Assembly (NCBI RefSeq): GCF_028641065.1
Contig: NC_073387.1
Span: forward strand, 47,430,001 to 47,494,000
Direction: 5' to 3'
DNA length: 64,000 bases
DNA from: Leucoraja erinacea
Taxonomy: Eukaryota
Shown: in pieces, positions 1 through 64,000 of the stretch
Layout of the letters: the number at the start of each line of letters is the position of its first letter
How positions within the stretch are numbered: position 1 is the first letter of the stretch
Translations under genes and position numbers: made by a program
Notes under the pieces: model-generated
Told to the model about the DNA's origin: nothing
Databases searched by the model: none
What the model saw: only the letters and a program-made list of their open reading frames with translations

Positions 1-145
1 AGCAAGCTGTTGAAAAGCAAGGCTGTTACAATGTGTTTTTTTCTGAAATATTGCTCAGCCACAATAGTAATAATGTTTCCTGTTGTGGGTAGGACTGATA
101 CGAAGGCCTGAGAGGAAGTAGAGGAGATTTACTAGGATGATGCCC

Positions 146-345
146 GGGAAGGGAGAACACAAAGTGCTGGAGGAAGTCAAAGGGTTTTGTGCAGCATCAC
201 TAGAGGGAATGAACAAACAATATTTTAGTTTGGGATGCTTCACACTCTTTCCTCTACCCATTCCCTCCGGAAATGCTGCCTGATCCACTAAGTTCCTCCA
301 GCACTGTGTGTCTTGCTCGTGATTCCAGTGTCTATGTCTCCTGGG
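146..345. mobile_element. Penelope-derived short inverted-repeat element, old copy
   Basis: cacaaagtgctggagga...gcagcatc is followed by its reverse complement gctgcctga...ttcctccagcactgtgtg; flanked by near-direct repeats cccggga/cctggga. Confidence 0.55.
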
Positions 346-611
346 ATGAGAGACTTTAATCAAGTAAATAGATTGGAGAAGCGAGGATTGTTCTACTGAG
401 AACAGAGAGAATCGAGAGGGGATAGATGGATTTAAATCACATGGGGTCTATAGGGAATCAATAGAGAAAACCTTTTTTCCCTCGGAGGAAGTGTCAAGAA
501 CTTGAGGACGCAGAATAAAAATCATTGGCAAAAGAATCTGAATTGACATGAGATAAATCTTTTGCACACAACAGGTGGTTAGGGTATGGATCCACAACTG
601 TGGAATAATGT

Positions 612-2821
612 GTCTTATTCTGAACTTAAAGAAAGGTAACTTTGAGGGTATGAGACATGAATTGGCCAAGATTGACTGGCAATTAATTCTAAAAGGGTTG
701 ACGGTGGATATGCAATGGAAGACATTTAAAGACTGCATGGATGAACTACAAAAATTGTTCATCCCAGTTTGGCAAAAGAATAAATCGGGGAAGGTAGTAC
801 ATCCGTGGATAACAAGGGAAATCAGGGGTAGTATCAAAGCGAAGGATGATGCGTACAAATTAGCCAGAAAAAGCAGCATACCGGAGGACTGGGAGAAATT
901 CAGAGACCAGCAGAGGAGGACAAAGGGCTTAATTAGGAAAGGAAAAATAGATTATGAAAGAAAACTGGTAGGAACATAAAAACTGACTGCAAAAGTTTTT
1001 ATAGATATGTGAAAAGAAAGAGATTAGTTAAAACAAATGTAGGTCCCTTGCAGTCAGAAACAGGTGAGTTGATCATGGGGAACAAGGATATGGCGGACCA
1101 ATTGAATAACTACTTTGGTTCCGTCTTCACTAAGGAAGACATAAATAATCTGCCGGAAATAGCAGGGGACCGCGGGTCAAAGGAGTTGGAGGAATTGAGT
1201 GAAATCCAGGTTAGCCGGGAAGTGGTGTTGGGTAAATTGAATGGATTAAAGGCCGATAAATCCCCAGGGCCAGATAGGCTGCATCCCAGAGTACTTAAGG
1301 AAGTAGCTCCAGAAATAGTGGATGCATTAGTAATAATCTTTCAAAACTCTTTAGATTCTGGAGTAGTTCCTGAGGATTGGCGGGTAGCAAACGTAACCCC
1401 ACTTTTTAAGAAGGGAGGGAGAGAGAAAACAGGGAATTACAGACCAGTTAGTCTAACATCGGTAGTGGGGAAACTGCTAGAGTCAGTTATTAAAGATGGG
1501 ATAGCAGCACATTTGGAAAGTGGTGAAATCATTGGACAAAGTCAGCATGGATTTACGAAAGGTAAATCATGTCTGACGAATCTTATAGAATTTTTCGAGG
1601 ATGTAACTAGTAGCGTGGATAGGGGAGAACCAGTGGATGTGGTGTATCTGGACTTCCAGAAGGCTTTCGACAAGGTCCCACATAAGAGATTAGTATACAA
1701 ACTTAAAGTACACGGCATTGGGGGTTCAGTATTGATGTGGATAGAGAACTGGCTGGCAAACAGGAAGCAAAGAGTAGGGGTAAACGGGTCCTTTTCACAA
1801 TGGCAGGTACCGCAAGGCTCAGTGCTGGGACCCCAGCTATTTACAATATATATTAATGATTTGGATGAGGGAATTGAAGGCAATATCCCCAAGTTTGCGG
1901 ATGACACTAAGCTGGGGGGCAGTGTTAGCTGTGAGGAGGATGCTAGGAGACTGCAAAGTGACTTGGATAGGCTGGGTGAGTGGGCAAATGTTTGGCAGAT
2001 GCAGTATAATGTGGATAAATGTGAGGTTATCCATTTTGGTGGCAAAAACAGGAAAGCAGACTATTATCTAAATGGTGGCCGACTAGGAAAAGGGGAGATG
2101 CAGCGAGACCTGGGTGTCATGGTACACCAGTCATTGAAAGTAGGCATGCAGGTGCAGCAGGCAGTGAAGAAAGCAAATGGTATGTTAGCTTTCATAGCAA
2201 AAGGATTTAAGTATAGGAGCAGGGAGGTTCTACTGCAGTTGTACAGGGTCTTGGTGAGACCACACCTGGAGTATTGCGTACAGTTTTGGTCTCCAAATCT
2301 GAGGAAGGACATTATTGCCATAGAGGGAGTGCAGAGAAGGTTCACCAGACTGATTCCTGGGATGTCAGGACTGTCTTATGAAGAAAGACTGGATAGACTT
2401 GGTTTATACTCTAGAATTTAGGAGATTGAGAGGGGATCTTATAGAAACTTACAAAATTCTTAAGGGGTTGGATAGGCTAGATGCAGGAAGATTGCTCCCG
2501 ATGTTGGGGAAGTCCAGGACAAGGGGTCACAGCTTAAGGATAAGGGGGAAATCCTTTAAAACCGAGATGAGAAGAACTTTTTTCACACAGAGAGTGGTGA
2601 ATCTCTGGAACTCTCTGCTACAGAGGGTAGTCGAGGCCAGTTCATTGGCCATATTTAAGAGGGAGTTAGATGTGGCCCTTGCGGCTAAGGGGATCAGAGG
2701 GTATGGAGAGAAGGCAGGTACGGGATACTGAGTTGGATGATCAGCCATGATCATATTGAATGGCGGTGCAGGCTCGAAGGGCCGAATGGCCTACTCCTGC
2801 ACCTAATTTCTATGTTTCTAT
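612..2821 (+). mobile_element. 5'-truncated CR1 LINE (young family; RT domain, frameshifted)
   Basis: ORFs 575-979, 1009-2421 and 2378-2731 encode CR1 ORF2 motifs ([45 protein letters not shown]). Frameshifts lie near 975 and 2412; the 3' tail ends in tttctatg repeats. Confidence 0.93.
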
Positions 2822-2934
2822 TCAATTATGGCATTGAGAAGAGAATTGGATGAGCATAAAAGGAAAAATAAATGCAGGATGATGGAGGAAGGTTGAGGGA
2901 ATGGAATTAGCTGGAAAGGTCTCGCAGAGAGATG

Positions 2935-3430
2935 GGTAATTGCATGGTTTGGAAACAGCTCCATACATGACCACAAATAATTGGGGAAAATTATCGCTGC
3001 AACCCAGAGCATCACACAAACCAACTTCCCTTCCATTTACTCCATTTACACTTTATGCTGCCTCAGCAAGGCCACCAACATAATCAAGGATGAGTCTCGC
3101 CCCGGTCACTCCCTCTTTTCCCTTCACCCAACAGGCAAAAGGTATAGAAGTGTGAAAATGAGCACCTCCAGATTATAATAGAGCCGTCACAGTGTGAAGA
3201 TACATGATAAAGGGAATAACATTTCTTCCCAGCTGCTATCGGGCAACTGAACCATTCCATCAACAACTGGAGAGCAGTCCTGAGCTACTATCTTCCTCAT
3301 TGGGGAAGATACTAGCTCAGGACTATTTTAAGCAAACTTTATTGGACTTTATCTTGCACTAGATGTTATTCCCTTTATCATGTATCTCTGTGGACGGCTT
3401 GATTGTAATCATGCATTTTCTTTCCGCTGA
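2935..3430 (+). mobile_element. Rex1/Babar-type LINE 3' fragment
   Basis: ORF 2981-3178 (AQSITQTNFPSI..IY..CCLSKATNIIKD.S.PGHSLFS..P.GKRYRS) has the same C-terminal motif as the copies at 14486-16430 and 28310-29555. Confidence 0.7.
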
Positions 3431-4081
3431 CTGGTTAGCATTAGGTTTAGGTTTATTATCGTCACGCCTACTGAGGTACAGTGAAAACCTATGTGTTGCA
3501 TGTTATCTCTATCTTTATCTTTTGCCAAAACCTGAAAAAGGGCATTCAGGGAGCAGAACAAAGTCTGCAATTGATTTTAATAGTTTAAAATATTTCTTGA
3601 CATTGTGCTATTTAGAAGCTTGCTAATATTGACGTAAATGTAAAAACAAAACAAAATTTTAAAACTAGTTGAAATCGAGGCACTCGAATATGCTACCTGA
3701 CATGCAATCACCAATGAAAGCTTGCTGCTCAACCCCTGGGAGAAAGGGACAGTCAGATTGGCCCTTGCTGTCCACTTCAGATAGGTTACAGGGGTTTCCG
3801 TGACGTTACCTGGCCTACACAGACCTTTTATGATTGATGACCTTTGAATTGTATTTTCAACAACTAACTTTATATTCCATCACCCTAACTGCCGAGTTAC
3901 TCTAAACATGATAAAAGGCAAATGAGCAGAAATTCATACAAAAAGGCATTTCCATATTGTCAGTTATCTAGAATGTTTGCTCTCTGCGCTTTGAATAATC
4001 TGTGCCTGCTGGAGTTTAACATTTTGTCTGCCCAGCCACCACACACATTACTGGACAGTCTGGTTTTAATAACTGCTTATC

Positions 4082-4222
4082 GGGGTGGAAGATTGCAACC
4101 TTCACGTGGTCCGCCCTGTTTTGACGAATGCAATCAACCCGGCGTGCACAATCAAATGAGATCAAATAGAACAAGTTGTCCTACAACTTTAGGCTGTGCA
4201 CGCCATACGCAAGAAGAAGAAG
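4082..4222 (+). mobile_element. Short retroposed insertion with (AAG)n tail, possibly a Vingi/Ingi-type 3' end
   Basis: Exact 11-bp target-site duplication aactgcttatc at 4071-4081 and 4223-4233; ends cgccatacgc(aag)4. The family assignment is from recall only. Confidence 0.6.
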
Positions 4223-5272
4223 AACTGCTTATCAAATATTAAGCCCATCCCTTTCAGCAGAACATGTTTGTAGGTATATATTTATATCTTTTGCATAGCA
4301 ATTGTACGGATCCTCTGTTTAATTTGCAAAAAAAGAGTTTAACCCAAAAGCTTTACCAAAAGAGACACAGAGTGCTCCAGTAACTCAAGTGAGTCAGGCA
4401 ACAACTCTCGAGAACATGGATAGGCAATGTTTCGGGTCTAACTGTAGTAGGTCGGGACACTTCTTCTTCGGACTATCTGTAGTAGGAGGGGATAAACCTG
4501 GAAGAGGGTCAGCGTTCTGCCAAACATAGCCACTCCCCCGAAGATGTATCCACCATTATGGACATTGTTTTGTCCATAAGTCAAAGACTTATGGACAAAA
4601 CAATGAGAAATCACTTTTCTTGTATTGCCTGCAGTTACTTTGTAATTTCTAAAATAAGATCCTGGACTGTTGTGGTAAAAGCAGTTAAATGAATTTGCAA
4701 GGATTAACACTGCATTTTTAACCCAGTCTGATTTTTATTGTTTTCTGTTGAGCATATTTCAAACAGTTGGATTCAAGATTTGCATGTAATGTGTTTGGCT
4801 AAACCCAAACATGCTTTGGCATTGCCAGCCCACATCATTCGACATTTGAAGGTCATAGCCTGTTGCAAGCTCCAAAAGGACTAATTCATAAGTTACACCA
4901 GATGACATTGATAGAAGGAATGGTGACATTTCATATTCAATAGATTGTATGGTTTTCATCAGAACATTATCCATGTTTTACATGACAGTGTACCTTTTGG
5001 GTAGTATGTAACCACATTAGCATCAGGTAACATAAGAGTTTAAATATTTCCCAATAGAAAGTGGTGCAAACAGTCAGTTGTGCAGCATTTGTGGAGTAGA
5101 GTGGCACTGTTTCACGTTTAACTACGTCATCATAACTAACTTCCAAGGCTTTATATTGTCTTTGTTTCTGCTGAATTCATTTAAAAGTATAGAATAGGAA
5201 ATTAGAACAGGAGATTTCTGTTAAGAGTCTATCAGTGGAGTTGTTATTATTGACTATAGCAACGAAAATACA

Positions 5273-5579
5273 GGCAGCCCAGTGGCACAGTTGGTAGAGC
5301 TGCTGCCTCACAGCGCATGAGATCCAGGTTTGACCCTGGCCTCGAGTGCTGTCTATGTGAAGTTTGCACTTTCTCCCTGTGACCACGTGGGTTTCCTCAA
5401 GGTGCTCCGGCTTCCTTCCACATCCGAAAGACGTGTCGGTTTGTAGGTTAATTGACCTCTGTAAATTGCCCAGAATACGTAGGGTAAAGTGGGATCACTT
5501 AGAATTAGTGTGAATGGGTGATAAATGGTCAGCATGGACACTCGCTGGGCTAGAGGGCCTGTTTCCATGCTGCATCTGT
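5273..5579 (+). mobile_element. tRNA-derived V-SINE (HE1-like)
   Basis: A-box-like tggcacagttgg, V-domain gtttgcactttctccctgtgaccacgtgggtttcctc...ggtgctccgg, and CR1-like tail gggcctgtttccatgctg. Confidence 0.8.
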
Positions 5580-5886
5580 AAGCATCAAATATTCAACATG
5601 ATTATTAAAATTAAATTATTTACCATTATTCTATAGTTATTCTTGAATGTATCCTTTCCTATTTAAGATGCATGTGTACCAGTAGTTGCATTACAGTGAA
5701 TTTACTTTGCATTGGTTGAGCTAACAAAGTAATTCTTTGTTGATAGGCTTTGTCAAATGGCTTGCCTGATGTGGTGTTTATAGTTGTGGTTTATTGTATG
5801 AATATAAATTGCTAAAATATATATCCAAACTTTATTTACCAAAATAAAAGGAAACTGTTGACTATATCTTTATCTTTACATTGCAG

Positions 5887-5919
5887 GCTAAACCCCAAGC
5901 GAAAACCCAGTCTCACTAG
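5887..5919 (+). CDS. ARHGAP26: ARHGAP26 candidate 33-nt microexon, (x)LNPKRKPSLT(S)
   Basis: Acceptor ctttacattgcag, donor AG|gtatgt. Symmetric phase 2/2 and stop-free in the frame that joins the exon at 12611 (AG+T=Ser). Confidence 0.6.
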   Translation, partial: AKPQAKTQSH

Positions 5920-6599
5920 GTATGTACATTGTAATGCATCAACAATATAATCTACACATATGGTTTTATGGTGATTGGGTAAATACAATAACGTGAAACA
6001 GCCTTGGTTAATAAATTCCTCGTATGTTGAAAAACATACTTGGCTAATAAAGTATTATTGTGATTGAGATTGGTTATGTAAGATATGTTACAAAACTTGC
6101 TTCCTTTTCGGCAACATATTGAATGTCTTCAAACCTGCAAGTGCAAGCCTTGCTTACATATTATAGACAACAAAGTACATAGTTGGAGGCCGTCATAGAA
6201 TCATTTATATCTCCAAGTAGTGCATAGTGCACATCTCGTATCTTCTTGGTTCATATTAATCAGCACCCATTTCTCCCCTTCTCCCTCCCCTCCACTGAAA
6301 ATCCTTCCTCTGGCTTCATAATTCAAACAACTTTTCTATCCACATCCCACACCTCATGTCTTTTCATCTCTTGCCATCTACCATATGACCATCTACCTAT
6401 CAAAAAAAAAAACTCACCTGTATCCAACTCACTCACTAGGCTTTCTTCTGCCCCTCTCCCCTTTCAGCTTTCTCTCCCCCGACTCCCACTCGAAGCTCCT
6501 GACCTGAAACATCATCTATCCACACTCTATAAGGATGCTGCCTGACCTACTGAGTAACTCCAGAACTTTATTTTTCATGGACAATTTTTCCCCAATTCT

Positions 6600-7000
6600 C
6601 ACTCTTCCTTTCCCACCTTCCTCCTCTCTCCCCTCTTCCTCTCTCTCCCCCTCTCTCTCTCTCTCCCCCTCTTCCTCTCTCTCTCCTCTCTCTCTCTCCC
6701 CCTCTTCCTCTCTCTCCCCCTCTTCCTCTCTCTCCCCCTCTTCCTCTCTCTCTCCTTCCTCTCTCTCTCTTCTCTCTGTCTCTCTCCCTCTCTCTCCTAT
6801 TTTCCTCTCTCTCCCCCCTCTTCCTCTCTCTTCCCCTTTCTCTCTCCCACTCATCCTCTCCCTCTCTACCCCCCCTTCCTTCCTCTCTCCCTCCTTCCTC
6901 TCTCTCGATGCCTTCCTTTCTCTCCCCCTTCCCCTCTCTGTCTCTCACTACTCTTTTCTCTCCCCCCTTCCTCTCTCTCCCCCTCCCCTCTCCCCCCTAT
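6600..7000. repeat. CT-rich polypyrimidine low-complexity tract
   Basis: ~400 bp almost purely C/T, with repeated ~18-bp units such as tcttcctctctctccccc. Confidence 0.9.
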
Positions 7001-7014
7001 TTTTTTGTTTACAC

Positions 7015-7520
7015 TAGTCATAGATAGAGTCTAAAAACAGGCCCTTTGGTCCAACTCATCCATGCATGACCCATATTCATCCAAGACTTCCCCATTCATG
7101 TACGTATTTAAATATCTTTTAAATGTCATTATTGTAACCACCTCCACCACTGTCTCTGGTAGCTCATTCAATGTACACATCTTCTCTGTGCAGAACTTCC
7201 CCCTCAGGTCCCTTTTAAATCTTTCCCCTCTCACCTTAAATCTATGCCCTCCAGTTTTAGATTCCATTCCCCGGAGGCAACAATTGTAACCATTCATCAT
7301 ATCTATGCCCCTCATGATTTAAGATACCTCTATAAGGTCACCCCCCAGCCTCCTACTCTCCAGGGAAAAAATACATAGCCTATCCAGACTCAAGCCTTCC
7401 AAACCCGGTAACATCCTCGTTAACCCTTTTTTGCACTCTTTCCAGTTCAATGACTTCCTTCCTGTAGCAGGGCGACCAGATCTATTCACAGTACAACATA
7501 TGCAGCCGTACAAACATTGT
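7015..7520 (-). mobile_element. Old CR1 3' fragment
   Basis: ORFs 7031-7315 and 7319-7573 carry the CR1 C-terminus (TRMLPGLEGLS..RL..FSLE.RRL.GDLIEV; SKTGGHRFKVRGERF). Confidence 0.8.
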
Positions 7521-9304
7521 GTACTAATCAAAATTTGGCTGAAAGTCTGCCAGATGGCAGGCCTATTTAACATTTTCTGAGAAATTGGTAAACCTACAAT
7601 AACTTCCAGTATCCCTTCTTCTACTCATTCTCACCACCCACTGCCAGTTATCACAATCTGAGCCGGCATAGGTTATCATGGCAAATTCCACTTAAATGCT
7701 TAGGAATCAAAGTATGATTGAGATAATGTAGGGACGATAAATCCAGTGCCATCTGTCCAGCAATAAATCTTGGACTTTATACTTGACAGTAGGTTTGCAG
7801 ATGTCCATGTCTTAAGTTTAAACAGCTGAAAGCCAGAGGTTCCAAGAGGAACCACCAATTCCAGCCAGGAAGATTAGCCCCATTCTTTACACTATGATTT
7901 TCTAAGTTAGTTACTTGTTACAACTGAGGAAGAGGTTATATTGGGTCCATGCAAGCTCTCAAAAGAACAATCAAGTCCTTTTTAGTTTCTTATAACCCCA
8001 CAACATATTCTCACTAGTATCCCCGTTTAATTATTTTACCACGTGCCTACACTGTTTTAGTGACCAGTTCAACTACCTGTACAACTCTAGAATGTGAAGG
8101 GAAACTGAAGCGCCTGGCGCATAATTCACAAGGAGAGTGTGCAACCTCCACACAGATGACACCCAAAGTCAGGCTTGAACTCTAGTCCTTGGAGCTGTGA
8201 CGTAACAGTGCTAACTGTAGCACATTGTTACTGGATCAAGGCGATGATTCTCCCAGTTGACAGGAACATCACTGTCAAAAAATTAAAAGTTGCCAATGGT
8301 TGAAATAAAAATTAAAAACAAAGTGTTGACAACATTCATGCAGTGCTTATAGCGAGGCAAAAACAATGATGTTTGGATTAGGGTCCCTTCCTCAGGATTG
8401 GTCCTGATCCAAAACATTAATGTCTGTTTACTCCATACGCACCACTTCACCTTTACTGCTTGTGTTTCAGAATTTTACCATCTGATTTTTGTTCATTGCC
8501 ATTTTCTTTCCATGAACGCAAGTCTTAAAATGCTGTTCCTTACTTTGCTATGGCTTCTATTATCTGTTTGCCGTCAATGCTCTCTTTCATTTCTAGTGCT
8601 TTCTAATAGCTGCTTTCATAGCCATCTCTACTCTTAGCACGTATTTCCAGCTCTGACTCATTTTGAATTAATTTGTCTTTGTGCAACCTTACTGTAAAGA
8701 CATACCACATGCTGCTTCTGTGCGTTTTTAGAATCAGCTTTCACCTCAACGTCCTCATTTCAATATTTTCCACAGGATAACATTTGACCTATCAAAAAGT
8801 ATTATATCCCTTTAACTTATTCTCACAAGAGACGAGGGATTTAACTTATTCCAACATCAATTCTTAATAATGGGTTCCTTTGTATTTTTCTATGATGTAT
8901 TGTATGGATCTTTGCAAAGATGTCATTGAGTGGTTAGTTCCACTGAACCTTCAATATTCTGTTTCTTTGTCGTTATGACAACAGCGACAAAGAATAATAT
9001 AAAAATCCATCACATTTTTCATTAGGAGTACATGCTCCTCACCTCCCTCTAAATTATTTAAAATCACTGATTCAATTTTTTGACTGTGCATTATTTCTAA
9101 TTTGTCTCAAAAACAGGACACACTGGAACTACTCATTGGACGAGGCAACATTGGTTACCATTTACTATAAATGCTGAAATATTAGCTCTGATCCTTTCTC
9201 GTTAGATGCTGCCTAATCGGCTGAGAATTTCCAACATATTGTGAACTTTCCAGTTTCTGCAGTCATAATTTATCACCTGACCATATGACCATATCAGAAA
9301 ATGT

Positions 9305-9476
9305 CTTGCATTACACTCCTGACACAATCCTTGCATTACACTCCTGACACAATCCTTGCATTACACTCCTGCATTACACTCCTGACATCCTTGCAATCCT
9401 TGCATTACACTCCTGACACAATCCTTGCATTACACTCCTGACACAATCCTTGCATTACACTCCTGACACAATCCTT
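9305..9476. repeat. 25-bp minisatellite
   Basis: Unit cttgcattacactcctgacacaatc, ~6-7 copies, with a rearranged central region. Confidence 0.92.
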
Positions 9477-11010
9477 TCTTCACTTTGAAATTCCAATTGT
9501 TTGTTGTTCCCATATACATGTTTTGCAGTTGTCAGGTAATCTTTAATACTAGTCTTTTATTTTTTTTAAAAGACCATCTTATGTAGGGCACATCCACACT
9601 TTTACTCACTCACCATTGATTATTAGCCCTACTTTGAAGATCTGATCCTTCTTTGGTTGTACTTCCCACTTCCTTTCAACTTTGTTTTGTCCTTTGTTAT
9701 ACACAGAAACACTAGTTAATGTAATTCCTACCCACCAGAGGGATTTTGAAATTTCTTTGCTTCTTCCTGACCTAATGAAAGCGCATTCACCTCAGATAAT
9801 CACTCCTCCTTTTTGTTACCTATTATACTTTGATCCCGTTTCTCTTGCACTTTCCTCTGTAATAAACCCAATTTAGAAAGTCCAAGGAATGGAAGAAATC
9901 ATTGTCTCTTCAGAAAGGATTTGCTTGTTTTTTGCAGTCAGTAGTAAACAAGCAAACCTTGTGCTGTCGACAAAGGCCTTGTCTTCTACGACATGGGCTT
10001 CCTCCCACCTAGCATTGGTAGAAGTCAGGCATCTGTTCAAGGAATCCTGGCATGTAGCAGCATGATTTCATCAACCTCTGGACCAATGCAAAGCACAAAT
10101 CCAAAAAGCACAATTTCTAATTATTTAAACATCTTGAACGACTTCCATTAAATAAGGATGGAGGTTTGTATGTACACACGTACACAAGTCATTTCATAAG
10201 CAATACATTTTTTTTTTAAATGTCTGTGCTAATTTAATTATGGTTTAGTGCTGCATAACATGGAATGTTTTCAGCATTTTATAATATTGACCAGTTCTTA
10301 GATGGTTTTATGTTCTCATTAATTTAAGTGACAATCTTGATTTTCTTGGAGAAGGCTGTAAACAATGCAGCTTGTGGCAGAGAGGTGAAACATTAAATAC
10401 ACAATTAGAGCGTGTGTTAAACATACAAGTGGAAATATTTGATCAATTTTCATTGTATTTATGGTAAACTATGTAAAGCCATAATTATTAGTTATGATCT
10501 TTTTTTGGGCCCCGATAAATTAATTTGTGAATTTTTAGCATACTGTATTGTTGCTGATTGTAATTATTGAAACTCCCCCCTTAATAACGCTGTGGGAATA
10601 CTTTTTATCTGAAGAACTGCAGTGCACACAATGGTGGCACATTACTATGTCCTTGAGCAGTCATGGATGGACAGTAAATGTAGCCCTTAACACAGAGGCT
10701 AGGATTCTGGAAAATGAATAACAAAATAGAGTTATGGCTTCTGGTCAATACTGCTAAAAAGTCCAGTCATTTTGGTCATGCCATGTTATTTAAATCACTG
10801 CTACTATGGAGGGAGCATTCTCTCTGATTCTTGGTCTCTCTGCTTTGCTCTTCATTAGTCATCTGATACATAACTAAATTAATTTAGTATTTCATTATTT
10901 GAAGAAATCTGACCTAATAAGAAAATACTTTTTGTATTCTTAGAAAGAATTAATGTTTTTAGACAGTAGTTGCTAACATGTTGGTAAGAAACATGACCTT
11001 TCACAAGATA

Positions 11011-12216
11011 ATAGAAACATAGAAAATAGGTGCAGGAGTAGGCTATTTGGCCCTACGATCCTGCACCGCCATTCAATATGATCATGGCTGATCATCCAAC
11101 TCAGTATCCTGTACCTGCCTTCTTTCTATACCCCCTGATCCCTTTAGCCACAAGGGCCACATCTATCTCCTTCTTAAATATAGCCAATGAACTGGCCTCA
11201 ACTACATTCTGTGGCAGAGAATTCCACAGATTCACCACTCTCTGTGTAAAAAATGTTCTTCTCATCTCAGTCCTAAATGATTTCCCCTTTATCCTTAAAC
11301 TGTGACCCCTTGTTCTGGACTTCCCCAACATCGGGAACAATCTTCCTGCATCTAGCCTGTCCAACCCCTTAAGAATTTTGTAAGTTTCTATAAGATCCCC
11401 CCTCAATCTTCTAAATTCTAGCGAGTACAAGCCGAGTCTACCCAGTCTTTCTTCATATGAAAGTCCTGGCATCCCAGGAATCAGTCTGGTGAACTTTCTC
11501 TGTACTCCCTCTATGGCAAGAATGTCCTTCCTCAGATTAGGAGACCAAAACTGTACGCAATACTCCAGGTGTGGTCTCAAGACCCTGTACTGCAGTAGAA
11601 TCTCCCTGCTCCTATACTCAAATCCTTTTGTATGAATGCTAACATACCATTCGCTTTCTTCACTGCCTGCTGCACATGCATGCCTACTTTCAATGACTGG
11701 TGTACCATGACACCCAGGTCTCGTTGCATCTCCCCTTTTCCTAATCGGCCACCATTCAGATAATAGTCTACTTTCCTGTTTTTGCCACCGAAGTGGATAA
11801 CCTCACATTTATCCACATTATACTGCATCTGCCATGCATTTGCCCACTCACCCAGCCTATCCAAGTCACCTTGCAGCCTCCTAGCATCCTCCTCACAGCC
11901 CAGCACTGCCCCCCAGCTTTGTGTCATCCGCAAACTTGGAGTTGCATTCAATTCCCTCGTCCAAATCATTAATATATATTGTAAATAGCTGGGGTCCCAG
12001 CACTGAGCCTTGCGGTACCCCACTAGTTACTGTCTGCCATTCTGAAAAGGACCCGTTTGCTCCTACTCTTTGCTCCCTGTCTGCCAGCCAGTTCTCTATC
12101 CACATCAATACTGAACCCCCAATACCGTGTGCTTTAAGCTTGTATACTAACCTCTTATGTGGGACCTTGTCAAAAGCCTTCTGAAAGTCCAGATATAACA
12201 CATCCACTGGTTCTCC
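11011..12216 (-). mobile_element. CR1 LINE, 5'-truncated (same family as 612-2821)
   Basis: ORFs 11893-12207, 11577-12023 and 11101-11580 are near-identical to the + strand copy; tail atagaaacatagaaa at 11011. Confidence 0.92.
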
Positions 12217-12610
12217 ATGAACTGGTAATGAACGAATGCAGCCGTAAAGAAAATGATCCCAAATGTTTCCTTTCCTTCCCCTTTGATGTATTAAGTAAAT
12301 ACAGGTGATAATTGTAATAACCCTTTCTAATAATATTTTTGATCAGAAATTCCAGCAAATGAGCAGTTAAAATGTGATTCATGCTCTGTAAATGTGTCTT
12401 TGGACCATATTTGGAGCTCGGTGTCCTGTTGAAATTAATCATCTTTTTAGTTGCAGTGAGAAGTCATCAAAATGGGATGTAGTCAGAAAAAATCCTCAAT
12501 TAGGCATGCTAACCCGAGTCCTTTGCTTTATTCCTTAAAACCTTATCCGATGCTTGCTAACATTATTTTAATTTGTTTTTCAGTTTTTAATACTCTTGCT
12601 TATTTTCTAG

Positions 12611-12715
12611 TCCTCTTCCTCCCAGTCCCAGTACACCACTGTCACCCACATCGCCTATGGTTTCAGCACCTTCAAGTCCAGTTCCTGTTTCCTCCAGCGA
12701 CTCTTCCCCTCTCAG
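12611..12715 (+). CDS. ARHGAP26: ARHGAP26 Pro/Ser-rich exon (S)PLPPSPSTPLSPTSPMVSAPSSPVPVSSSDSSPL(S)
   Basis: Acceptor tattttctag, donor AG|gtttgg, 105 nt, phase 2/2. Resembles the human GRAF1 linker LPPNPSPTSPLSPSWPMFSAPSSP..SSDSSP and is in frame with the SH3 exon. Confidence 0.9.
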
Positions 12716-13671
12716 GTTTGGTACCAGTTTATTTTATTTTCAGCTTTGTTAATTTTTATGCACTGGGCAAAACCCACCCTTATTCCAAAAATGTTTTTTT
12801 ATGTTTTCTTCAATTCTGTGTTTTGGGTTATAGTTTTGCATTGATATTTTCTGTCACAGAAAGTTAAGCCAGTCACTTAACGTGAAATGTCTAAACTATA
12901 ACACGGCGCATTTTACCTAATTTATATTATCTCCAAGATTGAGATTGTATTTAAGTGGAAACCTTTGGTGATTTACATTCAAATATTTATGACGAATTCA
13001 TTGTTGCAGTTAAATCTTCAGTTCAATGTCATAAAATGGTTTAGAAACAATTTCCAGTTATATTAAAATACCTTGTTTGATAATGTGCTCTTGTTTTAAA
13101 TTTCAGGTTGGATGTACAAAGAAATTAGCCTTAAGCTTAATTACCACTAAATTGATATCTGTTGGAATTCAAGCAATTTCACAGCAACCTTTTCACCCTT
13201 GAACCCTCCACATGTACATCAATTAGAGAATAAAGAGTTTACTTGCACAAGCATTATTTTAAGTGTAGTTGTATTGTTATCAATGACATTCTGTGGTTTG
13301 TCTCTGTGGCTATCGCATATATATCCTTGGATTACTAAATATTAATTCTGTGTAATTTTACACACTATATTAGAATGCAAGCTGTTTGGTGAAATAAGCA
13401 CATCTGGCTGTCCTCTGTCATTCCATCTGCAGGCAATTTCTGTTTGTAACATTCCTGCAGAGTGCCCTCTGACATTGTGTTGTTTTGTGTTTATGTATGT
13501 CATCTTTTCTGTGTGTTTGAAATTATTTAAAATTAAGCCAAAGAGTGATTTAGTTAGTATCCTTGGTGGGTATAAAGAACATGCTGCCGGATTAAGTGGT
13601 TGCGGCAGGTAACAACATTCAAAAGCCATTTTCAAGAGTCAAGAGTGTTTTATTGTCATATGTCCCAGATA

Positions 13672-14304
13672 TGATAGCAAAAGGATTTGAGTATAGGAGC
13701 AGGGAGGTTCTACTGCAGTTGTACAGGGTCTTGGTGAGACCACACCTGGAGTATTGCGTACAGTTTTGGTCTCCTAATCTGAGGAAAGACATTCTTGCCA
13801 TAGAGGGAGTACAGAGAAGGTTCACCAGACTGATTCCTGGGATGTCAGGGCTTTCATATGAAGAAAGACTGGATAGACTCGGTTTGTACTCGCTAGAATT
13901 TGGAAGATTGAGGGGGGATCTTATAGAAACTTACAAAATTCTTAAGGGGTTGGGCAGGCTAGATGCAGGAAGATTGTTCCCGATGTTGGGGAAGTCCAGA
14001 ACAAGGGGTCACAGTTTAAGGATAAAGGAGAAATATTTTAGGACCGAGATGAGGAAAACTTTTTTCACACAGAGAGTGGTGAATCTCTGGAATTCTCTCC
14101 CGCAGAAGGTAGTTGAGGCCAGTTCATTGGCTATATTTAAGAGGGAGTTAGATGTGGCCCTTGTGGCTAAAGGGATCAGGGGGTATGGAGAGAAGGCAGG
14201 TACAGGATACTGAGTTGGATGATCAGCCATGATCATATTGAATGGCAGTGCAGGCTCGAAGGGCCGAATGGTCTACTCCTGAACCTATTTTGTATGTTTC
14301 TATA
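13672..14304 (+). mobile_element. CR1 3' fragment
   Basis: ORF 13596-14213 is the CR1 ORF2 C-terminus ending GYGEKAGTGY*; tail tgtatgtttcta. Confidence 0.9.
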
Positions 14305-14447
14305 GAACAATGAAATTCTTATTTGCTGCAGCACGACACAACAATACACTGTAAACAATATAATAAACGAGCGAGAAAAAGATCAGTGTGTATGAATACG
14401 CACACTCACAAGCACATACGCACAATATAGATAGATAGATAGATATG

Positions 14448-14483
<36 letters not shown>

Positions 14484-14485
14484 TT

Positions 14486-15455
14486 TTATTGTCATTGCAT
14501 ATAAGCGCAACGAGATTTGATATGCAGCTTCCATCCGATGTCATAACTTAAATAACTAATAAAATTTAGATTTAGATACCCCGAGAACATAAAGAACATT
14601 ACCACAGTAAAATTGTCAAAACAGTTCAAACAGACTAAAGTGCAGATGTGTCTGTGCGACGTGACCATCCGAGGGAGACTGTCCATGGGAGGTGGGGGGG
14701 GGCACTCAGCAGGGCCGGTTCAGAGCCGCAATAGCTCTGGGAATGAAGCTGTTCCTGAGTCTGGAGGTTCAGGCGTAGAAGGCCTTGTAACATCAGTCGG
14801 AGGGAAGTAGTTCGAACAGTCCATTACAAGGGTGTGAGGAGTCATTATGGATGCTGACGGCCTTCCTGAGGCACCGAGTTTGGTAGATGCCCTCCAAGGC
14901 TGGTAGCTGTGTCCCAATAATCTTCTGCGCTCTGTGGACGATGCCCTGAAGAGCTCTCCTCTCCGCCTCCGTGCAGCTGAGATACAACACGGAGATGCCA
15001 TACGTTAATGCCATACGCTCTCTGTGGTGCAGCAGTAGAAGGTTGTCAGCAGCTTTTGGGGCAGACCAGTCTTTTTTAATGTTCTCAGGAAGAACATTCG
15101 TTGCTGTGCCTTCTTGACCAGCGCAGTGGTGTTGGTGGACCATGTGAGGTACTCTGAAATGTGAGTGCCCAGAAACTTAAAGCTGGACACTCTCTCCACA
15201 CTGTCCCTGTAGATGGAGATTGGGGCGTATTCTCCATTATGTGACCTCCTGAAGTCGATAATCAGCTCCTTGTTCTTGGAGGTGTTTAGTGACAAGTTGT
15301 TACGTCTGCCAGGTTCTGCACCTCCGCTACCTCCGCTCTGTATTTTGTTTCATCACCGTTGGTGATCACTGTTGTGTCGTCTGCAAACTTGACGATGGTG
15401 TTGGTGTCGAATGCAGGAACACAGTCGTGTGTGAAGAGGGAGTAGAGCATGGGGC
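14486..15455 (-). mobile_element. Rex1/Babar-type LINE fragment
   Basis: Minus-strand ORFs contain LYSLFTHDC..VKFADDTTV, LNTSKNKELIIDFRR, FKFLGTHIS..LTWS.N..ALVKKAQQR; 3' tail atgacaataaa followed by (tta)n. Confidence 0.82.
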
Positions 15456-15627
15456 NNNNNNNNNNNNNNNNNNNNNNNNNNNNNNNNNNNNNNNNNNNNN
15501 NNNNNNNNNNNNNNNNNNNNNNNNNNNNNNNNNNNNNNNNNNNNNNNNNNNNNNNNNNNNNNNNNNNNNNNNNNNNNNNNNNNNNNNNNNNNNNNNNNNN
15601 NNNNNNNNNNNNNNNNNNNNNNNNNNN
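15456..15627. other. Assembly gap (172 N)
   Basis: Run of n, lying between two Rex/Babar LINE fragments. Confidence 0.99.
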
Positions 15628-16430
15628 ACAATAGTAGTGCAATAATAATAATAATCTATTGTAGTTCAAAGCATATTTGAGGTTGTAGTGTTTAATAGCT
15701 GCAGGGAAGAAGCTGTTCCTGAACCTGGATATTACATTTTCAGGCTCCTGTACCTTCTTTCTGATGGCAGTGGTGAAATGAGTGTGTGGCCAGGATTGTG
15801 TGGGTCTCTGATGATGTTGGCTGCCTTTTTGAGGCAGCGACACTGATAAATCCCTTCGATGGTTGGTAGGTCAGAGCCGGTGATGGACTGGGCAGTGTTT
15901 ACAACTTTTTGCAGTCTTTTTTGCTCCTTGGCATTCAAGTTGCCAGTTCAGGCCTTGATGCAACCAGTCAATGTGCTCTCTACTGTGGACCTGTAGAAGT
16001 TAATCGTAATCGTCTCTGACATACCGAATCTTTGTAATCTTCTCAGGAAGTAGAGTTGGTGATGTGCTTTATTTATAATTGCACCAGTGTGCTGTGTCCA
16101 GGAAATATGCACTCCCAGGAATTTGAAGTTTTTGACTCTCCATATCTGTTGATATAAACAGGACTGTGGGTCGTCATCCTTCCTATTCCAAAGTTCACAA
16201 TCAGTTCATTGGTTTTACTGATATTGAGAGCCAGATTGTTGTGCTGGCACCATTTGATCAATCGGTCGATCTCACTTCTATACTCTGACTCATCACGATC
16301 TGTAATTCAGCCAACAATGGTGGTGTTGTCAGCAAACTTGAAGATGGAGTTCACACTGTGTCCAGCTACACAGTCATGAGTATGGAGTGTGTACAGCAGG
16401 GGGCTGAGCACACAGCCTTGAGGTGCTCCC
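15628..16430 (-). mobile_element. Second Rex1/Babar-type LINE fragment
   Basis: ORFs contain WCQHNNLALNISKTNELIV and RLQKVVNTAQSITGSDLPTIEGIY..RC.KKAANII.DP.NP...LPS.RRYRS. Confidence 0.8.
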
Positions 16431-19164
16431 GTACTCGGGCACGGAACTCGCTATCAAAACATGCGGGGGACACAATTTCTTGGCGGCCGCGCACGCATGC
16501 GCTCACACACGAGGCTTTGGCCATGAGCCCTGTGGACGGTAACATCTCAGATTCAGATTTTTCAGATTCAAACTTTATTGTCATTGTGCAGTGTACAGTA
16601 CAGAGACAACGAAATGCAGTTAGCATCTCCCCAGAAGAGCGAACATAGAATAATGAGCAATAAATATATATATGTAATCTGGAGCTGACTTGGTTGGTGA
16701 CCGACTCCAAACTCCAGCAACAGCAGCCTCATCCGCCCCGAATCGTGGGGCTTGAATCAGCCCGTTCACGGGGTCTTTCATTGGCCGGCGGGGTCTTCAA
16801 CCTCGGGAGCCTCGATGCTGCAGTCTGATTTTCAGACCATGTTATTCCATTTGCAGAATTCAGAAATTCCTCGATTTAAGAATAAAAATAATATACTTTG
16901 AGTGGATAAAGTCTGAACTCATAGAACTCACTGTGAACTCTATTCTCAATGGGAATGGAAAGCAGCCAACATCACAAGAGCTTGCATTTAGACAGACGCA
17001 TAACGCTTTTTGCAGTTTTTAAGCAATATTCTTCTGAAGGATTATCTTTTGGAAAAAGTTCATGTTTCATGAATTAATTCAATTTTAAAATCCCTTTTCT
17101 GGCGTACCATTTGAACTCTTCTTTACAAAGTTATGTATGGAAGATTGAGTTACTTAAAGCTGTATATAACTTTTGTTCTGAACACTTGCCAAAATAAAAT
17201 ATTAAAGAAATATTGATCAAGGCAGCAGAATTGTTTTGTTTTTTTTACCAAGGCTGCAGACTAGTTTCCTGATCCCTTCAGAATTTTTCAGTCTACGCGA
17301 ATAAGCAGATGAAGCCTGGGATTAATATGGCAACTGTAAATGCGTAACGTTCCTTTATCACAGCAGCAACATGTTAGGTCAGGTTTTGGACTCTGAATTT
17401 GAACTCGGTACGTTCTGTTTCAGAGGTGGGAGTGCTGAAAAAAAGCCGATCCTTCAAAAGGAAATAATAATAATAATTTTGGTGCATGTTTGTCACCTGG
17501 AGCTTTGATTTTGATGGTATGCCATAAGAATATTTCTTGCAACATTATATTGTAATAACAATGTTCCACGTTTCTTGTTTAGATAAATTAAGGTAAAAGA
17601 AGCCTTCTCTCTGTAAAACCCGATATGAAATAATGTCTATTGGTCAATACCAATCAAGGTATTTTTACATATAAGGACATATTAACTGACTAGGACATTT
17701 CACAACTTGCAAGGAAATAAGTTCATGTTATAGGAGCAGAATTAGGCCATTTGGCCCATTGAGCCCAACATTCAATCATGGCTGATCTATCTTTCCCTCT
17801 CTACCACATTCTCCTGCCTTCTTTCCGTAATCTTTAAATGTTGAAACTTTGAGTCATCATAAGGGTTGATCTTGAAACAGATCTTAAACTAAAGAAATAT
17901 TCAGGCACCAGGAGTGGTGGTAAGAGTCATTAGCACTTTACTTTGTACCTCAATCCGAGTTATAAATAAAAGCTAGCAAGTAATGACCTATATGCTGGGT
18001 TGAATCTGAGATTAGGGGCCATAGTAAAACTGAAGGTCACAAGACTCTCCATTACCTGGAGTCATGCCATGAACAAAGGAAGATGGTTATAGTTATTCAA
18101 ACATTTCATTCTCAGGATATTGCCCTTGCACAGTGAGCTGCTGTAGCACCTTGGACGAGGCAAGTAACCTGTTTAAAGATTAATATTTGTTCAACAACTA
18201 TCTAGTAATGGCAATTTTCATCAAGAGGAAGTGCAGTATTTATGTTGATAGCCTAGTTAAGTTTCTTGCCTGGTGGAGATATTGAAAGTCCTCGCTACTG
18301 TCAAATACTACTCCATAAAACCTAGGCTTTAGTCTGGGAAAGCAACTTAACTAGGAAACCACATAAATACTCTGCTTATTGGAGAAGTGTATCTAACATA
18401 TTACTTACTTCCCAACTCCCTAAACCTTTACATCGCCTACAGGTAATGGCTTGTAAATATATTTTCCAAGATTTCAAAGTCATTGTGTGGCCGCCTTTGT
18501 TAGCTGCTGATCTATGGAGTGAGAATGGACTTAATCAATTTGAATTCAGCAATTTGAATTTATTAGATGAAGATGCTCTCTCAGTAATGATGATCCTAAG
18601 GATATAACTGAAGCATCGGATGTGAGCCATGTTAGACCATGTTTCACACACAAAGCTGCTGAGGAAAATAAACTTTAAAATTCAGCCTAACCACACCCAT
18701 TGACTGAACAGGCTATTGAAGTGAATGAAGACTAGAAACATGTAAAATTATAAACTCTTGAAGCAAGAACAGTTCAGAATATTAAAAAAGTAAATGTCTA
18801 ATAATATTTTCTTGTAATTATTCCTTCCTGTTCAATTATAAGCAGCTATTTTATCCCCACATAATTGCCCATCAATACCTAGAACTTAGACCACATTTTA
18901 ATAGAGAGAAGAACCAATTAATTATTTATATAAAATAACATAGTGCTCGGATGATGGTAATGCACTGTGACAAAGTTGAATGCTTTTGTTAATTGTGTTT
19001 AGTGTCGGAGCAGCTGGTAAATGTTTTATGAGCCATGATGAAGATGCTAGTGGCTAATTTCTCTTGTTCATGCAGATTGGGTATAGACTTTGTATAGCTA
19101 GTGGAAAGATATTTCATCATTTTACAAATAGTGTCATATGTATAATATGAGGTTATTGGGAAGT

Positions 19165-19452
19165 TTAGTTTAGTTTCGAGATACAGCGTGGAAACAGGCC
19201 CTTCGGCCCACCAAGTGCACACCGACCAGCAATCACCATACACTAGTTCTATCCTGCATACTGGGGATAATTTACAAAAGCCAATTAAACTATAAACCTA
19301 TACGTCTTTCGAATATGAGAGGAGAAAACACACACTGGAAAAAACCCACGCGGTCAAGGGGAGAATGTACAGACAGCACCCTTAGACAGGATCGAACCCG
19401 GGTCTCTGGTGCTGTAAAGCAGCAACTCTACCGCTGTGCTACTTTGCCTCCC
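19165..19452 (-). mobile_element. V-SINE (HE1-like)
   Basis: Reverse complement of the 5273 SINE; tail (tttag)n...ggaaacaggcccttcggccca. Confidence 0.78.
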
Positions 19453-19567
19453 AAGTTATTGAGAAAATTCTGAGGGGAAGGATTAATGATCACTTGGAAC
19501 AAAAGGGGATAATCAGAGAGAGTACACACGGCATTACATGACCCACATGACCCTCTCTGATCAATAT

Positions 19568-19872
19568 GTTTAGTTTAGCTTAGAGATACTAAACTGCGTG
19601 GAAACAGGCCCTTCGGCCCACCAAGTCTGCACCGACCAGCGATCCCGGCACTTTTAGCACTATTCTGTACACATTTGGGACAATTTAAGTTTATACCAAG
19701 CCTTTTAACCTACATACCTGTACGTTTTTGGAGTGTGGGAGGAACCTGGAGATGCCGCAGAAAACCCACGCGGTCACAGGGAGAATGTACATACTCATAC
19801 AGACACCACCCACGGTCAGGATCGAACCTGGGTCTGTAAGGCAGCAACTCTACTGTGCTACTGTGCTGCCCA
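19568..19872 (-). mobile_element. V-SINE (HE1-like), second adjacent copy
   Basis: Same tail and V-domain (aaaacccacgcggtcacagggagaatgtac). Confidence 0.78.
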
Positions 19873-20520
19873 ATCTGATTGAACTTTTTGAAGGAACCAA
19901 GTGTATCAATGCAGACAAAGCAGTAGATGTAGTTTACCGGATTTCAGTAGGGCCTTTGACAAGGTCCTGCATGAGAGTTTGATCCAAATAATTTAGCGGT
20001 CATTGACTCCAGGACAATTTGGCAAACGGGATCCAAAATTGGCTTGGCAATGAGAGACTGAGGTGGTTTTAGTGTTTGGATGCCTGTTATTAATATTGTC
20101 CGTAAAGGGTTGGTGCTGGGGCCATATACATTGTATGTGACAAAATGGATGTAGGAGGCACGATTGGCAAATTTGCAGATGGCACAAACATTGGAAGAGT
20201 CATGGATAGTATGGAGAGTAGTCTTAGGCCACAAAGTGATAACAACGTGTAGGTGAACTGAACTGAGAAATGGCAAAAAGGTTAAATCCTGATAAATGTG
20301 AGATGATACATTTTGGAATTACTAATGAAGCTAAGACACATAACATGAATAATAGGGTCAAAAGGAGCCTTAATGAACAGAGGGCCTTGGAGTAGAAGCC
20401 CAGAGTTCCACAAATATTGCAGCACAAGTAGATAAGTGCTTCGGAAGGCATAAGGGATAGTTGCCTTGGCTAGTTAGGGCATTGAGTGTATAAGCAGGAA
20501 GTGCATGCTCCAAGTTTGAT
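19873..20520 (+). mobile_element. Old degenerate CR1 RT fragment
   Basis: Decayed motifs: gcagtagatgtagtttac..gatttcag..ggcctttgacaaggtcc (VDVVY.DF..AFDKV) and aaatttgcagatggcacaaa (KFAD.TK). Confidence 0.65.
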
Positions 20521-20747
20521 CATGGACAATGAGCACTTCAGCACGATCCAGCCCAACAACACAATGGAAGTACATTCATCACGATTAAAGGAGACCTAAC
20601 ATCTTCTGGGGGAAATGTTGATTTCCAGTCATTACTGGCTATGCTGATATTGGAATGGATCAGAGTGAACATGGTTGGCTGGTAATTCAGCAGGTTACAA
20701 TTAGAATGATATTTTATAATAATACTGCTACCATTATTATTTTACAG

Positions 20748-20839
20748 TACACAAAATCGCAAAGCGAGAGCCCTGTACGCATGTAAGGCGGAACATGATT
20801 CGGAACTATCCTTTAGTGCTGGAACCATCTTTGAGAACG
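20748..20839 (+). CDS. ARHGAP26: ARHGAP26 SH3 domain exon, N-terminal half: (S)TQNRKARALYACKAEHDSELSFSAGTIFEN(V)
   Basis: Acceptor tattttacag, donor G|gtgagt, 92 nt. ALYACKAEHDSELSF matches GRAF1/ARHGAP26 rather than ARHGAP10 (AVYPCEAEHSSELSF). Confidence 0.95.
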
Positions 20840-20920
20840 GTGAGTGAAGTCAACTCTACTGAAATTAAGCTCCGGTTATTTATTCAAATTTCTTGAACAC
20901 AGCTGTTTTAAGAGCAGTAA

Positions 20921-21388
20921 AGGGTCTGTCCCACGAGCATGCGACTCCATGCAGCAAGCGCGACCTAACGTGGTCGCTTGGGCCGTACGGCCTCAGGGGG
21001 CTGGTCCTACTTCGATCGCCGGAGCCGTATGGAGTTGTGTCCCGACATCGCGCGGGGCTCCGAAAAACTGACTGTGTTCAAAAATTCTGCGTGGCAACGG
21101 CCTGCCGGCCCGCAGCCGCCTCTGCACCGTACGCACCGCCTCTACGGGCGTGCGCAGCGTCTCGACACCATAAGTCACACGTGAACTTCCCGCGGACTTC
21201 GCTCAAACTTCACGTCACTCACTCGACCTCCGCGCGGTCCCCGCTTCCGGTTTGGTCGCACTCGCCACATGCAGTCGCATGCTGGTGGGACTGGCCCTGT
21301 ACGGGGATCACTCAACCTCCGTGCGACCCCCGCTTCCGGTTTGGTCGCGCTTGCCGCATGCAGGTCGCATGCTCGTGGGACAGGCCAT
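20921..21388. mobile_element. Non-autonomous PIF/Harbinger-type MITE
   Basis: TIRs agggtctgtcccacgagcatgcgac / gtcgcatgctcgtgggacaggccat; 3-bp flanks taa/tta; GC-rich interior. Confidence 0.75.
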
Positions 21389-22307
21389 TTAGTCTTTACC
21401 AGAAAAAGAATGTTTACTACATTTTAGCTGAATATTTCTTTGTAGTTGAGTTTCTGCATATTTCTAGTAGAGCACTCTAAATCAAGTAGAATCGGACAAA
21501 CTGGCATAAAACAGAGGAAATATGAAGATGCAAAAGTAACATTTTAAATGTACAAAGAAATTGAATGTCATTGAACAGGAATTTTGCACGCATGTATTTT
21601 GTTCTAGATTATATTGTTTTTCAACAATGGAAAAGCTTCTAATTGATTTCCAACCTTAGGCCTTGCACTCCCTAACGGCTGGGATAGGCTACATGAGTAT
21701 GATGAAATAGAAGAAATATTTTGTCCCGGCCATCTCCTAATTTACCATGAAAATTGCTGTTGGATATAACATCATTAACAGATGTTGTAGACTGTTTCAT
21801 AGCGAGTGGGAAAACAATGCTGTTTTACAGCTGGTGTCACCAAGATGTTGATGTGGAAGATAATTAAGTTTGATTTAGGAAATGAAAACATAAACAGGGC
21901 TTTAAACACTTTCACCTCAATATTTCTGAGAAGTGCCACTACTTCCCTGCTAAGTGTGAGTGGTTTCAGGATTTCTGCACGTGCGTGCACAGACAGGGAA
22001 TTCTAAACTTCTACCACTGCGTTTTTTTGATTACACATTGCCATTAGATTCTTTGTGGAATTTTTAATTCTGCTCATAAAACATGCACTAGGTTAGATGG
22101 GTGCAGTTACAGTTATCCTGTTTATTTTAATGAGCAGACTGGATGCAGGGTGAGTATGATGTGATCGAGGGACACAATAGATTGCAGGTTCTGGAATCCT
22201 AATCAAAGCACAAAGTGCTGTAAAAACTCAGCGGATCTGGCAGCATCAGGGGGGGGAATGGACAGACAACGTTTTGGGTTGGGACCCTTCTTCAAATTCA
22301 ATATAGA

Positions 22308-22792
22308 AGGCAACGCAGTGGTAGGGTTGCCGCCTTGCAGGGCCCGGATTTGATGCTGACTATGGGTGCCTAGTTTAGTTTAAAGATTCAGCGCTGAAAC
22401 AGGCCCTTCATCCCACCGGGTCCACACCGATCCTTGTACGGCCAGAGAAAACCCTCGCGGTCACGGAGAATTTCCAAACTCCATTCAGACATTACCCGTG
22501 GTCAGGATCGAACCCGGGTCTCTGGCGCTGTAAGGCAGCAACTCTACATGCTGTGCCCCCATGCCAGTACGGAGTTTGTATATTCTCCCTGCGACCACGT
22601 GGGTTTTCCCTGGGTGCTCTGGTTTCCTCCCACATTCCAAAGACGTACAGGTTTGTACGTTAATTGGCTTTGGTAAAAATCATAAATTGTCCACGATGTG
22701 CAATGTGTGCTAGTGTAACGGGGATCGCTGGTCGGCAAGGACTCGGTGGGCTGAAGGGCGAGTTTCTATCCTGTATCTTTAAACTAAACTAA
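22308..22792. mobile_element. Composite V-SINE: + strand copy interrupted by a - strand copy (~22371-22557)
   Basis: tRNA-like head at 22308, inverted SINE tail/body, then V-domain and (taaac)n tail resume at ~22565. Confidence 0.65.
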
Positions 22793-23077
22793 AAACTGTT
22801 GCCATTTAAAATACTGTTTTTGAATTAATTGAGTTTGCTGAGTTTTTACATTTTTAAATGTTATTTTAAATTTTAAATGACAAATCTGTTTACATTGCCC
22901 TCTATAATGTTTGGGACAAAGACCCATCCTTTATTTATTTGCCTCTGTACCCCACAATTTCAGATTTGTAATAGAAAAAATCACATGTGGTTAAAGTGCA
23001 CATTGTCAGATTTTAATAAAGGCCATTTTTATACATTTTGGTTTCACCATGTAGAAATGACAGCAGTGTTTATACAT

Positions 23078-23230
23078 GTGGCCCTTGTGGCCAAGGGGAT
23101 CAGAGGGTATGGAGAGAATGCAGGTACGGGATACTGAGTTGGATGATCAGTCATGATCATATTGAATGGCGGTGCAGGCTCGAAGGGCTGAATGGCCTAC
23201 TCCTGCACCTAATTTCTATGTTTCTATGTT
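23078..23230 (+). mobile_element. CR1 3' tail inserted in the left Tc1 TIR
   Basis: VALVAKGIRGYGENAGTGY* plus tttctatg tail; removing it approximately restores the TIR sequence seen at the right end. Confidence 0.85.
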
Positions 23231-23728
23231 TAGTCCCTCCATTTCAGGGCACCATAATGTTTGGGACACAGCAGAGTCATATTAATGAAAGTAGTCATGT
23301 TTAGTATTTTGTTGCATATCCTTGCATGCAAGGACTGCTTGATATCTGTGATTCATGGACATCACCAGTTGCTGGGTGTCTTCTCTGGTGATGCTCTGCC
23401 AGGTCTGTATTGCAGCCATCTTTAGCTTATGCTTGTTTTTGGGGCTAGTCTCCTTCAGTTTTCTCTTCAGCATATACAAGGCATGCTCAATTGGGTTCCG
23501 ATCGGGTGATTGACTTGGCCACTCAAGAATTGACCATTTTTTAGCTTTGAAAAATTCCTTTGTTGCTTTAGCAGTATGTTTGGGATCATTGTCTTGTTGT
23601 AGAATGAACCGCCGGCCAATGAGTTTTGAGGCATTTGTTTGAACTTGAGCAGATAGGATGAGTCTATACACTTCAGAATTAATTATGCTACAGCCATCAG
23701 CAGTTGTATCATCAATAAAGATAAGTGA

Positions 23729-24013
23729 AGGGCCTGTCCCACTTGGCGACTGCCGGCATCATTGACTGGCGTATCAGGTCACCGAAAAAATCGCAGCGCG
23801 ATGCGGCGGTGGCACGGCGTGATGACGTATTGACGCGCAATGTTTTTTCACGTGTCGCAACATTGTTTTTTGTCGCCACTGGATTTTGAAATGTTCAAAA
23901 TCTTTTGGCGACACTAATATGACTGGCAGTCACCGTAAAAATCCCTTGGATTTTATTGGATGACTGCTCTGGAAAAAGTTCTGCAGCTTATTGCTGCTCT
24001 GGAAAAAGGCCCA
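23729..24013. mobile_element. Harbinger-type MITE inserted in the Tc1 transposase
   Basis: Starts agggcctgtcccac, ends ggaaaaaggccca (degenerate TIR); tga duplicated at 23726-23728 and 24014-24016. Confidence 0.7.
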
Positions 24014-25786
24014 TGAGCCAGTACCTTCAGCAGCCATACATGCCCAGACCATAACACCCCCACCACCGTGTTTCACAGATGAAGTGCTATGCTTTGGATC
24101 TTGGGTAGTTCCTTCTCTCCTCCATACTTTGCTCTTGCCATTCACTGTGATATGTTGGTCTTCATCTCATCTGTCCTCAAGACCTTTTTCCAGAGCTGTG
24201 GTTGCTCTTTTAAGTACTTCTTGGCAAACTGTAATCTGGCCATCCTATTTTTGCAGCTAACCAGTGGTTTGCACCTTGCAGCGTAGCCTCTGTATTTCTA
24301 TTCATGAAGTCTTCTTTCCGGCAGTGGTCATTGACAAATCCACACCTGACTCCTGAAGTGTGTTTCTGATCTGTTGGACAAGTGTTTGGGGATTTTTCTT
24401 TATTATAGAGAGAATTCTTCTGTCATCAGCTGTGGAGGTTTTTCTTGGCCTGCCAGACCCTTTGTGATTAGTAATCTCACCAGTGCTCTCTTTCTTCTTA
24501 ATGATGTTCCAAACAGTTGATGTTGGTAAGCCTAAGGTTTGGCTGATGCTTCTAACAGTTTTATTCTTGTTTCTCAGTCTCATAATGGCTTCTTTGACTT
24601 TCATTGGCACCACTTTAGTCCTCATGTTGATAAACAGCAATAACAGTTTCCAAAGGTGATGGAAAGACTGAAGGAAAGGCCGGGTGCTGAGAGCTCTCTT
24701 ATACCTGCATCAAGGAGGCATTTAAACATACCTGAGCAATTACAAGCCATGTGTCCCAAACATTATGGTGCCCTGAAATGGGGGGACTATGTATAAACAT
24801 AGCTGCAATTTCTACATGGTGAAACCAAAATGTATAAAAATGGCCTTTATTAAATCTGACAATGTCCACTTTAACCACATGTGATTTTTTTTTCTATTAC
24901 AAACCTCAAATTGTGGAGTACGGAGGCAAAAAAATAAATGATGAGTCTTTGTCCCAAACATTATGAGGGCACTGTATATTATTACCAATAGACAAGCCAG
25001 TTAATCCAATAAAGTAGTTTAGCTGGCAGCCAAAATGTTTCCAGTACTTTTTTATAATGGGAAGAACTTGCTGACCTGGCCCATTGTAGCATTTACAGCT
25101 GGAAGGCAATTTGTTGGGCCTCAATGTGTAGCTATAGCTGCTTCCGTAAGAAGGTAAGACAGTTACCGGAATATAGGAAAGGTATTGTAATTGTAATGGG
25201 AGGTATTAAAGATGATTTAATGAGATAGTAATGTGAATGAATAATCAAATGATTCATCTTGCAGCATGCAGAAATGCTTAGAGGTTCTGTTGTGCCCTTC
25301 GGGAAAGGAGGTGTGTGAGTGTGTGTGTGTGTGTGTGTGATTGCGTGTATGATTACAGATTTGGGGGATTCCGTGTTGATGCATCAGATGATTGCCAAGG
25401 ATTTGGGCACGTTATTTAGTAACCTCACTTGCCATATCCAGCTTAGGCTGCTAATGAAACCATATTATTCCCAAGAGTGCAGTGTCATATTTGGGCCCTT
25501 GGTCAATGTGGTCAAGTTCTGAAATGCTTTAAAGGAAATCACTTCATGCTCTCTGGACTCAAAGACGCAGCAATGCTCTACTCTGGGGACAAGGCTAGTG
25601 GGTAACACTTTTCAGTTGCACAATGCTGAAAAACAGAGATATGCAATTGAATTTCTAGTCGATCCAGTCCAAATTGTGTCCAAATTTGTGGGTCCAAATG
25701 AGGAGAAACTATATGCTTCACTGCTATTGCAAACGTGGTACATTTTATTTTATTGAAGCCGATAATCATTATAAAAAGGTTAGAAA

Positions 25787-26438
25787 GCGAATGGTATGTT
25801 AGCATTCATAGCAAAAGGATTTCAGTATAGGAGCAGGGAGATTCTACTGCAGTTGTACAGGGTCTTGGTGAGACCACACCAGGAGTATTGCATACAGTTT
25901 TGGTCTCCTAATCTGAGAAAGGACATTCTTGCCATAGAGGGAGTACAGAGAAGGTTCACCAGACTGATTCATGGGGTGTCAGGACTTTCATATGAAGAAA
26001 GACTGGATAGACTCGGCTTGTACTCGCTAGAATTTAGAAGATTGAGGGGGGATCTTATAGAAACTTACAAAATTCTTAAGGGGTTGGACAGGCTAGATGC
26101 GGGAAGATTGTTCCAGATGTTGGGGAAGTCCAGAACAAGGGGTCACAGTTTAAGGATAAGGGGGAAATCTTTTAGGACCGTGATGAGAAAAACATTTTTT
26201 ACACAGAGAGTGGTGAATCTCTGGAATTCTCTGCCACAGAATGTAGTTGAGGCCAGTTCATTGGCTATATTTAAGAGGGTTAGATGTGGCCCTTGTGGCT
26301 AAAGGGATCAGGGGGTATGGAGAGAAGGCAGGTACAGGATACTGAGTTGGATGATCAGGCATGATCATATTGAATGGCGGTACAGGCTCGAGGGGCCGAA
26401 TGGCCTACTCCTGCACCTATTTTCTATGTTTCTATGTT
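25787..26438 (+). mobile_element. CR1 3' fragment ending ~65 nt before the last ARHGAP26 acceptor
   Basis: ORF 25796-26302 is the CR1 C-terminus; tail tttctatgtttctatg. Confidence 0.9.
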
Positions 26439-26505
26439 TGTTTGGTTATGCTGTTGACCTAACAAAGCATTTCTGCTTCTTTAATAACTGATGTGCATTT
26501 TTCAG

Positions 26506-26594
26506 TTTACTCATCTAGGGAACCTGGTTGGCTTGAAGGGACTTTGGATGGGAAGATCGGACTAATTCCAGAAAATTACATTGAGTTTCTATAG
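26506..26594 (+). CDS. ARHGAP26: ARHGAP26 terminal coding exon (V)YSSREPGWLEGTLDGKIGLIPENYIEFL*
   Basis: Acceptor gcatttttcag; phase matches the preceding exon (G+TT=Val). SH3 C-terminal half with EPGWLEG and GLIPENY; TAG at 26592-26594. Confidence 0.96.
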
Positions 26595-28030
26595 CCAAAA
26601 GCATGCAACTTTGTTGCTGAGAATTACATGGTATCCATGACAAACAATGAAGATATGAACATTATTTTGTTTTTTAGCATTTTATTCTATTGGAGGACAT
26701 TATAAGAACCGGAGATGAATTTCAACTCAAGATTTTAATGTCCTGTATGGATATGATGTACCATTAATTTATCAAACCAGAGCCTGTAATTACTTCTTAA
26801 GGATTTTGTTTTTAATTCAAACTCTTACGTTTCTGAAATTATGTTTTATTTTATCTGTGGTAGGTAGTAGAATGTATAAAGTGTTGATATTCATTCTACT
26901 TAACTGTTGCAAATATCTGTATGATGTATGTATTATATGATATGGGGTTTTTTTTAAATTAGGGGAAGTGTATTATCCCTAATTTTGCCATTTCTTCCAC
27001 CTAAAGTATGGATTATACAATTGAAATGTTGCAACACAGAAGGGACTTGACAATGGTGACATTAATGGTCACATTTTATAATGAAGATGTTATTGTCCAT
27101 TTAAAAACAAAATCTTAATAATTACCTCTATATTTATCAAAATAAACAGTAATTTGGTATTTAAAAAACGTGACATAAAATTGAATGCTTTCCACGATGT
27201 AAAGGAAGAAATGGATTTTAGGCATAAGCGTGCAGGTTTGAATAGAAGTGTTTCTTAAAATTGACAATGAGAAAGCAGGTGGAAGACATTTCTAACGACC
27301 TTGCCATTTCACTGTTGAATAAAATGCTTTGCGAAGGTAGCAGGTCACACCTGCAATAACCACTACATTTCCTTCAGCAGCTAATATTTTGATTTGAAAA
27401 GGTGAAAACTCCTCAGACCTGATCGTTGAACACAAATGTACTTTCAACAATTCACCTTTTGATTTCGATCACCTTGAAACTTAGAATTTCAAACTTAACA
27501 AAAATATGTATTATAGAACATTTAATGTATTCCAAAGTTCAAATGCAAGTTGTACCAAAGGTTTCTACGAACAATTGTTGAAAGGCAAAACCTGCTGCCT
27601 TGGTTTGACTGTGTGTGTTGAAACAAGCTTCTGCTTATCTATTCATCTTGCATATTTAATGTTTTCAGGGGACACCAGATTATCAGCTGCTGGTTGGAAG
27701 TTATTTGCTTTGAAACAAACAAAATACTTGTATCCAGTAAAACAAAGTTTGACTTTTTAAAATTTAAATCTAGAATGGTTATTGTGTTTTAAGAAGTGGC
27801 TTTGCCTTTATATTTTAATTTTTTAAACGTCATTCATTGCTTCTAAGTTAAACTACTAAGGCTGTTGAAGCTAGTGGATTGTGATAATGAAATACTTTGG
27901 GGGCAATGGTTGATATCCATCTATATTATTGACTGTAACAAATTGCAGCCTGGTAGTTCATCTCTTAACAATTTGTTTTAAAATATATTATTATCAGATG
28001 CCAATAAAAATGTTTTTTGGTACGTGATAA
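26595..28030 (+). other. ARHGAP26: ARHGAP26 probable 3'UTR
   Basis: AU-rich stretch with no recognisable repeats after the stop. AATAAA at 27141, 27318 and 28003; the last is followed by GT/T-rich sequence. Confidence 0.6.
28003..28008 (+). terminator. Candidate distal polyadenylation signal of ARHGAP26
   Basis: AATAAA followed by tgttttttgg, near the end of the repeat-free zone. Confidence 0.5.
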
Positions 28031-28178
28031 TTAGAGTTTGATTTATACAGCGGAAGAGGATTCAATGTTCCTGATCACGGGAGCAGTACAGAGTCCATGT
28101 TTACTCAGTCATTTAAGTAGCATTACTCATTACATTTTTTAAAACATTGAAATCCTTGCTCTTTAAAAAAAAAGTTTG

Positions 28179-28226
<48 letters not shown>
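28179..28226. repeat. (TA)n microsatellite
   Basis: Read directly from the sequence. Confidence 0.95.
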
Positions 28227-28228
<2 letters not shown>

Positions 28229-28309
28229 CACCAGTAACAGATGAAAACATCAAGTTTGGAAAAAATTAAGAAAGACAATAGGTGCAGGTAGGCCATTCGG
28301 CCCTTCAAG

Positions 28310-29555
28310 TCAAGTCATGTTTATTCGTCACGTACACATACGAGATGTGCAGTGAAATGAAAAGTGGCAATGCTCGCGAATGTTGCAAAAAAACAAACAA
28401 ACAAACTACAAACAGAATGGAACAGAATTGCATAATCACATGTTACATATTTGTGGGAGGGAGGGAAGTAAAAGGAAAAAACAGCAATTTTAAAAAGACA
28501 CCACACAACAGTAAAATGGTTCAGTAAAGTTAGTCCCTGGTGAGATAGGAGTTTACAGTCCTAATGGCCTCTGGGAAGAAACTCCTTCTCATCCTCTCCG
28601 TTCGCACAGCATGGCAACGGAGGCGTTTGCCTGACCGTAGCAGCTGGAACAGTCCGTTGCTGGGGTGGAAGTGGTCTCCCATGATCTTGTTGGCTCTGGA
28701 GTTGCACCTTCTGATGTATAGTTCCTGCAGGGGGAGCGAGTGTAGTTCCCATAGTGCATTCGGTTGAACGCACTACTCTCTGCAGAGCCTTCTTGTCCTG
28801 GGCAGAGCAATTCCCAAACCAAATCGTGATATTTCTGGACAAGTTGCTTTCCACAGCCACTGAGTAGAAGCACTGGAGGATCCTCAGAGACACTCTGAAT
28901 TTCCTCAATTGCCTGAGGTGGTAAAGGCGCTGCCTTACCTTACTCACGAGTGCTGCAGTGTGTGATGTCCATGTCAGATCCTCTGAGATGTGGACTCACA
29001 GGTATTTAAAACAGCTCATCCTATCCACAGAATCCCCATTTATCTTCAATGGAGTGTACGTCCTCGGATGATGTGCCCTCCTAAAGTCCACGATCAGCTC
29101 CTTAGTTGTTTCGATATTCAAGAGGAGGCTGTTGTCCTGACACCAGAGTGCCAGATCAGCCACCTCCTCCCGGTAGGCCTTCTCGTCGTTGTCTGAGATC
29201 AGGCCCACCACCACAGTGTCATCAGCAAACTTGATTATCCAGTTGGAGCAGAACCTGGTCACACAGTCATGTGTGTACAGGGAGTACAATAGGGGGCACA
29301 ACCCTGGGGCGATCCTGTGCTCAGGGTGAGGGTCTTTGATGTATTTCCTCCCATCTTGACTACCTGGGGCCTGGTGGAGAGAAAATCCAGGACCCAGACA
29401 CACACGGGGGGGGGGACTATCGTGTTGAGCTGTAGTCTATGAACAGCATCCTCACATAGCCCCCCTTCTGGCTGTCAAGATGAGAGAGAGCGGTGTGCAG
29501 AACCTGGGAGATCGCATCGTCCGTGGATCTGTTCAGATGGTATGCGAGTTGTAGC
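28310..29555 (-). mobile_element. Rex1/Babar-type LINE, 5'-truncated
   Basis: ORFs 28996-29403 (PLLYSLYTHDC..IKFADDTVVVGLI) and 28561-28947 (WFGNCSAQDKKALQRVVR). Confidence 0.85.
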
Positions 29556-29557
29556 TT

Positions 29558-30135
29558 TTTCGAGCCAGCACCGCCATTCAATGTGAACATGGCTGATCAT
29601 TCACAATCAGAACCCTGTTCCTGCCTTCCCCCCATATCCCCTGACTCCGCTATCTTTAAGAGGTCTATCTAACTCTCTCTTGAAAGTATCCTGGGAACCG
29701 GCCATCACCGCCCTCTGAGGCAGAGAATTCCACAGACTCAAAACTCTGTGTGAAAAAGTGTTTCCTCATCTCCATTCTAAATGGCTTACCCCTTATTCTT
29801 AAACTGTGACCCCTGGTTCTGGACTCCCCCAACATCGGGAACATGTTTCATGCCTCTAGCATTTCCAAACCCTTAATAATCTTATATGTTTCAACATGAT
29901 CCCCTCTTGTCCTAAATTCCAGAGTATACAAGCCCAGACGCTCCATTCTCTCAGCATAAGACAGTCCTGTCATCCCGGGAATTAACCTTGTGAACCTACT
30001 CTGCAATCGCTCAATAGCAAGAATGTCCTTCCTCAAATTTGGAGGGCAAAACTGTACACAATACTACAGATGTGGTCCCACTAGGGCCCTGTACAACTGC
30101 AGGTGGACCTCTTTGCTCCCATACTCTTGTTATGA
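29558..30135 (-). mobile_element. CR1 3' fragment (related subfamily)
   Basis: ORF 29848-30036 RKDILAIE..Q.RFTRLIPGM.GLSY. Confidence 0.82.
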
Positions 30136-32046
30136 AGATGCAAGGAGACAGTAAAATAGAGCTGTGTTTTTAGTGCTTTTTAAAAAGGAGATCCAGAAGT
30201 ATGAATCCTATATGATTGATAGATTTTTGATTTGTACATATGTCAGGGGTTCTAGGAAGAAAGCAGGAGAATGGGGTTGAGAGGGAAAGATACTGTAGAT
30301 CAGACGTGTTTGAATGGAGTAGACTTGATGAGCTGAATGGCCTAATTCTGCTCCTATAACCTATGAACATGAGCTCAGAAGCTCTACGGTGGAGATTTGG
30401 AAAGCTCGTACAGATTGTGGCTCTTAAAAAAGTTGAGGAATTTGAAAATAATTTGAAAATCAGTGTGTGTTTAATTGGGAAAGGGCATGAGCAAGCTAAC
30501 ACACAGCAACATTCAGTCTTTGTGGGTGAGTTAGTGCAACTTTACCATGATGCTGGAAAGACAAAGATGCTGGAGGAACAAAGCATCAGGTAGCGTTTCT
30601 GGAAGGAACGGATATGCCACATTTTAGATGTTGCAAAATGTGAATTTCAGGTTTGTATTAAAGGGTACAGCTGAAAAAAATCTTGTGCGTTGTTGCGAGA
30701 TCTAAACTATGATTTGATTTCCAACTTAGGAAAAAAAATTGTATCTGTAATGTAATTCCTTGAAGTGTTGATGTACAGGATGAGCTATAACCATACTGAG
30801 AGGCAGTACACATAGCCTACTCTAGCTTTTAATAAATTCTTCAAAATGGTTGAGGCTGGTTCTCTGGATGCTTTCAAGAGTGCTAGACAGATCTCTTAAA
30901 GCTAGCGGGGTCAGGGGATATGGGGAGAAGGCAGGAACGGGGTACTGATTGTGGATGCTCAGCCATGATCACATTGAATGGTGGTGCTTGCTCCAGGGGC
31001 CGAATGGCCTACTCCTGCACCTACTGTATATTGTCTAAGCAAATATGCATATTCAATATTTACCTAACAGTTTACATAATGTTTAAAAATGTAATTGAAA
31101 ATTCTGCTTTGCTTCCTGGTACATCAGTTATGAGAATCCTATCAAGGGGCAGATAGGCCTGTATATCACCTGATGGCACAATTCCAGTCTTATGCTGCAC
31201 GTGCTAACAGATGAATTACTGTCATCCAAGGCCACGTATGGGTTGGGTCCATGTGATGGGCTTTATTGATGGATGCTCGAGATCTCACTGGACTAGTCAG
31301 AACTTTTCTCCCAGGGTGGAATTGTCAAGTATCAGGGAACATTGAAAGGGAATGTGCAGGACATGTGTTTCACATAGAGAGTGATGGGTGCCTGGAATGC
31401 AATGTCAGGACTGGTGGTAGAGGCAGATACGATAGTGGCGTTTAAGAGGCTGTTAGATGGGAAATGGATCTGTGGGGAATGCAGGGATACGGATCATGTG
31501 TAGGCCGCCGAGATTAGCTTACCTTGGCATCATATTTGGCACGGGAACTATGAGTCTAAGGGCCTGTTTCTGTGCTGTATTGTTCGGTTTCAATGCCTGA
31601 TAGCAGGTATCAGAAAGAGAGATTGATGGATATATGCAAGGAAATTAAAGCTGGATGCTGTTGGTTCACTGGCTCGATATTCATGACCTTGGCCTCCAGA
31701 TTATTGTTGCTGCCCATATGCTCTACCACAAAAGGAACATTAAACAATATCATATGGCATTACCAGTATCACTTCAGGCATTCTTACCGTTGGGCTTATA
31801 TCACTAATAACAACTGCTCTTTCAACACCTGCCTGGAGCAACCAGCAATAATGGAGAAAGGTTTATTAAAAAAAGTCTGCTTTCCCTAATAGATAATTAA
31901 TTCTACATGAGGTACTCATGATATTGAGGCCAGAATTAATTTAATAAAAGAATAATACACAATAGGAGCAAGACACTGCAAGCACAAATGGTAGAGATAG
32001 AAAATGCAGAATAAGGTAACAAGGAATGATAAAGCACATTTCTTAT

Positions 32047-32074
32047 CTGAAGAAGGGTTTCGGCCCGAAACGTT
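32047..32074 (+). ncRNA. Minimal hammerhead-ribozyme-like core
   Basis: CUGAAGA-A-[GGGU-UUCG-GCCC]-GAAA-CGUU: both hammerhead core boxes, a 4-bp stem II and palindromic ACGU in place of stem III. Stem I is not convincingly formed. Confidence 0.5.
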
Positions 32075-32138
32075 GCCTATTTCCTTCGCTCCATAGATGC
32101 TGCCTCATCCGCTGAGTTTCTCCAGCACTTTTGTCTAC
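32047..32138 (+). mobile_element. ~92-bp Penelope-derived mini-element
   Basis: Flanked by the direct repeat tttcttatc (32039-32047 and 32139-32147); body matches the terminal repeat of the GIY-YIG Penelope fragment at 48880-49010. Confidence 0.75.
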
Positions 32139-32627
32139 TTTCTTATCATTCAACCATTTTGTGAATGACAAAAACAATGCTAAACTTCCGTTTTAAAAAA
32201 TAAATAAATAGCAGAGCTTACTTTAACATTTACCTCTAAAATCAGCAGGGAATGGGTGTGCAATGATTGTACTGACCTGCCTGAATCAAAATTAAACCAA
32301 GGTGCTTGAGCAGACCAGGGATAGTCCCATCGGAGAGTATTTTACTCAGGAACTTGGAAACCCTAAGTTGAGAAATTGGGTAGAGAAACTATACTTTACA
32401 TCATCAAGAGACACAATGACTTCATTGCTAATGGGATCAAGGGGTGAAAGGTTTGGAAAATGACGCAGTGAATGAGCATATTTCCAGTAAGGAAACTATG
32501 GTCTCAAATTTGACTCGAGATATTTTGGGAGAGCAAGAAGGGATCAAGATGATTATTCTCTACCACACTAACACTTATCTCCTAGTTGTTCTCCCTTTCG
32601 TTGTACTTAGCTAGGGAGACACACTTA

Positions 32628-34160
32628 GAGTCATAGAGTGATACAGTGTGGAAACAGACCCTTTGGCCCAACTCGTCCACACCGGCCAATAATGTCCCAG
32701 CTACCCTAGTCCCACTTGACTGCGCTTGGTCCATATCCCCCCCAAACCTGTCCTATCCATGTTTCTGTCCAACTGTTTCTTAAACGATGGGATAGTCGGA
32801 GCCTCAACTACCTCCTCTGGCAGCTTGTCTATACACCCACCACCCTCTGTGTGAAAAGGTTACCCCTCGGATTCCTATTAAATCTTTTCCCCTTTACCTT
32901 GAACCTATGTCCTCTGATCCTCGATTCCCCCACTCTGGGTAAAAGACTGTGCATCCACCCGACCTATTCCTCTCATAATTTTGTACACCTCTAGAAGATC
33001 TCCCCTCATCCTCCTACGCTCCATGGAATAGAGCCGACTCGACCTCTTCCTATAGCTCACGACTCATAGATTTCAACCACAGCTCCCGCCATTTCCTCTC
33101 TAGTTCCCCGCAAAGTGTTTGGATATATGTGATCAGGCCACAGAGCTTTGTCTACCTTTAAACACGACAGTACCTTCAGTACTTCCTCGACAGTAACACG
33201 GACTGCTCTCATGACACTTCCAGTGACTGCTCCAAGTTCCTCCATCCTACTGTCTTCTTGGAGGAGAAATACTCATTGAGGACCTTGCCCATCTCCTGTG
33301 GCTCCACAGAGGTGACTGCTTTAATTCCTGAGTAGTCCCACTCTCACTCCAGTTACCTCTTCCCCCCCTTATGTATTTTTAAAATCTTTTGGGATTGTCT
33401 TTTACGCTACCCTGCCAGAGCTATCTCATGGCCCCTTTTTGCCCTTCTGATCTTTTTTAGTTTGCTCCCAAAACTCTTCCAGAGATGCACTTGATCCCAG
33501 CTGCCTAAACCTGTCCCATGCATCCTTCTTGTTTTTGACTAATGTCTCAATTTCCCTCATCAGCCAAGCTTTCTTATATTTGCCTGGTTTGCTTTCATTC
33601 TAACGGGGACGTACATATCCTGAGCTCTCTTCAGTACACTTTTAAAAACATCCCTCGTGGCCGATGTTCCTTTCCCCTCAAATAACCCGTTCCAGTCAAC
33701 TTGAGCAAGACCTTCTCTCATACCGTCAAAGTTGACCTTACCCCAGTTGAACATTTTAACACGTGGACCCTCTCCGTCCCGATCCATGATTATCTTAAAC
33801 CTAATCAAACTGTGGTCACTTGTCCCAAAAGGCTCCTCCACACACACGTCATTAACTTGCCCTTCCCAATTTCCCAATACTAGATCCAGCATTGCCCTCT
33901 CACGTGTGGGGGCCTCCACATACTGTTTAAGAAAACTCTCCTGAACACATCTAAACCCTTCATGCTATGATTTTCCCAGTCTATATTGGGAAAGTTGAAA
34001 TCCCCTTCCACAACAACCTTATTTGACCTGCAGCTGTCTGCAATCTCACAGCACATTTCAATTCCAATTCCAGTTAACTATTTGGGGATCTGTAGTGCAC
34101 CCCCAACAAGGTGATCATCCCTGCTCCACCAATATAGCCTCACTGGACGAGCTGAGTAGT
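32628..34160 (-). mobile_element. Internally deleted CR1 LINE (endonuclease/RT 5' part joined to the 3' end)
   Basis: ORF 33560-33919 (PTRERAMLDLVL...GTSDHSLI: APE endonuclease C-terminus) and 33057-33245 (KVDKA..PD.IYP..L); 3' tail with ggaaacagaccctttggccca at ~32650. Confidence 0.78.
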
Positions 34161-34289
34161 ATCCTAAACAAAATACATATTCACTTTCCCCCTTCCGCCT
34201 ATCATTTGCTTGGTCACAACTTATTATCAGAGGCAAGACTTCACATCCCAAGCTGGTGTGTTCTAGAGTCTCTGCTGGGAAACACGATG

Positions 34290-34815
34290 CAAGTTCTTAA
34301 GTTCTAGGAGCAGAATTAGGCCATTCAGCCCAAGTTCTTAAGTTCTAGGAGCAGAATTAGGCCATTCAGCCCATTCAACACCATTCAATCATGGCTGATC
34401 TATCTCTCCCTATCAACCCCATTCTCCTGCCTTCTCCCCATAGCCCCTGACACCAGTACTAATCAAGATTCTATCAATCTCCACCGTAAAAATATCCATT
34501 GACAGCCTCCCCACCCTACCGTGGCATTGATTTCCACAGAATCGCCAGCCTCTGATGGAAGAAATTATTCCTCCACGCCTTTCTAAAGGCACATCCTTTT
34601 ATTCTGCGTCACTGTCCTCTGGTCCTAGACTCTCCCACTAGTGGAACCATTCTCTCCACATCCACTCTATGTGGATTATCAGGCCTTTCACCACTCGGTA
34701 AGTTTCAAAGAGGGCTCCCATTGTCCTACTAAACTCCAACAAGTACAGGCCCAGTGGCCCAGTCAAACGCTGATTATATGTTAACCCAATCATGCCTGGG
34801 ATCATTCTCGTAAAA
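34290..34815 (-). mobile_element. CR1 3' fragment with an exact 41-bp tandem duplication of its tail
   Basis: caagttcttaagttctaggagcagaattaggccattcagcc occurs at 34290-34330 and 34331-34371. Confidence 0.72.
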
Positions 34816-35301
34816 GTTTATGTTTCCTTTTATTTTGCAGTCAGCTGTGAGACCTCAGCTGTTGTACTTTCCTGGGTCAGGACTGATTTGGGAAAATGAT
34901 GACCGTGATCATATGGGACCAAATCCCTTTGTTCGAGTATAAATGAAACCCCTTTCATTCAAGACAGTTGGTAACCCGTTGTGCAGCAAGTTAAGTCAAG
35001 TCAACTTTATTTGTCACATACACATACAAGATCTGCAGTGAAATGAAAGTGGCAATGCCTGTGGGATTGTGCAAAACAACAGATCAGAACCAGTATTTAC
35101 ATTAAAAAAAAAGACACAACAGTAACTCTCTCATCCTCTCTGTTTTCGCAGCGTTACAGCGGAGGCCCTTGCCTGACGGTAGCAGCTGGAACCGTCCGTT
35201 GCTGGGGTGGCAGGAAATGGTAAATTAGTCATGTAAATCCAATTAATTTAACTTTGAGATTATTTGAACATATGCATTGATTCTCCCTCAATGCTATCTA
35301 A

Positions 35302-35517
35302 TGCCCCTGTCCCACTTAAGAAACCTGAACGGAAACCTCTGGAGACTTTGCGCCCCACCCAAGGTTTCCGTGCGGTTCCCGGAGGTTGGAGGTGGTTGCA
35401 GGTAGTGGAAGCAGGTAGGAAGACTGAGAAAAACCTCCGGGAACCGCACGGAAACCTTGGGTGGGACACAAAGTCTCCAGAGGTTTCAGTTCAGGTTTCC
35501 TAAGTGGGACAGGGGCA
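35302..35517. mobile_element. Harbinger-type fold-back MITE (216 bp)
   Basis: ~87-bp near-perfect TIRs beginning tgcccctgtcccactta; TAA duplication at 35299-35301 and 35518-35520. Confidence 0.85.
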
Positions 35518-36546
35518 TAAGAGTGCTCAAGACCAAAGGCAGAACAATGAACTTGCAACCCTATGAATCAAAGGATATGGTACACCTTGTGAGACAAATC
35601 TAAATGGGTCCATGGGATTTGGAAACTCGCTCCTAATTTCCATCAAAAAAAAAACAAGGGTCTAGACCCCACCGAACAGTTTTGTCAATTTCCTTTGTCT
35701 TGAGAAAGCTGTGGATGTGAATCAATATTGTTCGATTCTCTACCAGCTGTTTTCAATTTCCAATCGAAAATATTTAAGGAGTATAAATAATGTTTGCATA
35801 TTATGCATTACAAACTTGTAAATAATCATAATTTATATTTCTGAATCTGATATAATGGACCATGTTTTTCTGGAGGAAGTTACTGAGGTTACCCCTGCTC
35901 ACATTTACCACAACAACTTTTCCACATCCAGGAGTCCGGTTTCATGTCTTTGATGGCCTTAGCCAATTTCCGTGGCTATTAACACCAGGAGGGCTTTCAA
36001 TGCAAAATAATCTTGTGCCAACAAAACATTGCAGAAGCCTTTAACAACGGGCAAAATCCGGCCCCTAACTTTGGCATTTATCAAAACAGTTTAAAAAGTT
36101 TATAATTATTTAAAACAAATCCATTAAATAAAATAATTATTATTAAGAAAAAAAAAACCCAAAGTATCATTTAAATAGATGAGCTTATAAAACCAAACAG
36201 GAGCAAGAGAAAGAACCTAAACCACTCAAATCTGCCCACCAATAACTAAGACTCCCCCATGACCCTCTATTCCTTCATCCTTCAAAATATTTATCTATCT
36301 GCATCTTAATTATAACTAATGATTGAGCCTCCATCACCCTCAGAAGTGAATTCCAGAGATTCACTGCCCTGAGATTTTAACGCACACGTTTTCAATAACT
36401 GACCCCTTATTCTGTAGCCTTGGTTGTGACTCTCCCATTTGTGGGAACATCACTGCATCCACCTGTTGAGACATATTACATGTTTGAATAAATCACCTGT
36501 AATTCTGCTATACTTTATGGAATACAGGGGCCCAAACTGTCTCGCC

Positions 36547-37360
36547 CAGGGGTGTCAAACTCATTTTAGGTCACGGGCCGGAATGGGCAAAATGCGCCTT
36601 CATGCGGACTGGATCAGTTGTGCGCGCGCGCTCCCACAGCTTTCGTTGCCTTTGTTTTTTCAACCTGCTCTCATGTGTCTCAGTCTCTGCTATCACTAAA
36701 AAGTGTTTCACTTTACGAATTTCGTTTCATGAAGAAGATTGTCTAGCAAGCATTATTTTTATGTTTGGTATTAACTTATTGTCATCGGCTACAAGAAAGT
36801 TGTGATGAGGGAGAGAAAAAACAAAGCCATTTTGGCTAAGATTGTTTCAGGAGCCACACCCTTTCCATTAATAAACCATTTCAAATCGAACATTAGCAAA
36901 CACAAATGTAGACCTACCAAAACAAATTGTAAATGTGGGCTATACAACTGCACCTAATTTTTATTTGCCTGCTTCCAGCAACAAAGTCAGACAATGGACA
37001 CAGTTAGCATCTGATTTTTATTGGAGTGATCACATTTACAATAATAGACGTCAGAAAATGAATGAATCACAATATTATGACACTAAATATTTCATAATAC
37101 ATTTCGCTTACATGTCGCAGTGCATCGAACAGTGAAACTCATATTTCACTTGCTGCTTCCAGACACCTGACATCTCTTGGTTTTAACCTGCCTGTCAACA
37201 TCAGAGACCAGTTTCTGGGCAGTTGTGATTTTTATAATGTCATTTAGATGTCTGTGTGTCGGCTGCGAGTGCAGTTTGGATTTGTTAATGTTCATTATGG
37301 AGAATGCTTGCTCACAGATATGTTGTCCCGAACACACAAAGGATCTTAGAGGCAAAGTCT
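36547..37360 (-). mobile_element. hAT (Charlie/Buster group) transposon 3' end
   Basis: Terminus caggggtgtcaaactc. ORF 37146-37355 (CEQAFSIMNINKSKLHSQ.T..HL..I.KI.T.......D......KRCQVSG) is a hAT dimerisation-domain tail. Confidence 0.8.
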
Positions 37361-37369
37361 GTCACAAAA

Positions 37370-37925
37370 ACATAGACAATAGGTGCAGGAGTAGGCCATT
37401 CGGCCCTTCGAGCCTGCACCGTCATTCAATATGATCATGGCTGATCATCCAACTCAGTATCCTGTACCTGCCTTCTCTCCATACTCCCTGATCCCTTTAG
37501 CCACAAGGGCCACATCTAACTCCCTCTTAAATATAGCCAATGAACTGGCCTCAACTACATTCTGTGGCCAGAGATTCACCACTCTCTGTGTAAAAATTTT
37601 TTTTCTCATCTCGGTCCTAAAAGATTTCCCCCTTATCCTTAAACTGTGACCCCTTGTTCTGGACTTCCCCAACATCGGGAACAATCTTCCTGCATCTAGC
37701 CTGTCCAACCCCTTAAGAATTTTGTAAGTTTCTATAAGATCCCCCCTCAATCTTCTAGCGAGTACAAGCCAAGTCTATCCAGTCTTTCTTCATATGAAAG
37801 TCCTGACATCCCAGGAATCAGTCTGGTGAACCTTCTCTGTGCTCCCTCTATGGCAAGATTGTCCTTCCTCAGATTAGGAGACCAAAACTGTACGCAATAC
37901 TCCAGGTGTGGTCTCACCAAGACCA
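37370..37925 (-). mobile_element. CR1 3' fragment (young family)
   Basis: ORFs 37454-37750 and 37747-37962. Confidence 0.88.
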
Positions 37926-38412
37926 TGTGCTCCCCTGGCCCAGCTCGATGGAGGAACGGCACTCACGTGAGGGCGATCCGGCTCGGGGCTGGAACGGTGC
38001 TCTGGTGGCTGGGACGGCGTTCTGGCGGCGGTGACCTGAGTCCAGGGTTCAGCCGCGGGCCAGCGGCTGCGCCCGCTGGACTGGAGGGCGGCAGCTTCGA
38101 CCACCCCGGGCCGCGGTGTTTGAGCCGGCCCATTGCGGGGTTCGGTGAGCCGCGGGACTGTTTGTGTCATCGCCCGGTGGGGAATCGTCTCAGCGCAGAA
38201 GGAGAAGAGAAGGGAAGAGACTGCAGCCCTAAGATTTTTGCCTCCACCACAGTGAGGAGGTGCTTGGAGGATACACTGTGGTGGATGTTAATTTGTGTTT
38301 AGTGTTGTTTATTATTGTATGATTGTATGTATGACTGCAGGCACGAAATGTTGTTCAGACCGTAAGGTCTGAATGACAATAAAGGTATTCAATTCAATTC
38401 AATTCAATTCAA
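37926..38412 (+). mobile_element. GC-rich non-coding retroelement with Rex/Babar-like 3' tail
   Basis: GC-rich body, two hairpins, atgacaataaa and a (ttcaa)n tail. Confidence 0.6.
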
Positions 38413-38427
38413 AACTGTTGTGTATAA

Positions 38428-39532
38428 ATGCAGGAGTAGCAAGATGGATTCAACAGTGGCTGAATGGGAGACGCCAGAGGGTAATGGTGGATGGCTGTTT
38501 GTCGGGTTGGAGGCAGGTGACTAGTGGGGTGCCTCAGGGATCTGTGTTGGGTCCTTTGTTGTTTGTCATGTACATCAATGATCTGGATGAAGGTGTGGTA
38601 AATTGGATTAGTAAGTATGCAGATGATACCAAGATAGGGGGTGTTGTGGATAATGAAGAGGATTTCCAAAGTCTACAGAGTGATTTAGGCCATTTGGAAG
38701 AATGGGCTGAAAGATGGCAGATGGAGTTTAATGCTGATAAATGTGAGGTGCTACACCTTGGCAGGACAAATCAAAATAGGACGTACATGGTAAATGGTAG
38801 GGAATTGAAGAATACAGTTGAACAGAGGGATCTGGGAATAACCGTGCATAGTTCCTTGAAGGTGGAATCTCATATAGATAGGGTGGTAAAGAAAGCTTTT
38901 GGTATGCTAGCCTTTATAAATCAGAGCATTGAGTATAGAAGCTGGGATGTAATGTTAAAATTGTACAGGGCATTGGTGAGACTAAATCTGGAGTATGGTG
39001 TACAATTTTGCTCGCCCAATTATAGGAAGGATGTCAACAAAATAGAGAGAGTACAGAGGCGATTTACTAAAATGTTGCCTGGGTTTCAACAACTAAGTTA
39101 CAGAGAAAGGTTGAATAAGTTAGGTCTTTATTCTCTGGAGCGCAGAAGGTTAAGGGAGGACTTGATAGAGGTCTTTAAAATGATGAGATGGATAGACAGA
39201 GTTGATGTGGACCAGCTTTTCCCTTTGAGAATAGGGAAGATTCAAACAAGAGGGCATGACTTCAGAATTATGGGACAGAAGTTTAGGGGTAACATGAGGG
39301 GGAACTTCTTTACTCAGAGAGTGGTAGCGGTGTGGAATGAGCTTCCAGTGGAAGTGGCGGAGGCAGGTTCGATGGTATCATTTAAAAATAAATTGGATAG
39401 GCATAGGGATGAGAAGGGAATGGAGGGTTATGGTATGAGTGCAGGCAGGTGGGACTAAGGGAAAATAATTGTTCGGCACGGACTTGTAGGGCCGAGATGG
39501 CCTGTTTCCGTGCTGTAATTATATGGTTATAT
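38428..39532 (+). mobile_element. CR1 LINE of a second subfamily; open RT C-terminal half
   Basis: ORF 38373-39458 has VPQGSVLGP and KYADDTK. The tail gggccgagatggcctgtttccgtgctgta resembles the V-SINE tails. Confidence 0.9.
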
Positions 39533-40339
39533 GGACCAAATTTCTGCACAATATCCCAGGTGCGGCTTTGCTAATATCTTGCATAACTTTAACACAGCCT
39601 CCCTATTCTTAAATTCCAGCTCCATGCAGCCAAAAGGCCAACATACTGTTTGCCATTTCATTGCTTATTGCACCTGCCTGTCATTTATTGTGATCATGCA
39701 GCAGATTCATTTGCAGTTACTCTCCATTTAGATAATGATCCATCGTTTGGTTCTCGTCAGTGAATGGCCTCTCCCTTCTCCACATTAAACCTCACATACC
39801 AGATCCCACCACCTCCCATAATCCCCAATCACTTTATCCATCTATGTCATTGTTGGCTTATGGGTCATTCACCAGTTTCAACTTTGCACAGGATCTCAGA
39901 GCAGTGTCCCCAGTGTAAATGTTGGGGGAAATCTCATCAATCTGCTCCTCTCCTGCTGGATACCAGCAATGGAGCACAACTTGGAATTTGCTGCAATTTC
40001 AAGCATTAATGTTTTTGCAGAGTGCTATTGCTTGCCCTTGTAACCTTTGTACTTTATATTGCAGTTCCTTGTGCCTACTTTATTGATACACTTTTTTCTT
40101 GATAATTATTGATACATAAAAAGTTTAATGGTTTTTTAAACCTTTACTTCATGAACAATGCATTCTAGGCAGGGATATATCCAGGAGGAATTCCCAAATG
40201 GAACAAAATGCTACTAACTTACCTGACAACCACAATCAGGGGGGGGGGGGGGGGGGGGGGGGGGAGGGTACATTCACAACCACAAATTTTAAACTGGGTA
40301 TGTGTGTGGGGTGGGGAAACTTTTTAAAATATTTCCCCT

Positions 40340-41023
40340 GCATGGAAAACCCGACCTTTTCTCTGTCGGGTCTCCGTTGTCGTTGGGGCCGAGCACCGTG
40401 GAGCGGCCTCCAACCGGAACGACCTGGGGCTCCAGTCGCGGAGCTGCGGACTTACCCACCATCGCGGTGCTGGCCGAGTTCTGAGCGGGAGGAACGGTGG
40501 TGGTGCGCTGCTGCAGCCCGACCCCGGAGATTCGGGGGCTCCAGCCGCCGGCCCGGTGGACGGTGACACTGGGAGCCCGCAGGTCCCTGCTGGGAGACCA
40601 CTTTTCGGGGCTTCCGCAACGGCGACTTCTCCCGTCCAAGTTGCAGGGTTGAGGATGACCTGGAGCGGGGCCTTACATCGCGCGGCGCGGCTTTAAATGG
40701 CCGCGGGACTTGTTAGCGCACATCGGGGGCTCCAACATCAAGACCCGGAGCGCGGCCTCGCATCACCTGGCACGGCTTTAATGGCTGCGGGACTTACTTA
40801 CCATCGCCCGCCGGGGGCTTTGACTCTGACATCGAGAGGAGAATGAGGAGAGCAGGGGAGAGATAAGACTTTGCCTTCCATCACAGTGAGGAGATTCACT
40901 GTGATGGATGTTCGTGTAAAATATGTTGTGTCTTGGTTCTTCTTGTGTGTATGACTGCAGAAACCAAATTTTGTTGAACCTCTGGGTTCAAATGACAACA
41001 AATAAATTGTATTGTATTGTATC
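40340..41023 (+). mobile_element. GC-rich non-coding retroelement related to 37926-38412
   Basis: Shares tttgcct..cacagtgagga, gtatgactgcag, a hairpin before atgacaa, and a (ttgta)n tail. Confidence 0.6.
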
Positions 41024-41127
41024 AAAAATCAATTAAATGTCTGACCGTACAATGAAAAGATCGTTAATAAGCACAGAAAAAGATTGCATGTACATTGACA
41101 ACCAATATAGTTGCAATTATTGATGAA

Positions 41128-41345
41128 ACAAGGAACTGCAGATGCTTATTTACACAAAAGGACACAAAGAGCTGGAGTAACTCAGCAGGTCATGCAGCAT
41201 CTCTGGAGAACATGGGATAGGTGATGTTTCAGGTCTGGACCCTTCTTCAGACTTATGATCAGTCTCAACCTGAAATATCATCCATGCATGTTCTCTAGAG
41301 ATGTTACCAGGCCTGTTGAGTTACTCCAGCATTGTGTGTCCTTTT
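41128..41345. mobile_element. Penelope-derived inverted pair
   Basis: A minus-strand copy (hammerhead-like core at 41223-41250) followed by a plus-strand partial copy, forming a fold-back. Confidence 0.7.
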
Positions 41346-42176
41346 AAATTGCAGTGATTGTTATTTCTAACACTGGCCATGGCCCAACATCTGTATTATT
41401 TGTTACCTTGGACCTCAATCCTTCTATCATTTTATCTTGATTGTGCTTTTCGTGTCTTTCATTTGGTCATCCTGTTGGTGTATTGGTCACTATATCCTGC
41501 CAGACTGGGCAATAGGCTAACAGAACATGTGCAATCCTCTCTGAATCTCGCCATTTCTTATGATGAAACGTCATTGAGTGTAGAGTATAATTTCCTGCTG
41601 TCCTGAAGATGCACATAGTTCACCTGCACTGCTGAAAGTTCACTCTTAGTTAGCGCTGTCCTACCGATTACAGGGGCAGCTTGTTCATGGCACGGAATTA
41701 CCGTTCTAATCATTCACAGATTTATAACTCATAGTGGCAACATGCCAGATGATCATATCACAGCTTTATATGGCAGCTCTGTATTTTGGCCCACTAAAAC
41801 ATTCTGAACAAACCATGATACAAGAGTGTTGTAGATAAGTGTAGATTAGTGGGTGGGCATTATAACATGGGCGGGAGTCATGTTCTCCCTGCATGGAAAT
41901 TGTCTTCTTGATATTTGCAGTGTTAAGCTTTTGCTAAACATTTGAGCAGGGATATTGGGACACAGTAAGATGAGAAGTGGATGAAGAGGGAAGGGGGTAA
42001 CTAAAAGGAACGAAAAGTTAAAGACATTTGTTGAGAATCCTCCATCATCAAATTGGTACTTTGTTTTATTATTCTAATAATCCATCTGAAACTTCTGTAA
42101 ATCAACATCAAGGATTTTGTAGGAAGGAAAGCATCCATACCAAGTAACAACAGTAGGCAGTTAGTGGAAAAGCAAA

Positions 42177-42182
42177 TTTATT
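42177..42182 (-). terminator. Candidate NR3C1 polyadenylation signal
   Basis: Minus strand reads ggataatAATAAAtttgcttttccactaactgcctactgttgttacttgg, with GT-rich sequence downstream. Confidence 0.55.
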
Positions 42183-44997
42183 ATTATCCAATTTCTGTCC
42201 ATTATCTGCATTGTTGAAAGCTATTCACAATTATTGGACTTTATAACACCTGCACAATTATGCAAATTTCATCTGCAACACTATTAGTAAATGAGACATG
42301 ACTCCAGACGTGCCACAAAGATCAGTTCAAAGCATAATAAAGGGAAGCAGGACCTTGGAAAAACATTCTACAAAAACACTTGCCCATCGGATTTACACAA
42401 GTCAAATAAATCCAGAAGTTTTTAAAGAAAGCCACATACAGGTTTTAATCCTATCAATGGGTTGTGTGACATTGAGAAGATGAGAGATCATGGGAGGATA
42501 AGCAACCTCTCCATAATATTCAGTATATTGTTTTCCAGTCAAATGATGAAATTGGTAATATTTGTTCATTCTTTACTTCCATATTTCAAAACTGGCGCAC
42601 CATTAATGAACTATTAACACAATCCTGTATATAATCTACACAAATAAATGTATTTGAGGTAATAGAGCCACATTTGATTGTCTGTTCTTTACATTATCTC
42701 AGTGCATGGGCATTAAAATTATACAATCAAAATTAGACCATTCTGAAAAATATTGAATTGAAAACTCTACAAGGTGGACGGACTCATGTTCTTCTTTCCT
42801 GTAAAAGGCACACTGTTAGCATTTGAACTGACAGCGTTCGTATTTTATGTTTATAGAATTAAAATTTAGGAAAATATTAAATGATGGTAAATCATTTTTA
42901 ATTAATCTTACCAAAATGGCACCATTTTTGAAGGACTTTATATCCTTGTAAACCTGATTATGTCAAAAAATTGCAATTAGGCAGATTATAGAAACTAAGA
43001 TCATCTTAACAACTTATATTATTCATTTTCTTAAAAAACAAGATCTGAATTGATAAGCTGTATTAAATTTATTCACTGAATTGAATTAAGCGTTTTAAAA
43101 TTTGACTAATTTATTTAATTCTTCGTGATATATGCGTTCTATGTTTCTAATAATGCTATTGTGCGAAAATTGACCCATAAACATGCATGGATGTGCACAT
43201 TTTTTTTAATGTTATTTTACATCCTCCAGTTCCACTTATTTACTATTGGAAAGGTGTAACTGCGTCCTCAGAGCACATTCTATAGGACACCTTTGAGTGT
43301 TGTGTCTTGTGCTGTTTTTATCAATAATTTGTTGGGGTTTTTTTGTATTGTGACAATTACTGTCCAGTTGATATCAGAATTAGACAATGAGCAGACTTAA
43401 CTAGCAATTTGTAAAACTAATTTTATTTTGTGAAGCCAGGTAATGTTATAAGCTCTTATCTCCTCCCTCCATGTACCAATCTCAAACCCTTTCAAATGTC
43501 TTCATATTATTTCCCATGGTCTCATTCAAATTCAATCACAAGTCAATCCAAGCACAAGATGTTTTTATTGTAGTATGTTATAAAATACTGTATATTTTTT
43601 TCCATTTCATTAACACCAGATGCACTTCCTTTCAAATGTTGTTTCTTGCTACTCGGCCAGAAACATTTGATTTATCACTCACTTTGAATTAAATCCAAAT
43701 CATTTAAGATTAGTCATTTACATGTAGAACTGCAACAACCTAAGTTACACATGGTTTGATCTTTTTTTAGGGCACTGTATGTACTGAAATAATATCAAAA
43801 AGCTTTAGTTTCTGTGAGAAGCTGGGTACATTCAACTTTGCTTCATAATAACAACGTATAAATCCTCCACAATTATCCTTGTTAAAGAAAGTATGATGTG
43901 CGAAGATATTGTTTCTAAACTGATAATGGAACTAAAATCAGCCTATAATACATCACCAGAAACTGCATAATTAGAGGATCTGCTTCAAATTTGAAAAATA
44001 TATCTATGCATTTGTTACTTGGTTATCTATATATATTGCGTAGCTAAATACAAAGACAGGGTTATGGTTGTATTCACAAGACAGAATACAAAAAGAACTA
44101 TGTTTGTGATATTTACTCATCTTATTTCAATAGAGGGATGTAGTGGCGTTGTCTGGAATTGGCTGGTGTTAGAATATATTTTTGCTTTTGCTGAGTGATG
44201 GCTAACATAGAAACACACCTGTTTGGTGCTGTAGACATAATTCTCTTGTTTCTCCTAAGGTGCGGAGGGCAGAAATAAAAATATACATGTTGTTCTCCTC
44301 TCAACGGGTCCAGCCCAAGTAATAGAATTTTTTTTGTTGATAAAGCACCTTTTTGCAGAGAAAAACCTTGATTAAAAACAGCTGGGCTTTAAGTATGTAA
44401 TTACCCGGTTTATTCTGCATCTTGGCAGGTACGACGCAGAGTTGGTGTCAAATCTTATGAGAAGAAAACTGAATTGTCAGCAACTTTGCACCAGCATGCA
44501 AAACAATTTAAATCAGGTCTTTGCCTGCAGTATAGGTAAAATGGTTAAAATCACGAGTCACAAACTACACGGAAAAACTGTAGCCATATTTCTCTCCTAA
44601 TAAAAGTACAATCAGATATTAAAAGAAAAAAATGTTTTTGGTACTATAATCATGGGATCCAATTTTTCTAACTGTCCATAATATATAAAATCCTCGAAAA
44701 GGACTAGCCAAACAGTAGCCCATACATCCATCTTAAATAACACTTTCATCCCAGCTATGAACTATAAATACTCTATTCATTTTTACTGGACTCTTCAAGT
44801 CACAGAAAACCAGGTCAGCACCACTGAGTCGCTCAATAGCAGAAAACCCAAATAAACAAACATCTCTTTCCTCTTGTTTAATAGCAAGGGCTACTTACAG
44901 AATGGGACTTCCACAGCACCAGGCCCAATTCATGATTACACAGAGGCTATTAGTGCAGCAGGTTTCTGCAAATATGGGTGACTGGTGATCAGACATT

Positions 44998-45288
44998 TTT
45001 AGTTTTAGTTTTTAGAGATACAGCGTGGAAACAGGCTGTTCGGCCCACCGATCCCCGCACATTAACATTATCCTACACATCAGGGGCAAGTTACATTTAT
45101 ACCAATCCAATCAACCTACAAACCCGTACGTCTTTGGAGTGTGGGTGGAAACTGAAGATCTCGGAGAAAACCCTCGCAGGTCACGGGGAGAACGTACAAA
45201 CGTGCATATAGACAACACTCGTAGTCAGGATTGAACCTGCGTCTCTGGTGTTATAAAGCAGCAATTCTACCGCTGCACCACCATGCCC
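44998..45288 (-). mobile_element. V-SINE (HE1-like) within the NR3C1 3'UTR region
   Basis: Same V-domain and tail as the copies at 19165 and 19568. Confidence 0.78.
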
Positions 45289-47235
45289 AATTGTTAAAGA
45301 GCAATGGTTCAGGGAAAAAAATAATTTAAAAGCTTAAATTTCTGGCATTAGAATGCAGTGAAACTTTTACTTTTAATTATCTTTTGCTAAATATATTGTG
45401 CTAATATGCAGGATTGATATTTTTTTAATTCCTCCTCACCCAAAGATACCACTTTGTTACACCACAAATGTAAAATTCATACATCTGCTAGTTGGGCATA
45501 CTCACCAAAATGAATTGTGGCTACATTATTGCTGGCAAACAGCAATGTAGAATTCTGTTGTAATTGTGGAAATGATGTCCAACAACACACATCACCACCC
45601 TATCTCCTACTTTCAACCTCTCATGCCAATTTTCCAGGCCGATCACCACTGTATCACAGGAATCAAACAGCTTTAAGGGTTTTATGGCCAGTTTTGCTGC
45701 AATTGCAAATGATGACCTAAACAGGTCCAAATCAATTTAACACACAATTTTAACATTCTGTTTTGGTTGGCTGCAGTTTGAGCTCTTGGTCAAATCAACC
45801 AATAGAATTGGTATACAAGATATTGATGAAAACAGCAAGAAACAGATTTAAATTATTTTGTCTGAACCACGTTTGATGTTAAAGCACCACAGCTGATTGT
45901 TGTAGTAAATTCTAGGACAGAGCAGAGAACAGTAGTTTACAAATAAGAGGGGGCATTTATTTCAGCATTTTCCACTCCCTGGTTTCTTTCCCCAAAGGCA
46001 GTTCCTCACAATTTCACCAAGTCTGCAAACTTAACTGCTATAATAATTACAATATCTTGAATTATCATCCTATCTGAGGAACAACGATCATGAGTAGAAA
46101 ACTAAATTTCCCTGCATTATGGTGGTATAGTCTCCAAATATTCCAACTGTACACCAAACAGAATCAAAAACACGACTGACTGATCAACTGGAAATTTACT
46201 GACTACATAATGTAACTGCAATCTACCCAACTGTTAAAAAATCTAAACTTTGTTTAATCACCAGAATCAGTTCTACTCTAATGCCTCTTTAAATGCAATA
46301 AGATGCTTACATTAAGGAATGCGTCATCCCCACAGAAACTAAAAGGGGATTTTCCTAATTAATATCCTGGAGCTAATCACAGAAGCCATGTTGGCCCCAT
46401 TATGGAGCATAAACATAAATCTATCAGCATTGATGAACCAACAAGCACTGGAACTGAACAAAATAAAGTTCTAAAATATCACATTGCCAAAGGCAATTAA
46501 TTGACACATTGTCAAATATGGCCACGGTAAATTCCTATAAGTAATGTATCACAAACTCTTTTTCCATAGAGCGTGGCACACATTATCCACACTCGACGAG
46601 TCAAATCATTTCCAGAAATATGTTTGCCCTCTCAAATCAAACAGCAGATTTTTTTTTAGGTAGTTCAAATACCAGACCGTTGATCAGTATTTTACAAAAT
46701 GATCAATTTTTACACATTTACATTAGAGCAATGGCCAAGTTTACTTGTACAACACAGAATTCAATGATGGTTATAAAGTAAAACTTCATCAGGCTCAAAT
46801 TCCACTTATATATAAAAAAACATACAGTTAAAGAAAATACTAAGCATGTTACCAGTTCTCCTGCATTAACAATAGAGTAAACTGTCCAAATTGGCTACAT
46901 TACTTAAAAAGCTTAAAAAAGGCACAATTTTCCCTTTTCTGATATACACTGTAAACTTCTCATTAGAATACATGCATAAAATCAAAACTGGTGTCACAGT
47001 ACACAAAAATAAAAGTTCACCACAAAATACATGCAGAATTTTCCAATATACAGTTGTTAGGCTATAAAACTGCTTCCTTTTCACTCCAGCCCAATCCTAA
47101 CCCTCTGTAAACCATATGTAGTGCATATGATATAATGGCAAGCGTTTGCAGGACAAACATTTCCAAAATTCCATCACATTGCGAAAAGCTATGGTGGGTA
47201 ATTTTAAGGCAATTTGTTTTCCTGTTTTAAGGCAG

Positions 47236-47391
47236 TCACTTGTGGTGAAACCGGAGGTGTTTGGCCATTCCAGCCATGACTTTTGGTAACTGGTTGCTAA
47301 TAATCTCCACCAACATTTCGGGGAACTCCACGCTGAGTGTCTTTGATTGCATAAAGGTATAAAAACAAAACTGCAAGAGCCCTTCCACCAA
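47236..47391 (-). CDS. NR3C1: Glucocorticoid receptor terminal exon (9-alpha equivalent) [51 protein letters not shown]
   Basis: Acceptor ctcttttag, 156 nt, AF-2 helix [11 protein letters not shown]; TGA at 47238-47236. Confidence 0.95.
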
Positions 47392-47679
47392 CTAAAAGAG
47401 AAAATAACAAGAATATTAGCAAACCGAAACAAAGCACGCGTAAAGTCAACATTTCTGAAGGGGGATTTAAAATTGTGAAAATGTAAAAAGTATTACACAG
47501 TAGACTTGCTAACAGTGGACATGCCGGATTTCTGAGGTGTTATAGTTTGGAAAAATATCTTGAGATAGAGAACTCCTGGTGAGCAATCTTATTAGATTGA
47601 AAATTACATGGAAACAGGCCCTTTGGCCCACCTGGTCCATGCCGACCATCTATCACACCCTTATAAGTAGTTCTTGTAC

Positions 47680-48570
47680 TTCCGGTGGCACTGGTGCCAG
47701 CAGCCTCCACCTACAGCCCGGTATCTTTTTGTTTTTTTGTTTATTTAGTTATGTTAAAAGTGTATTTTTTTGTGTTTTTTGGTGTTTTTATGTGGGGGAA
47801 GAGGGCACGGTGCGGGGGATACCGTACTTCAGCCGCTTCCTGGTGAGGACGCGACTATTATTCGAGTCGCGTCCTCCCCCCCCCCCCCCCACAGCGGCCT
47901 ACCTACCTGGATTGGCGCGGCCTTTCCTGCCGGGATCGACCGGAGCTCCAGCAGCGGCGGGACAGCGCTGGAACATCGCGGGGCTGGCGATGCCTTACCG
48001 GGGGTCCGGAGTGCTGGACCTGCTGCACCAACATCATGGAGCTGCGGTTTGCAGAGCTCCCAACGCGGGCGGCGCTGATGGACAGCGCGGGGTCCTGTGA
48101 CTCTGCCCAGCTCAACCTGCGGACTCGGGAGCTGCAGACTCCGGCAGCGGGAGGCGGCTGATCAGGAGGTCCGGGCCGCTGAGGAGGAGGATGCTCACCG
48201 TCGGGGTTCGGCGTCAGCGTTCCACCAGCCCGGCGTGAGGGCCTGAACATCGGGCCACCCGGGGCGGCGACTGCGGGTGCTCGGAAGGCCCCGACCACGG
48301 ATGGACACGGAGGGGAGGCTGGCTGGACTATGGTGCCTTCCTCACCTGGGTGCCATTTATGTTATGTTGTGTTGTGGACTTTCTGTGTTTGTGCTTTTGT
48401 TAAATTTTTAATTCAATTTCAATTTTATTTTTAATATGTTTTATTATTTATTTATTATTTATTTTTATTATTTTTCTTGTGATTTTTTTTAAACGATACT
48501 GCCTGTACGGGAAATTCATTTCGTTGTCTCAAAGTGAGGCAATGACAATAAAATTTGAATACAAGAATAC
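47680..48570 (+). mobile_element. GC-rich non-coding retroelement with Rex/Babar-like tail (NR3C1 last intron)
   Basis: CpG-rich body; ends catttcgttgtctcaaagtgaggcaatgacaataaa. Confidence 0.55.
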
Positions 48571-48877
48571 ATAAAAACAACTGTAAAAAATGTATATGAA
48601 GTGCTGGCTCTGACAGTAAATTATTACATGAACAAAATCTTATTTATATTCGCCACCCTGATCTTAGTCAAATTTGCCATTTTGCTGGAAAAAGGAAAGT
48701 TTCACAACACAACCTAAAATTCACTATTCCTTTGTTTAATCTGTTTCCAAGGTTTGTTGATAAAACTCAATAATTGCACTATTGTCAACTCATTTAATGT
48801 TCACATCTATAGATTATAATAATTTGTATTTTCAACCCTCATCTGTTAAACTGAGTGAACGTTAACATTTTAATATT

Positions 48878-49920
48878 TAATTTAAGAACTGCAGATACTG
48901 GAAAAATCGAAGGCAGACAAAAATGTCGGAGGAACTCAGCGGGTAAAGCAGCATCTATGGTGAGAAGGAATAGGTGAACTTTCGGGTCGAGACCCTTCTT
49001 CTGACTGATGTTGGGGGGGGGGGGAGAGACGGGAAAAAGAAAGGAAGAGGCGGAGACAGTATGTTTGTGGGAGAACTGGGAAGGGGAGGGGAAGGAGGGA
49101 GAAAGCAAGGACAACCTGAAATTAGAGAAGTCAATGGTCAAACCGCTGGGGTGTATGGGAATATGAGGTGCTGTTCCTCCAATTTGCGCTGGCCTCACTC
49201 TGGCAATGGAGGAGGCCCAGGACTGAAAGGTCAGATTTGGAATGGGAGGGAGAGTTGAAGTGCTGAGCCACCGGGAGATCAGGTTGGTTAGTGCGAACTG
49301 AGCAGAGGTGTTGGGCAAAACGATCGCCAAGCCTACGCTTGGTCTCGCCGATGTAGAGAAGTTGACACTTGGAACAGCGGATGCAGTAGATAAGGTTGGA
49401 CGAGGTGCAGGATCCTTGGAAACACTGCTTGGATCCTTGGATGGAGTCGAGGACAGAGGTAAAGCGACAAGTGTAGCATTTCCTGCGGTTGACAATAGAC
49501 AATAGGTGCAGGAGTAGGCCATTTGGCCCTTTGAGCCAGCACTGCCATTCAATGTGATCATGGTTGATCATCCCCAATCAGTACCCCGTTCCTGCCTTCT
49601 CCCCATATCCCTTAACTCCGCTATTTTTAAGAGCCCTATCTAGCTCTCCCTTGAAAGCATCCAGAGAACCTGCCTCCACCGTCCTCTGAGGCAGAGAATT
49701 CCACAGACTCACCATTCTCTGTGAGAAAAAGTGTTTACTCGTCTCCGTTCTAAATGGCTTACTCCTTATTCTTAAACTGTGGCCCCTGGTTCTGGACTCC
49801 CCCAACATCGGGAACATGGGGAAAGGTTGCAAGGGGAAGTACCCGGGAGGGGATGGTTTGGGTGGGAAGGTGCAAATTGGCCAGGGAGTTATGGAGGGAA
49901 TGGTCTAATAGTATTTTATG
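48878..49920 (-). mobile_element. Penelope-like retroelement 3' part (GIY-YIG endonuclease and terminal repeat), interrupted by CR1
   Basis: ORF 49131-49577 contains C..C...SSNLIYCIRC..C.LLYIGET.RRL.DRF..H...VA.HFN (GIY-YIG with Zn-binding Cys/His). The terminal repeat is at 48880-49010. Confidence 0.85.
49492..49818 (-). mobile_element. CR1 3' tail nested in the Penelope ORF
   Basis: ORF 49578-49832; ggttg is duplicated on both sides, and removing the insertion restores PCNRRKCYTC. Confidence 0.85.
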
Positions 49921-50267
49921 AAGGAAAATGGCAGTGTTTAGCAGGCACATTAACCAGTCAATGCCAGCATTGGTGATTTTAAGATTTTAGTCTCTACACA
50001 GTGATATAAAGTAGTAAACTTTATTCAACGTTTTGATGACAGGATAAGGAACAAAGTGAATACTTATTTTCTGTGTAGCTCTGAGGCCAAAATAGTAAAA
50101 CTTTATTTTATGAAACAGGGAACAATGCAGCAGAGAAACAGGCCCTTTGCCTAAGATGTCTGTGCCAACTGTGATGCCAATTTAAATTAATTTCATCAGA
50201 ATACACCTGGTACTTCATAAATGCTGCTATTGTCTCTGTTTCCACCACCCATGCACATACCATTCTA

Positions 50268-50399
50268 CAGTGCCCTCCATAATGTTTGGGACAAAGACCC
50301 ATCATTTTTTATTTGCCTCTGTACTCCATAATTTGAGATTTGTAATAGTAAAAACCACATGTGGTTAAAGTGCACATTGTCAGATATTAATAAAGGCCA
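50268..50399 (+). mobile_element. Solo Tc1 TIR fragment (same family as 22893-24974)
   Basis: ta-cagtgccctccataatgtttgggacaaagacccatc...aataaaggcca. Confidence 0.85.
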
Positions 50400-50551
50400 G
50401 TTAATAAAGATCACCACCACTTCCAAGTTCCCCTCCAAGTTGCTCATCATCTGGACCCGGACATTTACTGTGGTGGTGGCAGATTACCAGGCGTTCTCAA
50501 GTATGGACAATGAACACTGTAGTTGTTCAGGTCCTGAAAAATATTACACTA

Positions 50552-52302
50552 CAGGTGCACAACCTTTTATCCGAAGATCCAAATAACGAAAACCTCCGAA
50601 TAGCGACATTTTTTCAGTCCTTGAAGAAAGGTCCTCGAAAACGTTCACCGAGGGCGGCCCGCAGGGGTCCTCGAAGAAAGGGGAACTAAAGCCCCATTCA
50701 TAAAAGAGACGGTGAGGGTATATTGCGCGGGAGGCTTAATAATTGACAATCTGCTGCTGCCTGCCCGCTGAGTTAAACAGTTCCCACGGTAGACTCACGA
50801 TACACAGTGTATCGTGAGTCTTGCGTGGGAACGTTTTAACTCAGCGGGCAGGCAGCAGCAAATTGTCGCTCCCTTCAGTTTCATCCCACCTACACCCCTC
50901 TGCTTTCCGGCTATGTGTGTGACCCCTTCCCTCCCCTCTCCAGCTCCCCACGCATTGCACCGGCGTGGGGGCTTTGCACTGTCTTCACGTTGTAGCCAGT
51001 GCCAGTCACTGGAGACGTCAGGACCAACGGGACACCGACCCCCAGGCCCACTACAAGCACGGAGATCCCAGAGACCCATAGCCAGCAGCAGCCCAGCCCC
51101 GTTCCAACTCCAAAGGAAAACTGCAAACTGGCCCTAGACGTCAGGACCAAAATTACTGTTATTGAGCCCCCAGGCCCACTGCAAGCACTACCCAGAGACC
51201 CACAGCCAATTTAGCCCAGTCCCCGTTCCAATTCCAGAGTACAATTGCGCTCTCCGCCGTCCCCGTAGGGTAGAAGCTGATGGCTCGGGCTGTTACGTTC
51301 AAGCCACCCCCCTGTACAGGAGCTGAGACTGGGAACTGTGGGGTTGTTTGCAGTTGCAGAGTGAGGGGGCAAGGGCGGTACAGTTCCCAGTCTCAGCTCC
51401 ATTCCAGGGGGGTGACCGGAGACGTCAGGACCAACGGGACACCGACTGCAAGCACGGAGATCGCAGAGATTCACAGCCAGCAGCAACTCTAGCCCAGCCC
51501 CGCTCCAACTCCAGAGGAACCCGGGTTGCGGATGAGGGGGTGCAGCTCGGGCTGTGGGTGGAACTGCCGCAAGGCTGTAGCGGCGCATCGGGGAGCGGGT
51601 TCCTGTTGGTCCTGACGTCTCCGGCCACCCCCCTGGACAGGAGCTGAGAGACGTCAGGACCACCAGAAGCCGCTCCCCGATGCGCCGCATACAGCGACAA
51701 GTGGCAGTTCGCCCACAGCCCGAGCTGCGCCCCCCTCATCGGGACACCGACCCCCGTGCCCACTGCAAGCACGGAGATCCCAGAGACTCACAGCCAGCAA
51801 TTTCTAGCCCAGCCCCGCTCCAACTCCAGAGAGAACCCGGGTTGCGGATGAGGGGGCGCAGCTCTGGCTGTGGGCGAACTGCCACTTGTCGCCGTAGCGG
51901 CCCATCGGGGAGCGGATTCCTCTGGAGTTGGAGGGACAGGGAGACACAGCGGCTTTTGAGAATGGTGGGCAATCACTTCCAAAGTTCTGCCCACACAGTC
52001 AGTACACCTCTCCTGCACTTGTCTCCCGCACTAAGATCATCTCGCAGAGAATGATCCCAGCCTAACCCTCCCTATTCTCTCCTATTCTGCAAGAAAAAAT
52101 ACATTGAAGACTCAAACTCGCGATCGAGTAACTGCCGGGATCGAGGCGCAAACTCGCGACCTTGCGGATACGAGCCGAGCACTCTACCACTGAGCCAGCC
52201 GTTAAAATCTACGCTAAAAATCTTCCATTCCGAAAGCCGAAAAATTCTGAATTACGAAAAGTGTCTGGTCCCAAGGCTTTCGGATAAAAGGTTGTGCACC
52301 TG
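50552..52302. mobile_element. Non-autonomous Tc1/mariner-superfamily (pogo/Tigger-like) element, 1.75 kb
   Basis: Perfect 24-bp TIRs caggtgcacaaccttttatccgaa; TA duplication at 50550-50551 and 52303-52304; GC-rich internal repeats; no transposase. Confidence 0.85.
52131..52205 (-). pseudogene. tRNA-derived sequence (Thr-CGT-like arm) inside the DNA transposon
   Basis: Minus strand ggctggctcagtggtagagtgctcggctCGTatccgcaaggtcgcgagtt...tcgatcccggc: A box, anticodon arm and a disrupted T arm. Confidence 0.55.
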
Positions 52303-52418
52303 TATTACATTTCCAATTTGCCTCTGCAGGAAATGTTTACCAACCAATAATTTAATTGATGTTAGCATGTCTGCTGGAATACTTGAAACATTTACTTTTT
52401 CCCCAGAATTTTACTTAC

Positions 52419-52576
52419 ATCATGCATTGAATCCAAAAGTTTAGTCAGCTGATAAAAACGATGCCAGTTTTGGCTCGAGTTTCCCTCTTTCTTCACTATG
52501 GCTTTCCCCAGCTCTTTTATGTACGAGGTTCGAATCTCATCAAACGTAGCCTGGCTCTTCAAGCCATCTGTTGGTA
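52419..52576 (-). CDS. NR3C1: NR3C1 LBD exon (exon 8 equivalent) (I)[52 protein letters not shown]
   Basis: Acceptor cctctgcag, donor gtaagt, 158 nt; GR-type [32 protein letters not shown]. Confidence 0.97.
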
Positions 52577-53768
52577 CTGCAGAGGAAGAAAAACACCTTT
52601 TGTGATTTATGCAGTGAGAGTAAGCAAAAGCCATAACATAGCAATAGATGATATGGGATATAAATGGGAAATAAACGGTGGGCCAAAGGACCTGCTTCCA
52701 TGGTGCATCCATCCACCATCAATCAGTATTAGCCGAGTCCAAGTGCTGGAGTGTGGCTCCAATCTATGTCCTATCGTAGACCCAAAAATTACTGTTATTG
52801 AGCCTAATTATGAATTGACTAAACAGACAAATTTAATTTAGTACATTGATGTGCACAAACTTTTAAGTACAATTGCTTTAAGGTCTTGATTGTACACCAA
52901 CTGATTATTTATTTTCAGGATATGGGCACATTGCTAGCAACATTATCAAATATTGCCCATCATAGGTGCCCTCAAGGTGGTGAGTCACCTTCAATAATTG
53001 CTGCCGTCAAAGGCATTTAATGGATCCAACTTGAGAAAGCTAGTTATTAGGATAAATTGCCCAGGGCACTCATTAAGTAGTTTGGTGCTCAATCAAGCAT
53101 GACAGGAACGACATGAGGATTTTTGTTTGGTTTGTGGGTAAATCTAATGGCAAGATCACCGTTGGAATTTTAAAGAGGAAGTAGATCAGGCAATTTATGC
53201 AAGATCAGGAATTTGAGAGATGTGAAGAATTGGCACAGAAGAGGCAGTGTTCAGGAGCAGATGAGTATGATCAGGATGATGGCAGGATAGGCTGAAGGGG
53301 CCAAATGGCATACTCCTGCTATTTTCTTATGTTCTTGTATTCACTTTATAATTTTTCTATAATGGCATTACAAAATTAGAAATCAGTTCAGTTCATTGTC
53401 ACGTGTACTGAGGTACAGTGAAAAGCTTTTTGTTGTGTGCTAACCAGACAGCAGAAAAACAATACATGATTACAGTCAATCCATTTACTGTGTACAGATA
53501 CATGATAAGGGAAAACGTTTAGTGTAAGGTAAAGCCAGTAAAGTCCGGTCAAGGCTAGTCCGAGGGACATCAATCAAAGAGGTAGAAATCGTCAAATAAT
53601 ATTCAGATAATCATGACACAATGTACTGATATAAGAAACTGGCCACATTGCATTAACCCTTAATAGTTTATATATATTTATAACTGCACTGAGACTAAAA
53701 TCTACAAATTAACTGAAGGATTCACATGATGTGCCCAATCTAATAATATTACCAAGATGAATACCTAC

Positions 53769-53899
53769 TTGTGCCAAGCAGCAGTAATGCCTTCATGCAT
53801 AGATATTCTTCATAGGCAACCTTAAGGTTTCTGAAATCTACTGCAATGTTGCCCATTCCTTTGCACAAACTGTACATAGTTGACTGCTGCATCCGCTCC
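53769..53899 (-). CDS. NR3C1: NR3C1 LBD exon (exon 7 equivalent) (E)ERMQQSTMYSLCKGMGNIAVDFRNLKVAYEEYLCMKALLLLGT
   Basis: Acceptor ttaattaaag, donor gtaggt, 131 nt; phases match both neighbouring exons. Confidence 0.95.
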
Positions 53900-54019
53900 C
53901 TTTAATTAAAAAAGAAAATGTCAACATGTGCATCGTTCTTGTTATATTCCTTTACATTTGCTATTGAAAGAATTGCAAATTAAGTTTTTTACCCTGAACA
54001 CTTTTTTATATTCAATATT

Positions 54020-54250
54020 TAGACAATAGATAATAGATGTTGGGGTAGGCCATTCGGCCCTTCGAGCCAGCACCGCCATTCAATGTGATCATGGCTGATC
54101 ATCCCCAATCAGTGCCCCGTTCCTGCTTTCTCCCCATATCCCTTGACTCCGCTTTTTTTAAGAGCCCTATCTAGCTCTCTCTTGAAAGCATCCAGAGAAC
54201 CTGCCTCCACCGCCCTCTGAGGCAGAGAATTCCACAGACTCGCAACTCTG
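54020..54250 (-). mobile_element. CR1 3' tail
   Basis: Near-identical to 49492-49720; (tagacaa)n tail. Confidence 0.82.
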
Positions 54251-54939
54251 AGTTCATGTTCTTTTAAGCAATGATAATAGTATGTTTGCTGCTAAACCCC
54301 TCGTGCCAAAAACATGCTGTTTTCCATTGTCATTTGTCTGGCATTAAGGCATCAATTTAAGAACAATGGATTTCAGATACTGTCAAGTTGGGCTTGAGGT
54401 TATTTAGGAATTATCTCAGGCAGCTATCCAGGAAGTACAACACAACTTTCAACTTGCAGTTTAAATATTTTACTGAGTGTGAAATGAACACTGAAACATG
54501 CACATTGAGATTAAAAAATCTTAAATATCATACTAGTCTTGCAATTAAGGGTCTCAACCCGAAACACCACCAAATCCTTCTCTCCAGAGATGCTGCTTGT
54601 CCCGCTGAGTTACTCCAGCATTTTATGCCTATCTTCTTGTAATTAAGATGTCACTTAACTATAAAGATCTTAATGATTTTTATGCCCAAGGAGAAATTAC
54701 AATGTCTCTTCAAATACTGTTGTTTATCAGAGATACTGCGCCTTGTGAATGACTAAATATTGGCAGCATTGTGCAAGCTTAGTCAAGATCATCAAAAATT
54801 AATCTACTGATGATTCATTGTAATTGCATGAAGCACTGTCCTTAATCATACCATTCAATTCATTAACAGTGAACAGAAACATCAAGCAAAATAACAAAGT
54901 GCTAGATGAACAGCAGATTACACAGCACCTATGGTGGAA

Positions 54940-55150
54940 TAAACAAGGAACTGCAGATGCCGATTTACAAAAAAGACAAAAAGTGCTGGAGTAATTCAGC
55001 GAGTCGGGCAGCATCTCTGGATAACATAGATAGATGATATTTTGGGTCAGGTCTCTTCAGTCTAAAGAAGGGCCCCAACACAAAATGTCAGCCATCCATG
55101 TTCTCCGTTAGATGCTGCCTAACCCACTGAAATACTCCAGCACTGTGGTT
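54940..55150. mobile_element. Penelope-derived inverted pair (older copy)
   Basis: aaggaactgcagatgc...gtgctggagtaa...gcagcatc followed by gatgctgcc...tactccagcac. Confidence 0.65.
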
Positions 55151-57238
55151 TACTTAGAATCTATGGAGGGAATGGACAGACCAAGGTTGAGACTGGGACC
55201 CTTTCTTCAGACAAAGACTAGGGTAAGAAAGCTGAAGAGAAGTAGGAACGAGGCAAAGCCTGACAAGTAATTGGTTAACAGTAGAGATAGTGACAAAGGT
55301 GCAAAGGAGACAAAATTGTTTCAGGTAAGGAAAGAGAAGAAGGGGTGAAAACAAACTTTCCCATGGCCAGAACTAACCAGGGCTATCATTAGAGGCCATC
55401 AGCACCTTTATCAGCCCATCGAGAAGCAATGATAAAGCAAGAACAACTCTGAGATATCTGTGTCTTCATCAGTCTCTCTGCTGATTGGCACAAAAATTGA
55501 TGAGGACACAGGATTTTGGTGCAATTACTTAAAAGGGAAAAATAGTATTGTGAGAATTATGCAAGTGCTTATTAACACTGCAACATTCTGGAACTTCCAC
55601 AAGAGGATGTGGTGAAATTATGTGTCACCATTCAATAATAATATCTCTTTTGTGCCCTAAATATTTGCTACCAATCTGTGGCGTTCTGATGATGGCATCA
55701 TATGATAGACTGCAAGCTTGCATCTCTTTTGCTTTACAATGGGGCAAGGTGGATCCCGTCCAAAATTGAATTTCATCAGATGTTAGAAATTAATAGGAAA
55801 ACATTAGATCCCCTGTTCCGTATATTTACCACCTTTCAGATGAAGTTAGCCAGTTTAGATTGATCTGGGTGTAAGTAAAAATCCATATTAAAACTACTCT
55901 ATGGTTTATATTTTTTGTAATTATGCATTCAAGCAGTTCTGTTATACCAGGGTGCACGTGCATAACTTCCCTGTTAATCTCAACCAAATGTTTTTAAAAT
56001 TCTATCTCTAGAGCTTACTGAGCTGGTTTATCTCATTGTTTATTAAAGTGATCTTGTGGTTTTCCACTCCCTTGCAAAAATTCCCTTATCTTTATCACAG
56101 AGCTGTACAGTTTGGAGCACAGCAAGTTACTACCAAGTAACCTCCAAACTGGAACATGACCCACAATGATTGGAGCCACCTTCTTTTCCAATATCCTTCC
56201 TAGCAGGTAACACAACTGTATGTTTTGATAAGGGCTTTTGACCTGAAACGTAAACTGTTTTTCTTTCCGCCTGACCTGCTGGGTATTGAATAAAACGCTT
56301 TCTGTTTTTGTTTCAGATTTCAGTAAAGCACATGGTTTCCCCAATCATGAAATTCTTCTGAAATACCACACAAGCTTTGTTTCTTTTCTCCCGTCTGCAC
56401 AGATCGCCTCCTCCAAAATAAGCATTTTGACAAGCCTAACAAAGGATAAATATCTGTGTGTTCTTGTGTTACATCCCAATTGTATTTCCCTTATCCTGCA
56501 CGTTATCGATCATATCAATCTTGTTCTGATCCTTCATCTTTGTACATGGACCATGGAGTTGGCGGAAAAAGATTAAATTACTGACATGGATTGAGGGATT
56601 AAATGCTTCATTTCCAGGTTTGGCAGACAGTGACACATGGCGAACCATAAGTATCTGTGCTTGAGCCTGAGGTATACACAATCTGTATACTCAAGTAACA
56701 GGCAATTGCACTACAAGGTAATCAAAGATATGGGGAGAGCACAAGGGAAGTGTTTTAGAGACAAGGGTGTGATTGGGTTAGCCATGATAACATTGAATAG
56801 CGGAATTGGCTTATGAGATGATGACACACAGTACTGGAGTAACTCAGCGGGTCAGGCAGCATTTCTGGAGAAATAGAATGTGACGTTTTGGGTCAGAACC
56901 CTTCTTCAGACTGATTCAGATGATTGCATGTCCTTTTCCTGTTTCTTTTGCAGATTCACGTTACTTGGATCCCATTTCTCCTTTTCCTTTTAAACAAAAT
57001 GCCACTCTACTAGTAAAAGTTAGAGTACTACCACAACACTGGGATGTACCGTCAGCTATCCATTGCTGTCACTTCAAAGGGTGAAACCGATTGCCCAGCT
57101 CAGGTTCACAGCAATATTATGTTTTAATTAAAATAACTATTACCATATCATCATTTTGTTCTTCTTTCGAAGGCAAGTTTTTGGGATTATGAATATTTTT
57201 TAAGAATCACCCATGCCAACTTGTGATGCAGTACTTAC

Positions 57239-57383
57239 TCATTGAAGATGAGATCTGGTGCAAAGAAGAGCATGCTACTATTGGAGTGTTTATAAGATCT
57301 CCAAGCAAGACTGAAAACCATAAGGGACATCCAAGAATATTGCAGTAACATCATTTGGTCATCCAGGTGTAAGGATCTGAATC
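57239..57383 (-). CDS. NR3C1: NR3C1 LBD exon (exon 6 equivalent) (G)[47 protein letters not shown](E)
   Basis: Acceptor ctttctgcag, donor gtaagt, 145 nt. LHLDDQM is GR-type (MR has LPLEDQI). Confidence 0.96.
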
Positions 57384-57520
57384 CTGCAGAAAGAAACAAA
57401 TATTCTACATGATTCCTCTTGAATATCAGTAAACATCATCGGACACTGTAGCACTGGATATCTTAGGAATGATCTTCTAACAAAAAGTTTAATTTCTCAA
57501 ACAAACATTAAAATATTGCT

Positions 57521-57698
57521 TAAGAAGGAACTGCAGATGCTGGAGAATCGAAGGTACACAAAAAAGCTGGAGAAACTCAGCGGGTGCAGCAGCATCTATG
57601 GAGCAGACTGAAGAAGGGTTTCGGCCTGAAACGTTGCCTATTTCCTTCGCTCCATAGATGCTGCTGCACCCGCTAGAGTTTCTCCAGCTTTTTTGTGT
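57521..57698. mobile_element. Young Penelope-derived fold-back insertion with a hammerhead-like core in the loop
   Basis: 16-bp duplication acattaaaatattgct (57505-57520 and 57699-57714); ~51-bp inverted arms (57554-57604 and 57649-57700); ctgaagaagggtttcggcctgaaacgtt at 57608-57635. Confidence 0.8.
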
Positions 57699-58637
57699 AC
57701 ATTAAAATATTGCTACTCCCACAAGGTTAGAACTCGATGGACACCATCTTAAAACCTTGCGTCATACCTTCAGCTTAGATTCCACTGGATGGACTAACTT
57801 ATTCCTGACAGGCGCTCCCAAACAAAGATGGTCCAAGACAGTAGAACTGTCATTAATAAAAACATGGCAATTCCCTGCACGCAGTTCAGAAAATGTTAAC
57901 ACAATAAACTAGAGCAATAGTGGCCCGAGAACCACTCCAACAATATCCGAGTCTTGTTGCCCGAGTACAGCTCCAACAATCAACAGATCAACACAATCCT
58001 TAACAAAAACAACTTGTTCGGCAACACATTTAGCAGCCGCAACATTAATTCCCTTTGCCACTGGTGCACCATTGTTGCAGTAAACACCATCGTCAAAATG
58101 GATTGCAAATACTCAGCTAGGCTACTCTGACACACAACTTCCACCACCAAAGATAAATCTAAAGAGGATCTTGGCATGAACCCTTTGAGGTGTATAATGA
58201 AGCTGGTCCATTTCAGGAACAGTGCTCCCACAATTTTCTATAATACTCTTCGTCATGGTCTTTTTTAGATATTAAGAGGCACAGCGCAGATGCTGCCCGT
58301 CCAGCTGAGCCGCTGTAGCACCGCGTGCGCAGCCCCGTTGATGGCCGGCGCTTGGCCCCCGCCGGGGCGGTTCGGCTAGAGAAACTGAATGGGTGACGTT
58401 TCGGTTCCGGAGATGTTGCCTGGCCTGCCGCAGCGTCCCGTGTGTGTCCCCTCCGGTGGCCGGTGCTCGGCCCCCGTTGCCACCAAACCTCTCCGTCTGA
58501 GTCACAACACCCTCCACCGAGCGGGCAAACTGACGACCACTGGACAGGGAGAGAGATGCGGCCTGCAGTCCCCGGGAGCCGGAATAGAGCTGGCACCGAA
58601 CCCCCCCTCCCGGCGAACCCGGTCCGACACCTCAGGC

Positions 58638-58681
<44 letters not shown>

Positions 58682-59009
58682 CGCATAAAGCATTCACTGA
58701 AACAAAGGTCTCAGAACCAAAGATAACACACAGCTGATCCGTAACCTCCAATGTTTATCTGTAGTGACCTATGACCCAGGCTTGCGCAGTCGGAATACCG
58801 AACTCGCTTATTGTGACAATCTTTGTGATTAAATAGTTTATAAGCACCTGGCTCTTGTGAATCACAAGCATATATTAGTCATTCAGATGAAGTATGACAA
58901 ATGGTATCCATGAAAATGTATGCTGGTAAGAGGTAAATGTATGCTGGTAAAAGGACCTATTTAAGAATGACTATGCCTATTTTCAAAGCACAATGCATTA
59001 TCACCAGAA

Positions 59010-59878
59010 CCAGGGTGTTTAGGCACTAAAAAACTCTGAAATAGGCAGGCAAAAAGGCATAATAAAAATTACAAAAAGGCACGAAAAAGACATTTATTGC
59101 TATAAAAAGGCGTAAAAAGGCATGTGTTTCCACCACCAAAATATGGTTAAAAATAATAATATATATATACTACATTAAATGACCAAAGTTGCTTGGTCGC
59201 ACATAATTACTAGCCTTTTTTTCAAATTATCTGATGTTAAACTATGCCGTCTGTCATACAGAATATGCTTCAGTTGTGAAAAACTTATTTCTACCTCAGC
59301 TGAGGTCACTGGTGCATACCTGAAACAAGCTACAGACTATATTCATGTCGATATCTTGTGCATTACAACTACCTTTGAGAGAACTTTAGCTATGTTTGTA
59401 TTTCTTCATGATCTTTGTTAGCTAAAATCACTCTCTCACATTTTCCTTGTATGTCTTTGCTACCTACATCGCCAGGAACTTTACGAATATCATCAGTTAC
59501 TTTGTTGAAAACCTTCAAGTTATTCACTAATGTTTCACCACGTTTCTCAAGGGAAGTGATTGCTTGTGGGAAGTTTGCAAAATTGGAAGCAATAAATAGA
59601 TTTTGGAGAAGACTGAACCAGCAGGCAGCGGCACGAATGAATGAACGGCCGACGGTGGCGCCCCCGGTGGTGGAAATTTTCTTGCAATTTATACTATGAT
59701 AGCACGTTAATAATAACATTAATATTAACATGTTGACATAGAAAACATGGTGTAACTAGAGAAAATAGCACAACATTTTAGCAAAACAGCAAAAAAAATG
59801 CTGATTTAGGCACTCGATTGTGAAAAAGGCATTATCTTGGTGAAATCATCAACAAAAGCATGAAAAAGTAAATCCTGG
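59010..59878 (-). mobile_element. Degenerate hAT transposon remnant (hAT19/CGGBP-like transposase C-terminus)
   Basis: Minus strand ~59330-59190 translates to ACFRYAPVTSAEVEISFSQLKHILYDRRHSLTSDNLKK (hAT dimerisation motif). Ends ccagg / cctgg; no clear target duplication. Confidence 0.6.
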
Positions 59879-59895
59879 CTATAATTATCACTTAC

Positions 59896-60168
59896 CTGGC
59901 AGAGTTTTTGCCCATTTCACAACCGAGATCATCTGTAGCCCACCCAAGTTATTCAATCCTGACAGAAGCCGGTTAGGCGTATCGGGCAAAGAGCTGTCAT
60001 ATCCTGCATACAACAGATCTGGCTCAATCATCTCAAGGATCGAGGTTACAGATGGACTTAAGACAGGCAATGAAGGGCGCACGAGAGTAAGGTCCTGTGA
60101 TACTGCCTTTGTTGTGGTTTCTGAGGTGCTGCTGTGTGGCGCCTTCATTTTCTTCTTTGTCTTCCGAG
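59896..60168 (-). CDS. NR3C1: NR3C1 hinge/LBD exon (exon 5 equivalent) (A)[10 protein letters not shown]...[49 protein letters not shown](G)
   Basis: Acceptor ttttatttgtag, donor gtaagt, 273 nt; NLS ARKTKKK as in GR. Upstream exons lie beyond the window. Confidence 0.96.
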
Positions 60169-61129
60169 CTACAAATAAAATTTTAGATTTACAGCAGTGT
60201 TTAAAAGAGGTGTCCCATCTGAGAGCGAAATCTTATTGGAAAGGCCATTGCTGTGACTGATAACGCGGCATCAATTGATTATGGCTTAATTATGAGATTG
60301 AGTCATAGTCATAGAGCGTGGAACCCTTCACGACCAACATGCCCAATCTACACTAGTCCCACCTGCCCGCGTTTGGCCCATAATCGCTTCAAACCAATCC
60401 TATCCATGTACATATCCAAATGATTTTTAAATGTTGGGATAGTACATGTCTCAACTAACTCTTCCAGCAGCTCATTCCAAATACCTACCACTCTTTGTGA
60501 AAAAAGGTTGCCCCTCAGGTTCCTATTGAAGCTTTCCAACCCACACCTTAACCTATGTCCTCTAATTCTTGATTCCTCTACATTGGGTAAGACTCTGTGC
60601 ATTTACTCTGTCTATTCCCGTCATGTTCTTATACACCTCTGTAAGATCACCCCTCATCCTCCTGCTCAACCTTTCCCTATAAGTTCAGGACCTTGCGTTC
60701 CGACACCCTCCTAAATCTTCACTGCTCCCTTTCCTGCTTAGCAACATCTTTCCTATAACAAGGTAACAGGACAGAACATCTATATTACTGAAAGTCTGAT
60801 ATTGACCACTTCCTATTGCTCTGTATATTGATTTTAGAAAAAAAGTTGCTGTGATTTTTGGCCATCTGCTGTGCAGGACAAGAGGATTTTCCCTTTTGAT
60901 GAAAAATCAAAGAGTTATTAGTGTTTAAAAAATGTGAAGGCCACGCCCCTTCCGGAGGGACTATAAAACCCAGAGGTGTTGAGTGCCTCAGTCAGTCTCT
61001 GCAAGATGGGGGAGCGAGAGGGTCACGTCTCTCAGTCTGAGCTGTGAATAACCCTGAACACATGTGTACTAAACTGTGAGCGTGGTTTTACTGACCTTGA
61101 GTGCCCTTAATGTGGTATGAAAATGAAAA

Positions 61130-61350
61130 TGTGGTTGGTTTGAAATAAAGCAAAGCAAATGGTGGTTGGTTTGAAATAAAGCACTGCAAATGGTAGTTGG
61201 TTTGAAATAAAGCACTGCAAATGGTGGTTGGTTTAAAATAAAGCACTGCAAATGGTAGTTGGTTTGAAATAAAGCACTGCAAATGGTGGTTGGTTTAAAA
61301 TAAAGCACTGCAAATGTTTGTTGGTGGTGGTTGGTTTGAAATAAAGCACT
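61130..61350. repeat. 31-bp minisatellite inside the Helitron
   Basis: Unit gaaataaagcactgcaaatggtggttggttt, ~6-7 copies. Confidence 0.9.
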
Positions 61351-61704
61351 GGATTAAAAGTCTAAACTTGACAACTTCCTGTTTGCACTGTATATTGATT
61401 TTAGATAAAACGCTACCACTTATGGCTGTGATTTTGTCCATCTTACTCAGTCTCCCTCTGCTCATCAGGTGCAGAAGATTCTTCCCATCAATGAAAAATA
61501 AAAGTGTTATTAGTGTTTAAAAAATGCTGAGAATCTCTCTCCTGTCAATCATGCATGAAGGCCACGGAAGTGTGGGTGTGGCTCACTCTGCAAGATGGGG
61601 GAGGGAGAGGTCACGACTCTGAGCTGTGAATCAACTGAACACACTGAATGTCTACTGAACTGTGAGTGTGCTTATGTGATGTTTTGTGTGGTTTTACAGT
61701 GGTT

Positions 61705-62075
61705 TCACCCTGCTTGAAATGGCATGAAACTGCACTTGAATTTGGTGGCCCTGCACCCTGCTTGATGTGGCATGAAACTGCACTTGAATTTGGTGGCCTT
61801 GCACCCTGCATGAAGTAGTATGAAACTGCACTTGAATTTGGTGGCCTTGCACCCTGCTTGAAGTGGTACGAAACTGCACTTGAATTTGGTGGCCTTGCAT
61901 CCTGCTTGAAATGGACCCCGCTTGAAGTGGTATGGAACTGTACTTGAATTGGGTGGCCTTGCACCCTGCTTGAAGTGGTATGAAACTGCACTTGAATTTG
62001 GAGGCCTTGCACCCTGCTTGAAATGGTAGGAAACTGCATTTATATTTGGTGGCCTTGCACCCTGCTTGAAATGGA
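61705..62075. repeat. 48-bp minisatellite inside the Helitron
   Basis: Unit caccctgcttgaagtggtatgaaactgcacttgaatttggtggccttg, ~7 copies. Confidence 0.9.
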
Positions 62076-64000
62076 ATTTCAATGAATAGCCATGAGTCAA
62101 CTGCCAGCCCACCAGCCGTGAGTGAGCTGCCAGCACATCAGGCTTGAGTAACTGAGCTGTCACCCCAAGAATTAATTTGGCCCACAATGTCCATACTAGC
62201 CTTCATGAAACCAGTCCCTTTAGCCCACAACACCCATACTAACGCTCCAGAAAGCCCTCCACTGCCCACCAATATTGGAATTGGTGGAGAGGTGGAATAT
62301 TGTGATGGTGGACCAGCCCTCCCGTGTCATCATGGGACCCAACGGGTCCCACTTAGTCTAGTAATACTCTAAATGCAGTCTCACCAATGCCTTACACAAC
62401 TATAATGTGACCTCCCAACTTCTATACTCAATACTCTGACTGAGAATGGTCAATGTGCCGAAAGCCTTCTTGACCACCCTATCTACCTGCAATGCCACTT
62501 TCATGGTGCTCTGTACCTGCACTCTTAGATCCCTGCTATGCTACACTCCCCAGAGCCTTGACAATTATTGTGTACGTCCTTGCCCTGGTTAGACTTCCCA
62601 AAATGCAACTCCTTGCACTTCTCTATATTTAATTTCATCAACCATTCCTCAGCCCACCAATTGATCACGATCCTTCTGCAATTTTTGACAGCCATCTTCA
62701 CTATCTACACTACCACCCACTTTAGTATCATCTTCAAATTTGCTAACCATGCCTTGTATGTTCAAATCCAAATCATTGCTATAGATGACAAAAGCAATTG
62801 GACCAGCAATGAACCCTGAGGCACACCACTGGTCAAAGGTCTACAGTCCGAAGAACAACCTTCCACCATTACCCTTTGCTTTCTTCCATGATGCCAATTT
62901 TCTCTCCAGTCATCTATCAGTCCTTCGATCCCATGCAATCTAACCTTCCAGAGCAGTCTACCATTTGGAACCTTGTCAAATGCCTTGCTGAAATCAATAT
63001 ATGTTTACAGCTGACCCAACAATTGTTTTGGTCATATCTTCAAAAATCCCAAGATGATTTGTGAGACATGATGTCTCACGTACAAAACCATGCTGTCTAT
63101 CCCCAATTAGCAAGTGTCCATCAAAATGCTTATATCTTATAAATAACGCTCAGAATACTGTCCAGTAACTTTCCAACCACAGATGTTAGACTCACTGGCT
63201 TGTAGTTCCCAGGCTTTTCCCTGCAGCCCATCTTAATTAGAGGCACAACATTTGCGACCCACCAGTCTTCTGGCACCTCAGCCTTATTTAATGACGACTC
63301 GCAAACCTCAACCAGGGTATCTGCAATTTTCACTCAGTATCCTCCGACATATCTGATCTTCCCCACATTTAGACCATTTCTTCTGTGACCTCCCCTATTT
63401 CCCTCTTCCACTCCTACCAACACTCAATTCCCTTCTCACAGCAGCTTCACATGCAACTACATGAGATATAACACCTATCCTTTACTTCCTCCGACTAATC
63501 AGGGATCCAAATTTTCTATCCGAGTGAAACAGTAACTCTCTTGTGCCTCTATCAACTTTGTGAACTGATTTTGTGCAAAACATATTTGTTCAATCTGCAA
63601 TGACAACCATGAGCCTCCAAGTTAATTCTCCATCTCACCTTTGGTCTCCCACACTGTCCTAAAAAAGCCCCACCTAGGCTCAAAGGACAAGCTGCAAGAG
63701 AAGTAAATATTGGGTAATATTGTCAGATCAAAAAGCAAACTGCCAGAGGAACTCAGCGGATTAGACAGCATTTGTGGATGGAAATTGAAAGTCTGATTCA
63801 GAGAAAAGCCCTCAACCCCCAACATTAACAGTCTATTTCCCTCCACAGATGCTGCCTGGTTTGTTTTTGCTTTAGATTCTAGCATCTGAAGTATTTTGTG
63901 TCTCTATTATGTTCCTATATAATTTTATTAATAAAGCTTTGTTCCTTTACTCCAGTCCCTTCATTATAAGGATCACACATCATTTGTTTTCTTAATAGGT

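Follow-up and report, generated by a model that had tools for sequence, protein, structure and literature searches.

The window analysed here, 64 kb of the Leucoraja erinacea genome, carries a scattered family of repeats of 90–220 bases that amounts to ~22 arms at 15 loci and ~4% of the sequence; its earlier characterisation as high-copy stands. The repeat forms the end of a 5′-truncated Penelope-like element (PLE) at 48886..49490 (minus strand). This element consists of a broken ORF end (~49110-49490), which opens with the CxxC remnant of a linker and continues into a GIY-YIG domain (PF01541, E 3e-5, 24.7 bits against a cut-off of 22.6), a pyrimidine-rich 3′ UTR, a minimal hammerhead ribozyme (min-HHR) core at 49003-48976 with mutations in U4 and stem III, a leader of ~90 nt and a tail. 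The preliminary description of the locus had likewise placed the repeat at the terminus of a GIY-YIG Penelope fragment. Positions in the repeat unit are numbered from C3 of the core as +1.

The family stands well clear of chance. With up to three mismatches, the core pattern has six matches in the window against 0.06 expected, and none of 100 shuffles reaches six. A profile built from seven copies gives 34 window matches at E≤10, 20 of them below 1e-4 (including the seven seeds), while the reversed window gives six with a best E of 1.8. The loose pattern CUGANGA..GAAA by itself is not above chance in the window (seven matches, 4.4 expected). Scans for the exact pattern returned no loci in viral contigs or prokaryote genomes and two in metagenomes, both in PLEs of other animals. 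The seven stem II strings reported earlier were all recovered at 32055, 57616, 48984 (minus), 56890 (minus), 41231 (minus), 54549 and 22276 (minus). The full string CUGAAGA-A-stem II-GAAA-CGUY, which had been put forward as the pattern of the whole family, is complete in just two of these seven copies (32047 and 57608).

These two copies are 91% alike, which indicates a young subfamily of tiny copies whose parent is not seen in the window. The first, at 32047..32138 (plus strand), is an untailed monomer with an intact core that starts at C3, forms one base pair of helix I and is flanked by a 9-bp target site duplication (TSD; 32039-32047 / 32139-32147), a length matched in ~3% of 296 random intervals. 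The second is the right arm (57604-57698, plus strand; core intact, untailed, helix I of 0 bp) of a head-to-head palindrome at 57521..57698, whose left arm (57521-57604, minus strand) is tailed and lacks the core. Its 16-bp TSD (57505-57520 / 57699-57714) is as long as those in ~1% of random intervals. The preliminary description had noted both duplications but had missed the palindrome, which folds with a z of -14; five more loci share its head-to-head layout. The other tiny monomers comprise 54549..54634 (plus, untailed), whose insertion begins inside the core, so that the CUGAAGA box is missing, and which has a 13-bp TSD with one mismatch (54537-54549 / 54635-54647; ~1% of random intervals); 56823..56915 (minus, untailed), which starts 6 nt 5′ of C3, carries G12 to A and has a probable 9-bp TSD with one mismatch (56814/56916; ~9% of random intervals); and 22170..22295 (minus, tailed), with C3 to U, G12 to A and no clear TSD.

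Longer and older copies complete the set. The palindrome at 41126..41345 has a tailed left arm (minus), with its core at 41250 and a broken stem III, and an untailed right arm (plus) with a deletion within the core, the centre lying ~6-7 nt 5′ of C3. At 54941..55147, a tailed left and an untailed right arm, both with decayed cores, meet 1 nt 5′ of C3. A third arm beside it, 55156..55455 (minus), has a longer 3′ UTR and a 3′ end that is cut short. It has -77..-11 in common with the copy at 6413..6574 and possibly extends to the ORF end at ~-246, a far boundary given by a single 33-nt local match. Some 3′ UTR also precedes the rearranged core of 4353..4510 (minus, untailed; ~37 nt) and the decayed core of 6413..6574 (plus, untailed; ~77 nt). 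Old head-to-head pairs lie at 156..345, 9108..9265 (left arm weak, E 0.53) and 63725..63905, each with a tail on the right arm as judged by eye. An old tailed monomer of a different subfamily (56223..56335, plus; E 0.002) and an old piece of the downstream leader (30559..30627, minus; E 4e-6) were also detected.

Taken from their ends, the copies behave as a truncation series. Their 5′ ends spread over -490 to +9 relative to C3, with the unit found next to 37, 77, ~246 and 490 nt of upstream parent sequence, and they gather at -8..+9, both in ~9 arms of the window and across four sequencing runs. Two 3′ ends are common to the copies, at ~+92 and ~+120, and the ~30 nt between them constitute the tail. 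Six loci are head-to-head pairs, and in all six the tail is on exactly one arm, an outcome for which independent arms at 50% would give a probability of 0.016; three of the assignments are on degenerate copies. The palindromes have no common junction except a short quasi-palindrome. TSDs of 9–16 bp are present at four loci; the other nine of the 13 loci searched show none beyond chance. The earlier view of independent insertions, likely the work of a PLE reverse transcriptase (RT), is upheld. The same layout is documented for endonuclease-positive PLEs, whose insertions are described in three studies as having 5′ truncation, an inverted pseudo-LTR (pLTR), a one-sided tail of 30–40 bp and TSDs of 8–10 bp (PMC8557442, PMC3846280, PMC8969392). 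The window shares with them the truncation series, head-to-head pairs with a palindromic junction, a tail on one arm, TSDs and solo pLTRs. It differs from these accounts in that most copies are reduced to the pLTR alone and that the 5′ ends gather at the 5′ edge of the ribozyme. In the parts of the PLE literature that could be consulted, no description of such clustering was found, and a search for truncation near the hammerhead turned up only the Adineta paper.

The core itself conforms to the min-HHR of Penelope elements, as had been proposed. According to Cervera & De la Pena (2014; PMC4209133), the consensus comprises CUGANGAH, G10.1-C11.1, GAAAN and NUH, an extra base between 9 and 10.1, and a palindromic 15.2-16.2, and the motifs are mostly single, dispersed and linked to truncated PLEs, with opposite-strand pairs already reported. 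The window copies share its boxes, extra base, palindromic stem III and dispersal with truncated PLEs, and across the aligned arms the majority base fits the consensus at every core column. Since the extra A and the palindromic ACGU both belong to that consensus, they are not oddities, and the extra A, once listed as a caveat, is a conserved feature. The short stem I, noted as a second caveat, was confirmed at 2 bp in the three copies with native upstream sequence, but it is not without precedent: the published alignment contains helix I of 2 bp in D. virilis, Culex and Oikopleura and a 4-bp stem II in Acropora, so the 4-bp stem II and 2-bp helix I found here are on the short side of the published lengths (PMC4209133). 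No chondrichthyan row appears in the portion of the alignment seen. Comparison with Rfam, suggested earlier, yielded 13 window matches at E≤5, none of them to a hammerhead model or any other ribozyme.

Most individual cores have decayed. The boxes (CUGANGAH, GAAAN-NUH) are intact in three of 15 aligned arms, two of these with the palindromic ACGU. ACGU is present in three of five copies examined (column counts C 7/9, G 6/9), and a third helix I pair forms in one of ten. The copy at 41250 has CAUC in place of CGUY, that at 49003 has both the CUGA box and stem III broken, and those at 56909 and 22295 have G12 changed to A; G12, which sits in a CpG, is retained in five of nine arms. Core columns outside CpG are kept in 82 of 90 cells against 408 of 526 downstream (Fisher p 0.003, column permutation p 0.01), although this excess is inflated because most of the nine arms were found via the motif. 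The better-kept positions fit selection on source elements. In stem II, 79% of cells are paired, slid controls giving 21–44% against 69%; the changes are mostly one-sided, and the covariation score does not exceed shuffles (185/500). Predicted monomer and dimer folds do not favour the hammerhead, the folding models being ones that do not score the core, and for arms taken singly the fold is no better than in shuffled sequence (eight arms, z -1.7 to +1.3).

The identity of the parent can be narrowed further. The closest proteins to the GIY-YIG fragment are from skates, at 79% and 73% identity. Relatives carry the full CX4CX2C linker, and a CX2-5CxxC motif between RT and endonuclease is common to Neptune and Nematis PLEs; the parent is likely of Neptune type. 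The window has no PLE RT fragment; an RT is present in the relatives P0004, P0007 and L002. The last, whose locus was fetched by the pattern, is a related intact PLE of 961 codons that opens, at its extreme 5′ start, with the same core and stem II and has its first Met ~185 nt past C3. The leader profile past the cut site matched neither L001 nor L002 (best E 0.57), which limits the likeness to these elements to the core. A short ATG frame in the leader was considered as the start of the ORF and rejected: five peptides compared with 246 proteins gave a best E of 0.14, and the first Met of L002 lies further down.

The repeats are most probably the pLTR of this endonuclease-positive, likely Neptune-type PLE, and the tiny copies are likely dead 5′-truncated or inverted insertions made by the element's own protein, not a separate family. 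The min-HHR motif and the PLE insertion layout are already known and are extended here to a batoid PLE family. A mechanism can be proposed largely by analogy with the Poseidon element PAc of Anolis, in which a hammerhead lies ~100–125 nt upstream of two 3′ ends, copies derive from uncleaved RNA, targets are AT-rich and no RNA-seq ends fall at the cut site (Frangieh et al., 2024; PMC11167929). The window family appears to resemble PAc in each of these respects, including the spacing from core to the two 3′ ends. It differs in clade, since the CxxC linker points to Neptune/Nematis, and in the position of the first Met, which in L002 is not at stem II (PMC11167929). By this analogy, the RT-GIY-YIG protein would nick AT-rich DNA, and reverse transcription would begin at one of two internal sites of the RNA (PMC11167929), a choice proposed to account for the optional tail. 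The template would be RNA uncut by the ribozyme, as the copies contain the core together with the sequence on either side of the cleavage site. Copying would mostly stop at the 5′ edge of the ribozyme, probably at the transcript start or at an RT stall. Two such cDNA ends, or one folded back, would then join via the quasi-palindrome TCAG-T-CTGA to give hairpin insertions. The sequence at this edge, TCAGTCT, fits the initiator consensus, and the gathering of 5′ ends there may mark a transcript start. The hammerhead would act weakly, as a dimer or assisted by protein, and in the parent transcript only, its inserted copies decaying; its function in PLEs is called unclear in one study (PMC8557442), and its cleavage is dispensable in vitro for the anole element (PMC11167929). 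Against the pLTR reading it may be said that its mechanism is borrowed from another clade, that the 32047/57608 subfamily has no visible parent in the window, that core positions outside CpG are better kept than those downstream, and that a well-defined 5′ boundary with a surplus of tiny copies would equally be expected of a non-autonomous master.

The preliminary description favoured such a separate, retrozyme-like system. In a non-LTR retrozyme, tandem units would be transcribed, self-cleaved at successive hammerheads, circularised and retro-inserted, leaving the window with monomers. Animal non-LTR retrozymes form head-to-tail arrays of mostly 150–450 bp units with mostly canonical hammerheads and circular RNA (PMC7229834; bioRxiv 10.64898/2026.07.22.740005). 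The window copies resemble them in being type I, non-coding, PLE-related and dispersed as monomers with long TSDs (PMC7229834); retrozymes have a proposed pLTR origin with dispersed monomers, TSDs of more than 4 bp fit, and one chondrichthyan genome is reported to contain them with a mean unit of 363 bp. The window nevertheless has neither arrays nor a canonical hammerhead (helix I of 0–2 bp, where the canonical form has ~6 bp together with loop contacts). No copy overlaps any of the 28 TRF rows, neighbouring arms are inverted with no head-to-tail unit, and copy ends do not coincide with the predicted cleavage site. In 6% of the reads from a relative's poly(A) run there is no pile-up of starts or ends, a weak test as such a library would lose unit-length or circular RNAs. 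A search of sequencing runs listed no RNA data set with the repeat, which says nothing about its expression, and X15 is probably DNA. The copies are 5′ truncations of the parent, share its two 3′ ends and include inverted pairs; the claim of a separate retrozyme-like system is left unsupported, and a non-LTR retrozyme is the most improbable of the readings considered.

A different non-autonomous scheme is also unlikely, if less remote: skates and rays would carry a self-propagating Penelope derivative of ~95 or 125 nt, a distinct 'PLE-SINE'. Each solo unit would have an initiator immediately 5′ of the core, overlapping the hammerhead 5′ strand, and the RNA begun there would be re-copied in trans by PLE RT. 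The gathering of 5′ ends at -8..+9 fits this scheme, as does the depth of the terminal 100 nt in RNA reads of relatives, 5.5-fold that of the ORF end, which is counted in favour of the pLTR reading as well. In addition, pLTRs are known to hold promoters and act in trans, and putatively non-autonomous PLEs have been described in Chlamydomonas. Yet the unit also occurs with four different lengths of upstream parent, tiny copies arise in each of ~five sequence subfamilies, and reads over the unit are unstranded (47:53, against 35:65 over the ORF), as for passengers in host transcripts. By analogy with the anole element, whose RNA must reach +172 of the ORF while its mapped RT start is at +111-118 (PMC11167929), a cDNA copy would probably be missing some of the sequence that the protein requires. 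Were the scheme true, the smallest mobile unit would be a start site, a ribozyme core and an RT landing stem, and the constant 5′ edge, together with short palindrome arms that start just beyond the predicted cut, would record in the genome where PLE RNAs begin and that the hammerhead cleaves in vivo.

The sequencing reads of relatives count in favour of the pLTR reading and bear on two further readings of the 5′ edge. Among the 24 of 2,347 loose-end rows listed, a leading class departs from the element at the CUGA box, and the flanks beyond are mixed and AT-rich (522 reads; 377, 362 and 52 contigs; agreement 0.35–0.37). The pile-up at 49001 owes some of its sharpness to a mutation at 49002 that is private to the reference, a point that weakens this support. 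A 3′ splice site there, with tiny copies derived from spliced RNA, is suggested by a pyrimidine tract and a CAG two bases before CUGA (49004-49060) and by the D. virilis intron that ends at helix I. It would predict a common upstream exon, at odds with the low flank agreement (0.35), and many loose ends keep the AG itself, making this reading very doubtful. Somewhat less doubtful, but still improbable, is that the short arms of asymmetric palindromes were copied from ribozyme-cut RNA and preserve a genomic fossil of cleavage in vivo. Six of the seven listed joints with both ends in the terminal unit link the core 5′ edge to 3–13 nt 3′ of the predicted cut, and short arms begin ~5–20 nt past it in four window pairs. 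The joint table, however, lists 12 of 114 rows and does not give the joint kind, no listed loose-end class begins exactly at the cut, and 57604 retains the symmetric centre, its asymmetry being accounted for by a 38-nt deletion of later date. The core is also predicted to pair with a pyrimidine run at +35..+43, which would supply microhomology in this region without cleavage. Given very large copy numbers, the distribution of 5′ ends and palindrome junctions around the core could reveal the start of PLE transcripts and tell whether cut RNA ever serves as template.

A description of the family was not found in the shark and skate literature searched; Repbase, Dfam and subscription papers lay outside that search, and it may already be catalogued there. 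The Rfam miRNA matches in the window are head-to-head palindromes of the family, and such stubs can pass for MITEs or miRNA hairpins when repeats are annotated.

The repeat family in the window is real. A profile built from seven copies gave 34 matches at E ≤ 10, with 20 arms (single repeat units) at E < 1e-4, against a best E of 1.8 on the reversed window used as control, and the core pattern with up to three mismatches was matched 6 times where 0.06 were expected. With two weak arms added by eye at 56227 (E 0.002) and 9152 (E 0.53), the count rises to 22 arms; they lie at 15 loci and cover roughly 2.8 kb (4.4% of the window), their bounds being approximate. The seven stem II strings listed in the preliminary description are all present where it placed them, and its full core pattern (CUGAAGA-A-stem II-GAAA-CGUY) occurs in two of the seven copies and is missing from the other five. 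The core alignment took in 15 arms and left out 7 of the 22, mostly too decayed or short; the core boxes are kept in 3 of the 15 aligned arms, two of which also keep the palindromic ACGU. Both of the proposed target site duplications (TSDs) proved genuine, and two further ones were found among the 13 loci tested.

The repeat was correctly described as the terminus of a GIY-YIG Penelope fragment. At 48886-49490 (minus strand), the broken end of an ORF with a GIY-YIG domain (PF01541, E 3e-5) is followed by a pyrimidine-rich UTR of ~105 nt and then by the repeat, here the pseudo-LTR (pLTR) of a Penelope-like element (PLE). The best among 12 longer protein matches to this fragment come from Leucoraja (79% identity), Rhinoraja (73%), Mobula (63%), and Chiloscyllium (58-59%), which makes a skate or ray the likely host. 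The fragment starts with a CxxC, and its relatives have the full CX4CX2C linker, a type that marks the Neptune and Nematis PLEs (PMC8557442). A repeat at 49491-49816, resembling the 3′ part of the LINE family whose fragments lie elsewhere in the window, adjoins the 5′ end of the fragment. Scanning metagenomes with the core pattern returned two loci, both PLEs. One, L002 (1-3018), is an apparently intact element whose RT-GIY-YIG frame, open for 961 codons (17-2902), lies directly behind the same minimal hammerhead core with a helix I of just 1 bp; it is a candidate for in vitro studies of a natural, full-length copy. In the other, L001, the same core lies inverted (548-575, minus strand) upstream of the PLE's ORF; the bases upstream of it also make TCAG-T-CTGA, and helix I has 3 bp. 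No published description of this family in sharks or skates was found in a search limited to papers.

The motif conforms to the minimal hammerhead consensus of Cervera and De la Peña (CUGANGAH, G..C, GAAAN, NUH), for which the additional base and palindromic positions 15.2-16.2 are named as conserved traits (PMC4209133). According to that source, most such motifs are single and probably lie in truncated PLEs, and tests showed no cleavage of the monomer and low cleavage of the dimer (PMC4209133). Among the nine core-covering arms, the majority base is held in 82 of 90 non-CpG core cells vs 408 of 526 cells downstream (p 0.003 by Fisher test, 0.01 by permutation), so that the proposal of a core kept better than its flanks survives, albeit weakly because the motif itself served to find most arms and the arms are mutually related. 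Loop II agrees least (22/36 cells), and G12, which lies within a CpG, is kept in 5/9 arms. Stem II cells are paired in 79% of cases, with no covariation above shuffles among the copies, and helix I in the two whole-core copies measures 1 and 0 bp in their present flanks. In a relative's RNA reads U4 is kept at 91-94% and does not exceed three non-core positions (94-97%); the stem III CpG stands at 71-84%. We read this pattern as selection on parent elements together with decay of the copies.

Counting C3, the first C of the core, as +1, with cleavage predicted after +28, the copies finish at either of two points on the 3′ side, about +92 or about +120; 21 arm ends judged by eye divide into 10 with the extra ~30-nt tail and 11 without. 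A CCAGCA motif present at the short end is repeated in the tail, which can pair with +48..+56. Since a CCAGCA precedes each 3′ end by ~9-18 nt, the two ends suggest a single recognition motif read in two registers. The 5′ ends form a graded series: -490 (49490), about -246 (55455), -77 (6413), -37 (4510), -6 (56915), about 0 (32047 and 22295), and +6..+9 (54549). Six loci, including the insertion with a 16-bp TSD (57521-57698), are head-to-head pairs in which exactly one arm is tailed (6/6, with three tail assignments on old copies). The three well-kept pairs have their centres at -1, -1, and roughly -6; these points fall within or next to a quasi-palindrome, TCAG-T-CTGA, which overlaps the core start. 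This layout is that of published PLE insertions, which are 5′-truncated and lie next to an inverted copy that is itself truncated, carry a one-sided tail of 30-40 bp, have palindromic junctions and TSDs of 8-10 bp, and also occur as solo pLTRs (PMC8557442, PMC3846280, PMC8969392). No published report of 5′ ends clustering at the hammerhead was found in the literature search. A separate palindrome at 50745-50867 (61-nt arms, 92% complementary, 1-nt loop) carries in each arm ~21 nt like PLE leader +52..+72 but pointing inwards, tail-to-tail, a likeness that may be due to chance because the profile E is only 0.15.

Non-LTR retrozymes form tandem arrays with mostly canonical hammerheads and yield circles (PMC7229834). 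They have been reported in one chondrichthyan genome, with a mean unit of 363 bp, and are proposed to derive from pLTRs, both according to a 2026 preprint (bioRxiv 10.64898/2026.07.22.740005). The window contains no tandem unit of the repeat, its copies have a helix I of 0-2 bp in contrast to the mostly canonical retrozyme hammerheads, and none of them ends at the predicted cleavage site. The retrozyme-like system first proposed is thus not borne out here: within the window the element behaves as the pLTR of a PLE and does not qualify as a retrozyme.

The sequence TCAGTCT at the 5′ edge of the ribozyme conforms to YYANWYY, the initiator consensus, a pattern matched by chance at 1.2% of positions. 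Promoters have been described in pLTRs (PMC2377424, PMC3846280). The arrest of the tiny copies at this edge may reflect a transcript start at the initiator-like TCAGTCT in the pLTR; a start at the first pLTR of the transcript would give run-off after about 95 or 125 nt, and palindromes would arise where two such ends anneal, or one folds back, through TCAG-T-CTGA. Stalling of the reverse transcriptase or joining driven by microhomology could alternatively place 5′ ends at the ribozyme edge. As for the enzyme, the protein of the anole PLE cleaves AT-rich DNA on both strands and initiates reverse transcription at two internal sites of the RNA, which set the tail; its template is uncut RNA, needed to +172 of the ORF, and its hammerhead cleaves only with the protein and is dispensable for in vitro insertion (PMC11167929). 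Because the insertion geometry in the window is similar, we take the tiny copies, by analogy, to be products of the parent PLE's own protein. It is improbable that a unit of 95-125 nt, starting at a fixed point, propagates itself.

Part of the stretch is present in 20 of 24 listed sequencing runs, from at least 10 organisms; the best run shares 0.46 of its words, so the runs represent relatives, not this genome. Four of them were aligned at 80% likeness. Among the 24 of 2,347 entries listed, a leading class of loose ends in all four runs departs from the element where the CUGA box lies and enters mixed AT-rich sequence (522 reads, and 377, 362, and 52 contigs, with an agreement of 0.35-0.37), and another class continues into purine-rich UTR (371, 252, 233, and 10). 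The CUGA-box pile-up is made sharper by a mutation private to the reference, at 49002. For the raw poly(A) run, 6% of which was read and gave 8,022 aligned reads, mean depth is 3,754 over the terminal unit vs 684 over the ORF end, a ratio inflated because several subfamilies share the terminal unit; the strand ratios are 47:53 vs 35:65, and no pile-up of read starts or ends was seen anywhere in these RNA reads. In X24, one run of a relative, RNA reads over the ORF end (49080-49390) are strand-biased, 35:65 over 49168-49365, and those over the terminal unit are unbiased; the bias would be antisense to the ORF if the library is of the usual stranded type.

Elsewhere the window contains fragments of LINE RTs and of Tc1/mariner elements. 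Of its 59 long frames, 43 were scanned and yielded no clear host exon. Two frames on the minus strand match ALKBH8_N (PF09004; 15008-15349, E 8e-18; 28564-28995, E 2e-10); being two dispersed copies, these suggest a retroelement association rather than a host exon. LINE reverse-transcriptase fragments lie at 958-2822, 11010-12342, and 38373-39455, with the frame 958-2418 open for 487 codons. Tc1/mariner-type transposase fragments with DDE_3 and HTH domains (23285-24709, minus strand) are flanked by copies of a repeat at 22891-23077 and 24789-24976. In a GC-rich block at 51305-51921, inverted repeats with arms of 23-54 nt (89-96%) are nested within one another, and the block gives weak miRNA-like Rfam matches below threshold. 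Two further inverted repeats are a MITE-like one at 35297-35522, with 91-nt arms (95% complementary) and a 44-nt spacer, and a short element at 3171-3410 with perfect 25-nt arms and an inner 24-nt hairpin.
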